DNA of 64,000 nt from a virus: positions 20,373-84,372 of IMG/VR virus record IMGVR_UViG_3300032116_000104; one strand, given 5' to 3'. Position 1 is the first letter of the stretch; each line of letters opens with the position of its first letter. A model generated the notes under the pieces. It was not told the DNA's origin and made no database searches. It saw only the letters and a list, made by a program, of their open reading frames with translations. Both the position numbers and the translations under genes were made by a program. Shown piece by piece: positions 1 through 64,000 of the stretch.

Positions 1-262
1 AGGCTACTCCTTGAGCAATCTGTCCAATAGTTGAGTGGCTACCAATGAGGCCTACCTTGACATCGTAATTTTTAGAAATACCAGCCCTTTTAGCGAGCGC
101 CTTGTACTCAACGATGTTCTGGTTGCGATTGATTCTCTCATTCAGGATTCTGTGGGGTCGCTCAAATGACTTGTATGAGTTAGATACAAGTGAAATGCGC
201 GTTACGGAAATGGGAATCATCCCATTGCAGCAATCGGAGTAATCAGCAGCAGCCATCGCCAT
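1..262 (-). CDS. Hypothetical head-module protein, N-terminal part (runs off window start)
   Basis: Own translation gives an open frame MAMAAADYSDCCNGMIPIS...VEYKALAKRAG... with no stop before base 1; it overlaps the stop of 243..842. Confidence 0.65.
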   Translation of the reverse strand, partial: MAMAAADYSDCCNGMIPISVTRISLVSNSYKSFERPHRILNERINRNQNIVEYKALAKRAGISKNYDVKVGLIGSHSTIGQIAQGVA

Positions 263-842
263 CCTTGCGAACGAAAGGCATGGACTTCATGGCCCCAGAC
301 CACTCGTCCTCTCCTTCAATTTCCCAGTTCTTGTCATCGTTGATGAGACTTACAAAGCCTTTCTCCATCTCAACGAAATCTGCTAGAACCTTCACTGCGT
401 GCTGCATGTCGTCAACGGTGACGACGGCGTCCTCAAAGCCCTCTTCGTCAGCCATGTTGAGCATTTTCTTGCCAGCGATTCTACGAAGACGGTCGTTGAA
501 GTCGCTGTCGCTCCAGACAGAACCACGAACAACTCCCCTCATCTTCTTGCGACAGTTCTTCATGCCAGGGTGATGACAGCCCTCGTTTGGCCAGAGACCA
601 GTTGTCTCATGGTGGAGCCAAGCGCAAATGTTGTTGAGTGGATACAACTCTGGGTGGTTTGCGAGAATCACCTTGCATCGGCGGAATCCACCAGGCTTGC
701 GCATGATGGGACGCCAGTATCTGAGAAGCCTCTCAAGGTTGCCTCTTCTTGGGCCACGACCTCTGAGAATGTCGCCAGTGAGTTGCTCCTGCGGAACATC
801 AAAGAGAACGTCCTGCGGAGCCTTAATCTCAAAATCACTCAT
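243..842 (-). CDS. Conserved phage head-module protein with Cys/His motif
   Basis: GGFRRC...ICAWLHHETTGLWP motif; tightly packed in the minus-strand operon. Confidence 0.6.
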   Translation of the reverse strand: MSDFEIKAPQDVLFDVPQEQLTGDILRGRGPRRGNLERLLRYWRPIMRKPGGFRRCKVILANHPELYPLNNICAWLHHETTGLWPNEGCHHPGMKNCRKKMRGVVRGSVWSDSDFNDRLRRIAGKKMLNMADEEGFEDAVVTVDDMQHAVKVLADFVEMEKGFVSLINDDKNWEIEGEDEWSGAMKSMPFVRKDGDGCC

Positions 843-844
843 TC

Positions 845-1249
845 TTATACTTCCTTGTTTTCAGCAGAACTGTTTACTGGGCTGGAGAGTTCCACCCTGA
901 AGGAGACGGCTTTTTCGTATAAGCCCTTCTGCTTCTTTCCACTCTTCATTATGTCAGACCTGATTTGTACGCCGTTGAGCATACTGTCTTTAATTTTCTG
1001 ATTTTTTCTTACGAAGATTCTATACCATCTCTCCATCTCGTCCTTGTCAGGAGTTGACCATAGATATCGGTGAAATTCCGTCTCCATGCTTTTGCGCAGA
1101 CCAATGGCAAAGCGCACCGTATCCCAGAAAGAAACAACAGTGGGTTCAGCCCCCTCTGGGACAACCACACCATCAGACAATGGGCTTTCCGAGTCCAGAA
1201 TGTAATAGAGATTGGACTTGTCAATCTTTGCTACGAATACTGCCTTCAC
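845..1249 (-). CDS. Hypothetical protein
   Basis: Overlaps the upstream stop and abuts the downstream gene. Confidence 0.7.
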   Translation of the reverse strand: MKAVFVAKIDKSNLYYILDSESPLSDGVVVPEGAEPTVVSFWDTVRFAIGLRKSMETEFHRYLWSTPDKDEMERWYRIFVRKNQKIKDSMLNGVQIRSDIMKSGKKQKGLYEKAVSFRVELSSPVNSSAENKEV

Positions 1250-2895
1250 TTCTTCTTGTCCTTCTCTTTGAGGAACTTCTTGACAGCGTCTGGCAGTGCG
1301 GCATCTACTTCCTCAATTGCCTTTTGAGACACAATGCGGTCACCAGACTCCAGAAGTTTGGTAGTCATGTCCTGAAAGGAATAAGGGTCAAAGATGTCAA
1401 CGCCTTCTGAGTTGACAAATCTAATTTCAGAAATGTTGAGCGGACTCAACTCAACCTTCACTTTGTCTGCCGCTTTCTGCTGGAGATAGATGGTGACTGC
1501 TGGGAGATTAAGCCCGCCCCCGATTGGGCCGCCGCCCTGCATGAATAGAACAGCATCCTCGTCGCTCAATTTCATCTTCTTTAGTTTCAATGCTATGACA
1601 TCTTTGCCAACAACTGGGTCGCGAGGGGGAACCTCTACCGAATTTATGTCCAGCATTGACAGTGGGTAGTGGATGACCTCAACCTCGCTCTTGTTGATTC
1701 CACCGAGAATGTAGGCCTTGAATCCAGGACTATTGGCATGTCCAATGAGTTGCGAATAATCGCCAGTAATGGCTGCCTCAATGTAAATCTCCAGAAGTTC
1801 AAGGTTCCTGGCTTCGCTATTACGGGAGTTGATGTTCCCCAGAACAGCAAGGGCAATGTTCTCAGAATCCTCTGACATGGTTGAAACGGAGTAGGCGTTA
1901 TCAAATATGCCAGTGTTTCTTGAGTATCCCGTGCGTCCAAAAACCTCTGGTTTGAGCAGGATGTGAATCTTGTCGTTCATTGAGAAGAACTCGGACTTGT
2001 AGTTCTTCTTCTTGTTATTGGGCTCGGCGGACTTGAATCCAGAGTGGTGCATCCACCCAGAGATGGGGCGAGCCTCGTCTCCCGTCTTTCTGCTGATTCC
2101 CAAAGTTAGGTCAGCATCTCTCTGGATGTCCGCTTGTGAGCCAGACGACCTATCTCTTACTATTTTCTTTCTCTCGGCTAGAAGAAATAGTGTCTCCACA
2201 GACGCATCAACAGAGACAAATCTCTCAAACCCAGCATGCAATCTGAAAGCCAATTTCTCTAGAATCTCTATAATCTCTTCGTTGGTCTTTTTTTCCACCG
2301 CTTTCTTCAGGTATTTAGATACCTCAACATCGTTTTCCCTGACAGATACGGACGGCATTCGGATATCGTCTAGAATCTTCATTACAGTGTCGGTGAAGTC
2401 GTCGTAAGCGTCGTCAATATCCGTCGCATAGTTGGTGCCGTACATCTCATCCAACTTTGAGATGTCATTCATCATGGACTTAGATGCACTGAAGTGGTCA
2501 AATGGCTTGCCGCCAGCAGCCTTAATCTCCCTGATAACAGACTCATTGCGGCGAGAAATTTCTAGGGCATTGCTTGACTTCTTGGTTGACTTGCCGCGAC
2601 GCTGTTTCTCCTCTTGACGCACATCTCTAATGGCATCAATAAGCAAGCCAGCCTCTCTCCGCTCATCGCCAGTCATTGTTGCCGAGGCTTTTTGGGCACG
2701 TCGCTCCATGTCGGACATGACCTTATCCAGGCCGTCTTGCTCAATAACTTCAAGAACCATGGTGCCATCTGGGTCAGGCTGACCCACCCTCAGTTTGGCT
2801 GGAGGTAGGACAACATCCTCTTTCTGACGGTCTTTGTTGGACTTGAATATTCCCTTGGACCCAGCAGGAAGTTTTACACGAACTTTCTTGCTCAT
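1246..2895 (-). CDS. Hypothetical virion protein, degenerate DUF3626/ADP-ribosyltransferase-like domain
   Basis: RPISGWM, ILLKPEVFGRTGYS and FKAYILGGI resemble the RPIYG / LK..V..RTT / EAQIHGG pattern; coupled to the upstream gene. Confidence 0.45.
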   Translation of the reverse strand: MSKKVRVKLPAGSKGIFKSNKDRQKEDVVLPPAKLRVGQPDPDGTMVLEVIEQDGLDKVMSDMERRAQKASATMTGDERREAGLLIDAIRDVRQEEKQRRGKSTKKSSNALEISRRNESVIREIKAAGGKPFDHFSASKSMMNDISKLDEMYGTNYATDIDDAYDDFTDTVMKILDDIRMPSVSVRENDVEVSKYLKKAVEKKTNEEIIEILEKLAFRLHAGFERFVSVDASVETLFLLAERKKIVRDRSSGSQADIQRDADLTLGISRKTGDEARPISGWMHHSGFKSAEPNNKKKNYKSEFFSMNDKIHILLKPEVFGRTGYSRNTGIFDNAYSVSTMSEDSENIALAVLGNINSRNSEARNLELLEIYIEAAITGDYSQLIGHANSPGFKAYILGGINKSEVEVIHYPLSMLDINSVEVPPRDPVVGKDVIALKLKKMKLSDEDAVLFMQGGGPIGGGLNLPAVTIYLQQKAADKVKVELSPLNISEIRFVNSEGVDIFDPYSFQDMTTKLLESGDRIVSQKAIEEVDAALPDAVKKFLKEKDKKK

Positions 2896-5800
2896 TAGAC
2901 AACGCTTTCTTTGCGATTTGGGTCAGGTATTTGACGTGATGAAATCCATCTATCACCTACAGCGAGACGAAGTATTGCATTTTCACTCATTGTTGCCAGT
3001 TCATTAACATACAGGCGCATTTTAACATCCCGAACCCTTAATCTTTCTGTTTCCGCCTGAACGCCAGCATTGGCCATATGATTTGTTACGCCAAGTTCAT
3101 CAGCGATACCGCTAATTCTTTTTTCAGCCGTGGCAACATTCCACCCAAGTCCTGAACTGTCTCCCGATAGTTTTACTTCCCTGGGCATGCCCATTTCTTC
3201 TAGTAAATTGGCAACAATTTCTCCCCTTTTTGATTCCCTAGTTAGGCCAGCCATGGCAAAGGAGCCTTTTGGTATGACCAATCCAGAACCTGGAGCGGCA
3301 GATGCGTATGTATCAACTCCATAAAGATTATCCAAAGCATCTGGATTATGTTTTATAAATTCCCTTAGTGGTATAACTATGGCACGACTTGACTCTGGAG
3401 TTTCCCTCGCTGAATGGCCAGAAACAATATGGTTCAGGGCAAAGTGAACGGTGCCCCTATTGAGCGGAATATAGTAATATCCAGTACTTTCTGTGCCCAT
3501 AGGCATTGTCGCCCCATAATCTCCAGATGGGCGCAAAATCAAATTTCCGTCCTCGTCAACTTCTGGTTCATAGGGAGTTTCATGAACCAGGAATAAGTCG
3601 TCCACCGAAAGTCCAGAGAAGTCGCTATCTCGTGATGGGCGCAAAAGTCTTTCTTTCGTTTCGTCACTTATGTCCATCGCTTCAACTTGTTCAATCCATT
3701 TCTGTCTTTCTTCTTTTTCTTTCCTTATTCCTTCTTCTCTTTGAATTTGCAATTTTTTCCTTGATTCTTCAACCATCTGGCGGCCAATGCGTGCCATTTC
3801 CTTTAATGTTTTTTCGGCTTCTGTATCACCTCTTGATGACGCATAAAGAAGCGCTGCGACAAATGCTGATTCATCAAGACTCCCTTCACTGTTTGCATAT
3901 GTAACTGCATATATAAAGTCAGATGCAGCCTGTTTTCCTTCTTCAGATGATTCTGGAAATCCAGATATAACATAAGGATTCAGGGGCATATCTTTTATTT
4001 CTGGGTTGTTCGCAACAACTTCTGGTCGGGCACCAAACATGACTTTTTCACCAGCAAAATCCCAAACTTCTATTTCCCAAACCGTTCTAAAGCCCTCCAG
4101 ACCCTCGTCCGAAAGTATTGTAGTTTTTTCTCCCTTGAACTCTCCTGGCTGAAGTCGCTTGGGTGTACCAGACCTTAATCCCCTGCCAGTTGAACTGCGT
4201 AATCCCCTGCCGCTAAACGGGTCGCTTGGGTCAAATACCGTAGGCTCCTCATCCATCCCCATTCTTTCCCGAATTCTTCTCATCGTCCTTCTGCCTGCAT
4301 CTGCAGCCCTAGATACACCGTCGTTGGTATCTGGTGGAGGAAATGGATTACCGAACGGGTCGCTGGGGTTTTGTGTTGACTCTTCTCTAGTGAGCCTGCC
4401 TCTCGCCCTTGATGCGGCAGAAGAAACTCCTTGTCTTGCCGAGCGCGCCCTCTCCCTGTTTTTTTCTGTATCAATTCTTGCCCTTGCAAATCGCCCAGCA
4501 TTGACGGCAGCATCCTTGAGTGGGTCGGGAAGTCCTTCTGGGGCAATTCTGTCAAGGCGCGAAGTTATTGCATTGGCTTGTCTTTGACTAAGTTTTCCGT
4601 CTTCAACAAGTTTGCCGACAACATAATCTGCGACATCCCTACCGCCCCTCCGCGCAAGTTCAAGACCTAGTTTCGTAATAGCAGCCTTGGGTCCAAATTT
4701 CATCGCTAAAGCAGTATCAAGAATCATTCCCGCTACTTCTTTTTCACCCTCGTCAAGGCCCATCCTCTCGGCAATAGCGTCAAGCGCCCTACCCTTGAGT
4801 CGCTCCCCAAGTCCACCTTTTCTCTTCTTTCTTTCTCTTCTCGGGCGAGATGTGTCAACTTCTGGAGTGGTCACTTCTGGAAGAGCAAACGGGTCGGCAA
4901 ATGGGTCGCTTGAGTCATAGGTGCCAGGGGTTGTAGCAGGTGTTGTGGCAATTGTTCTTATAGGAGTTGCAAACGGGTCGGCAAATGGGTCTGCAAATGG
5001 GTCACTGCTAGACCTGAGGCCGCGAGATTCACCCCTCATTAGCCCAGTATGTGTAATTTCTGTTCCTGGAGTCATTGAGGCAATATCGCCAATATCTCCG
5101 AGGTCATCTGCATCAATCTCAACAACGGCGTCAAATAGGAGTGGATTCTCCTCCATTGCAGAAAGCATTGGGGCCATATAGTTCTTGACTTGCTCGTCAA
5201 GCAGGGATGAATCAGATGACTTCGGTGTTCCTCTGGAGCCCATCAGTCTTGTGTCGTTGAGCAGTCTTCTTATTTCAGCGCTCTCTCTCAAAGAAGAAGA
5301 AACACTTCTCAGCCCAAGGTCGCTTGACATGTATGGGGCGTTTCCAGATAGTGCGTCTTCAACAGAGCGAGCCTGCTCCCTTGACATATTGCGCTGTGTA
5401 GTTACTGCTTGTATTCTAGAACTGCTTCTGGAGCCCATACGCATGGGGACTTCATCCATTTCCTCCCTATCAAAATTTGATAGGTCAAATCCGTATTCGG
5501 GTATCACCTCAATGCCATGCTCTTTTACAGCCTGCAAGTCAGCAAGGTCATCTATTGATGACATAAAGCGCTTGAGGGCCAGAGCCTGATTGCGCTTTCT
5601 TCTCTGGAAGGTTCCCTCATCTGGCCTTTTTTCATTGCCAGATGCACGCATGGCTTCATCTGCGGCATTCTTAACAGCGGCCTTTAGTTGCATTAACTGG
5701 TCTTCATCAAGTTCCCTAAGGTCGGTCGTCCCAAAGTTCTCTTGTGAATACTCGCGGACAAAACTTAAATTCGTGGTTGGACCATATCTCCCATCATCCC

Positions 5801-8732
5801 CGCCATTAACACGGGCATTGATGTCATCAATCTCTTGTTGTATTTGTGATTTTGTAATGTTGTCCCTGGATGACGGGTCTTTTGTACTGCGCGCCTTCTT
5901 CAGGCGTTCCCAAATTCTGCTTCTTCTTTCTTTCCTTACCGTATTATTGAACTTCTTGCCGTCTGGACGCTTTGATGGCTCGGGCCCAGCAGGAGCATCA
6001 GCGGGCCGCCTCTCTGGCTGTGGCGATACTGGGCGAGGAGCGCTAGGCACAACATCCAGTTCGTCCACTATGTCTGGGTCATTGACAACAGATTCTGGGG
6101 TGTCTGGTCTTGACGCTGGCTCAACACCAGGCGACTCTCTGCGCCGTCTCTCACGACGCAGTTGAATCATCTTCCTCATATCTGAGGCAATGTCACGGAA
6201 ACTCTTCTCAAGCGTGTCGTCGCCAAAGTCTCTGTACCCATCGGCGCGGGCGTCTAGAGCCCTCGCAAGAATCTCTAATTCGCGGTCGTTGAGTTGCCCG
6301 AGGTTGTCTTTTCCGAACGATTGCTTGATGTAGAAGTCAATAAAGTCTTTGCGCTGCTGATGCACCTTTGAGCGGCTTCTGGCTCTCTTCATAATCTTTG
6401 AATAGAGTTCCTGCATCTCTTCTGGGGTCATTGACTCAAGACCGTCAATCTCCCCCATGCTGAATCCGCCTGGAGCCCAATTATCTCTGCCCCCAGATAG
6501 CGCGGCAGGTACTTGTGGTGTCGGTACTCCTAGTTCTTCGGCAAGGTCTGGAGCGACGCTCGCTGGAGGTGCTGCTGGAGATACGGGGGGTTCATAACTC
6601 TGGGCAACCCTAGGCTTCGGACGCTCCATGAACTCAATGGCATCATCAACCTGCTCGCCAGAAATCACGCCCCTTTTCTTCAGTGCAAATAGTTCTGCAG
6701 TTGTTTCAAGGTAGGCGACAGAACGAGCATCTTGAATTGTAGAGGCAGATTCACCGCCTTGAATTGCTGCCGCAATTTCCATTTGCTCCCTGTAAGACCT
6801 TTTTCCAGCAAGCAGGTCAACTTTTTGAGCAATAAGTTGCTCTATATCGCTTCCAGCGTATTTTGATGTATCAACACCGCCAGTAAGTGCATCCATAACC
6901 ATCTCGCTAATTTCGGCGTTTGTCATGTCATTAGTTATGACTCCAGCGCCTCTTAGGAAGTCCTCAACCTGCTCCATTTGCAAAACGTGACCGAATTCGT
7001 GGTACACAAAGTGAGTACCCCTCTCGGTAAATCCACCTTCTGCTGCTGCCAAGTCAATTGCGAACTTTGAGGAATAGTCTTGGAGAAGTTTTAGTTCGGC
7101 TGCAGCACGAGCAACCGCCATGGCGTTTTCCGCATCAGTGCCCTCTGTTCCTTCCTTTACCTGAAGGAGAAATGTCTCATCTGCCTGAAGTTTTTGAAGA
7201 GATGTTTCATCTACTTTAAGAATCTCAAGAGGATTGTACTCTATTGCATATAGCGTATTTCCTTGACCATCTGTTGTTCTTATTGCTTGCCCTTGGTCTC
7301 CAGCCTGGAAAAATGCAGTCCTGAGAACCATTTTTTGTGTAACTTCTGGATAGTCGTATGACACTTCGGCAAACGCTTCAAGTTGTCCATTGAGTTGGTC
7401 AAACATTCTCGTCGTTTGACGACCAACTAGGTCTTTGTCTGGATAATCCTGACCAGCGAGATGGCTTCGGGCATGCCTGAGCGCATCGGCATCGTTATAA
7501 CCAAGATTGCGTAACGCTGTATGTACGAAGACTGCTTCGTGTGCTCTCAGTTTCTCTTCAATAGAAGAATTTGCGGACAGGTTAATTCCGAGTTCTTGAA
7601 GGATTCTCTGTAGTTCTTGATGTTCAATTCCAAAACTTTTATTTTTGTCAACTTTAATTGACTCCGAAAACGGACTAAGAAGAAAATCGTCAATCCTAAA
7701 ATCTGGATTCATTCTTCCAGAATCAATCATTGCTTGAAACAGGCTTGTTAGTGCCGCTGTTCTATCGCCACTCATATCCACGCCAAGACTGTCGGCAAGA
7801 AGTTGAACTGTTTTCATTCTGCGCTCAATGGCGAGTTTCATACCCTCCTCACGCTGAGCAAGTGCAAGCACTTGTTCTGTGACTTGCGATGTTCTTTGGG
7901 CTGGCGGCACCCTGCCCATGACCTGGCGAGCCCTGTCAATAAAACTGGTTCTTGACCTGAGTCCTCTTGCTTCCGAAACAACCTCAGCGACATTGACGGC
8001 AGCAATGCCTACGCTGGAGAGCGTGGGTCTTCCAGAAAATGCTTGAGATATTTCAGAAATGATGTTGCCTATGTCAGCAACGGAAAGGGTGAAGCAGTTT
8101 GAGCCCTGGGCGTCCGTGAACTGGTTGGCCGCTGGAACTCCAGGAGGGCAACGCAATCTGCCTAACGCATCAACAACCATTCCAGCCCGCACGGCGGCAC
8201 GGTTCACGAGTTTTCCAGCAGGATTGCGCTCGCCTATGCTCCGCCCAAGAGCCTTGACCTCTATTGGAGTCTTGTTTATTTGACCAGTCTTAGGGTTGAT
8301 TTTGTGCTTTGTGATTTCAACTTGCGGACCATTGACCAGTGAATCTCTGGCTTCCATGAAACTGGTTTTCTTAGGGCTGACCCATCCGTAATTCGGCTCG
8401 GTATCAAGACCCTGGGAGGCCATGAATGCCTCCCTATCGGTAACCCAATGCTTGAAGAACTGCCCTGGCTTCCGCTTGGCACTCGGGTCCCAAATTATGC
8501 CAGTGCGTTCCTTGTTGGCATTTTCGCCCTGTGTTCTTTTCTTGCCGTCGGTATTGCCTTTTTTGGGCATGGCGGCAGCAGATACATTGGCGTTTAGGCT
8601 CGCCTGCTTAGAGAGTATTCCGCTGATGGCCTTGAAGGCGACCGCTCTTTCGTTGAAGTCAGGGCGTGTGCTTTCTGCCTCAAACACTCTGGGCGCATAA
8701 TAGCGATATTTGTTAAAACGCGCCCCCGTCAT
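2895..8732 (-). CDS. Giant (1945 aa) putative internal/ejection polyprotein with zincin metallopeptidase domain
   Basis: HEFGH (6987-7001) plus downstream ETTAE; RCPPG.PAANQFTD motif; DPF repeats; five GLRS motifs. Confidence 0.6.
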   Translation of the reverse strand: MTGARFNKYRYYAPRVFEAESTRPDFNERAVAFKAISGILSKQASLNANVSAAAMPKKGNTDGKKRTQGENANKERTGIIWDPSAKRKPGQFFKHWVTDREAFMASQGLDTEPNYGWVSPKKTSFMEARDSLVNGPQVEITKHKINPKTGQINKTPIEVKALGRSIGERNPAGKLVNRAAVRAGMVVDALGRLRCPPGVPAANQFTDAQGSNCFTLSVADIGNIISEISQAFSGRPTLSSVGIAAVNVAEVVSEARGLRSRTSFIDRARQVMGRVPPAQRTSQVTEQVLALAQREEGMKLAIERRMKTVQLLADSLGVDMSGDRTAALTSLFQAMIDSGRMNPDFRIDDFLLSPFSESIKVDKNKSFGIEHQELQRILQELGINLSANSSIEEKLRAHEAVFVHTALRNLGYNDADALRHARSHLAGQDYPDKDLVGRQTTRMFDQLNGQLEAFAEVSYDYPEVTQKMVLRTAFFQAGDQGQAIRTTDGQGNTLYAIEYNPLEILKVDETSLQKLQADETFLLQVKEGTEGTDAENAMAVARAAAELKLLQDYSSKFAIDLAAAEGGFTERGTHFVYHEFGHVLQMEQVEDFLRGAGVITNDMTNAEISEMVMDALTGGVDTSKYAGSDIEQLIAQKVDLLAGKRSYREQMEIAAAIQGGESASTIQDARSVAYLETTAELFALKKRGVISGEQVDDAIEFMERPKPRVAQSYEPPVSPAAPPASVAPDLAEELGVPTPQVPAALSGGRDNWAPGGFSMGEIDGLESMTPEEMQELYSKIMKRARSRSKVHQQRKDFIDFYIKQSFGKDNLGQLNDRELEILARALDARADGYRDFGDDTLEKSFRDIASDMRKMIQLRRERRRRESPGVEPASRPDTPESVVNDPDIVDELDVVPSAPRPVSPQPERRPADAPAGPEPSKRPDGKKFNNTVRKERRSRIWERLKKARSTKDPSSRDNITKSQIQQEIDDINARVNGGDDGRYGPTTNLSFVREYSQENFGTTDLRELDEDQLMQLKAAVKNAADEAMRASGNEKRPDEGTFQRRKRNQALALKRFMSSIDDLADLQAVKEHGIEVIPEYGFDLSNFDREEMDEVPMRMGSRSSSRIQAVTTQRNMSREQARSVEDALSGNAPYMSSDLGLRSVSSSLRESAEIRRLLNDTRLMGSRGTPKSSDSSLLDEQVKNYMAPMLSAMEENPLLFDAVVEIDADDLGDIGDIASMTPGTEITHTGLMRGESRGLRSSSDPFADPFADPFATPIRTIATTPATTPGTYDSSDPFADPFALPEVTTPEVDTSRPRRERKKRKGGLGERLKGRALDAIAERMGLDEGEKEVAGMILDTALAMKFGPKAAITKLGLELARRGGRDVADYVVGKLVEDGKLSQRQANAITSRLDRIAPEGLPDPLKDAAVNAGRFARARIDTEKNRERARSARQGVSSAASRARGRLTREESTQNPSDPFGNPFPPPDTNDGVSRAADAGRRTMRRIRERMGMDEEPTVFDPSDPFSGRGLRSSTGRGLRSGTPKRLQPGEFKGEKTTILSDEGLEGFRTVWEIEVWDFAGEKVMFGARPEVVANNPEIKDMPLNPYVISGFPESSEEGKQAASDFIYAVTYANSEGSLDESAFVAALLYASSRGDTEAEKTLKEMARIGRQMVEESRKKLQIQREEGIRKEKEERQKWIEQVEAMDISDETKERLLRPSRDSDFSGLSVDDLFLVHETPYEPEVDEDGNLILRPSGDYGATMPMGTESTGYYYIPLNRGTVHFALNHIVSGHSARETPESSRAIVIPLREFIKHNPDALDNLYGVDTYASAAPGSGLVIPKGSFAMAGLTRESKRGEIVANLLEEMGMPREVKLSGDSSGLGWNVATAEKRISGIADELGVTNHMANAGVQAETERLRVRDVKMRLYVNELATMSENAILRLAVGDRWISSRQIPDPNRKESVV

Positions 8733-8749
8733 AGGGATTCACTTTCTTT

Positions 8750-10258
8750 TCAGGAAAGGTCTGACCCGTTGCCCTCAATTTCCGAGTTGAGAAGTTCAAA
8801 CTCAACAAGGGATGAGATGAACGAATCTGAACCATCGCCAGACTTCTCTTCCATCATCTTGGCTCCGCCAGTCAGCCAGTTCACTGGAATCATGCTCTCC
8901 TTGCCAAGTTCCTTGGCACGCTTCATGATGTGACGCTTTGCGGCCTCTTTGTCCTTGGCGCGACCATAGGCCTGAATGGCGTTCTGGAGGTCAGACTCAT
9001 TGGCAATCGGGAACGAACCATCAGGAAGGGCATTGCCCTCCTTGGCCATGGCGGTGCGCTGGTCCTCAGTAAAGGCGCGCTTGAGTGCAATCTCGGCAGC
9101 CTCGGCCTCAATCGCCTCGGCCTCCTCTGGCTCGTACTTGTCGTAACCGAGCACCTCACCATCAAGGGCAACAAAGACATCGTATGACTTGCCGTCAATG
9201 CCGTTAATCTCAACGGCATAGGCGTCAAAGCCCTCAAAGATGTCTGGCTCAACAGAAATAGCCTCGCCCTCAATGGACTTGACGGCAATCTCTACTGCCT
9301 CAGACATATCAATAACTAACATTGAATCAAGCGCTGACTTCTGCTCAAAAGAGTTCTCGTCAAGTTTCTTCCAGCCAAGCACCTCGGAGGTGGTGCCATC
9401 AATGAACATTTCTACAGCCCGACCATCTTTTGCCTCAACATCAACGACGAACATGTCGGCGTCAGATGAGTACCCAGAGTCAAGTACCTTGCCATCAAAC
9501 ATGGTTTCGGCAATACCCTCGGCGTGCAAAAGACCTGGCATTCCAGCCTCAGGCACGCATCCGCCTGGGCAGTCAGCGCAAACAGCGGCACCACCTGGGT
9601 ACACCTTGCGCTCAATGGAGCAAAGATAAGCGTTTCTTCCGACCTCGGCGGCCTTGACACCAAGGGACTGGAGGCGGCGCTTGCGCATCTTCTCCATATC
9701 GCCTGGGATACCCATGCCGTAGCCCTTCATGGACTCCTCGTCGTCTTCTTCCTCGTCGTCCTCCTCCTCCATGTCCATGTCCTCGTCGTCCATGTCCATT
9801 TCGGGCTTGGCCATTGCGCCCTTCATCTTCTTTTTGCGCTTGGGCATCATGTAATCGCCATCCATGCCCCAGCCCTTCTCGTCGGACTCATCCTCCATGT
9901 CCTCGTCCTCCATCTCCTCCTCGTCGGGAGCCATCATGGAGGCTTTCATCTTCTTCTTCTTGCGCTTGGGCATCATGTAGTCCTCGCCCATGCCCCAGCC
10001 CTTTTCATCGGACTCGTCTTCCATATCCTCTTCGTCGTCTTCCATGTCCATCTCGGCCATGGAAGCGGCCTTCTCGTAGAGGTCATCAAAGTCCTCATTA
10101 ATTGGAACCATCTTCATCTGAACGGGCACGGCGCCACACTTGGCGCACACCTTCGCACCAGGGACGAAACCGCACTCAGCAGCATCGGCACCCTTGGCGC
10201 ACTTAAGAACATTGCCATCGGCATCAATGCTGACTTCGGCCTTCTCGTCATATCCCAT
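8750..10258 (-). CDS. Acidic head protein with two PepSY-like domains and a C-terminal DUF6582-like domain
   Basis: Two repeats of [EA..IA....G.V......F/Y.V.V...DG....V.ID/VA....EVLG]; ALPDGSFPIAN..DL.NAI; Cys clusters; duplicated DMEDESDEKGWGM segment. Confidence 0.6.
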   Translation of the reverse strand: MGYDEKAEVSIDADGNVLKCAKGADAAECGFVPGAKVCAKCGAVPVQMKMVPINEDFDDLYEKAASMAEMDMEDDEEDMEDESDEKGWGMGEDYMMPKRKKKKMKASMMAPDEEEMEDEDMEDESDEKGWGMDGDYMMPKRKKKMKGAMAKPEMDMDDEDMDMEEEDDEEEDDEESMKGYGMGIPGDMEKMRKRRLQSLGVKAAEVGRNAYLCSIERKVYPGGAAVCADCPGGCVPEAGMPGLLHAEGIAETMFDGKVLDSGYSSDADMFVVDVEAKDGRAVEMFIDGTTSEVLGWKKLDENSFEQKSALDSMLVIDMSEAVEIAVKSIEGEAISVEPDIFEGFDAYAVEINGIDGKSYDVFVALDGEVLGYDKYEPEEAEAIEAEAAEIALKRAFTEDQRTAMAKEGNALPDGSFPIANESDLQNAIQAYGRAKDKEAAKRHIMKRAKELGKESMIPVNWLTGGAKMMEEKSGDGSDSFISSLVEFELLNSEIEGNGSDLS

Positions 10259-10353
10259 TGGTCGGCTCCTTAATGTAAACCGTCGTAGAGTTTATCTGTA
10301 CTGTGTAAAAGTATACCCTACACACACGTCGTGTAGGAAGGTATTACTGCGTA

Positions 10354-13300
10354 TTAGAGGTCTTGAATCTCAACTTCTCTTCCGCGCTGATTGCGTCGGT
10401 TGACCGTTCTGGAACTCAACTCCTCAACCGTTCTGTCAATGAATGTAGCCATGGCTGCTTTAGCGAGCATGTCAAGCATGGTTGCAAACTTCTGCTGACG
10501 CTCGTTGCCTCCGATGGCACCTTGACGGTCAATGACCACCATCATGGCGTCAAGGATTTCATCAACTTCATCTCTGGTCATCAGGATGCGCCCAGCGTTG
10601 GTTCTTCTGCTGCCCAACTTGGCTGCCTCTTGACGACTGATGAGGTCTTGAAGCGCCTTGAGGGCGTCTGATGTTCTCTTGTCCTGAGCCTTGTCTGCCT
10701 CACGGATTTCCTTCGGCAGTGAGTCAAGAATATCTTTGAAGAAAGTGGCTTCTGCCTTGATTTCCGTGCGGCCCTGCTTGGAGTCGGTTGACGACCTCAG
10801 GCCTCTCGTGTTCCGCGAGCGGGCGGCCACATAATCCCTAACTTCCTGGGACACCACCCTGTTGGCATTGACTGGGACACTTGAGCGGAGACCCTCACCC
10901 ATGCGTCGGGTAATGACTTCTCCTGCTGCTGGCTCCGCGTCTGGAGTTGGGACATTGTCGTCAATGTCCAGTGGGCGGCCCTCAACTCTCCTGACAACAC
11001 CGCCAGTATCGTCAAACGCATCGTCTGAAATGTCGGCAATGTCGGCAGCAGCGCGACCCCTTCTCGGTGCAACCTCTATCTCTGGTCCATCCTTAATGAA
11101 CTTGTCATTCTTGTAATAAGTGTCCAGTCCGTTAAGGGTTCTCAAGAGTGTTTCTGCTCGCTGAATAATCTTCTCTGCTGGACCATCGGTATCGTCGGCT
11201 TCCTCGGCGTCAGCGAGGTAGTTCTTAACTCTCTGGATGGCAGCCTTGATTTGGTTCCTGCTCAGGTCTTCGCTGTCCATAATGTCAGCGATTTCATCCC
11301 AGGCCTCAGCATGGAGTTCATCAATTCTGCCCCTGTCTGAAAGTCTTGAAGCGTCGTTGACGGTCTTGTCAAGGAAGTTGTTGATTCTTCTTGAGTCGTC
11401 TCTACGCTCCGTGGTTGCGTCTTCGTCATTTGCAGGACGAGGCTTGACGGCAACTTCTTTTGGCCCCTGTTGTGGCTGGCGTTGTGTCGGCTGCACTGGG
11501 CCCCTCTCGGCACGACGAGCCCCACGCTCTGCCCTTCTTTCGTCAGAAGCCTCTCTATCAAGCACTTCCTTCATAACGCGCTCATAGTCAACTTTGCGCA
11601 TTCCACTTCTCTCTGGAGAGTGGTCTGCCATCCAGTTGAACTGTTGTTCTGCCGTCATGCCATCCCAGTTATCTGGCTTCATGCTCTGGAATGTCTTGCC
11701 CTTGCTGTCTTCCTTGGCCCTAGAGCCCATCGGGCGTCCTTTGCTGCCACTGCGACCAGTATCACCGAGTCCTGTTACGCGGATTCCACCTCCGCCAGTA
11801 TCGTCATCGCTGGTTGATGAACGCATGCCACGACCACTTGACTTCTTGGGATTGGCATCGCCAGTAATATTGCTGTACAGGGTATCAAGGGCCTTCCAGT
11901 CCTTCGCAAGAAGCGTTCCGTCCCCACGCCTGTTGTACTCCTCTCGGATTCTCATTGAGACGCCGAGGCTTCCACCCCTTGCGCTGTTCATGAAGAACAC
12001 GAGTTTCTTCTGGCGGGCCTCATCAATGTCCGCAGGAGCGCCATTGTTATTATTTGAACGAAGGCCTAGGTTGCCGCGCTTGCCAGCCTGCTGGTCTTCC
12101 CAGTTGAGGCTCACATACTTTCCGCCCTCTGATTCGGCGGCCTGGTCAATTACGCCCTGAATGTCGGAGGTAACAACTGTTCTGCCGTCTCGGCGTGGCT
12201 CTTTTGCCGACTCAATGGCGTCTTCAATCTGCTCAACCTCGTCTGGGGTGAGGTCAACTTTGCCATTCCTTGCGTTTTTAAGTTTCTCGTCAAGAGCATC
12301 AAGCGCTGCACCATTGGCAGAAAAACGCTTGAGCATTGGAATCTCGTCGCGAAGTTGTGCAATCTCATCGTCGCTGAGCGTCATTGATAGATTGTTTGCA
12401 ACTCTTCTTGTTGAAGAACGCATTCCCTCATCTGAATCGGTCCGTGACTGTTGTGCCGCCTCGCGACGACGCATTGCACGCAGTTCCGCCTTGCGAACAT
12501 CTTCACGACGCATTCCGAGAGACTCGGCCACTTCCTGGAGTGATTCACCTGCCTCGCGGCGTCTCAGAATTCGGTTTTCCGTTTTTTCTCTTTTTGCCCT
12601 TTCAAGACCTTCCTTGACGGTGGGTCTTGGTTTCCTGGCGGCGCGCGCAGTTGTGACCGCCCTGTCTTTCCCAGTCCAGTCCTTGAAAATCCTTGCCCTG
12701 GTCGCAAAATCACCTATTCCTTTATCGTCCCATGCATCAAAAACTCTTTCAGTTATTCCATCACCCCATGGGCCCATCATTTCCCTAACAGACGGGTTCT
12801 GCACTGGGAAGTCATCATCTATGCCCAGAGCGCTGGCAATTTGCTCGGCAACGATTTCCCCAAAACCGTTCAATACATCAACGAATGCCGATTCTTCTCC
12901 TTCGTCCCCAAATAGTCCATCAGACATGAGCCTGACCGCATCCTCTGCGAGAGAATCCATGCGAGAACGCATATTTTCTCTGGTAAATGGGGTGTTGGCA
13001 GCCGCATCAAAGAGTTCTTCAGTCCTGCTCCGAGACGACTCATCCAGGTCACGAATCATTGACCTTCCTGACTCCCTTTTACGCACATCAGACACTCTGT
13101 CTTTTCTGTCACGAGTTGACGACATCAGACCTCTAATGCGTGCCTTTTGCTTATCGTTTGGATTTGGACGAATGGGCAATTTTTCAATATTGCGCTCCAT
13201 GCGGTCACGCCAGTCATCCAGAAGTTCAATTATCTCATCTTTGCTGAAAGAGTCCCAGTTTCGCAGCCACTCTCCCGTTGGGTCATCTGGGTCAGGGAGA

Positions 13301-16300
13301 TACTCATTATCTGGGATGTTCGCTGCCTTGACTCTTTCCTCAAGAAGGTCACGAGCAAGGTAGGCAATATCAGTGACAGCCGTTCTATCTCCGCCACCTC
13401 CAGTGTTTCTGACACCATTTGCGGCTATGTCAATTATTGACTGACGGATACGATTTAGTTCATCGCCAATGTTTTCTGGAGTTATGTCAGTGAGAACTAT
13501 TGATTCAAAAAGTTCCATCGCTCTGTCTGCTGTGGCGGCATCCCATCCACCGCCCTGCTGCCCAGGCTGCATGAACCCCCTGATGTCACGCAACTCTTTT
13601 GACGCATCAAGTCTTGCCTGACGCGCCTGTTGTGCTGCCGCAGATGCGCGCCCTGCCTCTACGTCCCTCATATTGACGACTTCTACATCGCCAGTGCTGG
13701 AACGGACTCCTGTAGTTGGAAATTTGTTATTTAACCCATTGGTCAGGGTATTGATTTCGTCTTCTGAGAATCCAAGTTCTCTGAGTTTGCCAACAATGTC
13801 TGACTCAATTTTCTGACGCGCCTCGCGAGACTCCGTTGGGTCAATCTTGCCCTTTTCATCACGCTTGACCATTCCAGAGCCGCGCTTACCGAGGTTCTCG
13901 GTCGTGGAGCGCATTCCACTACGGCGACGCGCTGGGTTCAGGTTCTCAAGTTCTTCTTTAGAAACACCTTCAACAATGACCCTTCTTGCGGTCTTGGCGA
14001 CTTCAAGTTGTCTGGCGAGCCTGGCTTCGTCTGGGCTTGGCTTGGCTCTCTCCATGTTCATATCGTCAACAGCAAGTTTGAGAACTCTATTCATGTCCTC
14101 AAAGTTGGTAGTCCCATTCTTCATGTCACGAATGAGGCCATCAACCCAATCCTTGTCAAGGCCGCCCCTTGCCGAGTAGGCGGTTGGATAGTCTTCTAGT
14201 GACTCTTCAATATCTCTCAGAAACTCTGAAATTCTTCTGCCGCGACGGTCGGTAATTGACAGCGGTGAGTCCATTGAAGAACTCCTGAGACCACGAGCAC
14301 GATTCATGCGTGGGTCTCCTCTGGTCTCTGCAATCTCCCATGCACGGAGGTCTTCCGCTCTGACGCCAAGGATTCCAGCAAGTTCACGAACTGGCGTTCC
14401 TTCAAAGCGCTTACGCAAGATGAATTCAGCAAGAGCCCTATCGGTGTCCTGGAATCGCGGCTCCTGACCTGGCTCCCCTCGTTGCGCAAGTTGTGCTGGT
14501 GTTCGTGCTGGGATGAGGTCTTTCGCCCTCTTCTTAATTTCCTGAATTTCTAGTTTCCGCACTTCTTCGCGCGACATACCATACTCTTCAGCAACATCAT
14601 CAAGTACTTTGCCAGCAAGACGAGCATCAACAATCGCCCTGTCTCTGTCAATCTCAACCTGCATATCGTCCAGCAGCGCATCAACATCGTCTCTATCGGT
14701 TGAGGAACGAAGGCCTCTTCTTGAGCCACCCGCATCTATGGAATCAGCAAGTTGCTGAATATCCTCAAACGGACCACCACGGTCTCTTCCGTATGCAGAG
14801 AGAGTGGCTATTAAAGCCAGTCTTGCGTTGTTCTTATCGTCCTCGCTAAGAGGAGACTTTGGCCTTCTTCTGCTCGGAAAGAATTTTGTAAAATCATCTC
14901 TGTCGCCGTCAGACAGTTTTATATATTGGTCTTTAAGTGTTGAAATAAGGTCGCTTAGTTCTTCTGCGCCAGGAAATTCGTCTGGAATGTCGCCTTGCAT
15001 TACTGATGCAACTGTCCAGTCTGAACCAGGCTGCGGGGGAAAGTAATCGCCCTGTTCGCTAGGCATAAACCGCGAAAGAACCTCCCCGAGGTTTTCAAGG
15101 AGAATTTCATCTACATCATCCATTGATGTATCACCGTCATTGCCAAGACTTGCGTCAAGCGCCTCTATTGCTCGCTGAAGTGCTTTTGTCTGCTCATCTA
15201 TGGTCATTTCCGCAAAGCGGTCTCCCATTGCGTCAATAATTTCTCTTTGCTCTACGCTATTGGCCTTTGCCGTTCTTGAGCGAAGCCCATCAGGGCGACC
15301 CTTGGAGTCTCCAGCACTTTGCATGCTACGCACCATGTTACGAAGCGCATCAGAGTTTTGCTTATCCGTACTACGAACTCGCTTGTTATTTACTGAGTCA
15401 AGAACTGTGCCGAGGGCAAGAAGAGACGCAATTTGGTCGTCTTCTGACACTGCTCTCTTCCCTCTGGTTTTATACATGTCACCAAAGCGACCCTTGCCGC
15501 CAAGTTTTTCATAGGCATCCTGGACTTCACTCAGAAGGTCACTGACGCTCTCTTTGTCAACGCTCTCTGAACCATCAAGAATTTTGGATGCTGAGTAATC
15601 ACCCGATGGCGCTTCCACGGATAGAAAATCACTCATTAGTTCAGACAGGTATTCTCTGTAGAAATCAATTTCATCGTCACCAGTGGCATCAAACAATTCC
15701 AACTGGTCTTTAACGATATTTCTAAAAGCCTCTTTTCTTTCAGATGGAGACATTTTTGCCATTGATTCAATTGCTGTTCCAGAACGCAGTCCACCATCAC
15801 GACGGTTCTTGGCCTCAAGTTCGGCTTGTCGCACATCCTCGCGACGCATGTTGAGCGACTGAGCAACATCCTGTAGTGACTCCCCAGCCTCGCGGCGCTT
15901 GAGAATCTCATCGTTTGTCTTGCGCTTTGCATCGCGCTGGCGGATTGCCCGAAGTTCAGCCTTTCGCACGTCTTCGCGGCGCATGCCAAGGGACTCGGCT
16001 ACGTCCTGCAAGGACTCTCCAGCCTCACGGCGCTTCAAGATGGAGGCGTCGTCGTTGCTGTCTTTTCCACCAGATGAACGGAGACCACGACCAGTGTTGA
16101 TGCCCTGCCCCTGGGCGGCCTGAATTGCCGCCTGAGTATTTACGCGACCACGCGTTGACCTGTCGTTGACGCCTGGAATCGCAGGTCTTTGGAACGGTGT
16201 CCCTTCTTGAACGATGCCATCGCCGTCACCGTCCCAAGCGTTGGGGTCAAATCTAGCGGTTAGGCCTCTTGCGAGGCGGCGTCCTTTTCCCCCTCCGCCA

Positions 16301-17643
16301 CCACCAATCGCTCGCCCGATGCGATTGCCAAGCCCCTTCTTTAGAGTTTCAACTGCATCAATGAACTCGGGAGTGACACCAGAGGTAATCACGATTCCCT
16401 TTTCAGAGACATATGAATCTACGCGGTGGTAATCCATGATTGGGTCAAGGAGTTGCTTCGTGTGGAAAGCATTATTGATGTCAACTGGGATGACATACTC
16501 TGCTGACTTCACTTCAACTTCCTTCTCTGCCGAAGCAAGGACATCTTGGAGCATTTCCATGACATTCTTCAGTTTTGCAAGGTTGCGCTTGTTGAGCGAG
16601 CGGCCAATCTTCTCCTCAATGTCATCAAGGAAGAAGTCGTCAAAGTCCAAGTCGTCGGACTTTCCTGGCATTGGCATGAAGTCGTCTGGGTCATCCCCAA
16701 GATAGGCGTCCCCCTGCGGCTTCATTGACACAGCAAAAGCCTGTGCTGGAGATGACGGTATGGCGGGAATCTCTGGCGTGTAGACAGTCTGACTCTGGAC
16801 GCGCTCAGGCTTGCCAAACATGAATTGACCATCCTGGAAGTGGAATGCCACTCTGTATGTTGACGACTCACCGTCGCTTGTCAGTCTGTCAAAAACAACA
16901 GTGTTCTCTGTTGCGGCCCTCACGATGACGTTGGAGCCAGACCGCTTGACAAGTTCCCTTCTGAGGGCAACCATCAGCGGGTTCTCTGGGGCAGATGGAC
17001 GAACTGGGCGAACGGCCTGCTGTGGCTTCGGCGCCATTGGCTTCATCATTCCAGACGGCATTCCAGGGCTGTGCGGCATGCCTGGCATGCCCATCATTCC
17101 GTGACCCTTCTCCTCATCCGCCAGAGTAGTATCTGACTTAACCGAAATCGTGCCAGTCAGTTGGTTGGCTCCATGAAGAACTGGGGAAACCTCGTAAAGT
17201 TCCACCTCTCTGAGGATGTTGGCCTGAAGATTAGGGTCAAAAGACGCCTGAATGGTCTTGTAGCCAATTGACCACTCCTGCTCCTCACCAAAGAAGGCAA
17301 CATTGGCGAAAGCCTCACGGCCCTTCTCTGAATTGAGGTTGAACTGAACGCGAGCGTAAAGACCGCCGATTCCAGCAGCCTTCATCTTTCCTGGCAGTCT
17401 TGAGTCGGTTGGGGGAACTTCGTAAATCTCCAAAACCTTGCCGATGGGGTCATTCCAGTTGTGTCCCCAGACGACTCTTGGCTTGCGTCGCTTCAGACTT
17501 GAGTTAAAAGCACCTGGGAGAAGAACATCACCGACGCTGTCCTTGTTTCCGACGCCAGCAACGAAGCACTCAACGATGCCCTGAGCCTGGTCAACATTGA
17601 ATGTTCCAGAACTCGCTTTGAACTCAATATCAGAAAAAGACAT
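10354..17643 (-). CDS. HK97-family prohead protease fused to about 2250 aa of multi-module extension
   Basis: N-terminal DSVGDVLLPGAF, VVWGHNW..PIGK, WSIGY, LYEVSPVLHGAN motifs; lies directly after the portal. Confidence 0.9.
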   Translation of the reverse strand: MSFSDIEFKASSGTFNVDQAQGIVECFVAGVGNKDSVGDVLLPGAFNSSLKRRKPRVVWGHNWNDPIGKVLEIYEVPPTDSRLPGKMKAAGIGGLYARVQFNLNSEKGREAFANVAFFGEEQEWSIGYKTIQASFDPNLQANILREVELYEVSPVLHGANQLTGTISVKSDTTLADEEKGHGMMGMPGMPHSPGMPSGMMKPMAPKPQQAVRPVRPSAPENPLMVALRRELVKRSGSNVIVRAATENTVVFDRLTSDGESSTYRVAFHFQDGQFMFGKPERVQSQTVYTPEIPAIPSSPAQAFAVSMKPQGDAYLGDDPDDFMPMPGKSDDLDFDDFFLDDIEEKIGRSLNKRNLAKLKNVMEMLQDVLASAEKEVEVKSAEYVIPVDINNAFHTKQLLDPIMDYHRVDSYVSEKGIVITSGVTPEFIDAVETLKKGLGNRIGRAIGGGGGGKGRRLARGLTARFDPNAWDGDGDGIVQEGTPFQRPAIPGVNDRSTRGRVNTQAAIQAAQGQGINTGRGLRSSGGKDSNDDASILKRREAGESLQDVAESLGMRREDVRKAELRAIRQRDAKRKTNDEILKRREAGESLQDVAQSLNMRREDVRQAELEAKNRRDGGLRSGTAIESMAKMSPSERKEAFRNIVKDQLELFDATGDDEIDFYREYLSELMSDFLSVEAPSGDYSASKILDGSESVDKESVSDLLSEVQDAYEKLGGKGRFGDMYKTRGKRAVSEDDQIASLLALGTVLDSVNNKRVRSTDKQNSDALRNMVRSMQSAGDSKGRPDGLRSRTAKANSVEQREIIDAMGDRFAEMTIDEQTKALQRAIEALDASLGNDGDTSMDDVDEILLENLGEVLSRFMPSEQGDYFPPQPGSDWTVASVMQGDIPDEFPGAEELSDLISTLKDQYIKLSDGDRDDFTKFFPSRRRPKSPLSEDDKNNARLALIATLSAYGRDRGGPFEDIQQLADSIDAGGSRRGLRSSTDRDDVDALLDDMQVEIDRDRAIVDARLAGKVLDDVAEEYGMSREEVRKLEIQEIKKRAKDLIPARTPAQLAQRGEPGQEPRFQDTDRALAEFILRKRFEGTPVRELAGILGVRAEDLRAWEIAETRGDPRMNRARGLRSSSMDSPLSITDRRGRRISEFLRDIEESLEDYPTAYSARGGLDKDWVDGLIRDMKNGTTNFEDMNRVLKLAVDDMNMERAKPSPDEARLARQLEVAKTARRVIVEGVSKEELENLNPARRRSGMRSTTENLGKRGSGMVKRDEKGKIDPTESREARQKIESDIVGKLRELGFSEDEINTLTNGLNNKFPTTGVRSSTGDVEVVNMRDVEAGRASAAAQQARQARLDASKELRDIRGFMQPGQQGGGWDAATADRAMELFESIVLTDITPENIGDELNRIRQSIIDIAANGVRNTGGGGDRTAVTDIAYLARDLLEERVKAANIPDNEYLPDPDDPTGEWLRNWDSFSKDEIIELLDDWRDRMERNIEKLPIRPNPNDKQKARIRGLMSSTRDRKDRVSDVRKRESGRSMIRDLDESSRSRTEELFDAAANTPFTRENMRSRMDSLAEDAVRLMSDGLFGDEGEESAFVDVLNGFGEIVAEQIASALGIDDDFPVQNPSVREMMGPWGDGITERVFDAWDDKGIGDFATRARIFKDWTGKDRAVTTARAARKPRPTVKEGLERAKREKTENRILRRREAGESLQEVAESLGMRREDVRKAELRAMRRREAAQQSRTDSDEGMRSSTRRVANNLSMTLSDDEIAQLRDEIPMLKRFSANGAALDALDEKLKNARNGKVDLTPDEVEQIEDAIESAKEPRRDGRTVVTSDIQGVIDQAAESEGGKYVSLNWEDQQAGKRGNLGLRSNNNNGAPADIDEARQKKLVFFMNSARGGSLGVSMRIREEYNRRGDGTLLAKDWKALDTLYSNITGDANPKKSSGRGMRSSTSDDDTGGGGIRVTGLGDTGRSGSKGRPMGSRAKEDSKGKTFQSMKPDNWDGMTAEQQFNWMADHSPERSGMRKVDYERVMKEVLDREASDERRAERGARRAERGPVQPTQRQPQQGPKEVAVKPRPANDEDATTERRDDSRRINNFLDKTVNDASRLSDRGRIDELHAEAWDEIADIMDSEDLSRNQIKAAIQRVKNYLADAEEADDTDGPAEKIIQRAETLLRTLNGLDTYYKNDKFIKDGPEIEVAPRRGRAAADIADISDDAFDDTGGVVRRVEGRPLDIDDNVPTPDAEPAAGEVITRRMGEGLRSSVPVNANRVVSQEVRDYVAARSRNTRGLRSSTDSKQGRTEIKAEATFFKDILDSLPKEIREADKAQDKRTSDALKALQDLISRQEAAKLGSRRTNAGRILMTRDEVDEILDAMMVVIDRQGAIGGNERQQKFATMLDMLAKAAMATFIDRTVEELSSRTVNRRNQRGREVEIQDL

Positions 17644-17733
17644 AAGACTCCCTTGGTCTTCTTTGATAATAAACGAACGGCGGGTCCTGTTGATGCAAGT
17701 AATGACGCTTATGCGTATGTTTCAGTAAATTAT

Positions 17734-19830
17734 TTACTGAAATGACCCTTGGACGCCAGCGTTCCACGCACGACGGGCTTCCTGTTCAGCGATTTCTGGC
17801 CTCTTCTTGCCCAAGAGGTTAGTGAACGTAGAGACGATTGAACTCCTGAAAAGCGTGCTTCGGATGTCCTCATCTGGGGCGTTGAGGGAAGTGAACATTG
17901 ACGCACTCAGTTCACCAAATGTCTCGTCATTCACTAGATTGATGCGCTCAATCTGGGAATTCACATGAGCGATGGCATCCTCTCGGGTGAATGGGGCAAT
18001 CGGTAGACGCTTCTCCGCATAGGTTTCGCGGGCATCATTCATGATGGAAGTCAGGACTGGCCTGATGTCTTCCTCAATCTGTCTAGTCCATGTCTCCCTG
18101 TTGAAGATGGAGTCAATTTCCAAGGATGCCGTGGCGAGTTGCTTCTTCGCCTTGGCTCCGCTGGCCTTTTCCAGAACGACCCTCTGTTGCCTCTCAAAGA
18201 TTCTCTCTAGGCTTCTGTCAAGAATCTGGGTCCATCTAGTGAGGGCAATATTGGACGCTTGGTCCAATTCTTGGTCCACCTTGGTTTGAATTGGCGAGTT
18301 AGCCAACGCCGACATTTGTTGTGGTGCTGGTGGCTCTTCTGTGGTGGCCATTTCGGGTGGAGCATCGTTTGGCCCCATTGGTGCTGGCGGCTCCGCTGCT
18401 TGGGCAGCAATTTGCATGGCGCCCTGCATGGTCGTTGCATCTGGCGGTCCTTCTGGGGCGGCGTCAGTTGGCGGCATTCCTGGCATTCCTGGCATTCCTG
18501 GAGCACCTGGGGCACCTGGCATCCCTGGCATCCCTGGCATCCCTGGCATTCCTGGAGCACCTGGCATCTGTGCCTGCGGACCCTCTTCCATCTTCTTCTT
18601 GGTATTGGCGATGGGGGTGAGATTCGGGTTCATGAGAAGCGAGTCAGCAAGGTCGCTCTGAACATCCTTGCGTCCAGAATTAATTCTGTACTCGTTGGTA
18701 CTGATGAGTCCATTCTGGAACTCATCCATGAGGTAGCGCTGGCGCTCCTGCTCGTACAGAATCAGGACTGGAACATCCGATGTATCAAAGTCAATGTAAT
18801 TGTTTTCATCAAGTTCGTCAAGGGCGCGACCGAGAATTTCCAGATGCGGAAGCATTGTTTCGTTCCAGAAGACTCTGTGCTCCTCTGCGGCGTTGCTGAA
18901 TGTCCTGCCCGCAGCGTTGCCAATGACCGACTCTGGCACTCCGAATGAAGCAAGAATCTCCTCTTTTGTGATTTGCCTCATCTGCATGTAGGCCGCATCA
19001 CGGGGAGACGCAGATGTGTCAACATAATCAACACCTTCGTCCGAAGAAATAACCGTTGTCTGACCCGTTCTGCTCAGGTTTCCACGGAAACGATTCTTGA
19101 TTTCCTCTTTGTCGTCCTCGTCAATTTCCCCCCTGAGGACGATTAGTCCACCAGGACGACCGTCATTCAGCAAGTAGTTTCTGTTATAGACCTTTGCAAG
19201 ATTCTCAATCTCTACGGCGACACCAGCGGACTCAAGAGGCGTCATTGAGAGGTACGGGTCAAGCGGGTGTGGCTTGCGAATCCAGACCACATCATCTGGC
19301 TTCATGATGATTGTTCTGCCGTCTGGCATGATGACCTCATAGCCAGCGACAAAGTTCTTTGGGTCTGGAATTGGCGCGGTGGACTGCGGTGGCAAAAGGT
19401 TCAGGGCGATAACGGTTCCGTCTCTGGAACGAATCTTCTCAATGAACGCACCTCTGGTGCTCATGAGAATCTGTGAGGAAAGCCTGTATCGGAAGATGAA
19501 GGAGTTCTCTCCTATGTTCGCTTTGGTATTGAAGATTTTCAACAGGGGGCTGTCCTTAGCCGCCTTGCCGCCAAGAATCTGCCCGTCAGGTGAGTTATCC
19601 TTGCGAAGAATGACTGGAAGCCTTGCCTGGTTTCCAGCGATGGCATCAATGCATCGCGACACCCAAGTGACCTTCTGCATGCCCTCGCGATAAACGCGCT
19701 CAATGTCCCATGAGTCCTTGTAGCCACGGCCTGCATAGGCGGGGTTCATTGCGATGGGGGCGCCAGGACCTATTGCCGCCTTGGAAGAACCTGAGTTCAG
19801 TGACTTATTTTGATAACTATTCCAGGCCAT
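17734..19830 (-). CDS. Portal protein (HK97-like) with PGM linker and helical C-terminal extension
   Basis: WVSRCIDAIA, MTPLESA, NDGRPGGLI, ILASFGVPESVIG, TNEYR motifs. Confidence 0.9.
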   Translation of the reverse strand: MAWNSYQNKSLNSGSSKAAIGPGAPIAMNPAYAGRGYKDSWDIERVYREGMQKVTWVSRCIDAIAGNQARLPVILRKDNSPDGQILGGKAAKDSPLLKIFNTKANIGENSFIFRYRLSSQILMSTRGAFIEKIRSRDGTVIALNLLPPQSTAPIPDPKNFVAGYEVIMPDGRTIIMKPDDVVWIRKPHPLDPYLSMTPLESAGVAVEIENLAKVYNRNYLLNDGRPGGLIVLRGEIDEDDKEEIKNRFRGNLSRTGQTTVISSDEGVDYVDTSASPRDAAYMQMRQITKEEILASFGVPESVIGNAAGRTFSNAAEEHRVFWNETMLPHLEILGRALDELDENNYIDFDTSDVPVLILYEQERQRYLMDEFQNGLISTNEYRINSGRKDVQSDLADSLLMNPNLTPIANTKKKMEEGPQAQMPGAPGMPGMPGMPGMPGAPGAPGMPGMPGMPPTDAAPEGPPDATTMQGAMQIAAQAAEPPAPMGPNDAPPEMATTEEPPAPQQMSALANSPIQTKVDQELDQASNIALTRWTQILDRSLERIFERQQRVVLEKASGAKAKKQLATASLEIDSIFNRETWTRQIEEDIRPVLTSIMNDARETYAEKRLPIAPFTREDAIAHVNSQIERINLVNDETFGELSASMFTSLNAPDEDIRSTLFRSSIVSTFTNLLGKKRPEIAEQEARRAWNAGVQGSFQ
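18470..18570 (-). repeat. 9-bp tandem repeats encoding (PGM/PGA)n
   Basis: Repeated cctggcatt/ccctggcat units. Confidence 0.9.
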
Positions 19831-19833
19831 TTT

Positions 19834-20073
19834 TTACTCAAGCCCTAAAAGGAATCCGAATATTCCGCATGCCACACCAGCCACAATAAAACCAAGGGCA
19901 GGGTTGAATAATCCCGCGCCAATACTGGTCAACAGTATAAACGACAGCATAAAGAGGTTGGCGAATGTCTGCCTAGTAAGTATCGCTTTGATGTAGCGTT
20001 GAATGGAGACCCAAAACACGCGAAGGCGGGCTTTGGCTCTTTGCTGTAGTGATGGTTTTGGCTGCCTTGGCAT
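19834..20073 (-). CDS. Small membrane protein upstream of the portal
   Basis: Two hydrophobic helices; TAATGT -10 box 7 nt upstream (leaderless). Confidence 0.75.
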   Translation of the reverse strand: MPRQPKPSLQQRAKARLRVFWVSIQRYIKAILTRQTFANLFMLSFILLTSIGAGLFNPALGFIVAGVACGIFGFLLGLE

Positions 20074-20121
20074 ATGAACAACATTACCTTATACGACGAA
20101 CGGCTGTCGGAGGGCATATTT

Positions 20122-21429
20122 ATGTCAACAGATTGGAACAAAGTTTTAGAGTATCTTCAGCCGAAGATGCCTGGGTTTTGTCCAGAACAGCCATCCATAA
20201 CCCAGAAGGTATTTCTAAGAACCTATGCCATTGAGGCGCTGTTCGGGGGAGCGGCTGGTGGAGGCAAGTCATCCGCTCTTCTGATGTCAGCATTGCAGTA
20301 TGTGGATATTCCTGGCTATTCAGCCATTCTTTTCCGCCGCACCTTCGCTGACTTGTCGCTCCCAGGAGCACTCATGGACCGCTTCAAGTCATGGATTGAC
20401 AATTACGACGACGTTCATTGGAACGCCAACTCCTATGTTGCGACTTTCCCATCTGGGGCCAGAATCTCCTTCGGATACCTGAACAACACGAACGACTACC
20501 TCCGATACAAGGGTTCTGAGTTCCAGTTCATCGGCATGGATGAGGTCACTGAAATTCGTGAATCTGACTATAGGTACCTGTTCTCCCGACTGCGTCGCCC
20601 TGCTACTGGACCACTTTCCAAGGTTCCCCTCCGAATGAGGGCCGCATCCAACCCAGCACCCAACTGGGTGAGACAAAGATTTATTGTTGAGGGCATTGAT
20701 AATGGCAGAATTTTCGTGCCCTCCAAACTGACCGACAACCCTGGAATTGATGCCACCTCGTACCGTCAAGCCCTTTCTGCCCTTGACCCTATTGAGAGAA
20801 GAAGGCTGGAGGAGGGCGACTGGTTTGCCACCACCCTAGGGACGCTCTTTGACAGAACATCGGCAATCATCATTGACCACTCAGAAATACCTCAGGTCCA
20901 GTCATCGGCTCGTGTTGTCCGTTTCTGGGACTTGGCGGCTACAGAGCCAAGTTATTCAAACCCCAATCCAGACTGGACTGTCGGTACATTGATGATGTTT
21001 GACCAAGGAATCGCCTACGTTTTGGATGTCAAGAAAGCCAGAGTGCGCGGCGAGAAGGTTGAGCAGTTGATTGCCCAAACCGCCTATGAGGACGGACATG
21101 CTGTCCCCATCAGAATGGAGCAAGAACCTGGTTCTTCTGGAAAAGCCCTAGTTGACCAATACGCAAGATATGTGCTTCCTGGATACGATTTTCAGGGCAT
21201 TCGCTCTACTGGGGACAAGGTCACAAGGGCTAGACCATTTTCTGCCGCGTTTGCTAATGGCAATGTCAGGGTCGCAAGGGGGGCATGGCTGACTGATTGG
21301 CTTGATGAATTTTCGTCATTTCCTGAGGCCTGTGACCACGACGACCAAGTGGACTCCGCCGTAGGAGCATTCACATATTTGGCTGGACTTGGGTTGCCAC
21401 AGAGACGAGCAATCAGTATCATCGTCTAG
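20122..21429 (+). CDS. terL: Terminase large subunit
   Basis: Walker A GGAAGGGKS, Walker B FIGMDE, ASNP, RFWDLA and HDDQVD nuclease motifs; GGAGGG RBS before ATG 20122. Confidence 0.95.
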   Translation: MSTDWNKVLEYLQPKMPGFCPEQPSITQKVFLRTYAIEALFGGAAGGGKSSALLMSALQYVDIPGYSAILFRRTFADLSLPGALMDRFKSWIDNYDDVHWNANSYVATFPSGARISFGYLNNTNDYLRYKGSEFQFIGMDEVTEIRESDYRYLFSRLRRPATGPLSKVPLRMRAASNPAPNWVRQRFIVEGIDNGRIFVPSKLTDNPGIDATSYRQALSALDPIERRRLEEGDWFATTLGTLFDRTSAIIIDHSEIPQVQSSARVVRFWDLAATEPSYSNPNPDWTVGTLMMFDQGIAYVLDVKKARVRGEKVEQLIAQTAYEDGHAVPIRMEQEPGSSGKALVDQYARYVLPGYDFQGIRSTGDKVTRARPFSAAFANGNVRVARGAWLTDWLDEFSSFPEACDHDDQVDSAVGAFTYLAGLGLPQRRAISIIV

Positions 21430-21454
21430 CAAACCCGACTTACTAGGAGAATAA

Positions 21455-21970
21455 GTGGTCCCAGACGACCTCAGAGTTGCCATTGGCGCACTCAGACAAA
21501 CAATCCTTGACCTTGATGCCATGGTCTTGGAATATTCATATGCCGAGCCGACGATGGAGCATGCCTCTGAGGCACTTCTTCAACTCAATCTCGCAAAAAG
21601 GGACGTTGCCTCCGTCTACGACGGTCTTGCCGCCTTCGTGTCTCACTTGATGGAAAACTTGTCCACCAAAGACCTTGCGCTTTCCAATGGTGCCCAAATT
21701 GAGCGCAAAGTTGCTTTTGACAGAAAAGGCTGGCGTCACGCTGACCTTGCCAGGGATGTGGCGCACAGGCTTATTGAGTCTTCCGTGGATATGGACACTG
21801 GTGAGGTGTTGTTGACAAATGAAGAACTTGTCGCTAAACTCCTTGACTACGTTCAGCCCTCCTATTGGCGGGTTGGCGAACTAAATAAAATCGGCATCAA
21901 CGCCGATAATTACTGCGAAACTGGCGAAGCAAAAGCCAGCCTTGTTGTTAGAAAAGGAGAAAACCAATGA
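21455..21970 (+). CDS. Hypothetical protein (recombination module)
   Basis: AGGAG RBS; coupled to the next gene. Confidence 0.75.
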   Translation: MVPDDLRVAIGALRQTILDLDAMVLEYSYAEPTMEHASEALLQLNLAKRDVASVYDGLAAFVSHLMENLSTKDLALSNGAQIERKVAFDRKGWRHADLARDVAHRLIESSVDMDTGEVLLTNEELVAKLLDYVQPSYWRVGELNKIGINADNYCETGEAKASLVVRKGENQ

Positions 21971-22635
21971 GTGATATTTACAAGCAGTTTGCCGAACCCT
22001 TCCCCAAGGAAGTTGAGCGTCAACTCAAGAAAGGTGGGGCGTACCTCACCTACATTCCCGTCAGCGAGGTCATCACCAGACTCAACAAGGTTGTTGGCGT
22101 TGGTCGCTGGAACTTCCAAATCAACAAGTGCGAGCGTGACGCTCTTGACCCTGATTTCATCGTCGCCCATGTGACCCTTGAGGCAATCATTGAGAATCCC
22201 GCTGGTCAGAACGTCCTCGTCAAGCGAGACGGTATCGGTGGGCAGAAAATCAAGCGCACTAAGCAGGACGACATTGTTGACCTCGGTGACGAGATGAAGG
22301 GCGCCGTGTCCGACGCACTCAAGAAAGCAGCACAGACTCTTGGCATTGGCCTCTACCTCGCTCGCACCGAAGAGGCGATGGAATACGATGTGGTTGAGGA
22401 GGCTCCTCAGGTTGCTCCGAAGATTTCCCAGTTGTGGGAACAGTTTGTTTCCCTCAGCAAGTCTCTCAGCGCAGACCAGCGCAATGAGTTGAACTCTTTC
22501 TGGACCAACTGGTCTGGTGGTGCCCCCAAGCCCACGAAGACCACGGCAACGGAAGAACAACTTGATGCTCTCATCACACAGTGCGTCGCTCTTTCGCTAA
22601 ACGCCACTGTTGTGGATGAAGATGCCGATTCATAA
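21967..22635 (+). CDS. Rad52/Rad22-like single-strand annealing protein
   Basis: LTYI....VITRLN.V.G...W and KGAVSDALKKAA..LGIGLYL. Confidence 0.85.
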   Translation: MSDIYKQFAEPFPKEVERQLKKGGAYLTYIPVSEVITRLNKVVGVGRWNFQINKCERDALDPDFIVAHVTLEAIIENPAGQNVLVKRDGIGGQKIKRTKQDDIVDLGDEMKGAVSDALKKAAQTLGIGLYLARTEEAMEYDVVEEAPQVAPKISQLWEQFVSLSKSLSADQRNELNSFWTNWSGGAPKPTKTTATEEQLDALITQCVALSLNATVVDEDADS

Positions 22636-23386
22636 TCCGCCTCCTCATCTCTCTGCATCATCCATAGGCACTTTCAACCAGTGTCCGCTGAAATTCAAGT
22701 TCAGCAAAATTGATGGGATAACTGACGACCCAACAGAGGCAACCCTGATGGGAAACTTCGTCCATGACATCATGGAGGAGTTCTATCGTCACGACCCAGA
22801 ACTGAGGGATATTGCCCTTGCTCGCACTCTTGCTTCCAAGATTTGGGAAGAAAAGTGGCGAGATGAGGTAACCCCATGGGTGAAGGGCGACAAGCAACTG
22901 CACATGTTCCGATGGAACTCGTGGTGGTGCGTGGAGAACCTGTGGAAACTTGAAGACCCCATGAGTATCTCACCGACTGGACTTGAGCGAGAAGTGAATG
23001 GTCTGGTTGGCGGAGTAAAAATCAAGGGGTTCATAGACAGGTTTGTCGTCAATAATGGGAAGATAACCATCTCCGACTACAAGACTGGCAAGGTGCCCAA
23101 GCCTCAGTATGCAGGCGAGAAGTTCTTCCAGTTGAACCTGTATGCCCATCTCTTGCGCTCGGAAGGCGTTGGTGAACCCGAAGAAGTTGAACTCCTGTTC
23201 CTGAAAGAGGGCAAGCGGCTTAGGGACAAGGTCACCGAAAAAAGCCTCACCAGTGCCGAGCAACTTGTTGTGTCAACAAAAGAACAGATTGACGTTTGCT
23301 GTGAAACTGGCGAGTTTGAGCCAATAAAGTCAATTCTGTGTAACTGGTGCTCTTATCAATCAATCTGTCCAGCGTGGAGAAAGTGA
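22622..23386 (+). CDS. PD-(D/E)XK RecB-family exonuclease with Cys cluster
   Basis: HLSASSI...QCP, GFIDR, ISDYKTGK, CNWCSYQSICP. Confidence 0.9.
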   Translation: MPIHNPPPHLSASSIGTFNQCPLKFKFSKIDGITDDPTEATLMGNFVHDIMEEFYRHDPELRDIALARTLASKIWEEKWRDEVTPWVKGDKQLHMFRWNSWWCVENLWKLEDPMSISPTGLEREVNGLVGGVKIKGFIDRFVVNNGKITISDYKTGKVPKPQYAGEKFFQLNLYAHLLRSEGVGEPEEVELLFLKEGKRLRDKVTEKSLTSAEQLVVSTKEQIDVCCETGEFEPIKSILCNWCSYQSICPAWRK

Positions 23387-23892
23387 TGATTACCGACGAC
23401 GTTTTTGCTCGGATGGTCGCAGAAGAGGTGAAAAATCGCCTCTCGCCCAACCAAAAAATAATCCTGATGGAGCCAGAAAACTGGGGCAGGTGGAAGACCG
23501 CCCTTACCTATTTGGTAGAAAACCTGGAAGAGCAGATTGACAACATCAAGGCCGACGCAATCAACGATGCCGAGCGTTATCAGAAAATGGGCCATCACGG
23601 CAAGAAGTTGCTTGTTGAGTCAGAAAAGGCTTACAAACTCAAAATCACCAAGGTGGAGCGCTTTCTATTTCATGTCCAGCGTCGTCTTGATGATGTCGTT
23701 TCAATGATTGAGACTGGCGAAGTGGCCAAGTCAGACGGCTGGCAGGAAGTCTCGTTTCTCAAGAGGGCAATAACAAAACACCGCGCCATGCTTAGGGACT
23801 ACGACCTTGAGGAAACGGCTATTGATAGGTCTCTCTGGGATGCCCTTGACAACAGGTGGACTTTTGACGACATTGACCCTGGGAGCATCTAA
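23383..23892 (+). CDS. Hypothetical coiled-coil protein
   Basis: GTGA overlap with the upstream stop; GGAG RBS. Confidence 0.75.
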   Translation: MMITDDVFARMVAEEVKNRLSPNQKIILMEPENWGRWKTALTYLVENLEEQIDNIKADAINDAERYQKMGHHGKKLLVESEKAYKLKITKVERFLFHVQRRLDDVVSMIETGEVAKSDGWQEVSFLKRAITKHRAMLRDYDLEETAIDRSLWDALDNRWTFDDIDPGSI

Positions 23893-23893
23893 A

Positions 23894-24193
23894 TTGCGCC
23901 ACAGGTCAAAGAAGAAGGAAGCGGAGTACAGGCTACGCCGACCGCTGGTTGAGAGGCTTCTCAGCGAAAACCCAATGTGCCAAGCCTGTCCAGTGTTCGC
24001 TGAACATGATGGTGTGGCCACCTACACGCGCAAGCGTTCAGTAGATGTTCACGAGATAGTGAGACGCTCTCAGGGTGGCTCTATCCTTGATGAGAACAAT
24101 CTCATGTGCGTCTGTCGTGACTGCCATAGGCGGATTGGAAACTATCCGCAACTGGCTTTTGAACTAGGCCTAGCGAAGCATAACTGGCAATAA
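23894..24193 (+). CDS. HNH endonuclease
   Basis: CQAC, DVHEIVRRSQGG, NLMCVCRDCH; the TTG start is inferred. Confidence 0.85.
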   Translation: MRHRSKKKEAEYRLRRPLVERLLSENPMCQACPVFAEHDGVATYTRKRSVDVHEIVRRSQGGSILDENNLMCVCRDCHRRIGNYPQLAFELGLAKHNWQ

Positions 24194-24203
24194 TTTGGGC
24201 AAC

Positions 24204-24230
24204 AAAAAAGCGCCCCCGAAGGGACGCTTC
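24204..24230 (-). terminator. Rho-independent terminator
   Basis: Minus strand AAGCGTCCC-TTCG-GGGGCGC followed by T6, just after the stop of 24251..24601. Confidence 0.85.
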
Positions 24231-24250
24231 TCTGCAGTTTTGAAAACTGA

Positions 24251-24601
24251 TTACTTGTTGTAGACGGTGAAGGCGCACACGATGTTGGCACCAGCAGTGC
24301 CCGAGCCGATACCCGAGATGTCCAGGGTCACGATGTCGCCAGCGGCGAAATCGCAGTTGGCAGCAGTGAGGGTGCCGTCATCAGATGTGCCAGCAGCCGC
24401 GATTGAGAAGGCGGCAGCAACATCCGAACCAACCTTGAGGTCGGCGGTGAGGGCGGAACCTACTGGGGCGGTGGTAACTGCTACCGTGGCCGACGTGATA
24501 ACGCCAGCGAAAGGCATACGAACCTTGACCTCGCTCGTGGTTGCCAGGGTGCCTGGAATACCAAGCGTCATGGTAATTGGGGCTGAAATTCCTGTTGACA
24601 T
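24251..24601 (-). CDS. Putative capsid decoration/head fibre protein
   Basis: Small Ala/Thr/Gly-rich beta protein (MPFAG.I...TAP.G..LTAD...FAAGD.VTLDI); own RBS and terminator. Confidence 0.55.
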   Translation of the reverse strand: MSTGISAPITMTLGIPGTLATTSEVKVRMPFAGVITSATVAVTTAPVGSALTADLKVGSDVAAAFSIAAAGTSDDGTLTAANCDFAAGDIVTLDISGIGSGTAGANIVCAFTVYNK

Positions 24602-24687
24602 TAATGTTCTCCATTTGACTCAGGGGGACGCATTCAATATACCATCTCAACCTTGTGCCGATTGTTAAGTAAGATGATTTTTACATT

Positions 24688-25233
24688 ATGAGCAACATCA
24701 ACATCATCGCCCTGGACCTATCCCTGACCTCAAGTGGGGTTAGTTTCGGTTCACAACTCAACCTCATTACGACCAACAAACGTGGTGCAGAAAGACTGTT
24801 TCATATCTCCTCAGAGATTATGAAACTTGTTGTTGCCCAAAACATCACCCACGCTGTTATTGAGGGCTACTCATTTGCCTCTCGCAATAGTCAAGCCCAC
24901 AGTATTGGGGAACTTGGTGGTTGCGTCAGAATGAGGCTCTGGGAAAACGGCATCCCATATGTGGAGGTACCGCCAACATCAAGGGCAAAGTTTGCAACTG
25001 GCAAGGGGAACGCCTCTAAGGGAGAAGTTATTTCTGCCATATCTGCCAAAACTGGAATTGTCTTTGCTGGCTCTGGGGGGAACGACATGTGCGATGCATG
25101 GGTTCTGATGGAAATGGCCCAAGCCAGGCTCGGACTGTCCGAATGGTCATGGTCAAAAACCCAACTGGAAGCACTGGACAAAGTTGACTGGTCCCCGCTA
25201 GAATCGGGGACCACTACAACAAACGGAGAATAA
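24688..25233 (+). CDS. ruvC: RuvC-like Holliday junction resolvase
   Basis: ALDLSLTSSG, VIEGY, KFATGKGNA.K, DMCDA catalytic pattern. Confidence 0.9.
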   Translation: MSNINIIALDLSLTSSGVSFGSQLNLITTNKRGAERLFHISSEIMKLVVAQNITHAVIEGYSFASRNSQAHSIGELGGCVRMRLWENGIPYVEVPPTSRAKFATGKGNASKGEVISAISAKTGIVFAGSGGNDMCDAWVLMEMAQARLGLSEWSWSKTQLEALDKVDWSPLESGTTTTNGE

Positions 25234-25234
25234 A

Positions 25235-25582
25235 TTGATTTCCAGGAATGCTCCAATTAGTCAAGTTGACATTGAGCACGAATTGCTCCGACTGATTGAC
25301 GAACTTGAGGAAGAGACTGAGGCTTTTGAGAAGTTGGCTGAAGATGCCTCCAAGAAAGAGTCTCTCTACAAGTCCAACTGGGCAAAGGAGTACCTGTCAG
25401 CCAAGGGTTCAATCAAAGAGCGCGAGGCATGGGCCGACTACAAGATGGCTGACGAGAACTTTGACTACAAAATTTCAGAAGCACTTGTCAAGGCAAAACG
25501 CGAGAAACTGCTTTCTCTGCGAACTGCCATTGATGCCATGCGAACACTGAACGCCAATGTGAGAGTACAGGTGAATAATTGA
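25235..25582 (+). CDS. Hypothetical coiled-coil protein
   Basis: In operon; GGAG RBS and TTG start. Confidence 0.7.
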   Translation: MISRNAPISQVDIEHELLRLIDELEEETEAFEKLAEDASKKESLYKSNWAKEYLSAKGSIKEREAWADYKMADENFDYKISEALVKAKREKLLSLRTAIDAMRTLNANVRVQVNN

Positions 25583-26382
25583 AACACAATGTTGCGCAGG
25601 CACTTGAGGGATTGCTGGTTCCAATTGAAACCCTTATCCCACTTGAGAACAATCCTCGTCGTGGCGACATAGGCGCGATTATGGCCTCCTATGCAGAGTT
25701 TGGTCAGGTGAAGCCGATTGTCGTGCGCCCCAATGAAGACGGCACATCAACTGTTATTGCTGGTAACCACCAACTAGAGGCAGCCAGGCGTCTTGGGTGG
25801 AGCCACATTGCCGCCGTCGGCTATGAAGTGGACGACAGCAGGGCTATTGCTTTTGCTCTTGCTGACAACCGCACGATGGAACTTGGACACACTGAGGCAT
25901 CAGCACTCAATGAGATGTTGGTTGAGGTGGCGGATATTTATCCAGAGTTGTTTGAAGGTCTTGGCTGGGATGAATTTGAAATTGCCGAGATGGAAGAGCA
26001 GGTTGAGCGAAAGACCTGGAACGACGAGCAGACATCGTCCTACACGACCCCAGTGATTCAACCCATCATCAATGCTGCCGCAGAAATGGCTGGTAGGGCA
26101 ATATCCGCCCTGGTTAGCGAAGATGAGGATGGTGAACTGCGCATCAATGCCCCTAAGGATGCTGACCATCGGGAAATCGCCACACAGGGCAGCACTGTCA
26201 CTCAGGGCGGTGCGGCAACTGCTCCACAGGCGGTTGTTCAATACACAATCGTGTTTGACAACCCTCAACAGCAGCGTCGTTGGTATGAATTCATCAAGTG
26301 GCTTCGTAACGACCCAGCGGTTGCTGGGAACACGGTTGCGGAGAAATTGATTGACTTCATTGACCAACACATAGAGGTCTAG
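25579..26382 (+). CDS. ParB/Srx-like N-terminal domain protein
   Basis: NNPRRGD...FGQVKPIVV...IAGNHQLEAA..LG...LADNR. Confidence 0.85.
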   Translation: MKHNVAQALEGLLVPIETLIPLENNPRRGDIGAIMASYAEFGQVKPIVVRPNEDGTSTVIAGNHQLEAARRLGWSHIAAVGYEVDDSRAIAFALADNRTMELGHTEASALNEMLVEVADIYPELFEGLGWDEFEIAEMEEQVERKTWNDEQTSSYTTPVIQPIINAAAEMAGRAISALVSEDEDGELRINAPKDADHREIATQGSTVTQGGAATAPQAVVQYTIVFDNPQQQRRWYEFIKWLRNDPAVAGNTVAEKLIDFIDQHIEV

Positions 26383-26384
26383 TA

Positions 26385-27539
26385 ATGACGCGACAGCGGA
26401 TGTTTCTTGACATAGATGTGGTTGAGGCCGCGAGACAGAGGATTAGACATGTCTATGATACTTTTGATACTGTTTGCGTTCAGTTTTCTGGAGGAAAAGA
26501 CAGCACAGCGGTTCTTTACCTTGCTAAAGAAATTCATGAGGAGAGGGGACTCGGACCTGTAAAGGTCATCTTCCGTGACGAAGAGATGGTCAGCCCGCTT
26601 GTTGCCAACTACGCGATGAAGATTCGCGAATACGACTGGGTTGACATGGAGTGGTACTGCCTAACATCTGGCAGCGAGGTGTGGACTCTTGGCACTAGAG
26701 ACCCAGTTGTGCTCTGGGGTCATGAGAGGCGAGATACTGGTCGTTGGGTGCGTCCAATGCCACCTTTCGCAATCACTCCAGCGCACTTCGGAATCCCAGA
26801 TGGGCAAGCCCTGACGGAAGCAATTGATTACTACACAATGCAGGGCAAAAAGGGCAAAGTGGCCTTCATTACTGGCGTTAGGGCTGCTGAGTCAATGGTT
26901 CGCTATCGCTCTTGTGTGCAAAAATTGCACGAAAACTACATAGTTACCCCATACAGGCTCAAAAAGTCAATTCCGTTGAAATTTGCCAAAATTATCTACG
27001 ACTGGCAAATTGACGATGTATTCAAATTCATCACGGAAGAGCACAATGCCGAATATTGCGAGTATTACGACCTTGCGGCACTTACTGGCTCAAACACCAG
27101 AGTTGGCATTCCGCTCCACTCGGTCGCTATTCGCCGTATTGGTGACCTGATTGCTACCGAGCCAGAATTCTATGACAGGCTCGTGGAGATTTGGCCCAAT
27201 ATTGATGCCCAGAGGCGTTGGTGGCCAGAATTTGACATTGAGAAACTCATTGAGTACTACGCTAGCCAAGGCATTGACGGAGCGAAGGAGTGCATAGAGA
27301 CGCACTACTTGTCTGAGGATGATAAGCGACGGGCAAAGGCATATGTAGCCGACTTTAGACGCAAGCACGCCGCCGACCCTTATTCGTACCCCATGAACTG
27401 GCTCATCAGGAACATTTTGCATAACGAAATCTCCGTACATGCCGCCGCCCCAGTTGGGCCGAAGACAAAGGCACATACACTCAGAGTGAAGGCTGCACAA
27501 AAAGCCGCAGAAGAGGAAATAAATGAATATGAAGATTGA
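26385..27539 (+). CDS. PAPS reductase-family (IbrA-like) protein
   Basis: PP-loop FSGGKDS, FRDEE, GVRAAES..R, IYDW...DV. Confidence 0.85.
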   Translation: MTRQRMFLDIDVVEAARQRIRHVYDTFDTVCVQFSGGKDSTAVLYLAKEIHEERGLGPVKVIFRDEEMVSPLVANYAMKIREYDWVDMEWYCLTSGSEVWTLGTRDPVVLWGHERRDTGRWVRPMPPFAITPAHFGIPDGQALTEAIDYYTMQGKKGKVAFITGVRAAESMVRYRSCVQKLHENYIVTPYRLKKSIPLKFAKIIYDWQIDDVFKFITEEHNAEYCEYYDLAALTGSNTRVGIPLHSVAIRRIGDLIATEPEFYDRLVEIWPNIDAQRRWWPEFDIEKLIEYYASQGIDGAKECIETHYLSEDDKRRAKAYVADFRRKHAADPYSYPMNWLIRNILHNEISVHAAAPVGPKTKAHTLRVKAAQKAAEEEINEYED

Positions 27540-28080
27540 TTACATCAATGTTGATGAACTGGTTATTGCGCCATACAAGTCAACCTATATTCTCAGGCCA
27601 GACCTGTTGACTCTTTCTTCTTCCTTGATGGACCTCGGTTTCATCGCGCCAGTCACAGTCCATGCCTCCACGATGGAAGTTATTGACGGCAATGAGCGCG
27701 TACTCCTCGCAAAGAATGTCAAGAATATTAGAGAAAAGTGCGATGGGCTGGTTCCTTGCGTCCTGATTGATTGTGGAAAGTACGACGCCATGCTCATGCA
27801 TCTTCGCCTCAATCGCGGGCGAGGCGCTCTCGTTGCCAAGCCCATGTCTGCGATTGTGCGTAAACTTGTTGCATCAGGTCACAGCGACAGACCATCGCTG
27901 GATAGGACTCTTTGCATGAAAAAGATGGAATTTGACCTAATGATGGACAACACCATCATCAAGCAACGCAAAACCTCGGAACACAAGTATTCGCGCGCAT
28001 GGGTGCCAGTTGAGGCTCCGCCTGGAGCGGTAGAGAAGGGTGGCATCTCCATTGAAACGCCACCAAACCCAGACAGATAA
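27523..28080 (+). CDS. ParB-like (IbrB-like) protein
   Basis: GFIAPV...VIDGNER...LRLNRGRG; C-terminal YSRAWVP. Confidence 0.8.
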   Translation: MNMKIDYINVDELVIAPYKSTYILRPDLLTLSSSLMDLGFIAPVTVHASTMEVIDGNERVLLAKNVKNIREKCDGLVPCVLIDCGKYDAMLMHLRLNRGRGALVAKPMSAIVRKLVASGHSDRPSLDRTLCMKKMEFDLMMDNTIIKQRKTSEHKYSRAWVPVEAPPGAVEKGGISIETPPNPDR

Positions 28081-28117
28081 ATGCTACACTTGCCGTAAAC
28101 AACCCTAAGGAGTGTTT

Positions 28118-28297
28118 ATGCCAGGAGCAAGACTTACAGCGAGAGAGCGTACTGCCCGTTCATTGGGCCTGCTGCGTCGCCTTGGCCGCTCAGTCACGCA
28201 GAATGTCCGTCGTCGCGTCGGTGGTGGTGAGGTTGAGGCGGAGCGTCCAGTAGACGTAATCCGCGAGGGCGCCCGCAGACTTCGCCGTCGTCGCTGA
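28118..28297 (+). CDS. Small Arg-rich basic protein
   Basis: AAGGAG RBS, upstream TGC-TACACT box; about a quarter of residues are Arg. Confidence 0.7.
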   Translation: MPGARLTARERTARSLGLLRRLGRSVTQNVRRRVGGGEVEAERPVDVIREGARRLRRRR

Positions 28298-28335
28298 ATC
28301 TACGTGTCTATTCGGACACGTTTTCATAGGAGAAG

Positions 28336-28989
28336 ATGATGCTTGTTTCAGTGTCTGAATTAGTCACGTACATGGACATCTCTTTCTCGCTGCGCCAGCA
28401 AGATGCGGCAGAAATCGTTCTTGAAGGACTGCAGAGCGAACTTGAGGCTTACCTGAATAGACCCATTGAGTTACAAGAGTTTACGGAGACCTATGTTGTT
28501 CCTGGGGTCAACGACCCGATGCCGATGACATCGTTCTTCTACAACACCAGCACCGAGAGTTCTTTTTACACATATCCAGGCAATACAGCAAACTCAATCG
28601 TCAACTACTCAATGCCTCCAGAAACCATCTATTTGAGAAACAGTCCTGTAGTTGAGGTTGAGGAAGTCAAACTTACCCCATTTAACGGGGTAGAGAGAAC
28701 TTTGGAGACAACCGAGTACATCGTCAGAAGATTTGGCATTGACATTGCTAATCTCATTGGAAACGACACGGTAGAGGTCACGTACACCGCTGGTCTTGAT
28801 GGAACGCAAATTCCTATGTTCAGAAGTCTTATTCTCAGAGCAGCAACCCGTGAGATGCAAAACATGCATGATGACGTTGTGGGTGTCAAAGACCTAAATA
28901 CAAGAAATGTCGCTCCATTGGAGACTGGGTTTTCCGAGCGCGAACTCATGTCGGTCAGGAAATACAGAAGACGCAAGGTCGTTGGCTGA
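28336..28989 (+). CDS. Head-to-tail adaptor
   Basis: LVSVSEL..Y, E.YLNR, VEVTYTAG and C-terminal KYRR motifs. Confidence 0.75.
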   Translation: MMLVSVSELVTYMDISFSLRQQDAAEIVLEGLQSELEAYLNRPIELQEFTETYVVPGVNDPMPMTSFFYNTSTESSFYTYPGNTANSIVNYSMPPETIYLRNSPVVEVEEVKLTPFNGVERTLETTEYIVRRFGIDIANLIGNDTVEVTYTAGLDGTQIPMFRSLILRAATREMQNMHDDVVGVKDLNTRNVAPLETGFSERELMSVRKYRRRKVVG

Positions 28990-29483
28990 TGGCTAGAAAC
29001 AATAGAGATGTCTACGTCATAATGATTGGCGAAGATGATGTCTACGACCTGATGGACGACATGCAGGAAAGAGCCAAAAATCTCAAGCCAGTTTTCAATT
29101 GGGCTAAGAGAAAACTTGAACTCGCTAACGCCGAGAACTTCGCCCAGGCTGGCCTACCGTCTGGCGGATGGAAGCCATTGTCCCCACGCTATGGGGCATG
29201 GAAATCAAGAAACTTTCCTGGGGCACCCATTCTTTTTAGAAGCGGCAAACTGTTCAGGTCGGTCACTTCTTTTGCAGCAGCAGACACTACAATAAATGAC
29301 ACAAGTGCTTCATTTAGCACTTCGGTTGAGTTCGCCAAATTTCATCAGTACGGCACCTCTCGTATGCCAGCGAGAAAAGTCATTTTTGAGCCACCTAGAT
29401 TCGCCAGAGAACTGGGAGAAGAGGTCGCTCAGTATGTCGTTGGTGGCGAGAAGGAAATCGGCGCACTGGGTGGTGGCTCATGA
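28989..29483 (+). CDS. Virion morphogenesis/tail completion protein
   Basis: WKPLSP.Y, IL..SG.L..S, FAKFHQYGT..MPAR. Confidence 0.8.
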   Translation: MARNNRDVYVIMIGEDDVYDLMDDMQERAKNLKPVFNWAKRKLELANAENFAQAGLPSGGWKPLSPRYGAWKSRNFPGAPILFRSGKLFRSVTSFAAADTTINDTSASFSTSVEFAKFHQYGTSRMPARKVIFEPPRFARELGEEVAQYVVGGEKEIGALGGGS

Positions 29484-30064
29484 CAACTCCATACCTAATG
29501 CATGGTCCACAGTTTGCCAAGCAATATGTCAACGACTACCTTCAACGAGACATCCCAACACGACTCGTTGATTACCGCAATGGCTGGAATGTGGACGACA
29601 TCACTCTTCCTACTCCAGTTTCGTTTTTTACCTATGAGCCGCTGGCTCTGGACAGTTGGCCCACCATTATCACCGTGGCCATATCAACCAATGGCATGGA
29701 GAGAATTGACTTCTCTGGTTCTGACCCCCTCTACAACGTGACTTATTCAATGAGAACTTATGTTTGGGTAAGGACAGAGGGGTCGTATGAGTCAACGCTC
29801 ATGAGGGACAGGTTGACAACAGTGCTTCGCTCAGCCCTGCTTGACTATCCATGCCTTCAGGCCCAGGACCCAAGAAACACATTCAAGGCCGTAATTGACG
29901 AGTCGTCACTCAGAGAAGAATTCTCTGACCTCACGCTGCTCAAGGGCGACAGGGTTCTCGCTGGTTCCTACCTCTCATACACTCTTTCAATCCATGAAAT
30001 TGTCTCAAGAAGAACTCTTGGGCAAATTCAAGAGATTGATGTAACTTATGGGATGATTACCTGA
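29480..30064 (+). CDS. Putative tail terminator/neck protein
   Basis: Synteny and size. Confidence 0.55.
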   Translation: MTTPYLMHGPQFAKQYVNDYLQRDIPTRLVDYRNGWNVDDITLPTPVSFFTYEPLALDSWPTIITVAISTNGMERIDFSGSDPLYNVTYSMRTYVWVRTEGSYESTLMRDRLTTVLRSALLDYPCLQAQDPRNTFKAVIDESSLREEFSDLTLLKGDRVLAGSYLSYTLSIHEIVSRRTLGQIQEIDVTYGMIT

Positions 30065-30125
30065 ATTGGGCACACGAAACCTTTGCGTGTTGTACAATCT
30101 AGACATTCGGAGCATGGAGTAGTCA

Positions 30126-30521
30126 ATGCAGAATAAAGTCGTCAACGTCAAGGTCAAGAAGGGTGATTCCCTATCGGGGTTCCCTGCTGGTTCTGTCGTA
30201 GTTAAAAACGTCGCTGGAAGAACTATTGAGGTTGGTGAGCCAAGACTTGCTCTCTTCCCAGGGGAAATTGCTGTTTTCGCTGGCTCCGCCAGGGGCGTTG
30301 CCGAGGGGCTTGCCAACAAGACGCTCAAGTCTGTTCAGGTCGTTGATGCCTATGAAGAGCCTAAGTCGTATATCTCTAGCAAGAAAAAGAAGAATGATGT
30401 TCCAGCGCCAGATGAGGAAACTGTTTCTGAAACAGTTGCATCGGAGGAGCCAGAGTCATCTGTACAATTGGGGCTTGTAGACACCGAGTCTTCCCCCTCT
30501 GACCAGCAGGAAGGTAACTAA
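30126..30521 (+). CDS. Hypothetical protein upstream of sheath
   Basis: GGAG RBS; TAATG coupling to the sheath gene. Confidence 0.7.
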   Translation: MQNKVVNVKVKKGDSLSGFPAGSVVVKNVAGRTIEVGEPRLALFPGEIAVFAGSARGVAEGLANKTLKSVQVVDAYEEPKSYISSKKKKNDVPAPDEETVSETVASEEPESSVQLGLVDTESSPSDQQEGN

Positions 30522-31984
30522 TGCCAGGCATTGTAATTGAAACAGCAGTAAGAACTGGTCCCTCAACCGCGACTGTTCGTGCGTCTTCACAGTTCTTTGT
30601 TGTTGGTCTCGCTGAGCGCGGCACCACCACTGCTCCAGTCAAGGTTGAGAGCCTTGAGCAGTTTGAGACCTACTTCGGCGGTTATCAGTCCTACTCATAC
30701 CTCCACCCGACAGTCCAGACCTTCTTTGAGGAGGGCGGTACTCGCGCCTATGTCGCAAGAGTGGTTGGTTCGGCTGCTGACTCTGGTTCGTTGACTCTTG
30801 ATGACGGCGACGACGATAACACCATCACTATCACTGCTGTTGGCGAGGGCAACTGGTCAACCAGAATCAAGGTTCAGGTTGTTGATGCCTCTGGTGACAG
30901 AAACGTCAAGATTCTTCTTGACGATGTGGAGATTTTCGCAACTGGCGCCCAGTCAACCGTGACTGGCATTATCAACGCCATCAACACCAGCGTTGAGGCT
31001 TCTCCGTATGTGGTTGCGAGCAACGATAACTCAACCAACAACAACCCACTCCCAGCGGTTCTCGCTGCTACGGCGCTTTCTGCTGGTGACGATGATAGGG
31101 CTGCAGTTGTTGCTGCTGACTATGTCAATGCTCTTGAACTGTTCAATGACTCATACGGCGATGGCGCCGTGGCGGTTGTGGAGAATACCTCCGACACGGT
31201 AAAAGAGGGTCTGGTTGAGCACGCCAACACTCACAGCAGAATCGCCCTTCTCCACTCAGCCTCTGGCACTTCTGTGTCAACGGTAATTGCTGATGCTGAG
31301 GAAATCACCGACCTTGAGCATGCCGAGCACGCGGCCTACTACTTCCCGTGGGTGTATGTGCCGACTAGCGTGAATGGCGTGAATCGCCTGATTCCTCCGA
31401 CTGGCTATGTGGCTGCCAAGCGTGCGCAGGCTCACAACCAGACTGGACCTCACGCTCCTGCTGCTGGCCTGATGTCACGCTCGCGCTTCGTCAATGGAGT
31501 TGAGACAGATATTGACCGCACCAACGGCGACCTTCTTGACAACGGCAAGGTCAACGCTATCCGCGTTCTGAGCAACACCATCCGTATCTACGGTGCACGC
31601 TCATGCTCGTCTGATGTCGCCAACTTCCGCTTCTACACTGCTCAGGATGTTCTGAACTCAGTGGTGACGCAAGCCTTCACCTCGCTTGAGGACCTGGTGT
31701 TCTCTGTCATTGACGGCAGAAACATCGTCCTGGCTTCGGTGGAGTCGCGCCTTGTGAGTCTCCTTGAGGGTCTCAAGAACCTCGGCGCCCTGTACCCATC
31801 GTTTGATGCCTTTGGTGTTCAGGTTGACCCTGGCTACACGGTCAAGTGCAACCCATCCATCAACCCACTCACCCAACTAGCCGATGGCACCATCAAGGCC
31901 GAGGTTGGAATCAGGGTGTCCAGCATTGGCGACAAGATTAACGTCACAATCGTCAAGTCCAACCTGACTACATCTATTGTCTAG
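30521..31984 (+). CDS. Tail sheath protein
   Basis: MPGIVIE, FFEEGG.RAYVARV, YFPWV, PPTGYVA, VNAIR....IRIYGARS. Confidence 0.93.
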   Translation: MPGIVIETAVRTGPSTATVRASSQFFVVGLAERGTTTAPVKVESLEQFETYFGGYQSYSYLHPTVQTFFEEGGTRAYVARVVGSAADSGSLTLDDGDDDNTITITAVGEGNWSTRIKVQVVDASGDRNVKILLDDVEIFATGAQSTVTGIINAINTSVEASPYVVASNDNSTNNNPLPAVLAATALSAGDDDRAAVVAADYVNALELFNDSYGDGAVAVVENTSDTVKEGLVEHANTHSRIALLHSASGTSVSTVIADAEEITDLEHAEHAAYYFPWVYVPTSVNGVNRLIPPTGYVAAKRAQAHNQTGPHAPAAGLMSRSRFVNGVETDIDRTNGDLLDNGKVNAIRVLSNTIRIYGARSCSSDVANFRFYTAQDVLNSVVTQAFTSLEDLVFSVIDGRNIVLASVESRLVSLLEGLKNLGALYPSFDAFGVQVDPGYTVKCNPSINPLTQLADGTIKAEVGIRVSSIGDKINVTIVKSNLTTSIV

Positions 31985-31997
31985 GAGTAGATAAACA

Positions 31998-32471
31998 ATG
32001 GCAAAAGTATCCCAGAGACAGGTCCTTGCGACAATTGACCCAGTGACCACTGGGGCCCCAAAGTGGAATGAGTTCCGCTTTGCCCAGGTGTCAGGTGGAG
32101 AAATCACCGCGTCTGTGGAGAAAATCTACGAGGGTGGTGCTCAGTTCCCGACGGTGCTGTGCGCCCCATACGAGATTGGCGACATCACGCTAACCGCCCA
32201 CTTTGACGATGACGTAACTCCGTCTGATGACTACAATGGTATTGCCTACAAACTGCGTCTACTCCGCGACAGAGTTGGCAAGGCCTACTACAACATCACG
32301 GTTGCTACATACGACTGTGACCTCAAGGTGAACGGCAACGACCGCATCTACAGCAACTGCCTCCTGGTTGGCCTGACCGAGCCAGACGGCGACTCTTCAT
32401 CGGGTGCCCCAGCGACGTTTGCTCTGACCTTCTCGGTCCAGAACGTCACTGGTCCTAGCACCAACGCCTGA
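31998..32471 (+). CDS. Tail tube protein
   Basis: Follows sheath; FAQVSGGE, DITLT, PDGDSSS. Confidence 0.85.
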   Translation: MAKVSQRQVLATIDPVTTGAPKWNEFRFAQVSGGEITASVEKIYEGGAQFPTVLCAPYEIGDITLTAHFDDDVTPSDDYNGIAYKLRLLRDRVGKAYYNITVATYDCDLKVNGNDRIYSNCLLVGLTEPDGDSSSGAPATFALTFSVQNVTGPSTNA

Positions 32472-32533
32472 TTAGTTAATCTCTTTACAGGGTAGTTTCC
32501 CACGGGGTGGGTGCTGTGTGCTAGGTTTCTGGC

Positions 32534-33049
32534 ATGAGCGAAAACTCCCTTTACCTAGAAGAAACCCCCGAGCCAAAGAAGGGCGCCAAGTCGGCCCCTG
32601 CGCAGCCAACTGTCCTTGACCGCCTGAAGGAGACAATCTCCAAGAAGGTTGAGCGCCAGACTGTTCACCTTGAGGTTCCAGAGCGTCCGAATGTGACCCT
32701 CATCATCTCCCCTAACATCAGTCAGCATGATATGCGTCGTTGGCGCAAGGCTGCTGGCGAGGACAGCAAGAACGGCATGGATGCCACCCGCTTTGCTTGT
32801 TCGGTAATCGGACACACCACCGTCGGAATCGCCTTTGACGGCGAAGAGGTCATGGACGAAGAGGGCTATCCGCTGAACTTTGCCTCTCCAGTAATCATGG
32901 AGATGACGGATACTAGCCGTCCAATCCCAGAGGCAGTTCGTGCATTCTTCGGAATTGACCCACATATTGAGGCTGCTGCCCTCGCGATTCTTGATGCGGC
33001 TGGCTACGGGGAGACCGTAGATACCGTGGACCCTACGAAGGGGTCATAG
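32534..33049 (+). CDS. Tail assembly chaperone (G-like)
   Basis: Between tube and tape measure; ends DPTKGS. Confidence 0.75.
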   Translation: MSENSLYLEETPEPKKGAKSAPAQPTVLDRLKETISKKVERQTVHLEVPERPNVTLIISPNISQHDMRRWRKAAGEDSKNGMDATRFACSVIGHTTVGIAFDGEEVMDEEGYPLNFASPVIMEMTDTSRPIPEAVRAFFGIDPHIEAAALAILDAAGYGETVDTVDPTKGS

Positions 33050-33219
33050 AAGACTTAGCCGATGAGGCTGTAATTATCTCAGCCGCGAGGCTGGGAGAAG
33101 TCTTCGGAACTGACCCAGTCAGGATTCTTGACTCAACTGATGACGAATGGGTCATTAGGCTTGCTTGTGCTAAAGTGGTTGCCAGAGACCGCGAAGAACA
33201 GGCCAAGAAAAACAAGTAG
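33031..33219 (+). CDS. Tail assembly chaperone -1 frame extension (T-like)
   Basis: Open -1 frame ...IEDLADEAVIISAARLGEVFGTDP...KKNK* with no ATG start of its own. Confidence 0.65.
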   Translation, partial: PYEGVIEDLADEAVIISAARLGEVFGTDPVRILDSTDDEWVIRLACAKVVARDREEQAKKNK

Positions 33220-33255
33220 TTTCTTGGTCTTCGCGTCGTTGCGCACGGAGATGGC

Positions 33256-36200
33256 ATGGCTGACGAAAAAGTCACAATCAAGATTGAAGTCAACTCTGAC
33301 GTTCGTGGCGCAAAAAGAGTCAATCGGGAACTCAAAGAAATTGCCCGCACTGCCGACCGCATCAATGCCCATTCTGGCATGCGGAGCAGTACAAAAAACC
33401 TCACTGGAATGCTCAATGGGCAGCAAGTGGTCTGGAAGAAGCACTTTGATGAACTTGACAAGTTGACCAAGATGTTCGGCAAGGGCATGCAAATGGGCAT
33501 GAAACTTGCCACCAAAGCCGTTATTGCCGAACTAGCGATTCTCAGCGTCTCGCTCGTTGGTATCCATGGACTGTTTGCCGCTGGTCAGGGGATAATGAAA
33601 GCCTACCGATGGGCCCTTGATGCCACTGGCGCTGCGGCTACTGGACTTGTTTTTGCCTTGTCAACAGTTGCTGCTGCATTGAGAGAACAACAGGCGGCAA
33701 TGTACGCCTACAAGACCAATACTCTTCCGCAGTTCGGCTCTGGGCTGAACCAGACGAGAGTTCTGATGAGGGCTCTTAGTTCCGACAGTGAGATGGCTTT
33801 CATCGGTGTTGAGAATCTCAACAAGGCATTTGCTGCAGTATCCAAGAACTCAACATGGACCGCAAATAGTCAGCAACTCCTTAGAGGACTCATGGACTTT
33901 GCGGCTGCTGGTCAGCCACTTGAGCAAGGTGTTGAGAAGGCTGGAGAACTCATCGGCTTGCTCCAGGACACCAAGTCATCCTGGGGTTCTATCAAGAAAG
34001 CAGCCGAAGCATCAAGCCCTGCAATGAAAAAGGCTCTTGAAGAAGCCAAGAAGCAGGGAATCAATACAAGAGAAGAACTCATCAATGCCATCAATAGCGG
34101 CCAGTTGTCTTCGCTAGGTGGAGTGAGTGGTCAGTTTGACGCCGTGAGCGGAACCCTCATTAACCAACTCAAGGGGTACTTCAACATTGTTCGCGGAAGA
34201 TTTGCTGACCTTGGACAGCAGTTTCTTGCGCCAGTCAAAGAGGCCATGAGCGAGTTGATGAACATCTTCAATAGAATGTTCATCAGAACAATCCCAGCCC
34301 TCTCCAAGAGGGGAATCAACTCGTTCACTGATGGAATTGTCAATGTTGCAGAAAAGATAGAAAGACTCTATTCAAAAATTATCTACCAATACACTGAAAG
34401 AACTGAGGGAGTTTTTGAGGGCATTTCCAAATGGTGGGCAAAGTTCAGACAGGGATGGGAAGACACAAAAGAAGCCCTAAGACCGTTTATTGAGGGTGCT
34501 CGCGTCATTGAGGACGCCCTAAAGGCGGCGTTCCAGCCCATCAAGGAGACTGTCTCTGGAAAGTTTGGCGACTTCAATGAATGGCTTCAGGAGAACAGGG
34601 GGGAAGTCGTTGAGTTTGGCGACAAGATGGGCAAACTTGTTTCTGCGATATTGAAACTTTTTGGGGAAATTGGCAAACTTTATAGAACCCTTCTGCCGTT
34701 CATTAACAGACTCGTTGACGGACTTACACAGGTAGTTAACCTGACATCCAGCATGTTTGGCATGTTTAGTGGCATGGGGCAATTTGGCGGTCTATTTGCC
34801 CTACTTGGAATGCGTCAACTTGGAGGAAAGTTGGCTGGCACCAGAGGTGGATTTATAGGTGTGGGTGCTGGCGCTGCTGGTTCTGCACCTGCTGGAAGTT
34901 ATGGACCATATGGTTCAAACTTCGCCACAATGCAGCAACAGGCAGCACAAAGACAAGGCATGGGGGTAAGAAGCGGTGGCCTGAGGAGCAGCACTGGCGC
35001 TGCCGCTGCCGCTGGCACTGCTGGTCGTGGTGGTTTTAGAGGATTCATGTCAAATGTCGGTACAAGATTCGGCAACTATGCATCACAGCAGTTCGGCCCC
35101 ATGGACATGGCTGAGTACAGGAGAATAGAGAAAGGGGCGCAACAGCCGACTGCATTTCAAAGAAGCAGCACCATGCAGGCCCTAAGAAGGGCAAGATACA
35201 GAAACCAGGGGCTTCAAAAATTCCAGCAAAGCGGTGGAGCAAAACTGGGAGTCGGCATGGGACTTGGAATGCTGAGTGCCGTCGCTCCAGCCGAGATGCA
35301 GGGTGCCCTTGCGCTCGGCGGCATGGCTGCCCAAATCAATCCGATGCTTGGTTTGGCAGTCGGCGGCCTTGGTGCCGCCATGAATGCCCAGGGTGGCTTG
35401 AGTGGAGCGCTGGCTGGCGCTGGCGGTGGAGCCGCACTCGGTGCCATGGTTGGAGGACCAGTTGGGGCAATGGTCGGAGCCGCTCTTGGTGGCATTGCTG
35501 GAGCAATTAGGGGCTGGACCAATAAGAGCAAAACACAAGCAAAAATGGCCAGGAAAGCAGTTACTGATACCCTAACAAGCATTACTACTGGTGCTGCAGA
35601 GTTTGCTATTGCCGAACTGATGGCTGGCCCAGGGAGGGGTGCTAACCCAATCAGGGAAGCACTGCAAAAACAAAAGTCGCAAGCACAGTCATTCGGAGAT
35701 GTTGTTCGTTCTGGAATGGGAAACAGGGCGCAAAACAAAGAACTATTGCAGGACCTTTTTGACAATCAACTAACGCTTGGCATCAAAATCACTGAGAGCC
35801 AATTGAAAGACATGATGGAAAAGCCAGATACCGCAGTATCTGAGTACATCAAGCAGACCAATGCCCAGATGGGTGCAAGCGAAATTGTCATGGACTCTTT
35901 CAATACCAAAATGCAGTTCTTGCAGAATTACACTGGTCAAACAGAAGACCAAATTCTTGCGCTAGCAAAGACCATGGGAGTAAATCTCCTTGACGGAACC
36001 CAGACAGCGATGGAAGCCCTTGAGGAAATGGGCAAATTGCAAGTCAAGACAGCGGAACAAATGAAAAACGTCTTCACAGAGGCATACGCATCTGCTGAAG
36101 GCGTGTTTGACAAAATCATCAAGCAAAAAGAAGCACCTAAAATTCTTGATGAAATGGCGAAAGCATTGTCTGGCAAACTTCAGCGTGGTGGTGGAGAGAA

Positions 36201-37251
36201 ACAAATTCTAGATTTCTTCAAAGAGTCAATGCCAGCATTGATAGCCCAATTTGGTAGTGGCGACCTTGCCATGGCTCAACTAGTTACGAGTTTTTTTGGT
36301 CCAAATGCAACCGCATTCCAGAAGGGCGGACCATTTGAGGGAATGCAAGGGCAATTTGCTTCTGTTCAAGATGAACTTATGCTTGTTATAAAAGAATTTG
36401 CTGGCGGAGCAGTTCCAGGCATCATTGACCAGATACAAAATACCCTTCCAGAAGGAAGGCAGTTGGGTGATGTTGGCGGCCTAACGACTGCACTAACTAG
36501 TCTTCTGTCAACCAATCCAGAGTTGTTTGCACAAATTACAACTGGTTCCGTTAACCAATTTGGTGGCGACCCACTAAAGTTCTTTCAAAATTTTGGCGTT
36601 GGACTCACAACAGTGGCCACAGAAGATACTACCCGTGACAATTTAGATGAACTTCCAACTGAACTCAAGACACAATATGAAGCGCTGGTCAAAGAGTTTG
36701 ACAAAGTATTTGCAAAATATACAGAAAAACCAGACTGGATGACTGATAAGTTTATTAAATTTGTTGATGAAAACAACGATACGGCAACCCCTCGCGGCGC
36801 TGGCATTGGGGACACAACATCCTCGCGCCTAGCAGTAACAATGAACCGTCACTCAGTAATGGACGACATGTTGACTGGCAAGAGAAATGTTACTTCTGCA
36901 TGGAGAAACTGGGGACTCGGCTCCATGAACTCTGACCATGTGACGGGAAGGGCCTATGACCTAACTGGGCAGAACCTTGGGGGATATCAGCAACTTGTTC
37001 AGAGCACTGGTGGATTTGCGGAGTTCCATGGGACTAACGCCAGTAGGCATCTCCACGTCGTTCCAGGCCCAGTTGGTGACACAGCCGTTCCAGCCATGAC
37101 AACTCCAGGACCAATGATGGCCACTGGCGGGTCAACCTACAATAACTACAATTTTACTGTGTCCAGCAATTCATCCGACCCAGAAGTGGTTGCTAATGTC
37201 GTGATGCGAAAGATTGAAGAAACACAAAGGGACAAGAGGGAACGCAAGTGA
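33256..37251 (+). CDS. Tape measure protein with C-terminal M15/LAS-like peptidase motif
   Basis: Long helical Ala/Gly-rich protein after the chaperones; SDHVTGRAYD and HLHV motifs. Confidence 0.9.
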   Translation: MADEKVTIKIEVNSDVRGAKRVNRELKEIARTADRINAHSGMRSSTKNLTGMLNGQQVVWKKHFDELDKLTKMFGKGMQMGMKLATKAVIAELAILSVSLVGIHGLFAAGQGIMKAYRWALDATGAAATGLVFALSTVAAALREQQAAMYAYKTNTLPQFGSGLNQTRVLMRALSSDSEMAFIGVENLNKAFAAVSKNSTWTANSQQLLRGLMDFAAAGQPLEQGVEKAGELIGLLQDTKSSWGSIKKAAEASSPAMKKALEEAKKQGINTREELINAINSGQLSSLGGVSGQFDAVSGTLINQLKGYFNIVRGRFADLGQQFLAPVKEAMSELMNIFNRMFIRTIPALSKRGINSFTDGIVNVAEKIERLYSKIIYQYTERTEGVFEGISKWWAKFRQGWEDTKEALRPFIEGARVIEDALKAAFQPIKETVSGKFGDFNEWLQENRGEVVEFGDKMGKLVSAILKLFGEIGKLYRTLLPFINRLVDGLTQVVNLTSSMFGMFSGMGQFGGLFALLGMRQLGGKLAGTRGGFIGVGAGAAGSAPAGSYGPYGSNFATMQQQAAQRQGMGVRSGGLRSSTGAAAAAGTAGRGGFRGFMSNVGTRFGNYASQQFGPMDMAEYRRIEKGAQQPTAFQRSSTMQALRRARYRNQGLQKFQQSGGAKLGVGMGLGMLSAVAPAEMQGALALGGMAAQINPMLGLAVGGLGAAMNAQGGLSGALAGAGGGAALGAMVGGPVGAMVGAALGGIAGAIRGWTNKSKTQAKMARKAVTDTLTSITTGAAEFAIAELMAGPGRGANPIREALQKQKSQAQSFGDVVRSGMGNRAQNKELLQDLFDNQLTLGIKITESQLKDMMEKPDTAVSEYIKQTNAQMGASEIVMDSFNTKMQFLQNYTGQTEDQILALAKTMGVNLLDGTQTAMEALEEMGKLQVKTAEQMKNVFTEAYASAEGVFDKIIKQKEAPKILDEMAKALSGKLQRGGGEKQILDFFKESMPALIAQFGSGDLAMAQLVTSFFGPNATAFQKGGPFEGMQGQFASVQDELMLVIKEFAGGAVPGIIDQIQNTLPEGRQLGDVGGLTTALTSLLSTNPELFAQITTGSVNQFGGDPLKFFQNFGVGLTTVATEDTTRDNLDELPTELKTQYEALVKEFDKVFAKYTEKPDWMTDKFIKFVDENNDTATPRGAGIGDTTSSRLAVTMNRHSVMDDMLTGKRNVTSAWRNWGLGSMNSDHVTGRAYDLTGQNLGGYQQLVQSTGGFAEFHGTNASRHLHVVPGPVGDTAVPAMTTPGPMMATGGSTYNNYNFTVSSNSSDPEVVANVVMRKIEETQRDKRERK

Positions 37252-38675
37252 CAACTCAAATAACTATTCCTGATTCAGTTTATGATGGCACTCTTCCGAC
37301 AATGCAGACACGTGTTACAGGTAGGGCGGTTTTTGAGAATCTCGGTGGAGCAGGAAGATGGATTGCCGTTAATTACAAAGGACAAAAAAAATATTTCAGA
37401 GGCACTGGCGAAACAATTCTCAGAGACTTTCTGATAACTGACGGTAATAGTAATGGTTCCAATTTAGCGGGATACGACATACGCTTTCCAATATTCAGGC
37501 AACTAATTCAAAACAATGGAACATGGGCGATGTCAGTCACGAGGTTTATACCATCATTTGCTGGTGGAAGCACTGAAAAAAATAATACAAAATTGGTCAG
37601 CGCTGGCCCCAATCCAAGAATAACAATGCTAATTCTTGATAGCGCACCTTTGTCTAGAAGTTACAGTTTTGTGTACAGGGGAAGGACAATAACTGGAAAT
37701 ACAAACAGCCTGAGTGCGGTTACAACTAACTATCAATTTAGGGCTCCGACAGTTTCAGTACCTTCTTCTGCAGCGAATGCGCGGATGTTTGAGATGGGCG
37801 ACCTGCAAAGACTCGCACAAGCCGCGCGAGCAGCAGAAGCGGCTAACTCAAACGGTCGTTCCTCCTCTTCATCAAGAACGTCTAGGCGACCAGGTGCGCC
37901 AGCAGTAGCACCTCCTGCGAGATTCACTCCAAGACCACAGCCAGCACCTATTACTGTTGACTTTGGTCCAGGACTGCAGTTTGGACCGTCTCCGTCGGAA
38001 TTGGCGAATAAGCCATACCTTATGCAGAGATTTGTCATTACTGGTGCTGACGGCAATCCTCAACAGGTTACTCGCAGATTTCTCCTCAAAATTATTCCCA
38101 ACTCCTTCCAGTACAGCAATGTCAATGCTGCGTGGAACGAAGTTGATAGGCCAGGAAACTTTGCTATTACTGACTGGGCAAAATACAATCTATTAAAAGT
38201 TTCTTTCAAGTTCCTTATTGCCGCCGATGTATCACCAGACAGGTTGATAGACGATTCCCCTTCAAGTATTCCTCGTGATGGATTGCTCTCAAGCATTGAA
38301 CCAGAACTAAGAGAAATCAGGGCAATTGCTGGAGCGCCGCATCCAGTTTCACTGATTAATTTTCAGTCGTATCTTACCAATACAATGCGGTTTCCATTCA
38401 TTGAGGATAAGTCTGGAGCAAAGTTTGTTATCGCAGACATGAGCGTAACAACATCAAGATTCTTGCCAAGCGGCATAATGGATGCAAGCGCTGCTGAAGT
38501 ATCAATGACGCTAACTGAGTTTGTTGAGCCAGTCACTCAATTGGCAAAACTGCCACCCATTCAGTCACAACAGAGACCACCGAGTACTTCAACAAACAGA
38601 CCACCAGCAGCCAATAATCGCGGTCTATATAGCGATTCGTGGACAATACCTATCCCCAGGACACAGCAGCCGTAA
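37248..38675 (+). CDS. Putative tail tube initiator/baseplate protein
   Basis: C-terminal P....Y.....W.EV.RPG...L.KVSF.F...VSMTLTEF pattern; synteny. Confidence 0.6.
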   Translation: MTTQITIPDSVYDGTLPTMQTRVTGRAVFENLGGAGRWIAVNYKGQKKYFRGTGETILRDFLITDGNSNGSNLAGYDIRFPIFRQLIQNNGTWAMSVTRFIPSFAGGSTEKNNTKLVSAGPNPRITMLILDSAPLSRSYSFVYRGRTITGNTNSLSAVTTNYQFRAPTVSVPSSAANARMFEMGDLQRLAQAARAAEAANSNGRSSSSSRTSRRPGAPAVAPPARFTPRPQPAPITVDFGPGLQFGPSPSELANKPYLMQRFVITGADGNPQQVTRRFLLKIIPNSFQYSNVNAAWNEVDRPGNFAITDWAKYNLLKVSFKFLIAADVSPDRLIDDSPSSIPRDGLLSSIEPELREIRAIAGAPHPVSLINFQSYLTNTMRFPFIEDKSGAKFVIADMSVTTSRFLPSGIMDASAAEVSMTLTEFVEPVTQLAKLPPIQSQQRPPSTSTNRPPAANNRGLYSDSWTIPIPRTQQP

Positions 38676-38681
38676 TCAGCC

Positions 38682-40229
38682 ATGCTTGATAAGAACTCAA
38701 TTCAAATTGCCTCTCTATCAACACGGCAAGTTCAGGAAATAGCAGAGGCAATTACATCTCTTGATGTCAATTACTCCATTGATGAGGCCAGTCAAATCTC
38801 TTTTCAGGTCATTGACCCCCAGTTCAAGATGGCGGAAAACGGTTACTTCACCGTTGGTAGAGAAGTCATTTTTACAGCATCAACCGTCTCGCCGTTTCTC
38901 GTGAATAGTTTTGGCAAATTTATTAGCAACTATGCAGATGGTGGAGAATTCGCAAGAGCAAGCCTTTTTTACGAAATGGCATCTGTGACTGTTGGCCAGA
39001 ATGGAAGCAATTCACCGACTTGGACCATCAAGGCTCGTCCCAAGGCTGTTCAGCAGATGAAGAGAGACAGAGAACCAAAAAATATCAAAGGTTCTGGAAG
39101 TGAATTTGTTCAGAATGCTGCCAGAAGGTACGGGCTTTTTCCAGTTACACAAAACACCAACAAGAGTTACAAAATCAATAGCGCCAATGGCTCACAGCAG
39201 GCAACCTCTACATGGGACGCAATGAAGAGCATTGCTGACGAAGCAGAATTTGTGCTCTTTGAGGCAGATGGAGTTCTTTATTTTGGGCAGGAAAAATGGC
39301 TTTTGAACAAATGGGGCACACACGCCAGTGGAGGAAATCAAATTTTTGACGCGAGGGGAAGGGCGGTTCTGGATAAAAACGGTAATCCTAAATTCAGGCC
39401 ATACAAGCGCTTTATCCCAATGTCTTGGCCGCCTGGCTCATCCACTATGACCGAAGATTTCAGACTTATTGAAATACCCAGCATCACTCAGTCAGACAAT
39501 GACGCCTATATTGCTGATGGTTCTTTCAACTGCGAAAGGATGAATGGCACGAGAATGCGTCCTGGCATGACAGTGAAATTCATTAACATTCCGAACTTTG
39601 CTGGAGAATATCTTGTCACACAGGTTTCCTATCGCGAGCAGTCCACGGACCCAGTATCGGTGTCTTTTAGAACTCCAACAAAACTTAAAGATGAAAAAAT
39701 AAAAGACATTGCTATCGGCACGGTTGTAGACAACATATATAAAATCTATAGAGGAACTGAGAGAGATAGGGCAGTTCCTGTTGCTGCCGCCAACGTAGGA
39801 ACAGTAAGACCTGTTTACAGGCAGTCACCGACGCCGACCGCCGCCCGACCAATGGTTTACCCAGCGCCCAACTTTGATGAATCGTTCATCATTGAGGCTG
39901 GAAACATCTCTCTATGGGATAGACCTATCTATGTTGAAAATAGAAGAGCCGTTACAACGCGACCATTTATCCATGTAGATTCTGGAGATTATGTTGTTCT
40001 GGAGAGGGTTTGGTGCCAGAGTGGCTCACCAGCACTTCTTTCAGAAGCAGCAGCAATCACCAAATACGGGATTGATGACCAGCACCTAGGCAAATTTTCC
40101 GACGAAAGCGCAGCAAGGTCATGGGTTGAGCAACTTCTTCAGTTGGCCCCCATCGTGATACAGAAGAAGTTTCCCACCTCATATCGGAGCATTCTTGCTG
40201 GGGTTGTCCCAGTGGGATACGGTTGCTGA
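38682..40229 (+). CDS. Baseplate hub protein
   Basis: FEADGVLYFG and RPGMTV......F.GEYLVT.V motifs. Confidence 0.75.
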   Translation: MLDKNSIQIASLSTRQVQEIAEAITSLDVNYSIDEASQISFQVIDPQFKMAENGYFTVGREVIFTASTVSPFLVNSFGKFISNYADGGEFARASLFYEMASVTVGQNGSNSPTWTIKARPKAVQQMKRDREPKNIKGSGSEFVQNAARRYGLFPVTQNTNKSYKINSANGSQQATSTWDAMKSIADEAEFVLFEADGVLYFGQEKWLLNKWGTHASGGNQIFDARGRAVLDKNGNPKFRPYKRFIPMSWPPGSSTMTEDFRLIEIPSITQSDNDAYIADGSFNCERMNGTRMRPGMTVKFINIPNFAGEYLVTQVSYREQSTDPVSVSFRTPTKLKDEKIKDIAIGTVVDNIYKIYRGTERDRAVPVAAANVGTVRPVYRQSPTPTAARPMVYPAPNFDESFIIEAGNISLWDRPIYVENRRAVTTRPFIHVDSGDYVVLERVWCQSGSPALLSEAAAITKYGIDDQHLGKFSDESAARSWVEQLLQLAPIVIQKKFPTSYRSILAGVVPVGYGC

Positions 40230-40230
40230 C

Positions 40231-40818
40231 ATGACCAAGTTTGTTAACAGGGAAAAGGCCTCATCTCACCCGCTTGCTCCAGGGGGTCTCTACGTTGGCG
40301 TTGTCAAGTCCATGCTCTCGGATGGAAGGGTCAATGTCTTTGTCCCACGACTCAACTCTCATTATGGTCCACTGAGAATTGCTGGACAATCAGCAATAAC
40401 CCGTATTGAACCAGAGCAGCAGGTGGTGTTGGCATTTATGAACTCTGGAACATCAGAGATAATTGTCATTGCAGACTTGGACATAAATCCAAAAATCATA
40501 AAATCAACACTTGACGAAGATGATACGCCTGTTGAGATTTATCGCCATCCGATTCAGGGCAACTCGGCAACCAAGTTGTGCTTATTGCTAGAGAATGAAA
40601 CTATAGGCAAGTTGTACGAAGAACTGGTCATTCTGATTGTCGGCGGAACGCCATACGTCAAGCGAATGCAATATGATGAAGAAACTACAATATCAGTTCA
40701 CGGTAGATTGACTTTTGATGCCGTGCTAAGTGATGGTCATGTCGTTGTTTCCTGCGAGGCAAACAATGCGGGTACTTACCCATATTCCCTAACTACCACA
40801 AGGCTTATCTCGCTGTAG
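40231..40818 (+). CDS. Baseplate spike (gpV/gp5 OB-fold-like)
   Basis: YVGVV....DGRV.V.VP.L...VVLAF pattern. Confidence 0.7.
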   Translation: MTKFVNREKASSHPLAPGGLYVGVVKSMLSDGRVNVFVPRLNSHYGPLRIAGQSAITRIEPEQQVVLAFMNSGTSEIIVIADLDINPKIIKSTLDEDDTPVEIYRHPIQGNSATKLCLLLENETIGKLYEELVILIVGGTPYVKRMQYDEETTISVHGRLTFDAVLSDGHVVVSCEANNAGTYPYSLTTTRLISL

Positions 40819-40843
40819 GTCAATGATGTGGGAGAATGTTTAG

Positions 40844-41161
40844 ATGGACACCATAAAGTTTCCGATTTCTTTTGATTCCACTGGTTTCAATAAACTTGAA
40901 GAAGGAACATACGATTATTACAGACAACTATTGACAATTGCCCTGCTCACTGAGCCTGGGGACAATCCTTTGACCCCAGACTTTGGTGTTGCCGACCCTG
41001 CATTCAATGGCCTTGACGGCGGGTTGTTTATCTACAATGCTGCAAGATTTGTTCCAGAAGTCAATGTTAGGGACGTATCCTCAAGTGTTAACGAAAAGAC
41101 TGGCAAATACTCTGTAAAATTCACTTTTGACATACGAGAGGTCGCAGACGATGCCAATTGA
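40844..41161 (+). CDS. Baseplate wedge (gp25-like)
   Basis: LLTEPGD.P..PDFG, F.PEV. Confidence 0.8.
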   Translation: MDTIKFPISFDSTGFNKLEEGTYDYYRQLLTIALLTEPGDNPLTPDFGVADPAFNGLDGGLFIYNAARFVPEVNVRDVSSSVNEKTGKYSVKFTFDIREVADDAN

Positions 41162-42350
41162 TTATTCTGACTACATTGACCTCACGGTCTTTAATGAGGC
41201 TCCATCGGATATTTATCTAGAATCCCTTGAGTATGCCCGTCTGTTGATGCCAGAACTGACTATTCGTCAGGGCACGCCAGAGGATGCAATTCTTCAGGCA
41301 TGTGCATATATTGGCTCTGCGAACCTGAGTGCCATCAATTCATTGCCCAACAGACTGATGAGTGGTGTTCTCAATCTTCTTGGCGTACCAAGAAATGAAG
41401 GGGAATTCCCACTCATTGAGGTTGAATTCACTGCCGCCACTCACGATGGAGCAGTTATTGAGGCTGGAACTCTCTTGAGATACGACTTTAACCTTTTGGA
41501 GCCGCCAATAACCGTATATTTTGAGACTACGGAAGAGTTGCAGATTGCAGCAATAACAAATACTGGCAATACCCCCCTTCCGACTGGAATAGTTGAGGCA
41601 AGGGGTACAGAGGCTCTTGTTCTTCTTCCAGTAGATAACGGTTCTCTTCTTGCCATTGAATCTACTAATGCTGACATTTATACGGCCACTATTGACTCAA
41701 CAACAGAACAGGGAATTGAGCCAGAATCTGATGACGAGTATCTGAACCGTGCATCAACGTACATAGGCTCTTTGTCTTCATCGTTTGGTAAGGCTTCACA
41801 GATTGAGGCGTTTATTCTGTCCACGTTTCCAGCAGTCAGTAGGGTAAAGGTTTATGACCTGACAGACCATACTGGTGGCCTTGACTTTGCCGACGCTGCC
41901 GAACCTGGACATATCACCATCTTCGTTTATGGCCGTGGAGCAACTTTGTCTTCCGCAGTCAAGTACGAGATTCTTACAGAAGTTGCCGATAGGGCAATCG
42001 CTGGCTTAACTATTGGTGTTCTTGATGTCGTGCTAGCAGATTTGGACGCCACCATTGATGCCGTCTATGACCCAGCATTTGACCCGCTCATTGTTGAAGA
42101 AAATATCAAGGAAGCGGTTGATGTTGCAGTTAATGCTTCTTCATATTCCTTCACTGACAAACTGCGCAGAAACTCCCTCATTCCAGTAATTAGTGACGTA
42201 CCTGGAGTGCTATTTGTCTCGTCAATTACGCTGAGTAATAACGATGCTAACTCCACAATAGTCAGCGGTGAAGCGGAGTTTGCACAGAAAGGCACTCTTC
42301 CAGAAATTGCATCTGTAAACATAACGGTCAACCTAACTGTCAATCAGTAG
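41151..42350 (+). CDS. Baseplate J-like protein
   Basis: IEAGT, G.EPESDDEY..R, PG.ITIFV, I..VPGV..V. Confidence 0.85.
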   Translation: MPIDYSDYIDLTVFNEAPSDIYLESLEYARLLMPELTIRQGTPEDAILQACAYIGSANLSAINSLPNRLMSGVLNLLGVPRNEGEFPLIEVEFTAATHDGAVIEAGTLLRYDFNLLEPPITVYFETTEELQIAAITNTGNTPLPTGIVEARGTEALVLLPVDNGSLLAIESTNADIYTATIDSTTEQGIEPESDDEYLNRASTYIGSLSSSFGKASQIEAFILSTFPAVSRVKVYDLTDHTGGLDFADAAEPGHITIFVYGRGATLSSAVKYEILTEVADRAIAGLTIGVLDVVLADLDATIDAVYDPAFDPLIVEENIKEAVDVAVNASSYSFTDKLRRNSLIPVISDVPGVLFVSSITLSNNDANSTIVSGEAEFAQKGTLPEIASVNITVNLTVNQ

Positions 42351-42352
42351 CC

Positions 42353-43540
42353 ATGGCCAGGACGCTCCAGAGACTCACAGAGCGACAGGCTCTCTACAAC
42401 GTCAATATTATTGGCGCGCCTTTGCCTATTGCTGACTACAATCTTTCAACTTATTGGACAGTTACCAACGGCACCGCATCGCTCATCAATGATGACTTCT
42501 TTGTAAGTAATAGATATGTGATGAAGATTATTCCTTCATCCTCTGCGCCAGTAACTATTAGTACGAATGCAACAAACGGAATCCTGGAGGGAGATAGCGG
42601 ACTCAACATTGTCTTTACGTCTGTCTTTAAGTTTGGAGTCAATGCTGCACAGACAGAAACGAAAATATACAAAAACTCAGAGATAGTTGCTGGGGAGACA
42701 AAAGCACACAATGCATCCGTCTGGAGTGTTGTTCGCTCCAACAGAATGACCTATCAATACTCAGTTGGGACAACGGTTACAGCCAAGGTTGAAGTTTCAA
42801 ATCATGGCTCTCAACCGATTTACATGACGATGCCAGCCGTGGTAAATGACGACGCATTCATCAATGCTCCAGCGGTTCTGGCATCAAAGGTTTATATGCC
42901 TGACTTTTACTGGCAGTTTGATGGTCAGTCCGTCAGCCCAACTTACCCTCTCTTCAGGTTTGTGGATATCTGTACATGGCCGATTTCAGAGGCTGCACAG
43001 ATGTATGCCAACTGGTTTGAGTATGAAACTGGTGAACTGCCATACAACACTTCTCGTGATGATTTGAGAACAAGAAGCGCCCTTCTTCATCCAGACAACT
43101 TCTATCTCGCTTATAGAAACTGGATATGGCAATTCATCGGCTCTCCATTTTTAAGAAACGTCTATGACCCAGCAGATAACGCGGCTTACATTGCTGACGA
43201 AGAGGAGTACGCCAGGTGGCAGGCCAGAACTGCACACTTCGGGCATGGGGCTGGTAGCAGGAAAGCCATCAGGGAAGCAGCGGAATTCGTTTTGTCTGGA
43301 ACTAAAACTGTTGTTATTACACCCAAATTTAGCGGAGACCCTTTTCAGATTTCCGTCAAGACTCTGGTATCTGAAACACCAGACGTTGCTATGGATGGTG
43401 ATGTAAGCGCAGCCGTCCTGGCTGCCGTTGAGTCAGCGAGACCAGTAGGTTTCAAGATTGTTCATGAAGCAGTTGATGAAATCATCTTCACGCTTGACGA
43501 TATTGAGCAGGGACTGCTTGACGTTGGACAACTTGGATAA
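42353..43540 (+). CDS. Baseplate wedge/tail protein I-like
   Basis: W..QFIG, GS..AI.EA, ARPVG; follows J. Confidence 0.65.
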   Translation: MARTLQRLTERQALYNVNIIGAPLPIADYNLSTYWTVTNGTASLINDDFFVSNRYVMKIIPSSSAPVTISTNATNGILEGDSGLNIVFTSVFKFGVNAAQTETKIYKNSEIVAGETKAHNASVWSVVRSNRMTYQYSVGTTVTAKVEVSNHGSQPIYMTMPAVVNDDAFINAPAVLASKVYMPDFYWQFDGQSVSPTYPLFRFVDICTWPISEAAQMYANWFEYETGELPYNTSRDDLRTRSALLHPDNFYLAYRNWIWQFIGSPFLRNVYDPADNAAYIADEEEYARWQARTAHFGHGAGSRKAIREAAEFVLSGTKTVVITPKFSGDPFQISVKTLVSETPDVAMDGDVSAAVLAAVESARPVGFKIVHEAVDEIIFTLDDIEQGLLDVGQLG

Positions 43541-43599
43541 TTGCCTTCTATAAGACGGAGACACAATCGTCTATAATCAAATAAAACCTTGGAGAAAAG

Positions 43600-43977
43600 A
43601 TGATTGCTGGCATCTACAACATGCTGATTGAGCAGGGGACCACTTTTGTGCGGTCCTTTAATATTCAGTACCCAGACCCAGAAGACCCCGAGGTGTACCT
43701 GAACTACGACCTGACGGGCTACACCGCCAGAATGCAGATTAGAAGAACTATTGACTCTTCAACTGCCATAGTCACATGTACGACGGAAAACGGAAGAATA
43801 AGCATTGATGACGAAAATGGGGTCGTCACGGTCAGTATGACCGATGAGGTCACTTCTGCCATCACAACAAGCGGCGTGTATGACCTAGAGATAGAGGACG
43901 CTAGCGGCAATGTGTCCAGGGTTGTTCAGGGAACGGTAACGCTTTCACCAGAGGTCACAAGAGTGGTTGCACCATGA
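43600..43977 (+). CDS. Minor virion structural protein
   Basis: IEQGTTF, DLTGYTARMQIR, GVYDLEI, V.LSPEVTR. Confidence 0.75.
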   Translation: MIAGIYNMLIEQGTTFVRSFNIQYPDPEDPEVYLNYDLTGYTARMQIRRTIDSSTAIVTCTTENGRISIDDENGVVTVSMTDEVTSAITTSGVYDLEIEDASGNVSRVVQGTVTLSPEVTRVVAP

Positions 43978-44348
43978 CAAGTGCTGTCCCAAATGTTGTC
44001 ATTGTCCAGCAGGACACCCCTAATGCAGTAAATATCAACCAAGACAGCCCCAACTGGGTAAATGTCCAGCAGGACACTCCCAGTCAAGTCATTATTGAAC
44101 AAGATGCGCCCAATCAGGTCATTGTGCGAACTGGCGGAATGGCCAGCACCACCACCGTGCGTCATGTCCACACTCAGGCCTCTCCAGCCCTGGAGTGGAC
44201 AATCAACCACACTCTTGGGGGAAAGCCGCAGGTAACTGTTGTGGATTCTGCGGATACCGTCGTCGTTGGTGATGTAACATATAACGGAACGACGCAGGTG
44301 ATTCTTTCATTTACGGCGGCATTCTCTGGGTTTGCATATCTCACGTAA
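43974..44348 (+). CDS. Minor virion structural protein
   Basis: HTQ..PA..WTI.H.LG..P.VTVVD...FSGFAYL. Confidence 0.75.
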   Translation: MTSAVPNVVIVQQDTPNAVNINQDSPNWVNVQQDTPSQVIIEQDAPNQVIVRTGGMASTTTVRHVHTQASPALEWTINHTLGGKPQVTVVDSADTVVVGDVTYNGTTQVILSFTAAFSGFAYLT

Positions 44349-44358
44349 GGGCGAATAA

Positions 44359-45831
44359 ATGGCAACAAGATTTGTAACAAATCTAGACCTTGTTCAGAAT
44401 CAAATCCTGAATGGTCGTTTTGAGTCGGTTTCATCCGACCCTGCAACCAACAACTTTGAAGGGCGGATGATTTACAACAGCACCGAGGACACCATCAAGG
44501 TGTACACGGGCTCCGCATGGCGCAAGATGATTCACGCCGTCCAGGCGGCTGGAACATACACCGACGCCATCACTGTTACTGAGTCCAATGGAACAGTCAG
44601 CATTACGCTAAATCTCGCTGATACCGACTCCGCAGGTCTCCTGTCTTCAACTTTTTGGAACCTACTCAACGGCGCGACATCCGACGCAACGAATTCCACG
44701 CTCGTCAAGCGCGATTCCGCAGGCAATATCAAGGTTGCCGAGCCGACCGACCCAGCACATGCCGCCACAAAGGCGTATGTTGACGCCGCCCGCTCGGGCC
44801 TTGATGTCAAGCAATCTGTTCGTGCGGCCACCACCGACCCGCTCACAATTGCCTCAGACCTTGAGGCTGGAGATACGCTTGACACAACAGTCACACTCGT
44901 TGCTGGTGACCGTGTTCTCGTCAAGAACCAGTCAACCGCATCAGAAAACGGCATTTATGTTGTTCAAGCGTCTGGTGCTGCTGTTCGCGCAACTGACTTT
45001 GACTCCACAGCAGAGGTGACGCCTGGAGCGTTCACCTTCGTTGAAGAGGGAACCGTCAATGCCGATTCTGGTTGGGTGCTCACTACCAACGGCACAATTA
45101 CTGTCGGAACTACTGCTCTTGCCTTTGCCCAGTTCTCTGGTGCTGGCTCAATTACGGCTGGAAACGGTCTTACCAAGACTGGCAACACGATTGATGTTGT
45201 CGGTACGACTGACCGCATCACTGCCAATGCTGACTCCATTGACATCGCTTCTACATATGTGGGACAAAGCAGCATCACAACGCTTGGCACGATTACCACT
45301 GGTACGTGGGACGCGACTACGGTTGCCGTTACTGCTGGTGGTACTGGTGTTGAGTCGTTTACCGACAACGGCGTTGTTTACGGGGATGGCACCAACTCTC
45401 TTGATGTAACAGCCGCTGGTACTCAGTATCAGGTTCTGCAGGCTGGTTCTGGTGGCGTTCCAGAGTTTGGTGCCGTCAATATCGGTCAGGCTGCTGCCAT
45501 TACTGGAACACTACCGATTGGTAATGGCGGTACGAATGCCACCACTCAGGCTGGTGCCCGCGACAACCTTGCCGCTGGGGGAACGCAAGGTTCTGGTGTT
45601 TCTACCCCAACCCTTGCTCGCAAGGTCGCAAAGACTGTTGGCAACGGAGTGGACACATCGTTCACTCTTGTTCACTCTTTCAATACGAGAGATGTTCTCA
45701 TTCAGGTTTTTGATGCGAGTTCGTATGACACGGTTATTGCCGACACGATTCGCACAGATGCCGACACGGTAACAATCACATTCTCAACAGCACCATCGTC
45801 CAACGCATTCCGCGTGGTCGTAATTGGATAG
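44359..45831 (+). CDS. Tail fibre/minor structural protein
   Basis: AATKAYVD, GLDVKQSVRAATT, GDRVLVKNQ...ENGIY. Confidence 0.8.
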   Translation: MATRFVTNLDLVQNQILNGRFESVSSDPATNNFEGRMIYNSTEDTIKVYTGSAWRKMIHAVQAAGTYTDAITVTESNGTVSITLNLADTDSAGLLSSTFWNLLNGATSDATNSTLVKRDSAGNIKVAEPTDPAHAATKAYVDAARSGLDVKQSVRAATTDPLTIASDLEAGDTLDTTVTLVAGDRVLVKNQSTASENGIYVVQASGAAVRATDFDSTAEVTPGAFTFVEEGTVNADSGWVLTTNGTITVGTTALAFAQFSGAGSITAGNGLTKTGNTIDVVGTTDRITANADSIDIASTYVGQSSITTLGTITTGTWDATTVAVTAGGTGVESFTDNGVVYGDGTNSLDVTAAGTQYQVLQAGSGGVPEFGAVNIGQAAAITGTLPIGNGGTNATTQAGARDNLAAGGTQGSGVSTPTLARKVAKTVGNGVDTSFTLVHSFNTRDVLIQVFDASSYDTVIADTIRTDADTVTITFSTAPSSNAFRVVVIG

Positions 45832-45840
45832 GAGAAAACA

Positions 45841-46026
45841 ATGAAACTAACTAAAGAGCACAAGGCAATGCTGGCTTCATACGCTCGTAGCGTTCTTGGC
45901 GCTGGTGTGGCGGTTTACGCCTCAACTGGTGACCTCAAGGCTGCTGCCAACGCCCTCTGGGCGGCTGCACTGCCAGTTATCATGCGTTATCTCAACCCGA
46001 ACGACCAGGCTTTCGGGCGCAAGTAA
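45841..46026 (+). CDS. Holin-like small membrane protein
   Basis: SYARS...two TM segments...LNPND.AFG. Confidence 0.65.
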   Translation: MKLTKEHKAMLASYARSVLGAGVAVYASTGDLKAAANALWAAALPVIMRYLNPNDQAFGRK

Positions 46027-46068
46027 TCAAAGGCCCTGAGGGGCCGATAGTAAGGAGCGATTGAGGTC

Positions 46069-48747
46069 GTGACCAGGTTTGTAGGCACTCCGCTTACGGG
46101 TATTGAATTTGCCAGCGCCAGTAGCGAGGCATTTTCTGCTCGTGTTGATGAGGACAGTAATCCCCGCATTCGTATTGATGCTGGTGGACGAATCACTTGG
46201 TCATCTGGTGCTGCTTCTGGTGATGTCATTCTTGAAAGAAGTGCCGCCGACACTTTGTCTCTTGGGTCTGGGGATACATTCAAGACTCCAGTTATTTATG
46301 TAGACAATATTGAGATTGACCCGACTGGCGCCACGACTGGTCAAGTTCTCAAGTTTGATGGCGTGAAGTTTGCTCCCGCTGCCGACGCCACTGGTTCTGG
46401 TGGTTCTTCTAATCTTGACGACCTTCTTGATGTTGTCATTATCTCAGCGACCACTGGACAATTCCTTAAGTTCAATGGAACCAATTGGGTCAACAGCGCA
46501 ATCGCTCTTGACGATTTGTCGGATGTCGTTATTACTTCTCCAGAAGAGTTCCAAGGTCTTTCCTACAACGGAACATCTTGGGTGAATAGCCATATACCGC
46601 TTGTTTCTTATGTGCGCAATGCTGAGTCAACAACCATCACGACTGGAACATGCGTCTATCTTTTCGGTTCTACAGGCGACCACGCGACAGTCAAGAGAGC
46701 CGACAACGACTCCGATGCTACATCGTCCAAAACCATTGGTGTTGCTGGAGCAAACATTGCCGCTAGTCAAAATGGACCGATTATTACCCGTGGTTATGTT
46801 GATGGAATTGACCTTTCTACTGGTTATGACGCTGGCGACATTCTGTGGCTTGGTGAGGATGGCGGTTTTACAAAAACCAAGCCAACCGCACCCGAGCATA
46901 TAGTTTTCATTGGTGTAGTTGTTCGTGCAACCAGCAACGGCATCATTTATGTTGCGACACAAAACGGTTATGAACTTGACGAACTTCATGATGTTTCTAT
47001 CGCCAGTAGAACCTCTGGAGATTTTCTCAAGTACAACGGAACCCTGTGGGTTAACGACCAAATTGACCTTGGAACCGACACCGTTGGCAACTATATGGTT
47101 GATGTTTCTGCTGGTACTGGTGTAACGGTTACCCATACTCCATCAGAGGGCTCTACAGCCACTATCGCAATTGGTCAGGCTGTCGCCGCTACGGATTCTC
47201 CAACCTTTGCTGGGTTGACCATTAATGGACCAAGTATCGTTTTTGAAGGTGCTACTGCTGATTCTTTTGAGACGACACTGACTGTTGCAGACCCAACGAC
47301 TTCAGATAAAACAGTAACAATCCCCAATACAACTGGAACGCTTATCACAACTGGTGATACTGGAACCGTTACCAGCACGATGATTGCTGACAGCACAATT
47401 GTCAATGGGGACATAAGTGCTTCGGCTGCTATTGCTCTGTCAAAACTTGCTTCTGGAACATCAGGACAGATTGTTGTTGCGAATGCTTCTGGTGTCCCAA
47501 CATATACAACCGTATCTGGTGACATAACCATTAGCGACACTGGAGTGGCGGCTATTGCGGCAAACTCCGTTGCTCTTGGTACGGACACAACTGGTAACTA
47601 CGTGTCTGATGTGTCCGCTGGTACGGGCGTAACAGTCACCCATACGCCAGGAGAAGGTTCCACTGCAACTGTCGCAATTGGGCAGGCTGTCGCCGCTACG
47701 GATTCACCCACTTTTGCTGGATTAACAGCCGATAATGTCAAAATTGGCGTTACCGCTGCAGGTGAAATTGATACATCTACTGGAAACCTCACAATTGATT
47801 CCGCTGGCGGAACAGTAACGGTTGACGACAATCTAATCGTTACAGGTGACCTTACCGTCCAAGGAACAACCACGACAATTGAGACAACAAATCTCAATGT
47901 TGAAGACAACATCATTACCCTCAACTACGGCTATACGGGAACGCCAACAACACTGACTTCTGGAATAGAAGTTGAGCGTGGTACCGCTTCAAATGTTTCC
48001 ATCCGATGGAATGAACCTACTTCCACTTGGCAGTACACGGCAGACGGCACTCTATTTAACGACATCGGAAATACCAGTATAACTATCAGTGATTCTGCTC
48101 CATCGTCTCCTTCTGCTGGAGATTTGTGGTTTGAATCAGACTCTGGAAAAACATTTGTTTATTATGATTCTTTCTGGGTTGAGGTTGCTGGTGGTTCTGG
48201 TCCTATTGGTCCTCCTGGAATCATTGACGACCCTGGCAGAAAGATTGGTGAGTATTATGGCACCGTCGCAGCCAGCACCACCAGCCTTACGATGGTTGAG
48301 GACCGAACGTATTTCGCCCCCATTTACATCGGTACATCCACAACATTTGACCGCATCGGCATCCGCACACACTCCACATTCTCTGGTACTGCCACCGTCC
48401 GTCTCGGCGTCTACAATAACGGCGGCGGCGAACCCGCGACCGTGAGGTTTGACGCTGGTACCGTGTCCTGCACCGCCGCCAGCACGTTTTATCCCATCAC
48501 AATCAGCCAGACCCTCCCTGCTGGGTGGTACTGGCTGGCCTGCAATAGTCAAACAAACGCCACCACGAACACGTTTACCTCAACCTCGTTGGGAATAAAC
48601 TTCGGCATTCTAAAATACCCCTCTAATGGAGCCATCAACTTCACCGCCGCGCATTGGTACGAAGCGTCTGTTACGGGGGCTTTTGCTACGGCTGGCACCC
48701 TCGTACAGTCAGCAGAAACCCCCATTGTCGTAATGAGGACAGCATGA
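46069..48747 (+). CDS. Tail fibre protein
   Basis: LDDL.DV repeats, G.FLK.NGT.WVN, VEDNIITLN, GDLWFESD.G. Confidence 0.8.
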   Translation: MTRFVGTPLTGIEFASASSEAFSARVDEDSNPRIRIDAGGRITWSSGAASGDVILERSAADTLSLGSGDTFKTPVIYVDNIEIDPTGATTGQVLKFDGVKFAPAADATGSGGSSNLDDLLDVVIISATTGQFLKFNGTNWVNSAIALDDLSDVVITSPEEFQGLSYNGTSWVNSHIPLVSYVRNAESTTITTGTCVYLFGSTGDHATVKRADNDSDATSSKTIGVAGANIAASQNGPIITRGYVDGIDLSTGYDAGDILWLGEDGGFTKTKPTAPEHIVFIGVVVRATSNGIIYVATQNGYELDELHDVSIASRTSGDFLKYNGTLWVNDQIDLGTDTVGNYMVDVSAGTGVTVTHTPSEGSTATIAIGQAVAATDSPTFAGLTINGPSIVFEGATADSFETTLTVADPTTSDKTVTIPNTTGTLITTGDTGTVTSTMIADSTIVNGDISASAAIALSKLASGTSGQIVVANASGVPTYTTVSGDITISDTGVAAIAANSVALGTDTTGNYVSDVSAGTGVTVTHTPGEGSTATVAIGQAVAATDSPTFAGLTADNVKIGVTAAGEIDTSTGNLTIDSAGGTVTVDDNLIVTGDLTVQGTTTTIETTNLNVEDNIITLNYGYTGTPTTLTSGIEVERGTASNVSIRWNEPTSTWQYTADGTLFNDIGNTSITISDSAPSSPSAGDLWFESDSGKTFVYYDSFWVEVAGGSGPIGPPGIIDDPGRKIGEYYGTVAASTTSLTMVEDRTYFAPIYIGTSTTFDRIGIRTHSTFSGTATVRLGVYNNGGGEPATVRFDAGTVSCTAASTFYPITISQTLPAGWYWLACNSQTNATTNTFTSTSLGINFGILKYPSNGAINFTAAHWYEASVTGAFATAGTLVQSAETPIVVMRTA
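47071..47728 (+). repeat. Internal ~150-bp direct repeat (47071-47220 and 47578-47728)
   Basis: GTDT.GNY..DVSAGTGVTVTHTP.EGSTAT.AIGQAVAATDSPTFAGLT occurs twice. Confidence 0.9.
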
Positions 48748-49013
48748 GCCGTATTGTTACTTTTGGCCTTGGCGGGTACTGTAAAGATTGTGACCCGAGC
48801 CACGACCACCCCCTTCACAACATTGTTGAGGATGTGGTGGTTCCAGATGAGCCACAGCAGCCCCTATATGGCATTGCTCTTGTGGCTACACTGAATGCCG
48901 TGCTTGGCATATGGGGTCTTGAGGACGCAGCAAATATTGCTGGAGTTAGTCAAGATGATTTGATAGCCGAGGCGCAGGCTTGGCAAGTTGCTGGAGAGAA
49001 CAATGGCAATTGA
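48744..49013 (+). CDS. Small tail-fibre-associated protein
   Basis: ATGA overlap; FGLGGYC..C...H.HPLHN. Confidence 0.7.
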   Translation: MSRIVTFGLGGYCKDCDPSHDHPLHNIVEDVVVPDEPQQPLYGIALVATLNAVLGIWGLEDAANIAGVSQDDLIAEAQAWQVAGENNGN

Positions 49014-49536
49014 TTTTCCCAACTCACCCACACTTAATCAAATCTTTACTGATAGTGGTAAGACATGGACATATGACGGTGAAAAATGGGTAAGCACCAA
49101 TCTTGCATCATTAGTAGGAGCAAAGGCTTACAGGTCGTCAAACCTGTCCAGAGCAAACAACTCTTTCGTCAACCTCTCCTTCAATGCTCAAGAGTACGAC
49201 ACTCATGCCTTCTTTGCTCCAACCTCAACCGACATGACAATTCCTTCTGGGCTAGATGGGTATTATCTTGTTCAGGGCTCCATTGAGTTTGCAGCCAATG
49301 CAACTGGTCTAAGAGAAGCAGGAATCCAGTTGAACGGCACAAACCTAACATATGTTTTTATACCTAGTGCTGGTTCTGTTTTTGCAACAATAGTCAATCT
49401 ATCTGCCATTGTTTATTGTGTGGCTACCGATGTCTTGACATTGGATAGTTATCAAAACTCTGGTGGTGCTTTGAACATTCTTGGGGCTTCCGTGCCTTCT
49501 CGTACTTGGTTTGCAATAACATTCTTGGGAGCGTAA
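49003..49536 (+). CDS. Tail fibre protein with C1q/TNF-like beta domain
   Basis: MAIDFPNSP...WTYDG.KW; TIP.G..GYYLV.G. Confidence 0.7.
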   Translation: MAIDFPNSPTLNQIFTDSGKTWTYDGEKWVSTNLASLVGAKAYRSSNLSRANNSFVNLSFNAQEYDTHAFFAPTSTDMTIPSGLDGYYLVQGSIEFAANATGLREAGIQLNGTNLTYVFIPSAGSVFATIVNLSAIVYCVATDVLTLDSYQNSGGALNILGASVPSRTWFAITFLGA

Positions 49537-49767
49537 ATGGAAGTTATTCTTTACTTTGCTGGCTTTGGTGAAGAGCCAGATGCAGATGAACTCCGCAGTC
49601 GTATGCGCAGCGAGCGTAATCGCTTGCTTGCAGAATCAGACTGGACGCAACTCCCAGACGCCACGGTAGATAAGGCAGCATGGGCTGCGTATCGTCAAGA
49701 GTTAAGGGACGCTACAGACGGCTGGGAACCAGCAGTGGTCTGGGTTGCCCCAGCCAAACCAGCCTGA
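49537..49767 (+). CDS. Tail fibre assembly chaperone-like protein
   Basis: R.ERNRLL.ESDWTQLPD...W..YRQ.LRD. Confidence 0.8.
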   Translation: MEVILYFAGFGEEPDADELRSRMRSERNRLLAESDWTQLPDATVDKAAWAAYRQELRDATDGWEPAVVWVAPAKPA

Positions 49768-49783
49768 ATGCTAAAATAAGAGC

Positions 49784-50374
49784 ATGAAATACCCCTCAAT
49801 AAAACTCGTACTCCCCAAGGAACTCGCAAAGGTCCAGAACGGGAAACTCCCAGCCAATCTTCTCAAGAAGACGGCAATTGGCGGAAGGATGTACCACTGG
49901 GCGACTTTTGCCTTTGACATCATGAATGCCGAGGCAAAGAAGGCTGGCATTGAACTCGCCAACATCGGTGACTACCGCCCGTATGAGGGTCAGTTGTCCA
50001 TGTTCATGGACCGCTACTCGCAGACCGACACGGGCCGCAAGCCCACGGTGACGCGCAAGTTTGAGGGAAAGACCTGGTTCCTCAAGAAGGGGAAATCACC
50101 CTCGGGAACCCCTGGATTTTCCAATCATGGCATGGGTTTGGCGATTGATTTAGGAGTGAAAAAGAAGGGCAAGGTTGTTTCCCTTGCTTCTGACCCGAAG
50201 GTGATGCAGTGGATGTGCGACAACGCTCCCAAGTACGGCTTCTACCTGCAGGTCTCCGACCCAAAGAACCCAGAGTTTGAGGCATGGCACTGGCAGTACG
50301 CAGTTGGCGACAGCCTGCCACAGCCGTCAAAGGACCTGCTCGCTTACTTTGCAGCCGCCAAGAAGGGTAAGTAA
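49784..50374 (+). CDS. Endolysin, M15 (VanY-like) peptidase
   Basis: YR.Y..Q, PG.SNHG.GLAID, EAWHW. Confidence 0.88.
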   Translation: MKYPSIKLVLPKELAKVQNGKLPANLLKKTAIGGRMYHWATFAFDIMNAEAKKAGIELANIGDYRPYEGQLSMFMDRYSQTDTGRKPTVTRKFEGKTWFLKKGKSPSGTPGFSNHGMGLAIDLGVKKKGKVVSLASDPKVMQWMCDNAPKYGFYLQVSDPKNPEFEAWHWQYAVGDSLPQPSKDLLAYFAAAKKGK

Positions 50375-50447
50375 GCCAACTATTTACATTTGGTGAGGCA
50401 TCACTGAAGTAAAATTGGTTCAATTCTCCTAAGGAATAGAGGCTTTC

Positions 50448-51125
50448 ATGGCTGGTCTTGGTGCCAAAACATTTACACCGTCTGAGGTGCTTACAGCGGC
50501 TGATGTCAACGGCTACTTCATGGACCAGGTTATTTGTAACTTCGCAGATATTGCTGCCGCAGATACTTTTTTTACGGCCAATCCATCTAGAAAGTTTGTT
50601 GGAAGAGTCATCTTCGCAGAGGACGAAGAAGCCCTCTATATCTGGGACGGAAGCGCATGGACCGCCCAGACGGCGATTATTGCTGATGGCTCAATTACCA
50701 CAGCAAAACTTAACCAAACAGCGTCTTCTGAAGCAGTAACTACGGCAACCATCAGAAACCTCAATGTCACTACTGCCAAGATTGCTGACCAGGCGGTTAC
50801 ATCCGCCAAACTCGGTCCAGTTGAAATTACTAGCATCACCACCAATACGACGTTAGCCCTAGTTCACTATGGAAAGATGCTAAGAGTCAATTCATCATCC
50901 GCAGTTACACTGACCGTTCCAGATAATGGAACTGTTGCATTCGCTACTGGTACAGAGATTTATGTTGTTCGCTATGGCACTGGAACTGTGACTTTTGCTG
51001 AAGGGTCTGGTGTCACGATTCTATCAGACACGAGCAGAAAGAACATCAAAACCCAATACTCAAGTGCCTCGGTGGTCAAGTTAGACACCAATGAGTGGTT
51101 GCTTACTGGCAACTTGGCGGATTAA
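50448..51125 (+). CDS. Minor tail/fibre protein
   Basis: F...EVLTAADVN; ITTAKL repeats; C-terminal W.L.GNL. Confidence 0.7.
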   Translation: MAGLGAKTFTPSEVLTAADVNGYFMDQVICNFADIAAADTFFTANPSRKFVGRVIFAEDEEALYIWDGSAWTAQTAIIADGSITTAKLNQTASSEAVTTATIRNLNVTTAKIADQAVTSAKLGPVEITSITTNTTLALVHYGKMLRVNSSSAVTLTVPDNGTVAFATGTEIYVVRYGTGTVTFAEGSGVTILSDTSRKNIKTQYSSASVVKLDTNEWLLTGNLAD

Positions 51126-51127
51126 TA

Positions 51128-52837
51128 ATGTTCCGCAGGCTTGGAGCCATAGCGGGTCAGTCAACAGACGCACCGCCTGGTGCCCCAACTATCACCTCTG
51201 TTACTCCTGGAGACGGCACGCTATCAATAGCGTTCACTGCTCCAGTATCAGATGGTGGAAGACCTATCACCAACTACCAATACTCACTTGATAACGGTGC
51301 AAATTGGACGACAAGGTCCCCTGCTGCAACGTCGTCTCCAATACTGGTAAGCGAACTAAACAATGGCACTACATATCAAGTCATCATACGAGCCATAAAT
51401 ATTGAGGGCCTTGGCCAGAATTCCAACATGCTCAGCGGAACACCCAGGACAACCCCGTCTGCACCGCAGTCTGTTCTGGTGACTAATAGTGGCGGCGGAA
51501 TAAATCCACCAGTTGTCAACGTGTCTTTTTCTGCGCCAGCAAGCAATGGCGGAAATGAAATAACAAACTACGAATACAGCACAAACGGCGGTTCATCGTG
51601 GACTGCTCTAAGTCCTGCATCAACATCTTCTCCAATAAGTATCGCTGGCTTACTCAACTCAAGCACTTACAGTGTTGGAATACGTGCCGTCAATGGTGCT
51701 GGTTCTGGTGCGGCATCAGCATTCACCCCAATTAGACCTCTTCCGTCATTTGAAGCCACGCCCACGGCGACAACACCAGAAGTTTCTTCATATTCCGCGC
51801 AAAGCACTCAAACAGCGACATTTAGAACTGTCAACTGGACGGCAAACCTGAGTAACGACTTTGCCGCTGGCACATGGAACGTGACCCTGCACAGGGCGTC
51901 ACCAAGTTCAATTCTTATCACGAGCAGCAACTACACGGCAACCAACTCCACAAATGGTTCGTTTACCCTTGACTACAACACTTACCAAACTCATTGGGGG
52001 CAGGAAGTACACGCCATATTCACGATTACCGATGTTGACGGGCAAACTTCTTCATACCAGACCCCGAACTTCACATTGCCAGCGCTACAGACAACAACAG
52101 TCACTACATGGGACGATAGGTCAAGAACCTACAACGCCCCTTCATACATAAGCCCGCTATACAATGCCACCGAGAACGGATACCAGAAACCATCGGAGGC
52201 GGTTTTCCAATCATCGGCTTCAAGGGCTTTTGATAACGACTCGGATACTTCTTGGTCTATTGGTAGTGTTGTAACCACAAAATACTGTGAAGTATGGGCG
52301 CGATTTTTTGTAAGTGAAGGAATAATTGCAAACATTGTCTACGCTGGAAATACTGGGAATAACTTCAACAGCATGGTTACTCTTGGTCAAGAGCAAAGTG
52401 GTTTAATTATCAATACAGCAGTTCTTAATATGCGTGACTTTAGAAGCCGTCATACTTTTAGAACTGATAACTGGCTTTTTATGTACGACAATGTTGCTGA
52501 TGCATACAGGAATGGCAGCGGAACACAAAGAGGGACATTTCCCTCTGGCACAAACCTCTCTAGCCACAATAGTGAGCCCTTCATTTCAAGAAGGCTGTCT
52601 GATTCAACAGATATTCCGTCGGTCAATGGCGTGACATGGAACGAGACATGGTCAATGTCAAGTCTTGATGACTGGACAAGAGGAACTGTTTTTGGTATGC
52701 CTTATTTTGACGTGAATGTTTCTTTGGTGCAAAGAGGTAGTACTGGCGGCAACCTATGTGCCATTACCGATGTGCAGGTGTTGTGGGGGGCAACATTCCA
52801 GGAAATGTATTCATACAACACGACCACTTACAAGTGA
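51128..52837 (+). CDS. Fibronectin type III repeat virion protein
   Basis: Two FN3 units (PGAPTI...F.AP.SDGG..ITNY.YS.D/NGG..W...Y.V.IRA.N). Confidence 0.85.
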   Translation: MFRRLGAIAGQSTDAPPGAPTITSVTPGDGTLSIAFTAPVSDGGRPITNYQYSLDNGANWTTRSPAATSSPILVSELNNGTTYQVIIRAINIEGLGQNSNMLSGTPRTTPSAPQSVLVTNSGGGINPPVVNVSFSAPASNGGNEITNYEYSTNGGSSWTALSPASTSSPISIAGLLNSSTYSVGIRAVNGAGSGAASAFTPIRPLPSFEATPTATTPEVSSYSAQSTQTATFRTVNWTANLSNDFAAGTWNVTLHRASPSSILITSSNYTATNSTNGSFTLDYNTYQTHWGQEVHAIFTITDVDGQTSSYQTPNFTLPALQTTTVTTWDDRSRTYNAPSYISPLYNATENGYQKPSEAVFQSSASRAFDNDSDTSWSIGSVVTTKYCEVWARFFVSEGIIANIVYAGNTGNNFNSMVTLGQEQSGLIINTAVLNMRDFRSRHTFRTDNWLFMYDNVADAYRNGSGTQRGTFPSGTNLSSHNSEPFISRRLSDSTDIPSVNGVTWNETWSMSSLDDWTRGTVFGMPYFDVNVSLVQRGSTGGNLCAITDVQVLWGATFQEMYSYNTTTYK

Positions 52838-52944
52838 TGTACGAGTTTCTTGGCGAGCCACTCCCCGAGAAACGAAAGAAAGACCCCTACTTCAATCAGC
52901 GACAAAGCAAGAAAATGCGCAAAAAGCGCAGGAAATATCGTTAG
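52837..52944 (+). CDS. Possible tiny basic protein
   Basis: TGATG coupling; MYEFLGEPLPEKRKK... Confidence 0.4.
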   Translation: MYEFLGEPLPEKRKKDPYFNQRQSKKMRKKRRKYR

Positions 52945-53108
52945 TCTTTGTCTTTACTGAGAGCCACGCCCACAAGGTGGATAGCCAGCGCAATGCCGCT
53001 AATCCATAGGGCCTGGTTTCTTGTATCCCCAGAAAGGGTAATCAGCACTAGGGCAGTGCCAGCCAGCGTCCACGCAAGGGCGTGGAATTCCTTAACAAAC
53101 TTGAACAT
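52941..53108 (-). CDS. Small two-TM membrane protein (absent from the ORF track)
   Basis: Own translation MFKFVKEFHALAWTLAGTALVLITLSG...; follows the lectin gene. Confidence 0.75.
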   Translation of the reverse strand: MFKFVKEFHALAWTLAGTALVLITLSGDTRNQALWISGIALAIHLVGVALSKDKD

Positions 53109-53123
53109 GTTCTTCACACCTCA

Positions 53124-54515
53124 TTATTTTCTTTTCCCACCAGAGCCACTGGATGCATTAGATGCAGCAGTGGGCAATGAAGATAGTACAGCACCAGCAG
53201 CGACCACAGCCCTACGAGTACCAACAGACACAGCCGAACCGACTGGAACGTAGTTGTCAAACTTTCCTCCGTAGACATTCACTTCATCCTCAAAGGCCTC
53301 CTTGATTTCTTCTGGGGCATTTTGGACAGCCGCGACTATTTGCGCAGCCTCTTCCTCTGTAATTTCATCCGTGTCAATCGCGTCAAATACTTCTGCGGCT
53401 TCATCTGGGCTCAGGGACACCAGCGCAGTGGCAGACACCGCGACACTCAACGCTTCCTCTGGAGAGATGTTTTCAGTAATTTCTGGAATGGTGGTTTCTG
53501 TAATTGTTGTTGTTGTCTCTGGAGCAGTGGTCGTAGTTGGGGGAATAGTCGTCTCTGGAACGGTTGTCGTCACAGGAGGAACCGTTGTGGTTGGGGGTAG
53601 GGTGGTAGTTGGAGGAAGAGTCGTGGTTGGGGGAACGGTTGTAGTAGGCGGAATCGTCGTCGTTGTCGGGGGCAATGTCGTGGTGGGAACTGGCGCATAC
53701 AGGGCCAAAACATAGAGTTTCTTGTAAACCCCAGGGCATGGGTCACCAAAGACCCCGTTGTTCGCAAAAAGGTCAGCATTATTGTTTCCAATGATTGCGG
53801 ACGCAACTATTTCTTCGCTTGATTGTGCATTACATATACCAACGCTGTAGGAGCCAGACGCTCCGTTGGGGGAGCCATAACTGGCAAAAACTATTTCTGT
53901 AAACACATGACCCTCTGGCGCAGACAGATTTCCCATAGACCCTTCCGTGAGTTCAATCCATGCACTGTTCGGTGGTGGCGGCGGGAGAACGACTTCGTGA
54001 AAAAGTGAAGCATTGGTGAAGGACGGGCCGTAACAACCAGCCCAATAGAGACCATTATCGCTACCAGTGATAAAAACTGTCACGGTCTCATTAGGTTGCG
54101 TGGTCTCCACTGAATGGGAAAACGTCTGTGACTCCTCTGGGGCCAGAACCCATCCAGAATAAAAAGCCTCATTTGAGTCCTGCACTACGACCTGATAGGC
54201 ACCACGGGCCCACGGCTCCACGCCATCCTTGACTGTGTAACTGAAGGTAACAATTCCTGGTGTGCTTATTGTCACACTCTGGGAAACCGTGTTAGTCACG
54301 TAAGAAAACTTGAGAGCGTTCTGCTCCCAGCCACCTATGGAGGGAACTCCACCAATGCAAGATGCGTTGTTTCCTCCGCTCCAGCCTCCGCCTCCAGCGG
54401 TAAAACTTCCATTGACTAGAAGATTGGCCGCCGACACTTGAGTTGCGCAAAGCGTGAGAAAGCAAAACAGCGCAGGGAAAAATACAATCAGAAACCTAGT
54501 AAAGTTTTGGCGCAT
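53124..54515 (-). CDS. Exported protein: signal peptide, CBM-like domain, SUEL-type lectin domain, Pro/Thr stalk
   Basis: NLLVNGSF; FASYG.P.G...C...FGDPCPG.YKKL; (PPTTT)n. Confidence 0.75.
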   Translation of the reverse strand: MRQNFTRFLIVFFPALFCFLTLCATQVSAANLLVNGSFTAGGGGWSGGNNASCIGGVPSIGGWEQNALKFSYVTNTVSQSVTISTPGIVTFSYTVKDGVEPWARGAYQVVVQDSNEAFYSGWVLAPEESQTFSHSVETTQPNETVTVFITGSDNGLYWAGCYGPSFTNASLFHEVVLPPPPPNSAWIELTEGSMGNLSAPEGHVFTEIVFASYGSPNGASGSYSVGICNAQSSEEIVASAIIGNNNADLFANNGVFGDPCPGVYKKLYVLALYAPVPTTTLPPTTTTIPPTTTVPPTTTLPPTTTLPPTTTVPPVTTTVPETTIPPTTTTAPETTTTITETTIPEITENISPEEALSVAVSATALVSLSPDEAAEVFDAIDTDEITEEEAAQIVAAVQNAPEEIKEAFEDEVNVYGGKFDNYVPVGSAVSVGTRRAVVAAGAVLSSLPTAASNASSGSGGKRK

Positions 54516-54620
54516 ACACACCCCCAGGGATAATTCTACCATCCATTGTGCCTACTAATGACAGGGTGGCACTTGCCGTCGTGATAAAATCAATGAGCAG
54601 TAAAAACTGCTTCGTTACGG

Positions 54621-54812
54621 GTGGTGATGGTGTTGACCGAGGGAATAGTGATTGCGGTAATCGCAGCAAGCGGCACAATTACCGCTGCTCTCATAAACAA
54701 GATGCGCAGAGAAAATAGAAGTGACCATGACCTTGTGGTTTCTTCACTTGACAGAATTGAGTCAAAAATTGACGAACACATCGCTGACCACGCCCGTGGT
54801 GAGTTTGAATAA
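54621..54812 (+). CDS. Small membrane protein, possibly lysis-associated
   Basis: N-terminal TM followed by RREN..DH...L..I..KID.HI.DH. Confidence 0.65.
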   Translation: MVMVLTEGIVIAVIAASGTITAALINKMRRENRSDHDLVVSSLDRIESKIDEHIADHARGEFE

Positions 54813-54834
54813 ATAACACACTTGGGGGTGTGAG

Positions 54835-55065
54835 ATGAAAACCATTACACTGAGAATCCTTGCCGTCTTTGCGGCGTCTGGTCTGAGCGTCGTCGGCGCT
54901 GGTGCGGTCGCTGGTGTTGAACTTTGGAAGGCTGTCCTCATGGCTGGTGTTGGCGGAGTCGCCACAGTCGTAGAGGGCCTGGCCCGCGCCTTCCTTGATG
55001 ATGGAAAACTTGACGTTGACGAAATCAACGAGGTCTTCAACAGGGTTGACAAGGGAGCCGAGTAA
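54835..55065 (+). CDS. Holin-like membrane protein
   Basis: Two TM helices; acidic DDGKL...EI tail. Confidence 0.65.
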   Translation: MKTITLRILAVFAASGLSVVGAGAVAGVELWKAVLMAGVGGVATVVEGLARAFLDDGKLDVDEINEVFNRVDKGAE

Positions 55066-55158
55066 CTTCGTATAAAATAGGCTTAGCCACCGCCTCCTGT
55101 TTAGGGATATACTAAAAAACCTAAATCTAACTGAAGTTCGGTGGTGTAGGGTCTAGAC

Positions 55159-55494
55159 ATGGAAAACCCCAATGAGATGGTGTGGCACAACGACGGCCAT
55201 GTCGTCCACCTGAAGATTGACAGGACTGAACTCGTAGCCACCCATGTGGACTGCCCTAATATCGGGGACTGCACCTCTGAGGAGCACGGGTGCGTCGTTC
55301 AGTGGTTCGTGGACAGGTTCGGGATGGAGTGCAATGTCGGCACCTGCCCTGCATCAGAAGCCCTGACAATCTGCTGGACGCTCTCTGGGAGCAAGCGAGA
55401 CCTTGATGCCGCCCAGTTGTGGTTCATGCCCCTGACGGACGAAGTTTTTAACGCTTGGTTTGTGGGGCGGAATTCTGCTGAGCCTGCATCTTAA
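55159..55494 (+). CDS. Hypothetical Cys-containing protein
   Basis: Leaderless (TAGGGT 6 nt upstream). Confidence 0.7.
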   Translation: MENPNEMVWHNDGHVVHLKIDRTELVATHVDCPNIGDCTSEEHGCVVQWFVDRFGMECNVGTCPASEALTICWTLSGSKRDLDAAQLWFMPLTDEVFNAWFVGRNSAEPAS

Positions 55495-55774
55495 TGACTT
55501 GATTCCTGGCAGCAAAATCATAAACCTGCTGGACGCCCTTAGGCGTAATCTTCCAAGAATCACTAGACACTTGTTCTAGTGAGCCATTGCTGATGAGTGT
55601 CTTGATGCTCTGCTTGATTGACCAAGCATCATCAAATCGGTAACTGAACTTCCTGACATCTTCAATGCCGAAGGCTTCACGCTTGAACTTGGCGTAGGAA
55701 AGCAGTACATACGACCTGCTGCCATACCTAAAGTTTGGTTGTGGCAATGCTGGCTTCTTGATTGCTTTCATCAC
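55448..55774 (-). CDS. Winged-helix-like protein
   Basis: L...G.L.......WKIT.KG; TAGCCT box 7 nt upstream. Confidence 0.6.
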   Translation of the reverse strand: MMKAIKKPALPQPNFRYGSRSYVLLSYAKFKREAFGIEDVRKFSYRFDDAWSIKQSIKTLISNGSLEQVSSDSWKITPKGVQQVYDFAARNQVIKMQAQQNSAPQTKR

Positions 55775-55788
55775 GAGATAAAGGCTAT

Positions 55789-56214
55789 CTAGAAGGGTTC
55801 TTCTTCGCTACTTTCTAGGATATTTAGTAGTGTGATAATGGTCTCAAGCCTCTGTATATCAGGGTGATTTTTGATTATTTCTTTATTGAAACTATAGACA
55901 TTTTTGCGGTCGTGTTTTGTCTTTGTAATCAGACCTTCTGTCATTAGGGATTTGAGCGTTCTCTCAATCATGTTCTCGCTCAGATTGAGGTAAACCGCCA
56001 AAGAACGCACGGTCATCGTGGGGTCGCCCATCAATGTGTAAAGAACCCTGCCAGCCGTGGAGAACAGTTGCACCTCTCCACCAGATGAGTAGTGCAGGAG
56101 TTTCTGCTGGTCCAGCATCATCATGACCTTTTCCAGTTCCCCTGGCTTGTTCTGGAATACGCCGAGGGATGAAAGCGCCTTCTTGACTTCAGAAGATTTA
56201 TTGTCATTCTTCAC
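55789..56214 (-). CDS. MarR-like winged-HTH regulator
   Basis: MTVRSLAVYLNLSENMIERTLKSL..EGLI; GGAGG RBS before GTG 56214. Confidence 0.8.
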   Translation of the reverse strand: MKNDNKSSEVKKALSSLGVFQNKPGELEKVMMMLDQQKLLHYSSGGEVQLFSTAGRVLYTLMGDPTMTVRSLAVYLNLSENMIERTLKSLMTEGLITKTKHDRKNVYSFNKEIIKNHPDIQRLETIITLLNILESSEEEPF

Positions 56215-56304
56215 AGGCGTTCCTCCATAGGCGCACACGGTGACACTAGCATGCTTGCGCCCTGTGGATAGTGTGTGTATCCTCACGGCACACAAGGAGG
56301 ACAA

Positions 56305-56559
56305 ATGCTGAAAGACAAGTTGATAGGACTCAATGACCAGCCTCAGGTTAAAAAGGGCTGTGTTGTGGGAAATATGATGAAAACACTTGACGAAGAGACC
56401 AAGCAAGCCTTTATTCAGGTTATGCGAAGTGACATTCAGGCAACCCAGATAGTTCGTGTACTAAAGTCCGAGGGCCATCCAGTGAGTGATACCACTCTCA
56501 GGCGGGTACGCCAGAATTGTTTTAACTCCGAGAATGGATGTGAGTGCATCAATGGCTGA
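56305..56559 (+). CDS. Small HTH-like/Cys protein
   Basis: AAGGAGG RBS; L..EG..VS..TL.R.R..C...C.C. Confidence 0.7.
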   Translation: MLKDKLIGLNDQPQVKKGCVVGNMMKTLDEETKQAFIQVMRSDIQATQIVRVLKSEGHPVSDTTLRRVRQNCFNSENGCECING

Positions 56560-57739
56560 GAACCTGAAGGGGAAGTTCACTTCCCTGTCTGAAGAAAAAA
56601 AGAAAGAGCAGTCCAAGAAGGACGTGCTCGGCGGTATTGCCGAGATGCTCGCTCGCAAGAACATCTCCCTTGATGAGATTGGCGACATCAAGAGGGTGTC
56701 GGTCTACCAGTCCATCATCAAGAACGACCTCGGGGAGGCAGAGGTCCAAGACCTCACCGCAATCCAGTTTTCTCCCAAATGGGAGTCTGGTCCAGAGTGG
56801 CCCGTCGTCCAACAGGGCAAGCCCGTACAACTACCAAAGTCAACGACAAAACCAGTCAAGAAGACAGGTTACAAAACCTGCGTTATCGTCCCTGATATAC
56901 AGATTGGTTACTACCGTAACTTTGATGGAACCCTGGAGCCGACCCACGACGAGTCCGCTATTGACATCTGCTTGGCGATGATTCGTGACCTCAAGCCAGA
57001 GGTGATTGCCTGCGTCGGTGACAACCTTGACCTCCCAGAGATGGGCAAGTACATCACCTACCCAGCCTACGCCCAGACCACCCAGGCTTCCATTGACCGA
57101 GCCACCCTGTTCTGTGCCCAGATGCGGGAAGCCGCCCCTCACGCAAAGATTGTGTGGCTGGCTGGTAACCACGAGGAGCGCATGCCCAAGTACCTGGTCC
57201 AGAACGCCACGGCGGCCTATGGACTCAGGAAGGGCAATGCCCCAGAATCCTGGCCAGTGCTATCAGTTCCCTATCTCTGCCGAATGGACGAATTTGGCGT
57301 GGAATACAAGCCTGGATACCCAGCGGCGGATTTCTGGATTAACAAGAAACTGAAAATCATCCACGGCGACCGCGTGAAGTCTTCTGGGTCAACCGCCCAT
57401 GTATATCTCAATGCCGAGAAGGTGTCGGTTATCTACGGGCACATCCACCGCATTGAGACCGCCTTCAAGACCCGCGAGGACTACGAGGGACCAAAGACCG
57501 TCATGGCAGCATCCCCAGGGTGTCTCGCCCGTATTGACGGTGCTATCCCATCCACGAAGGGTGGCGTAGACCTTGACGGGCGCCCACTCACCAGACACGA
57601 GAACTGGCAGCAAGGCGTGGGAGTAGTCACCTTTGAGGACACAGGAGAGCATAAGTTCTCCTACGAGGTGGCTGTCATCTATGACGGTTGGACCATGTTC
57701 CGTGGTCACGAGTACGGGTCCAAAAAGCCGAAGAAGTGA
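56552..57739 (+). CDS. Calcineurin-like metallophosphoesterase
   Basis: PDIQ, GDNLD, GNHE, HGD, GHIHR. Confidence 0.88.
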   Translation: MAENLKGKFTSLSEEKKKEQSKKDVLGGIAEMLARKNISLDEIGDIKRVSVYQSIIKNDLGEAEVQDLTAIQFSPKWESGPEWPVVQQGKPVQLPKSTTKPVKKTGYKTCVIVPDIQIGYYRNFDGTLEPTHDESAIDICLAMIRDLKPEVIACVGDNLDLPEMGKYITYPAYAQTTQASIDRATLFCAQMREAAPHAKIVWLAGNHEERMPKYLVQNATAAYGLRKGNAPESWPVLSVPYLCRMDEFGVEYKPGYPAADFWINKKLKIIHGDRVKSSGSTAHVYLNAEKVSVIYGHIHRIETAFKTREDYEGPKTVMAASPGCLARIDGAIPSTKGGVDLDGRPLTRHENWQQGVGVVTFEDTGEHKFSYEVAVIYDGWTMFRGHEYGSKKPKK

Positions 57740-58410
57740 CAACGCTCGTCGGTATCCAAGGCGACGGATATGCCGTCGTGGGAGCCGATACCCAAATCAC
57801 CTCTTTTGACAATTCGGGCAACCCTTACCAGATATCCAATCTCGCCTCTGGTTCTGCGAAGATAGCAACCAATGGGAAGTACATCCTGGGGGCGGCGGGA
57901 GACATGCGGGCAATCAATCTGCTTCACCATGCCTTTGCTCCCCCTGCCCCACCCCAGGAGGCAAGAGGAAAGAAACTTGACTCCTTCATTACTGCTAAAT
58001 TTATCCCAGCACTAACCGAGTGCTTTGATACTTACGGGTATTCCGTCCCTGATGGGAAGGACAATAAGGACCACTCCAGCGAGCAAAACTCCACAATCAT
58101 CGTGGTCGTTAATGCGACTATCTACCTGATAGAGAATGACTACTCCTGGACCTCCGAGGCCAGTGGAATGTATGCGGCTGGCTCTGGCGCCCCCTATGCA
58201 CTGGGGGCACTGAGCGTCCTGTCCCCCAAGAAGGGCATGAATCTCCAACAGGCCAAGGCGGCGCTTCTTAAAGCCCTCTGGACGGCAGCCAAGTTGGACC
58301 CAAACACGGGGAGCCCTTTCCATACCCTCTCCCAGGAGACTGGCACCACGGAGAAGGTCGTCCCCATCAAGTCTGCCCCAGCAAGACCGAAGACTACGAG
58401 GAAGAAGTGA
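57736..58410 (+). CDS. HslV/proteasome beta-like Ntn protease
   Basis: GTG start gives M-TTLVGI (Thr1 nucleophile); GADTQ, K, AAGSGAPYALGAL, LDPNTG. Confidence 0.85.
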   Translation: MTTLVGIQGDGYAVVGADTQITSFDNSGNPYQISNLASGSAKIATNGKYILGAAGDMRAINLLHHAFAPPAPPQEARGKKLDSFITAKFIPALTECFDTYGYSVPDGKDNKDHSSEQNSTIIVVVNATIYLIENDYSWTSEASGMYAAGSGAPYALGALSVLSPKKGMNLQQAKAALLKALWTAAKLDPNTGSPFHTLSQETGTTEKVVPIKSAPARPKTTRKK

Positions 58411-58503
58411 TGGGCGCGCTTAGTTCTTTCAATGTTTCTGAATCCCGTGTCATTCCCATAGAGGGAGAGAACACCATAGGGAGACAAAGACCCTGGGGGG
58501 AAG

Positions 58504-58836
58504 ATGTCAGATAAAGATACCCAGAAGAAAGTTCCCCAACCAGATAAATCTATTGATATACCAGATTCAAACTGGTTTGACTATGCAGCATGCAAGGGAC
58601 TGACCCAACTCATGTTCCCCAAGGAACACAAGGATATTACCTACATCGCACAGGCAAGAGCCATCTGTAGGGAGTGCCCAGTAAAGCCTCAGTGCCTGGA
58701 GTATGCCCTGGAGTTCCCACCTGCTGACATGCATGGGGTATGGGCTGGACTGACTAGCAGACAGTTGGCTGCGGAGCAAAGACGCAGGGGAGTAAAGCCG
58801 ATTAGACCGACGCTCAGCCAAATGTGGGGGGACTAG
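58504..58836 (+). CDS. whiB: WhiB-family Fe-S transcription factor
   Basis: W...AAC, A.AIC..CPV...CLEYAL, GVWAG. Confidence 0.93.
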   Translation: MSDKDTQKKVPQPDKSIDIPDSNWFDYAACKGLTQLMFPKEHKDITYIAQARAICRECPVKPQCLEYALEFPPADMHGVWAGLTSRQLAAEQRRRGVKPIRPTLSQMWGD

Positions 58837-59174
58837 GCGATACGGAAAGAGCAGGTCTGGCAGAACTCAGCACCATCAAAGGTGATGATTTTCATGTCGC
58901 ACTGTTCTCTTCCGCAGGGCATTATCACCCTTTCCCCCAAAAGATATTCCCTGAGGTACTGGTCAGGGGTGGGCTTTGGATGGGGTGCGGGGGCTGGGGG
59001 GAGAGACTTCTCGGAACGGATGAACTCCCAGGCGGTATAGGTGAGAAAGGCGGAAAGGGTCATGCCTTCTCGCTTGGCAGCGTCTATCAGGGCGTTTTTA
59101 TCGTGACCAGTCACCTTGATGGAGATGACATGCTCTGCCTTGGGGTTTCTTGCCCTAGTCGGTTTCCGTCCCAT
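58833..59174 (-). CDS. Ribbon-helix-helix-like protein with Zn ribbon
   Basis: ISIKV....K..L.DAA..EGMTLSAF; C...C and C..C. Confidence 0.65.
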   Translation of the reverse strand: MGRKPTRARNPKAEHVISIKVTGHDKNALIDAAKREGMTLSAFLTYTAWEFIRSEKSLPPAPAPHPKPTPDQYLREYLLGERVIMPCGREQCDMKIITFDGAEFCQTCSFRIA

Positions 59175-59370
59175 CGCGCTCCACCAGTGTTATCAGGTAC
59201 TCCGTAAGGGTCATCCCTACGGCGTCTGCCTGAAACATTAGCCGACGCTTGAAGTCTGCGCTGACTCGGAGGGTCAGGGTGGTGGAGTCTTTGGTGGGAG
59301 AGACTGGGGGTCTGCCGACATTGCGCTTCACTTGGTCTCCAATCCTCGGGATTCGCGGAACTCTCCGCAC
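59155..59370 (-). CDS. Ribbon-helix-helix DNA-binding protein
   Basis: GRPP...LTLRV...K..L...A...GMTLTEY; the start may be further downstream. Confidence 0.7.
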   Translation of the reverse strand: MRRVPRIPRIGDQVKRNVGRPPVSPTKDSTTLTLRVSADFKRRLMFQADAVGMTLTEYLITLVERDGTETD

Positions 59371-59525
59371 CAGTAGGAGTAGGAGACTATCTCAGCCTTG
59401 GGATAGCGGTGACAGACTCCGTGGTCTGCCTGGGGATTGGGGACGTAGAACCGACATCCGAGGCAGGATGGGAAGGTGGGCTGGAACTCAGGATTGGATG
59501 TTCCGAGGGTTGTGGTGACTGTCAT
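59328..59525 (-). CDS. Small Cys-rich protein
   Basis: C..CRF...G.C.RYP...WCGEF. Confidence 0.65.
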   Translation of the reverse strand: MTVTTTLGTSNPEFQPTFPSCLGCRFYVPNPQADHGVCHRYPKAEIVSYSYWCGEFRESRGLETK

Positions 59526-59989
59526 TCCGCTCCTTTTTCAGGAATCTCGTAGATTTGTTTTTGCATTTCGGTCACGACTTCCTCGTAGACCCGCATGAAC
59601 GCTTTCTGGTCTTCGTAGGTGTCCATACCCCAAGCAGAGTCACCCAACAATTGTATGGTCTTCTGGAGGGCCTCGGAAATGGGGGTCTTATTGATGGTCC
59701 CATTATTGACCCCTTTTATCAGCCCAACCATAGTTGCCCAAGCAACATAGGGTGAAGATTGTTGGGGAACTAAAGTGTGGAGATATTCGCGGCGAATCTC
59801 GGGGGGCTTTGGCATGTAGGTGGCTGTGGTGGCCAACCTGAGGAATGCCTTCTTGGCTCCATCGTAGGGGAGGTCGTGGAGGATGTCGTACCACGCCCTG
59901 AGGACATGCTTCCTATCCACATCAAGTAACTGCTTGTCAAAGGTTGCGAAGACTTGGAGGACAAGTTCTTCCAGTTCTGGTTTGGTCAC
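59522..59989 (-). CDS. Replicative helicase loader/inhibitor-like (SPP1 G39P-like)
   Basis: AW..IL.DLPY..A..A.......Y.P...EIR. Confidence 0.65.
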   Translation of the reverse strand: MTKPELEELVLQVFATFDKQLLDVDRKHVLRAWYDILHDLPYDGAKKAFLRLATTATYMPKPPEIRREYLHTLVPQQSSPYVAWATMVGLIKGVNNGTINKTPISEALQKTIQLLGDSAWGMDTYEDQKAFMRVYEEVVTEMQKQIYEIPEKGAE

Positions 59990-60363
59990 CAGGGCTCCTT
60001 CTCGTCTGACTGGGAGTCGTATACCCCCAGGAATCTCTCTACGTGTTCTGAGTCCCTGAGGATGAGTTCTATGTCGTCATAGCGCTTGTTCATCTTGTTC
60101 CTCCCCATGTGGAAGGGGGAGAGGGAGCAGCCTTCTATGGCTTGTTTACATTGCTCCACGCCATAGTCGTAAATTGCCGCGCCGATTGTTGCTGACCTCT
60201 TCTCATCAAGAATTGGTTTGCGCCGCGCGGACGACTTGAGAGTCCTGACCCAGAAGTCAAAGACCTCCTGCTTCTCCTCTCTTGAGACCTGTGCAGCCTT
60301 TTTGGACCTAGACAGAGACTTCTCAGACAGAGGACGACCTCGTTTCTTCGGTTCTTCCACCAC
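59986..60363 (-). CDS. Replication initiator C-terminal-like protein
   Basis: VF.FW, C..AI.GC..SPFHMG.N...Y.D.ELILRD. Confidence 0.55.
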   Translation of the reverse strand: MVEEPKKRGRPLSEKSLSRSKKAAQVSREEKQEVFDFWVRTLKSSARRKPILDEKRSATIGAAIYDYGVEQCKQAIEGCSLSPFHMGRNKMNKRYDDIELILRDSEHVERFLGVYDSQSDEKEPW

Positions 60364-60370
60364 GGTCAGA

Positions 60371-60399
60371 ATGATATCTGTAAATCAGGAAGATTGCAA
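60371..60399 (-). promoter_or_regulatory. Sigma70-type promoter, leaderless
   Basis: TTGCAA-17 nt-TATCAT, 7 nt before GTG 60363. Confidence 0.65.
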
Positions 60400-60662
60400 C
60401 CCTTGGAGGTCATATGGGTTTGAGCCATGTCACATAGACATTGACCAACTCCTTGACCTCAACCCCACTTTGGAGGGGGTTCGGGGGAACCTTTCCGAAA
60501 TTCACTTTTTATTTTTGCGCATGCCAGGCTCACCCCATTTTCCAAGGGTGTTTTTTCCTGGGTAGCGTCGGCATGCCGCTTGTTGTGTCGGGCACCTTAG
60601 CAGGGCCCCGCGAGTTGAGCAACTCTGTGAGCGGATTTTTTTCCGCCGCTTCGGAGAAGTTC

Positions 60663-60692
60663 TTGAAAGAAGACATACCGATGGTGTAGTTT
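60663..60692 (+). promoter_or_regulatory. Sigma70-type promoter for the candidate ncRNA
   Basis: TTGAAA-18 nt-TAGTTT. Confidence 0.5.
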
Positions 60693-60698
60693 CTCCAC

Positions 60699-60901
60699 CC
60701 GACGGCGGGGCCTTTCCTCCTTTCACCCCGTTGTCAAGCCCTCCTGGGGTGAGCGCGATTGTTGTAGGTGGCGTCGGCGCTCCCCCAGGGGGCACTTCGC
60801 CAGTCCTTTCCGCCACCGTGGCTAGATGTAAGGGTCCTTGAGAGGCATCACTACCAAGCCGCCATACATGGTCTCCTGGATGTGGAGGCAATCTCGGCGG
60901 C
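60699..60901 (+). ncRNA. Candidate multi-hairpin small RNA with CU-rich loops
   Basis: Stems 60701-60735, 60767-60817 and 60858-60901; G-U pairs favour the + strand. Confidence 0.45.
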
Positions 60902-60991
60902 GGCCCGCGTAGACGATAGAGGAATCATACGGGTCGTATACAATCCAGGTTCTGTAACGCAGGATTTCGTAGGCCCCGATGATGAGGTTCT

Positions 60992-61477
60992 TCATACCAT
61001 CGGCAGGGGGAACTGCCCGCGCTCCAAAATCATCCCGAGCGCTGCGTACCCGAGAAGGTCCAGATATCCATCCTTGACTGATTCGTTCAGCGGGTCTTCT
61101 TCTTTCTTTTTGAGATTCTCAAGGCGGGCCACTTTGTCGTGAGTGCGGACCAGGATGCCAATTGTTCCGAATCGCATAATCGCGTCTGGGCCGTAGTCCT
61201 TTTGTTTACGTATCAGTGTGCCCGCCATCGCTGAGGAATATCCCCTGAATTCTGGGCTTGCCCTATGCGGGATGACCTTTGCTGTCTGGCCTGCGCCCAG
61301 CGAGGTTGCTCCGAAGATTCTCCAGTTCAAAGCAGCATCTTGTACTGAGTCGTTCTGGGCATCTTGAATAAATTTGTCCAAGAACTTCCTGGCATCAATC
61401 AAGGTCTGGACACCTACCACCCTGGTGAGGAAGATGTCATCCACTGCCTGGATGGCCGCCTCATTCCACGTCTTCAC
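60992..61477 (-). CDS. DUF1599/nucleotide-modification-associated domain protein
   Basis: KQKDYG...G..VR..DK.ARL.NL...ES..D...DL.GYA. Confidence 0.75.
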   Translation of the reverse strand: MKTWNEAAIQAVDDIFLTRVVGVQTLIDARKFLDKFIQDAQNDSVQDAALNWRIFGATSLGAGQTAKVIPHRASPEFRGYSSAMAGTLIRKQKDYGPDAIMRFGTIGILVRTHDKVARLENLKKKEEDPLNESVKDGYLDLLGYAALGMILERGQFPLPMV

Positions 61478-61959
61478 AGAATGTCCTCCACCCTGAGTTG
61501 CTTGACCTGGCCTTTGTCAATCATTTCCACCACCGTCTCCATCAGATACCCGAGGGCCTTCTGCCACATGTAATCCTGATATTCCGCTGAGTAATCTTTT
61601 TCCACTTTTTCAATCATCTTTGTGATTAATGAATCTGGAAAACCCGCGATGACTTTCCCTGGTTCGTTGCTGGGAAAAATGTTAGGAATTGTTGACATGT
61701 CCAGGGCGTCGTCTTTGTAATGCATCGCCTGGATGAGTACGTCAGGGCCAGTCGCGATAAAGAGAAGGGACCCCATTTCTTCTGGAGTTATCTCCTTGAT
61801 GGCAGCCCTGGTCTGGGGGTATTTTTCCCCGAACTTCTTCAGTTCCTCCAGGGCCTGTTCTCTGGTCCACTCCTCGGGAATACCGAAGGGTTCATCATTG
61901 ATTTCTGACACGCACAGACTCCTTTCCGCCACCGTACCATGATGTAAGACGGGTGGCAA
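61474..61959 (-). CDS. Hypothetical protein (start uncertain)
   Basis: Coupled to the downstream gene. Confidence 0.65.
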   Translation of the reverse strand: MPPVLHHGTVAERSLCVSEINDEPFGIPEEWTREQALEELKKFGEKYPQTRAAIKEITPEEMGSLLFIATGPDVLIQAMHYKDDALDMSTIPNIFPSNEPGKVIAGFPDSLITKMIEKVEKDYSAEYQDYMWQKALGYLMETVVEMIDKGQVKQLRVEDIL

Positions 61960-62017
61960 CTTCTGAGAAAATTTGTTCGCTCGCGCACGCGATATAGAGA
62001 TGTTCTAAACTCCGCCC

Positions 62018-62389
62018 ATGGACAACAACACCAGATTCAATTTGTACATCCAGGCCATTGAGCAGTTCGCTCAGCGCGAAGGCCATTCCAGGTGCCCCGC
62101 TCTCCACGTAGAGGTCGTGGGTGGCAGGGAAGTGGCGGTCGGTGCCTGGGTGGGCTACGTTCGTCAGCGTTACAAGAAGGGCGTGCTTCCTGCCGACCGT
62201 GTCGCGCGCCTTAACGCGGTGCCTGGTTGGGAGTGGGGCCCGCTGAAGCCTGGCCCTGCAACGAACTACCCACGCAACAGCGAGATTCTTCAGATGCGCC
62301 AACGCGGGATGAGCCTGCGCCAGATTGCCGATTCGTTTGACCTCAGCCGTCAGCGCGTTCATCAGATTGTGAAGCGGACGAATGCGTGA
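62018..62389 (+). CDS. Helicase-associated (HA) domain plus sigma region-4-like HTH protein
   Basis: F..REGH..P..H.E...VG.WV...R.RYKKG.L..DR..RL...PGW.W; GMSLRQIA..F.LSRQRV.QI. Confidence 0.8.
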   Translation: MDNNTRFNLYIQAIEQFAQREGHSRCPALHVEVVGGREVAVGAWVGYVRQRYKKGVLPADRVARLNAVPGWEWGPLKPGPATNYPRNSEILQMRQRGMSLRQIADSFDLSRQRVHQIVKRTNA

Positions 62390-62645
62390 GCCATACGACT
62401 GGCGCCTGGACCCGCCAGACCCATCACTAGAGGGCGAAGACGTGCCACCGACTGTGGTGTTCATCGCTGGCCTCGCTTCATTTTCAATTTCAACATTGCT
62501 CTACTCATTGATTGCGTACTTCGTGATATTCGTTCTTCATGATGCTTCCATCATTGGTGGCCGTCCCTCATGGACCCAGACGTGTCTGATGGTCACGGGA
62601 TTGATGTTCGCCCGCATCTGGGATAGGGCACTACTCAAGCGTTAA
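62382..62645 (+). CDS. Small membrane protein
   Basis: Two TM segments; overlaps the upstream stop. Confidence 0.65.
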   Translation: MREPYDWRLDPPDPSLEGEDVPPTVVFIAGLASFSISTLLYSLIAYFVIFVLHDASIIGGRPSWTQTCLMVTGLMFARIWDRALLKR

Positions 62646-62646
62646 T

Positions 62647-62696
62647 CCGAAACCCCAGGGAGGAAAGAAAGGAAGGAAGACCTCCCTGGGGCTCGG
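62647..62696 (-). terminator. Strong hairpin between convergent genes
   Basis: CCCCAGGGAGG / CCTCCCTGGGG perfect 11-bp stem with a 17-nt loop. Confidence 0.65.
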
Positions 62697-62704
62697 ACAC
62701 CTTG

Positions 62705-64000
62705 TCAGACCTCGTCGTCCTGCAGACGCTCACCCATGGACATCCTGTAGGCGTCACGCAGGTAGTAGCCCCACTTACGACGAGCCCTGTTGCCAGCGCG
62801 CATACGAGCGAGTTCGGTCAACGCTTCACCCACGTTCGGAATCACGGCGATGCGATTCTTCTTGCAGTAGTTGATGCATTGCATGGCGAGCATGTTGTGG
62901 AAACCGCCCGTCGGTCCACAGACCGCACCGTCGGTGACCCACACGATGGGTTCAGAGGAACGCTTACGACGCTTGACAGCCCACTCAAGCATGGGGAAGT
63001 CCACGCCGTTGCCTGCTCCCGTGTTCGGAAGTTCCTCAACCATCTTGCCGTTCTCCGCAAGGACCCAAGCATTTGGTGCGCCTGCTCCGTTGTCCATGTC
63101 TGAGTAGGCGACGACCGTCGCTCCTGGACTCGCTTCCACGATGAGGCGGATGTGGTCCTTAGAGAAATGCATGGAGCCCGATGCGTCAATGACCACGATG
63201 CCACCCATGCCACGGGAGACCTTGTCAAAGACACGCTTCTCGGGGTCGGTCATGAGGCGATGGAGTCGTCGGGGAGAGCGACCGACGTTGGATGCCACAC
63301 GCTTCTTCCCGATGTTGCCACGAGTCTGCTTCGGCATGGGGAGTCGCTCCATGACGAGTTCGCTCCACGTCGGCACGGTCGTATCCGTGTTCATCTCTAT
63401 CTTCTTGACGGCATTGACCATGTCGGTCTCCGTCTTGCCACTACCACCAGCCTGACGAGACTCGCTGGTGGAGGATGAACCGCTGGAGGATTCGCGAGAC
63501 TCGCTCTTCTCCTTCTCCTGCTCCTCTTCCTTTTCAGGCTTGATGGAGGCGATTCGGTCCACCCATTCAGCCAGTCGCTCCGTGCAGGAGAAACCGTAGG
63601 GGTTCAGCCCAGTTCTCTTGTGAGCCTCCGTGGAGGCGAGGAAGCCAAAGCGGTAGTCATTCTCCATCTGCTTGACAGCCTTCTTGCTGATAGCGACGAG
63701 AGCCTTGCCCCACTCACGCTTGTGACGACGCACACCGTTGAGGAAGGGCTTGAGACCACCCGAATTGGAGTAGGCAATGGTTGCGTAAACCACGTCAGCC
63801 CACGTTCCGTGCTGAGCAATCTTCTCGCCCGACTCCGTCTCTGAACCATCGGAGAGGACCATGGGGTCAAAGCCAGCCTTGCCGATGAGGAGATTGACAC
63901 GCAGTTCCTCACACGCGACCATCGCTCGCTTGCTTGCCATGCCACGGGCAATCCACTTGTCCCAGTCATCTCCAGGAGAGACCTTGGCATGCATCATCTC
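62705..64000 (-). CDS. VWA (MIDAS) domain protein, probable N-terminal metallopeptidase-like region; 5' end outside window
   Basis: VVIDASGS and WVTDG MIDAS motifs; the frame begins EMMH at the window edge (possible HExxH). Confidence 0.75.
   Translation of the reverse strand, partial: EMMHAKVSPGDDWDKWIARGMASKRAMVACEELRVNLLIGKAGFDPMVLSDGSETESGEKIAQHGTWADVVYATIAYSNSGGLKPFLNGVRRHKREWGKALVAISKKAVKQMENDYRFGFLASTEAHKRTGLNPYGFSCTERLAEWVDRIASIKPEKEEEQEKEKSESRESSSGSSSTSESRQAGGSGKTETDMVNAVKKIEMNTDTTVPTWSELVMERLPMPKQTRGNIGKKRVASNVGRSPRRLHRLMTDPEKRVFDKVSRGMGGIVVIDASGSMHFSKDHIRLIVEASPGATVVAYSDMDNGAGAPNAWVLAENGKMVEELPNTGAGNGVDFPMLEWAVKRRKRSSEPIVWVTDGAVCGPTGGFHNMLAMQCINYCKKNRIAVIPNVGEALTELARMRAGNRARRKWGYYLRDAYRMSMGERLQDDEV

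Follow-up and report, generated by a model that had tools for sequence, protein, structure and literature searches.

Two giant genes on IMG/VR record IMGVR_UViG_3300032116_000104 encode phage proteins of 2429 and 1945 aa in which a short peptide of the form G-[LM]-R-S-S recurs, raising the question of what this peptide marks and, if it is cut, by which enzyme. We addressed this question in a 64,000-nt stretch of the record (the window) and in related genomes. The source phage is uncultured and comes from freshwater.

A reiterated peptide in two giant proteins

The 2429-aa protein is a fusion that opens with a prohead serine protease of the S78 family (Table 1). The protease domain scored 45.2 bits against PF04586 (cut-off 21) and matched phrog_80 with an E-value of 4.5e-29, and its 49.2 bits against TIGR01543 lie under the cut-off of 59 for that model. 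The catalytic residues are intact, with H61 and S125 invariant across 23 sequences.

An earlier note on this DNA had listed 13 motif copies in the 2429-aa ORF and five, plus GSRSS, in the 1945-aa ORF, and all of them were recovered. Its coordinates matched the lower boundary of the 15-nt site exactly in 12 of 18 cases and were 3 nt off in the other six, for which the corrected low ends are 15778, 15274, 12052, 7950, 5301 and 4167. GLRS tops the 4-mer counts of both proteins, and the consensus in the phage under study is [R]-G-[LM]-R-S-[S]-[T], with hydrophobic-x-Ser as the core shared across lineages. The comparison with shuffled sequences that had been proposed as a check revealed 11 copies of G[LM]RS in the fusion (shuffle mean 0.143) and five in the 1945-aa protein (0.107), while the looser regular expression of the earlier note yielded 13 in the fusion (0.125); in each case 0 of 5000 shuffles reached the observed count. 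As had been claimed, the copies differ in their codons: all 13 in the fusion are mutually different over 12 nt, and their conservation is therefore at the peptide level. These data support the motif as a real signal, selected as a peptide.

The placement of the motif in linkers at module borders was confirmed for the copies covered by an AlphaFold2 model of fusion residues 1730-2429, in which all five lie in coil between helical domains, four of them in segments with pLDDT<50. Two diverged helical repeats had also been described, and local alignment of residues 618-785 with 786-976 bears them out (score 108, shuffles 35.9 +/- 6.8, z 10.5), both repeat alignments beginning at the motif. Additional copies of the sigma-70 region-4-like HTH occur at fusion residues 1075 and 1692. 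The C-terminal 149-aa module, 45-58% identical among the matches listed of 23 relatives and preceded in each by that relative's own motif variant, may serve as a scaffold or as the end that binds the capsid.

Table 1. Coordinates in the window of the motif copies and of the proteins and domains around them.
Feature	Coordinates	Strand	Remarks
1945-aa second giant protein (P0002)	2895..8732	-	
GLRSS-TGR-GLRSG, residues 1510 and 1518	4167..4205	-	
GLRSS, residue 1238	5007..5021	-	
GLRSV, residue 1140	5301..5315	-	
GSRSS, residue 1100	5421..5435	-	weak copy
Zincin-like metallopeptidase region	6615..7769	-	HExxHxxQ, downstream Glu, fold comparison
ETTAE of zincin, residues 676-680	6693..6707	-	
HEFGH of zincin, residues 578-582	6987..7001	-	
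GLRSR, residue 257	7950..7964	-	orthologous site in 5/6 genomes
2429-aa fusion (P0001)	10354..17643	-	S78 protease, conserved domain, tag, 13 motif-bounded segments, conserved C-terminal module
Conserved C-terminal 149-aa helical module, residues 2281-2429	10357..10803	-	
GLRSS, residue 2281	10789..10803	-	orthologous site ahead of conserved C-terminal module
GLRSS, residue 2251	10879..10893	-	pLDDT<50 segment
GMRSS, residue 1939	11815..11829	-	pLDDT<50 segment
GLRSN, residue 1860	12052..12066	-	coil, pLDDT about 63
GMRSS, residue 1740	12412..12426	-	pLDDT<50 segment
GLMSS, residue 1505	13117..13131	-	
GVRSS, residue 1312	13696..13710	-	
GMRST, residue 1243	13903..13917	-	
GLRSS, residue 1118	14278..14292	-	
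GLRSS, residue 977	14701..14715	-	
Two diverged helical repeats, residues 618-785 and 786-976	14716..15792	-	motif at start of each
GLRSR, residue 786	15274..15288	-	
GLRSG, residue 618	15778..15792	-	
Two sigma-70 region-4-like HTH modules, residues 535-617	15793..16041	-	PF04545 E 6.2e-10
GLRSS, residue 520	16072..16086	-	
Shared tag FDPNAWDGDGDG..PFQRPAIPGVNDRST, residues 452-513	16105..16290	-	directly upstream of first motif copy
HK97-family prohead serine protease domain, residues 4-179	17107..17634	-	PF04586, phrog_80, TIGR01543
Portal protein	17734..19830	-	PF04860 E 1e-49; first gene of head cassette
Tape measure protein, 1331 aa	33256..37251	+	phrog_4070; motif carrier
GMRSS (GMRSST), tape measure residue 41	33376..33390	+	N-terminal site cluster in 5/7 genomes
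GVRSG-GLRSS (GVRSGGLRSST), tape measure residues 570-579	34963..34992	+	mid-protein cluster in 7/7 genomes

Carrier proteins and lineage variants

The system had been described as one of two ORFs, but we found five carrier proteins. Two head-cassette proteins encoded outside the window, of 1195 and 596 aa, contain two copies and one copy, respectively, and one of the pair is a Zeta-toxin-like kinase. Both bear the tag of the fusion (75% identity over 59 aa in the larger, of 1195 aa, and 67.5% over 40 aa in the smaller, of 596 aa), which is kept across lineages, and the order tag, site, cargo is found in three proteins. The fifth carrier is the tape measure, whose mid-protein site cluster sits in a low-conservation stretch. 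The portal protein contains no lineage-variant motif. Across the remaining 83 ORFs of the record (84,372 bp), which total 19,342 aa, the strict G[LM]RS pattern is absent (0.60 copies expected) and the looser expression occurs once (0.57 expected); the motif is confined to virion proteins, as the earlier note had it.

The same protease is encoded on 548 IMG/VR contigs, in fusions of 1000 to over 3500 aa. Relatives present lineage-specific versions of the motif (GFAS, GFSS, GMASR, GLAS, GLSSG and [RK][LF]SSG), and these occupy orthologous places in one fixed set of carrier proteins; the site ahead of the C-terminal module, for instance, reads GLRSS, GLRSA, RGMSSR, RGFAST, MGFSSS, VGLAST or GLSSS depending on the lineage. 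A generic pattern occurs 233 times in 34 non-redundant fusions, compared to 31.3 expected, and for 23 of the 34 none of 300 shuffles reaches the observed count. In a complete 148-kb relative, the variant [LFM]SSG is found 15 times in the fusion, nine times in the second giant and twice in the tape measure, against two copies in the remaining 36,057 aa (2.5 expected). Homology blocks start on average 17 aa from a site, compared with 71 aa for random sites (0/2000), and 37 of 51 blocks extend across sites. The segments do not all behave as the free modular cassettes proposed earlier, the last ~700 aa of the fusion forming a collinear block conserved in relatives.

Candidate enzymes and competing explanations

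The motif probably marks proteolytic processing sites that separate cargo modules, and the candidate enzymes for these putative sites are the HK97-type S78 protease of the fusion and the zincin of the second giant. Our leading reading, tentative at a probability of about 0.42, is that the sites are cut in the head by the fused S78 protease and the pieces ejected; site cutting, S78 as the enzyme, the head as the location and ejection of the pieces into the host are the parts of it that we infer. A cleavage signal fits best because the motif is reiterated in one chain, its position is conserved while its sequence drifts with lineage, and it resembles the KSLGS site that HK97 cuts after its Lys. 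About 1760 aa of putative cargo are flanked by an N-terminal stretch (residues 1-519), which holds the protease, a conserved domain and the shared tag, and by the C-terminal module (residues 2281-2429). These conserved ends would probably bring the chain into the procapsid, inside which the fused protease would cut the linkers, yielding about 14 pieces from the 2429-aa protein and six to seven from the 1945-aa protein; cutting would also release the cargo halves of the two further tag-bearing head proteins. In favor of this reading, the capsid protein of the phage presents K-G-L-G-S where its N-terminal coiled-coil region ends, a site that reads K-S-L-G-S in relatives and K-Q-L-S-S in an LSSG-lineage genome.

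Several observations argue against S78. This candidate capsid site departs from the lineage variant in six of seven genomes, the Ser being absent in three of seven. The S78 domain is near-invariant between lineages (78-84% identity to that of the window, over 100 invariant columns) while in the motif R gives way to A and to S, and L to F and to M, and no protease column was found that cleanly tracks motif class, E/Q121 having exceptions. Furthermore, lineage-matched copies stand at two conserved places of the tape measure, and the tails of contractile-tailed phages assemble separately from heads, which should place this protein out of reach of a prohead-confined protease. The zincin could be active inside the head but also in the cytoplasm or once ejected, and could therefore reach the tape measure; that it cuts the sites, just ahead of the hydrophobic residue, is possible but rather unlikely. 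Its HExxHxxQ and downstream Glu are unchanged throughout 18 sequences and aligned in six genomes, with a match in four of five more distant records searched, and the second giant diverges fast, like the motif (orthologues only 16-26% identical to the window protein), whereas S78 hardly changes. The lineage variant is missing from the capsid protein, and a hydrophobic residue that never varies, preceded by basic ones, would suit thermolysin-type zincins, which usually prefer a hydrophobic P1'. Superposition on the catalytic domain of 1yqy_A (VIA-align) gave Z 8.5 and rmsd 4.7 over 184 aligned residues, a Z within the chance range for helical models, and a Foldseek search returned no match. The motif, however, is most dense in the S78 fusion rather than in the zincin protein; the likeness to the HK97 site also speaks for S78. 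Gordonia phage DalanDe has no reiterated motif although it encodes an S78 fusion together with two HExxH proteins, and the presence of the enzyme is therefore not predictive of the motif.

The chains would instead stay whole if the motif served for docking or modification, or if it were a linker co-duplicated with its modules, which we consider improbable. Neighboring modules are diverged duplicates that both begin with the motif, and some copies have therefore spread by duplication; the homology blocks that cross sites point the same way. Duplication alone is insufficient, however, since single orthologous sites shift in step with lineage, both in the tape measure and in four other proteins; codons and flanks vary among copies, and neither Ser nor the hydrophobic residue varies, whereas true spacers drift. 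A sorting signal, as had also been proposed, would have no need of 13 repeats per chain. Most improbable of all is cutting by a host protease after ejection, with lineage variants following different hosts. Every carrier, whether head cargo or tape measure, is expected to exit via the tail, the variants do differ by lineage, and head proteins of Staphylococcus phage 80alpha are cut by a host protease; yet the carriers themselves encode two conserved phage proteases, and close lineages from the same kind of habitat have different variants.

Relation to known phage processing systems

Processing by the fused S78 protease would have close counterparts. In the systems of T4 gp21 and phiKZ/SPN3US gp175/gp245, a short consensus peptide is likewise repeated in head proteins, and N-terminal targeting parts are removed from cargo that is thought to be ejected. 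Those proteases belong to other MEROPS families than S78 and are stand-alone, the motifs they recognize finish with Glu, and every substrate is a head protein of its own that bears an N-terminal propeptide. For SPN3US, the available portion of PMC10052503 maps 14 sites in nine substrates. In contrast, the protease here is an S78 enzyme fused N-terminally to its cargo, the phage and its relatives have up to 15 sites per chain, placed where modules meet, closely related lineages have drifted apart in motif, and the tape measure is also a carrier. The polyvalent proteins of phages and conjugative elements are similarly giant, multi-module and delivered with DNA, and processing by zincins was proposed for them, a further point in favor of the zincin; some carry an assemblin-like peptidase, "always" C-terminal (Iyer et al. 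2017, PMC5512222, available part). No cleavage motif is named in that part of the source, whereas here an N-terminal peptidase is combined with a reiterated linker code. Put forward earlier as a candidate novel system, the locus is better described as varying two known themes, the processing of cargo by prohead proteases, as in T4 gp21 and phiKZ/SPN3US, and the polyvalent proteins (Iyer et al. 2017).

The S78 protease of HK97 cuts gp5 between K103 and S104 of K-S-L-G-S (PMC10275583, available part). HK97 gp4 belongs to the same family (PF04586), and its cut is close to one after [RK] in the [RK]-G-L-x-S of the phage here, whose capsid protein has, HK97-like, an N-terminal helical scaffold-like domain. 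The analogy is drawn from one site, and the basic residue of the [RK]LSSG lineages lies one place nearer Leu than that of HK97. HK97 gp4, at 225 aa (678-nt gene), lacks a cargo part, and for this enzyme no recurring consensus has been described.

The closest deposited genomes are Gordonia phages of the GMA6/DalanDe group (Bendigovirus), contractile-tailed and of 83-93 kb, whose protease and terminase are about 40% identical to those here. As here, a long run of large genes leads from portal to capsid, and there is a 1633-aa "capsid maturation protease"; no reiterated 4-mer was found in this protein or its neighbors, and its protease domain lies in the C-terminal third rather than N-terminally. 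In lambda C/Nu3, P2 gpO and Mu I/Z, an N-terminal protease and a C-terminal capsid-binding end share one frame, with self-cleavage between them and no cargo between the ends. Compared with these, 1760 aa are inserted in the fusion described here, and up to about 3300 aa in its relatives.

A reiterated peptide in the virion proteins

The 2429-aa protease fusion, in which an N-terminal S78 protease is followed by motif-bounded segments and a conserved C-terminal module, contains 11 copies of the peptide G[LM]RS against 0.143 expected, and the 1945-aa protein, the second giant product of the same strand, contains five against 0.107 expected; neither count was reached in any of 5000 shuffles, and GLRS is the commonest 4-mer in both proteins. 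All the motif copies listed in an earlier note, made from the sequence by eye, were recovered, six of them 3 nt away from where it had placed them. Its further claim that conservation acts on the peptide is borne out by the 13 copies in the fusion, which are encoded by 13 distinct 12-nt strings, and its remark that the motif was not noticed in non-virion proteins agrees with the other 83 ORFs (19,342 aa), which hold 0 G[LM]RS vs 0.60 expected. Both giant ORFs carry the motif as proposed, but confining it to them proved too narrow: copies are also present in the tape measure protein (two vs 0.05 expected, a count reached by 8 of 5000 shuffles), in a 1195-aa protein (two copies) and in a 596-aa protein (one copy).

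Across 25 sites, the sequence logo consists of G (24/25), L (18/25) or M (5/25), R (24/25) and S (25/25), with S (14/25) and T (17/25) at the two positions after the invariant serine. Arginine directly precedes the motif in 10 of these sites, and R/K is enriched farther upstream. A prohead-protease cleavage code for head cargo, as in T4 or phiKZ, would be expected to show such a short consensus, enriched in head proteins and missing from others, and the counts agree with this.

The AlphaFold2 model of fusion residues 1730-2429 (22-row alignment; mean pLDDT 72.5) is composed of helical domains with low-confidence coil between them. Consistent with the proposal that the motif lies in linkers, four of the five copies in this model (model residues 11, 131, 210, 522 and 552) fall in segments with pLDDT<50, which account for 183 of the 700 residues (chance of at least four of five copies there, about 0.02), and the remaining copy is in a coil of 22 residues whose pLDDT is about 63. 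The AlphaFold2 model of residues 200-1399 of the 1945-aa protein likewise has all four sites in low-confidence stretches, although it is too weak for that to say much (mean pLDDT 51.8, with 643 of 1200 residues under 50). Foldseek searches against the PDB returned no match at E <= 0.001 for either model, and no credible E-value was obtained in PHROGs, Pfam or NCBIfam for the C-terminal module, for fusion residues 181-519 or for the last 428 aa of the 1945-aa protein.

The two helical repeats that had been described as bracketed by the motif (residues 618-785 and 786-976) are diverged duplicates with a copy at the start of both. The starts of homology blocks between the fusion and relatives are on average 17 aa away from a site, vs 71 aa for random sites (0/2000), the 51 blocks coming from related subjects and not being independent. 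The rule that homology blocks never cross sites was rejected: 37 of the 51 do so, owing to the collinearity of the final ~700 aa of the fusion with relatives, and random sites are crossed equally often. One relative has modules 5 and 6 in the opposite order.

Two further features of the 1945-aa protein were noted. One stretch is rich in two peptides, with four copies of S-D-P-F and five of D-P-F-A; examples are SDPFADPFADPFAT and, immediately ahead of GLRSS, PSDPFSGR. The model of this protein has a ~95-residue coil there. The other is a two-Cys motif, R-C-P-P-G-x-P-A-A-N-x-F-T...G..C-F, which is invariant or nearly so in 18 orthologues and has no family match.

Genomic setting and lineage variants of the motif

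The window covers bases 20373-84372 of one virus record of 84,372 bp. This record is 56% complete by CheckV, and the full genome is probably ~150 kb, because a complete relative measures 148,355 bp with direct terminal repeats. A minus-strand operon in the window encodes, in order, the portal and the 2429-aa, 502-aa, 1945-aa and 549-aa ORFs, and continues outside it with ORFs of 681, 1195, 129 and 596 aa and then the major capsid protein; the terminase and tail genes, including that of the 1331-aa tape measure protein (phrog_4070), are on the plus strand. The tRNA search of the window was negative. The 502-aa protein, encoded between the giants, is conserved in all six genomes compared below (461-509 aa) and lacks the motif; it had no credible match in PHROGs, Pfam or NCBIfam, and a PepSY assignment was set aside (18.9 bits vs a cut-off of 24).

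Coordinates of the features discussed, in the window or in the whole record (genome)
Feature	Coordinates	Strand	Details
1945-aa protein	window 2895-8732	-	HEFGH at residues 578-582
S-D-P-F/D-P-F-A stretch, 1945-aa protein	window ~4200-5010	-	residues ~1240-1510
Two-Cys motif, 1945-aa protein	window 8088-8156	-	residues ~193-215
502-aa protein	window 8750-10258	-	
Protease fusion, 2429 aa	window 10354-17643	-	
Tag in fusion	window 16105-16290	-	residue 471; first site 520
Portal	window 17734-19830	-	PF04860, E 1e-49
R-N-[WY]-G-L-G-S, tape measure	window ~36913-36930	+	residue ~1220
WhiB-family gene	window 58573-58764	+	PF02467, 55.5 bits
Asp/Asn beta-hydroxylase domain protein	genome 10746-11378	-	outside window; PF05118, E 1.3e-15
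596-aa protein	genome 12848-14638	-	outside window; tag at residue 247; site 329
1195-aa protein	genome 15005-18592		outside window; tag at residue 248; sites 309, 335, 348
Major capsid protein, 442 aa		-	outside window; PF05065, E 5.5e-45; phrog_10, E 9e-66

The nearest deposited phages are those of Gordonia (contractile-tailed), Brevibacterium and Streptomyces, with ~40% identity in protease and terminase. The protease domain is the most of the fusion that any of them shares, no match among deposited phages extends beyond its first ~180 residues, and no cultured member is known. The WhiB-family gene and the Gordonia-phage affinities point to a probable actinobacterial host. Near-identical DNA occurs in lake and freshwater metagenomes from several studies; DNA sequencing runs that match at least half of its words, possible sources aside, are labelled lake water, freshwater, algae or plain metagenome (4 runs, 4 studies), and no RNA sequencing run was among the matches listed.

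A protease-domain scan of IMG/VR yielded 548 confirmed relatives among 553 candidate stretches, the best 80 of which were kept for analysis; their fusion ORFs range from about 1000 to over 3500 aa. Relative to the fusion described here, conservation is found at both ends, in residues 1-519 (55-61% identity) and in the final 149 residues (45-58%), and the middle is mostly lineage-specific. The top 4-mer in nearly all relatives' fusions is a sibling of the motif: GFAS, GFSS, GMAS(R), GLAS, GLSS(G), [RK]LSSG, RFSSG or GLRS. The generic pattern [GRK][LFM][RAS]S was observed 233 times vs 31.3 expected in 34 fusions of at least 1000 aa, which were drawn from the best 80 of the 548 loci after redundancy had been removed with a 60-aa key, and for 23 of the 34 the observed count was reached by 0 of 300 shuffles. 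In two of the 34 this pattern is absent, and SSRS or SLRS takes its place. At the level of sequence, the core common to the variants is hydrophobic-x-Ser. The site before the C-terminal module is orthologous in 21 aligned sequences and reads, by lineage, GLRSS, GLRSA, GLRST, RGMSSR, RGFAST, MGFSSS, VGLAST, GLASS or GLSSS.

Extension of five relatives' loci by 20 kb gave six genomes for comparison, with identical gene order. In these genomes, the lineage's own variant recurs in the second giant, the 1195-like protein and the pre-capsid protein, and in none of the six in the capsid protein. In the genome using GMAS, for instance, RGMASR is found in the second giant (residue 1132), the 1195-like protein (residue 324) and the pre-capsid protein (residues 313 and 586), and the genome using GFAS has GFAS at the matching places; several sites align across genomes. 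The same restriction is apparent in a complete 148-kb genome, where [LFM]SSG was counted 15 times in the fusion (3963 aa; 0.22 expected), nine times in the second giant (3490 aa; 0.22 expected) and twice in the tape measure (1703 aa; 0.14 expected), vs two in all other ORFs (36,057 aa; 2.5 expected).

Under a cleavage code of the T4 gp21 or phiKZ gp175 type, substrates would be expected to be confined to the head, but here the tape measure protein carries lineage-matched copies. These form a mid-protein cluster, in a poorly conserved stretch, in seven of seven genomes and an N-terminal cluster in five of seven, with letters that are largely the lineage's own variant (three copies of GLAS where the lineage uses GLAS, KLSSG plus RFSSG in the [RK][LF]SSG genome, and GMRSST plus GLRSST here). 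Separately, six of the seven tape measure proteins share R-N-[WY]-G-L-G-S, about 110 aa before the C terminus in a region of high conservation; this peptide may be structural or may be another site of the HK97 kind.

A shared tag and the candidate cargo

A 60-aa element, FDPNAWDGDGDG..PFQRPAIPGVNDRST, is found shortly before the first motif copy of three otherwise unrelated head-cassette proteins: the fusion, the 1195-aa protein and the 596-aa protein. This tag is 67-75% identical among the three and conserved across lineages, has a weak match to phrog_7924 (function unknown), and may be a capsid-targeting or docking element. The 596-aa protein, encoded just before the capsid gene, combines a DUF3721 match at residues 23-51 and the tag with a single motif copy, downstream of which comes a Zeta-toxin-like P-loop kinase domain (PF06414, residues 372-509, 50.1 bits vs a cut-off of 22.3); it is a candidate packaged enzyme. 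The fusion also contains at least four sigma-70 region-4-like HTH modules. A polyvalent protein would be expected to combine several unrelated effector-type domains in one polypeptide; the domains recognised here are few, namely these HTH modules, the zincin of the 1945-aa protein and the Zeta-toxin-like kinase, and most modules had no match in profile or fold searches.

Candidate proteases and reading of the motif

In T4, a prohead protease cuts a short consensus in internal head proteins. We consider it probable (about 0.7) that the motif described here is cleaved by a phage-encoded virion protease, for which the genome offers two candidates. The earlier interpretation of the motif as a cleavage or sorting signal, turning two giant ORFs into separately acting ejected proteins, is supported in part: the observation holds and reaches further than first proposed, and cutting, packaging and ejection are putative.

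The S78 protease fused to the motif-bearing chain may read it, which we regard as a possibility falling short of even odds and rate somewhat ahead of the zincin. This assemblin-like peptidase spans residues 4-179 of the 2429, has the same N-terminal position in every relative examined, and matches PF04586 (45.2 bits vs a cut-off of 21, residues 19-166), phrog_80 (E 4.5e-29) and TIGR01543 (49.2 bits, under the equivalog cut-off of 59). H61 (VWGHNW) and S125 (EWSIGY), which we take to be the active-site His and Ser of the S78 family, are invariant in 23 protease-domain sequences, and the gene lies between those of the portal (immediately upstream) and the capsid (~18 kb downstream, same strand), with cargo genes intervening. 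The HK97 protease, of the same family, is described (PMC10275583) as cutting the capsid protein at K103/S104 in FNK/SLGSD, a sequence resembling R/GLRSS. In the capsid protein of the present phage, the N-terminal coiled-coil region ends with K-G-L-G-S, and the same place reads K-S-L-G-S in two relatives and K-Q-L-S-S in the LSSG-lineage genome; K-x-L-x-S thus ends the N-terminal helical region in four of seven capsid proteins, following the lineage variant in the LSSG genome only. Against this assignment, the other three capsid proteins lack the Ser and the capsid site departs from the lineage variant in six of seven, the protease domain scarcely changes between lineages, no column of it tracks the motif variant cleanly (lineage-linked changes such as E/Q at position 121 have exceptions), and the tape measure would be out of reach of a head-confined enzyme. 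Complex predictions of the S78 domain with fusion residues 2262-2301 scored 0.15 and 0.25 (mark 0.32) without controls, and count neither way.

Reading by the zincin-like peptidase of the 1945-aa protein is a more doubtful proposition. Its HExxHxxQ and downstream Glu are invariant in 18 orthologues, the protein is fast-evolving, like the motif, and a VIA-align superposition on a solved zincin catalytic domain gave Z 8.5 and rmsd 4.7 over 184 residues, which is borderline for a helical model; the region has no Pfam match. Iyer et al. 2017 (PMC5512222) proposed such a processing role for domains of this kind. Because both enzymes are present in every lineage examined, their presence or absence does not decide which is the reader.

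Cleavage of this kind would have partial precedents. Prohead-protease processing in the phiKZ-like phage SPN3US involves 14 mapped sites in nine substrates (PMC10052503), and the main-text parts of Iyer et al. 2017 (PMC5512222) describe giant polyvalent proteins with zincin and occasionally assemblin-like peptidases, without a site motif. The zincin with HExxH and downstream Glu is common to those proteins and the present system, whereas the assemblin-like domain, stated in that study to be always C-terminal, is N-terminal here. In contrast to both the T4/phiKZ-like and the polyvalent systems, the S78 domain is here fused at the N terminus to cargo, up to 15 sites occur per chain, a separate tag precedes the first site, and the code drifts between sister lineages and extends to the tape measure. 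DalanDe, the closest cultured phage, encodes two HExxH proteins and a large protease fusion, yet no reiterated motif is present. Topic searches of main-text literature yielded no S78-protease consensus and no account of this motif.

A fuller reading, which taken whole we hold to be rather unlikely, would make the motif a private cleavage code common to head cargo and tape measure, its protease travelling with them and its letters drifting between sister lineages. One targeting end would load a chain of 2000-3900 aa into the capsid, and cutting, either inside the head or not until after ejection, would release at least a dozen small effectors from it. A large clade of dsDNA Actinobacteria phages would then have reinvented the polyprotein strategy known from RNA viruses, and drift of the code would block interference by host inhibitors or by relatives that co-infect.

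Should cutting occur at these sites, the clade, which comprises no fewer than 548 IMG/VR contigs, occurs in lakes and has genomes of about 150 kb and a probable actinobacterial host, would use only two or three genes to pack and deliver dozens of small proteins in each virion. Module boundaries could be predicted from the motif, so that unknown cargo modules by the hundred, such as the HTH modules, the Zeta-like kinase and the zincin, could be separated for single tests, co-varying protease and site pairs would form a natural series for specificity evolution, and a head-type processing code would reach a tail protein.

Two observations concern neighbouring genes. In one relative, the protease ORF (454 aa) overlaps the next, 575-aa ORF in a different frame (loci L036:1357-4367 and L037:239-3249), where other lineages have a single fusion; this could be a frameshift, programmed or due to an assembly error. 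Directly after the major capsid gene of the present phage lies a gene for a protein with an Asp/Asn beta-hydroxylase domain.
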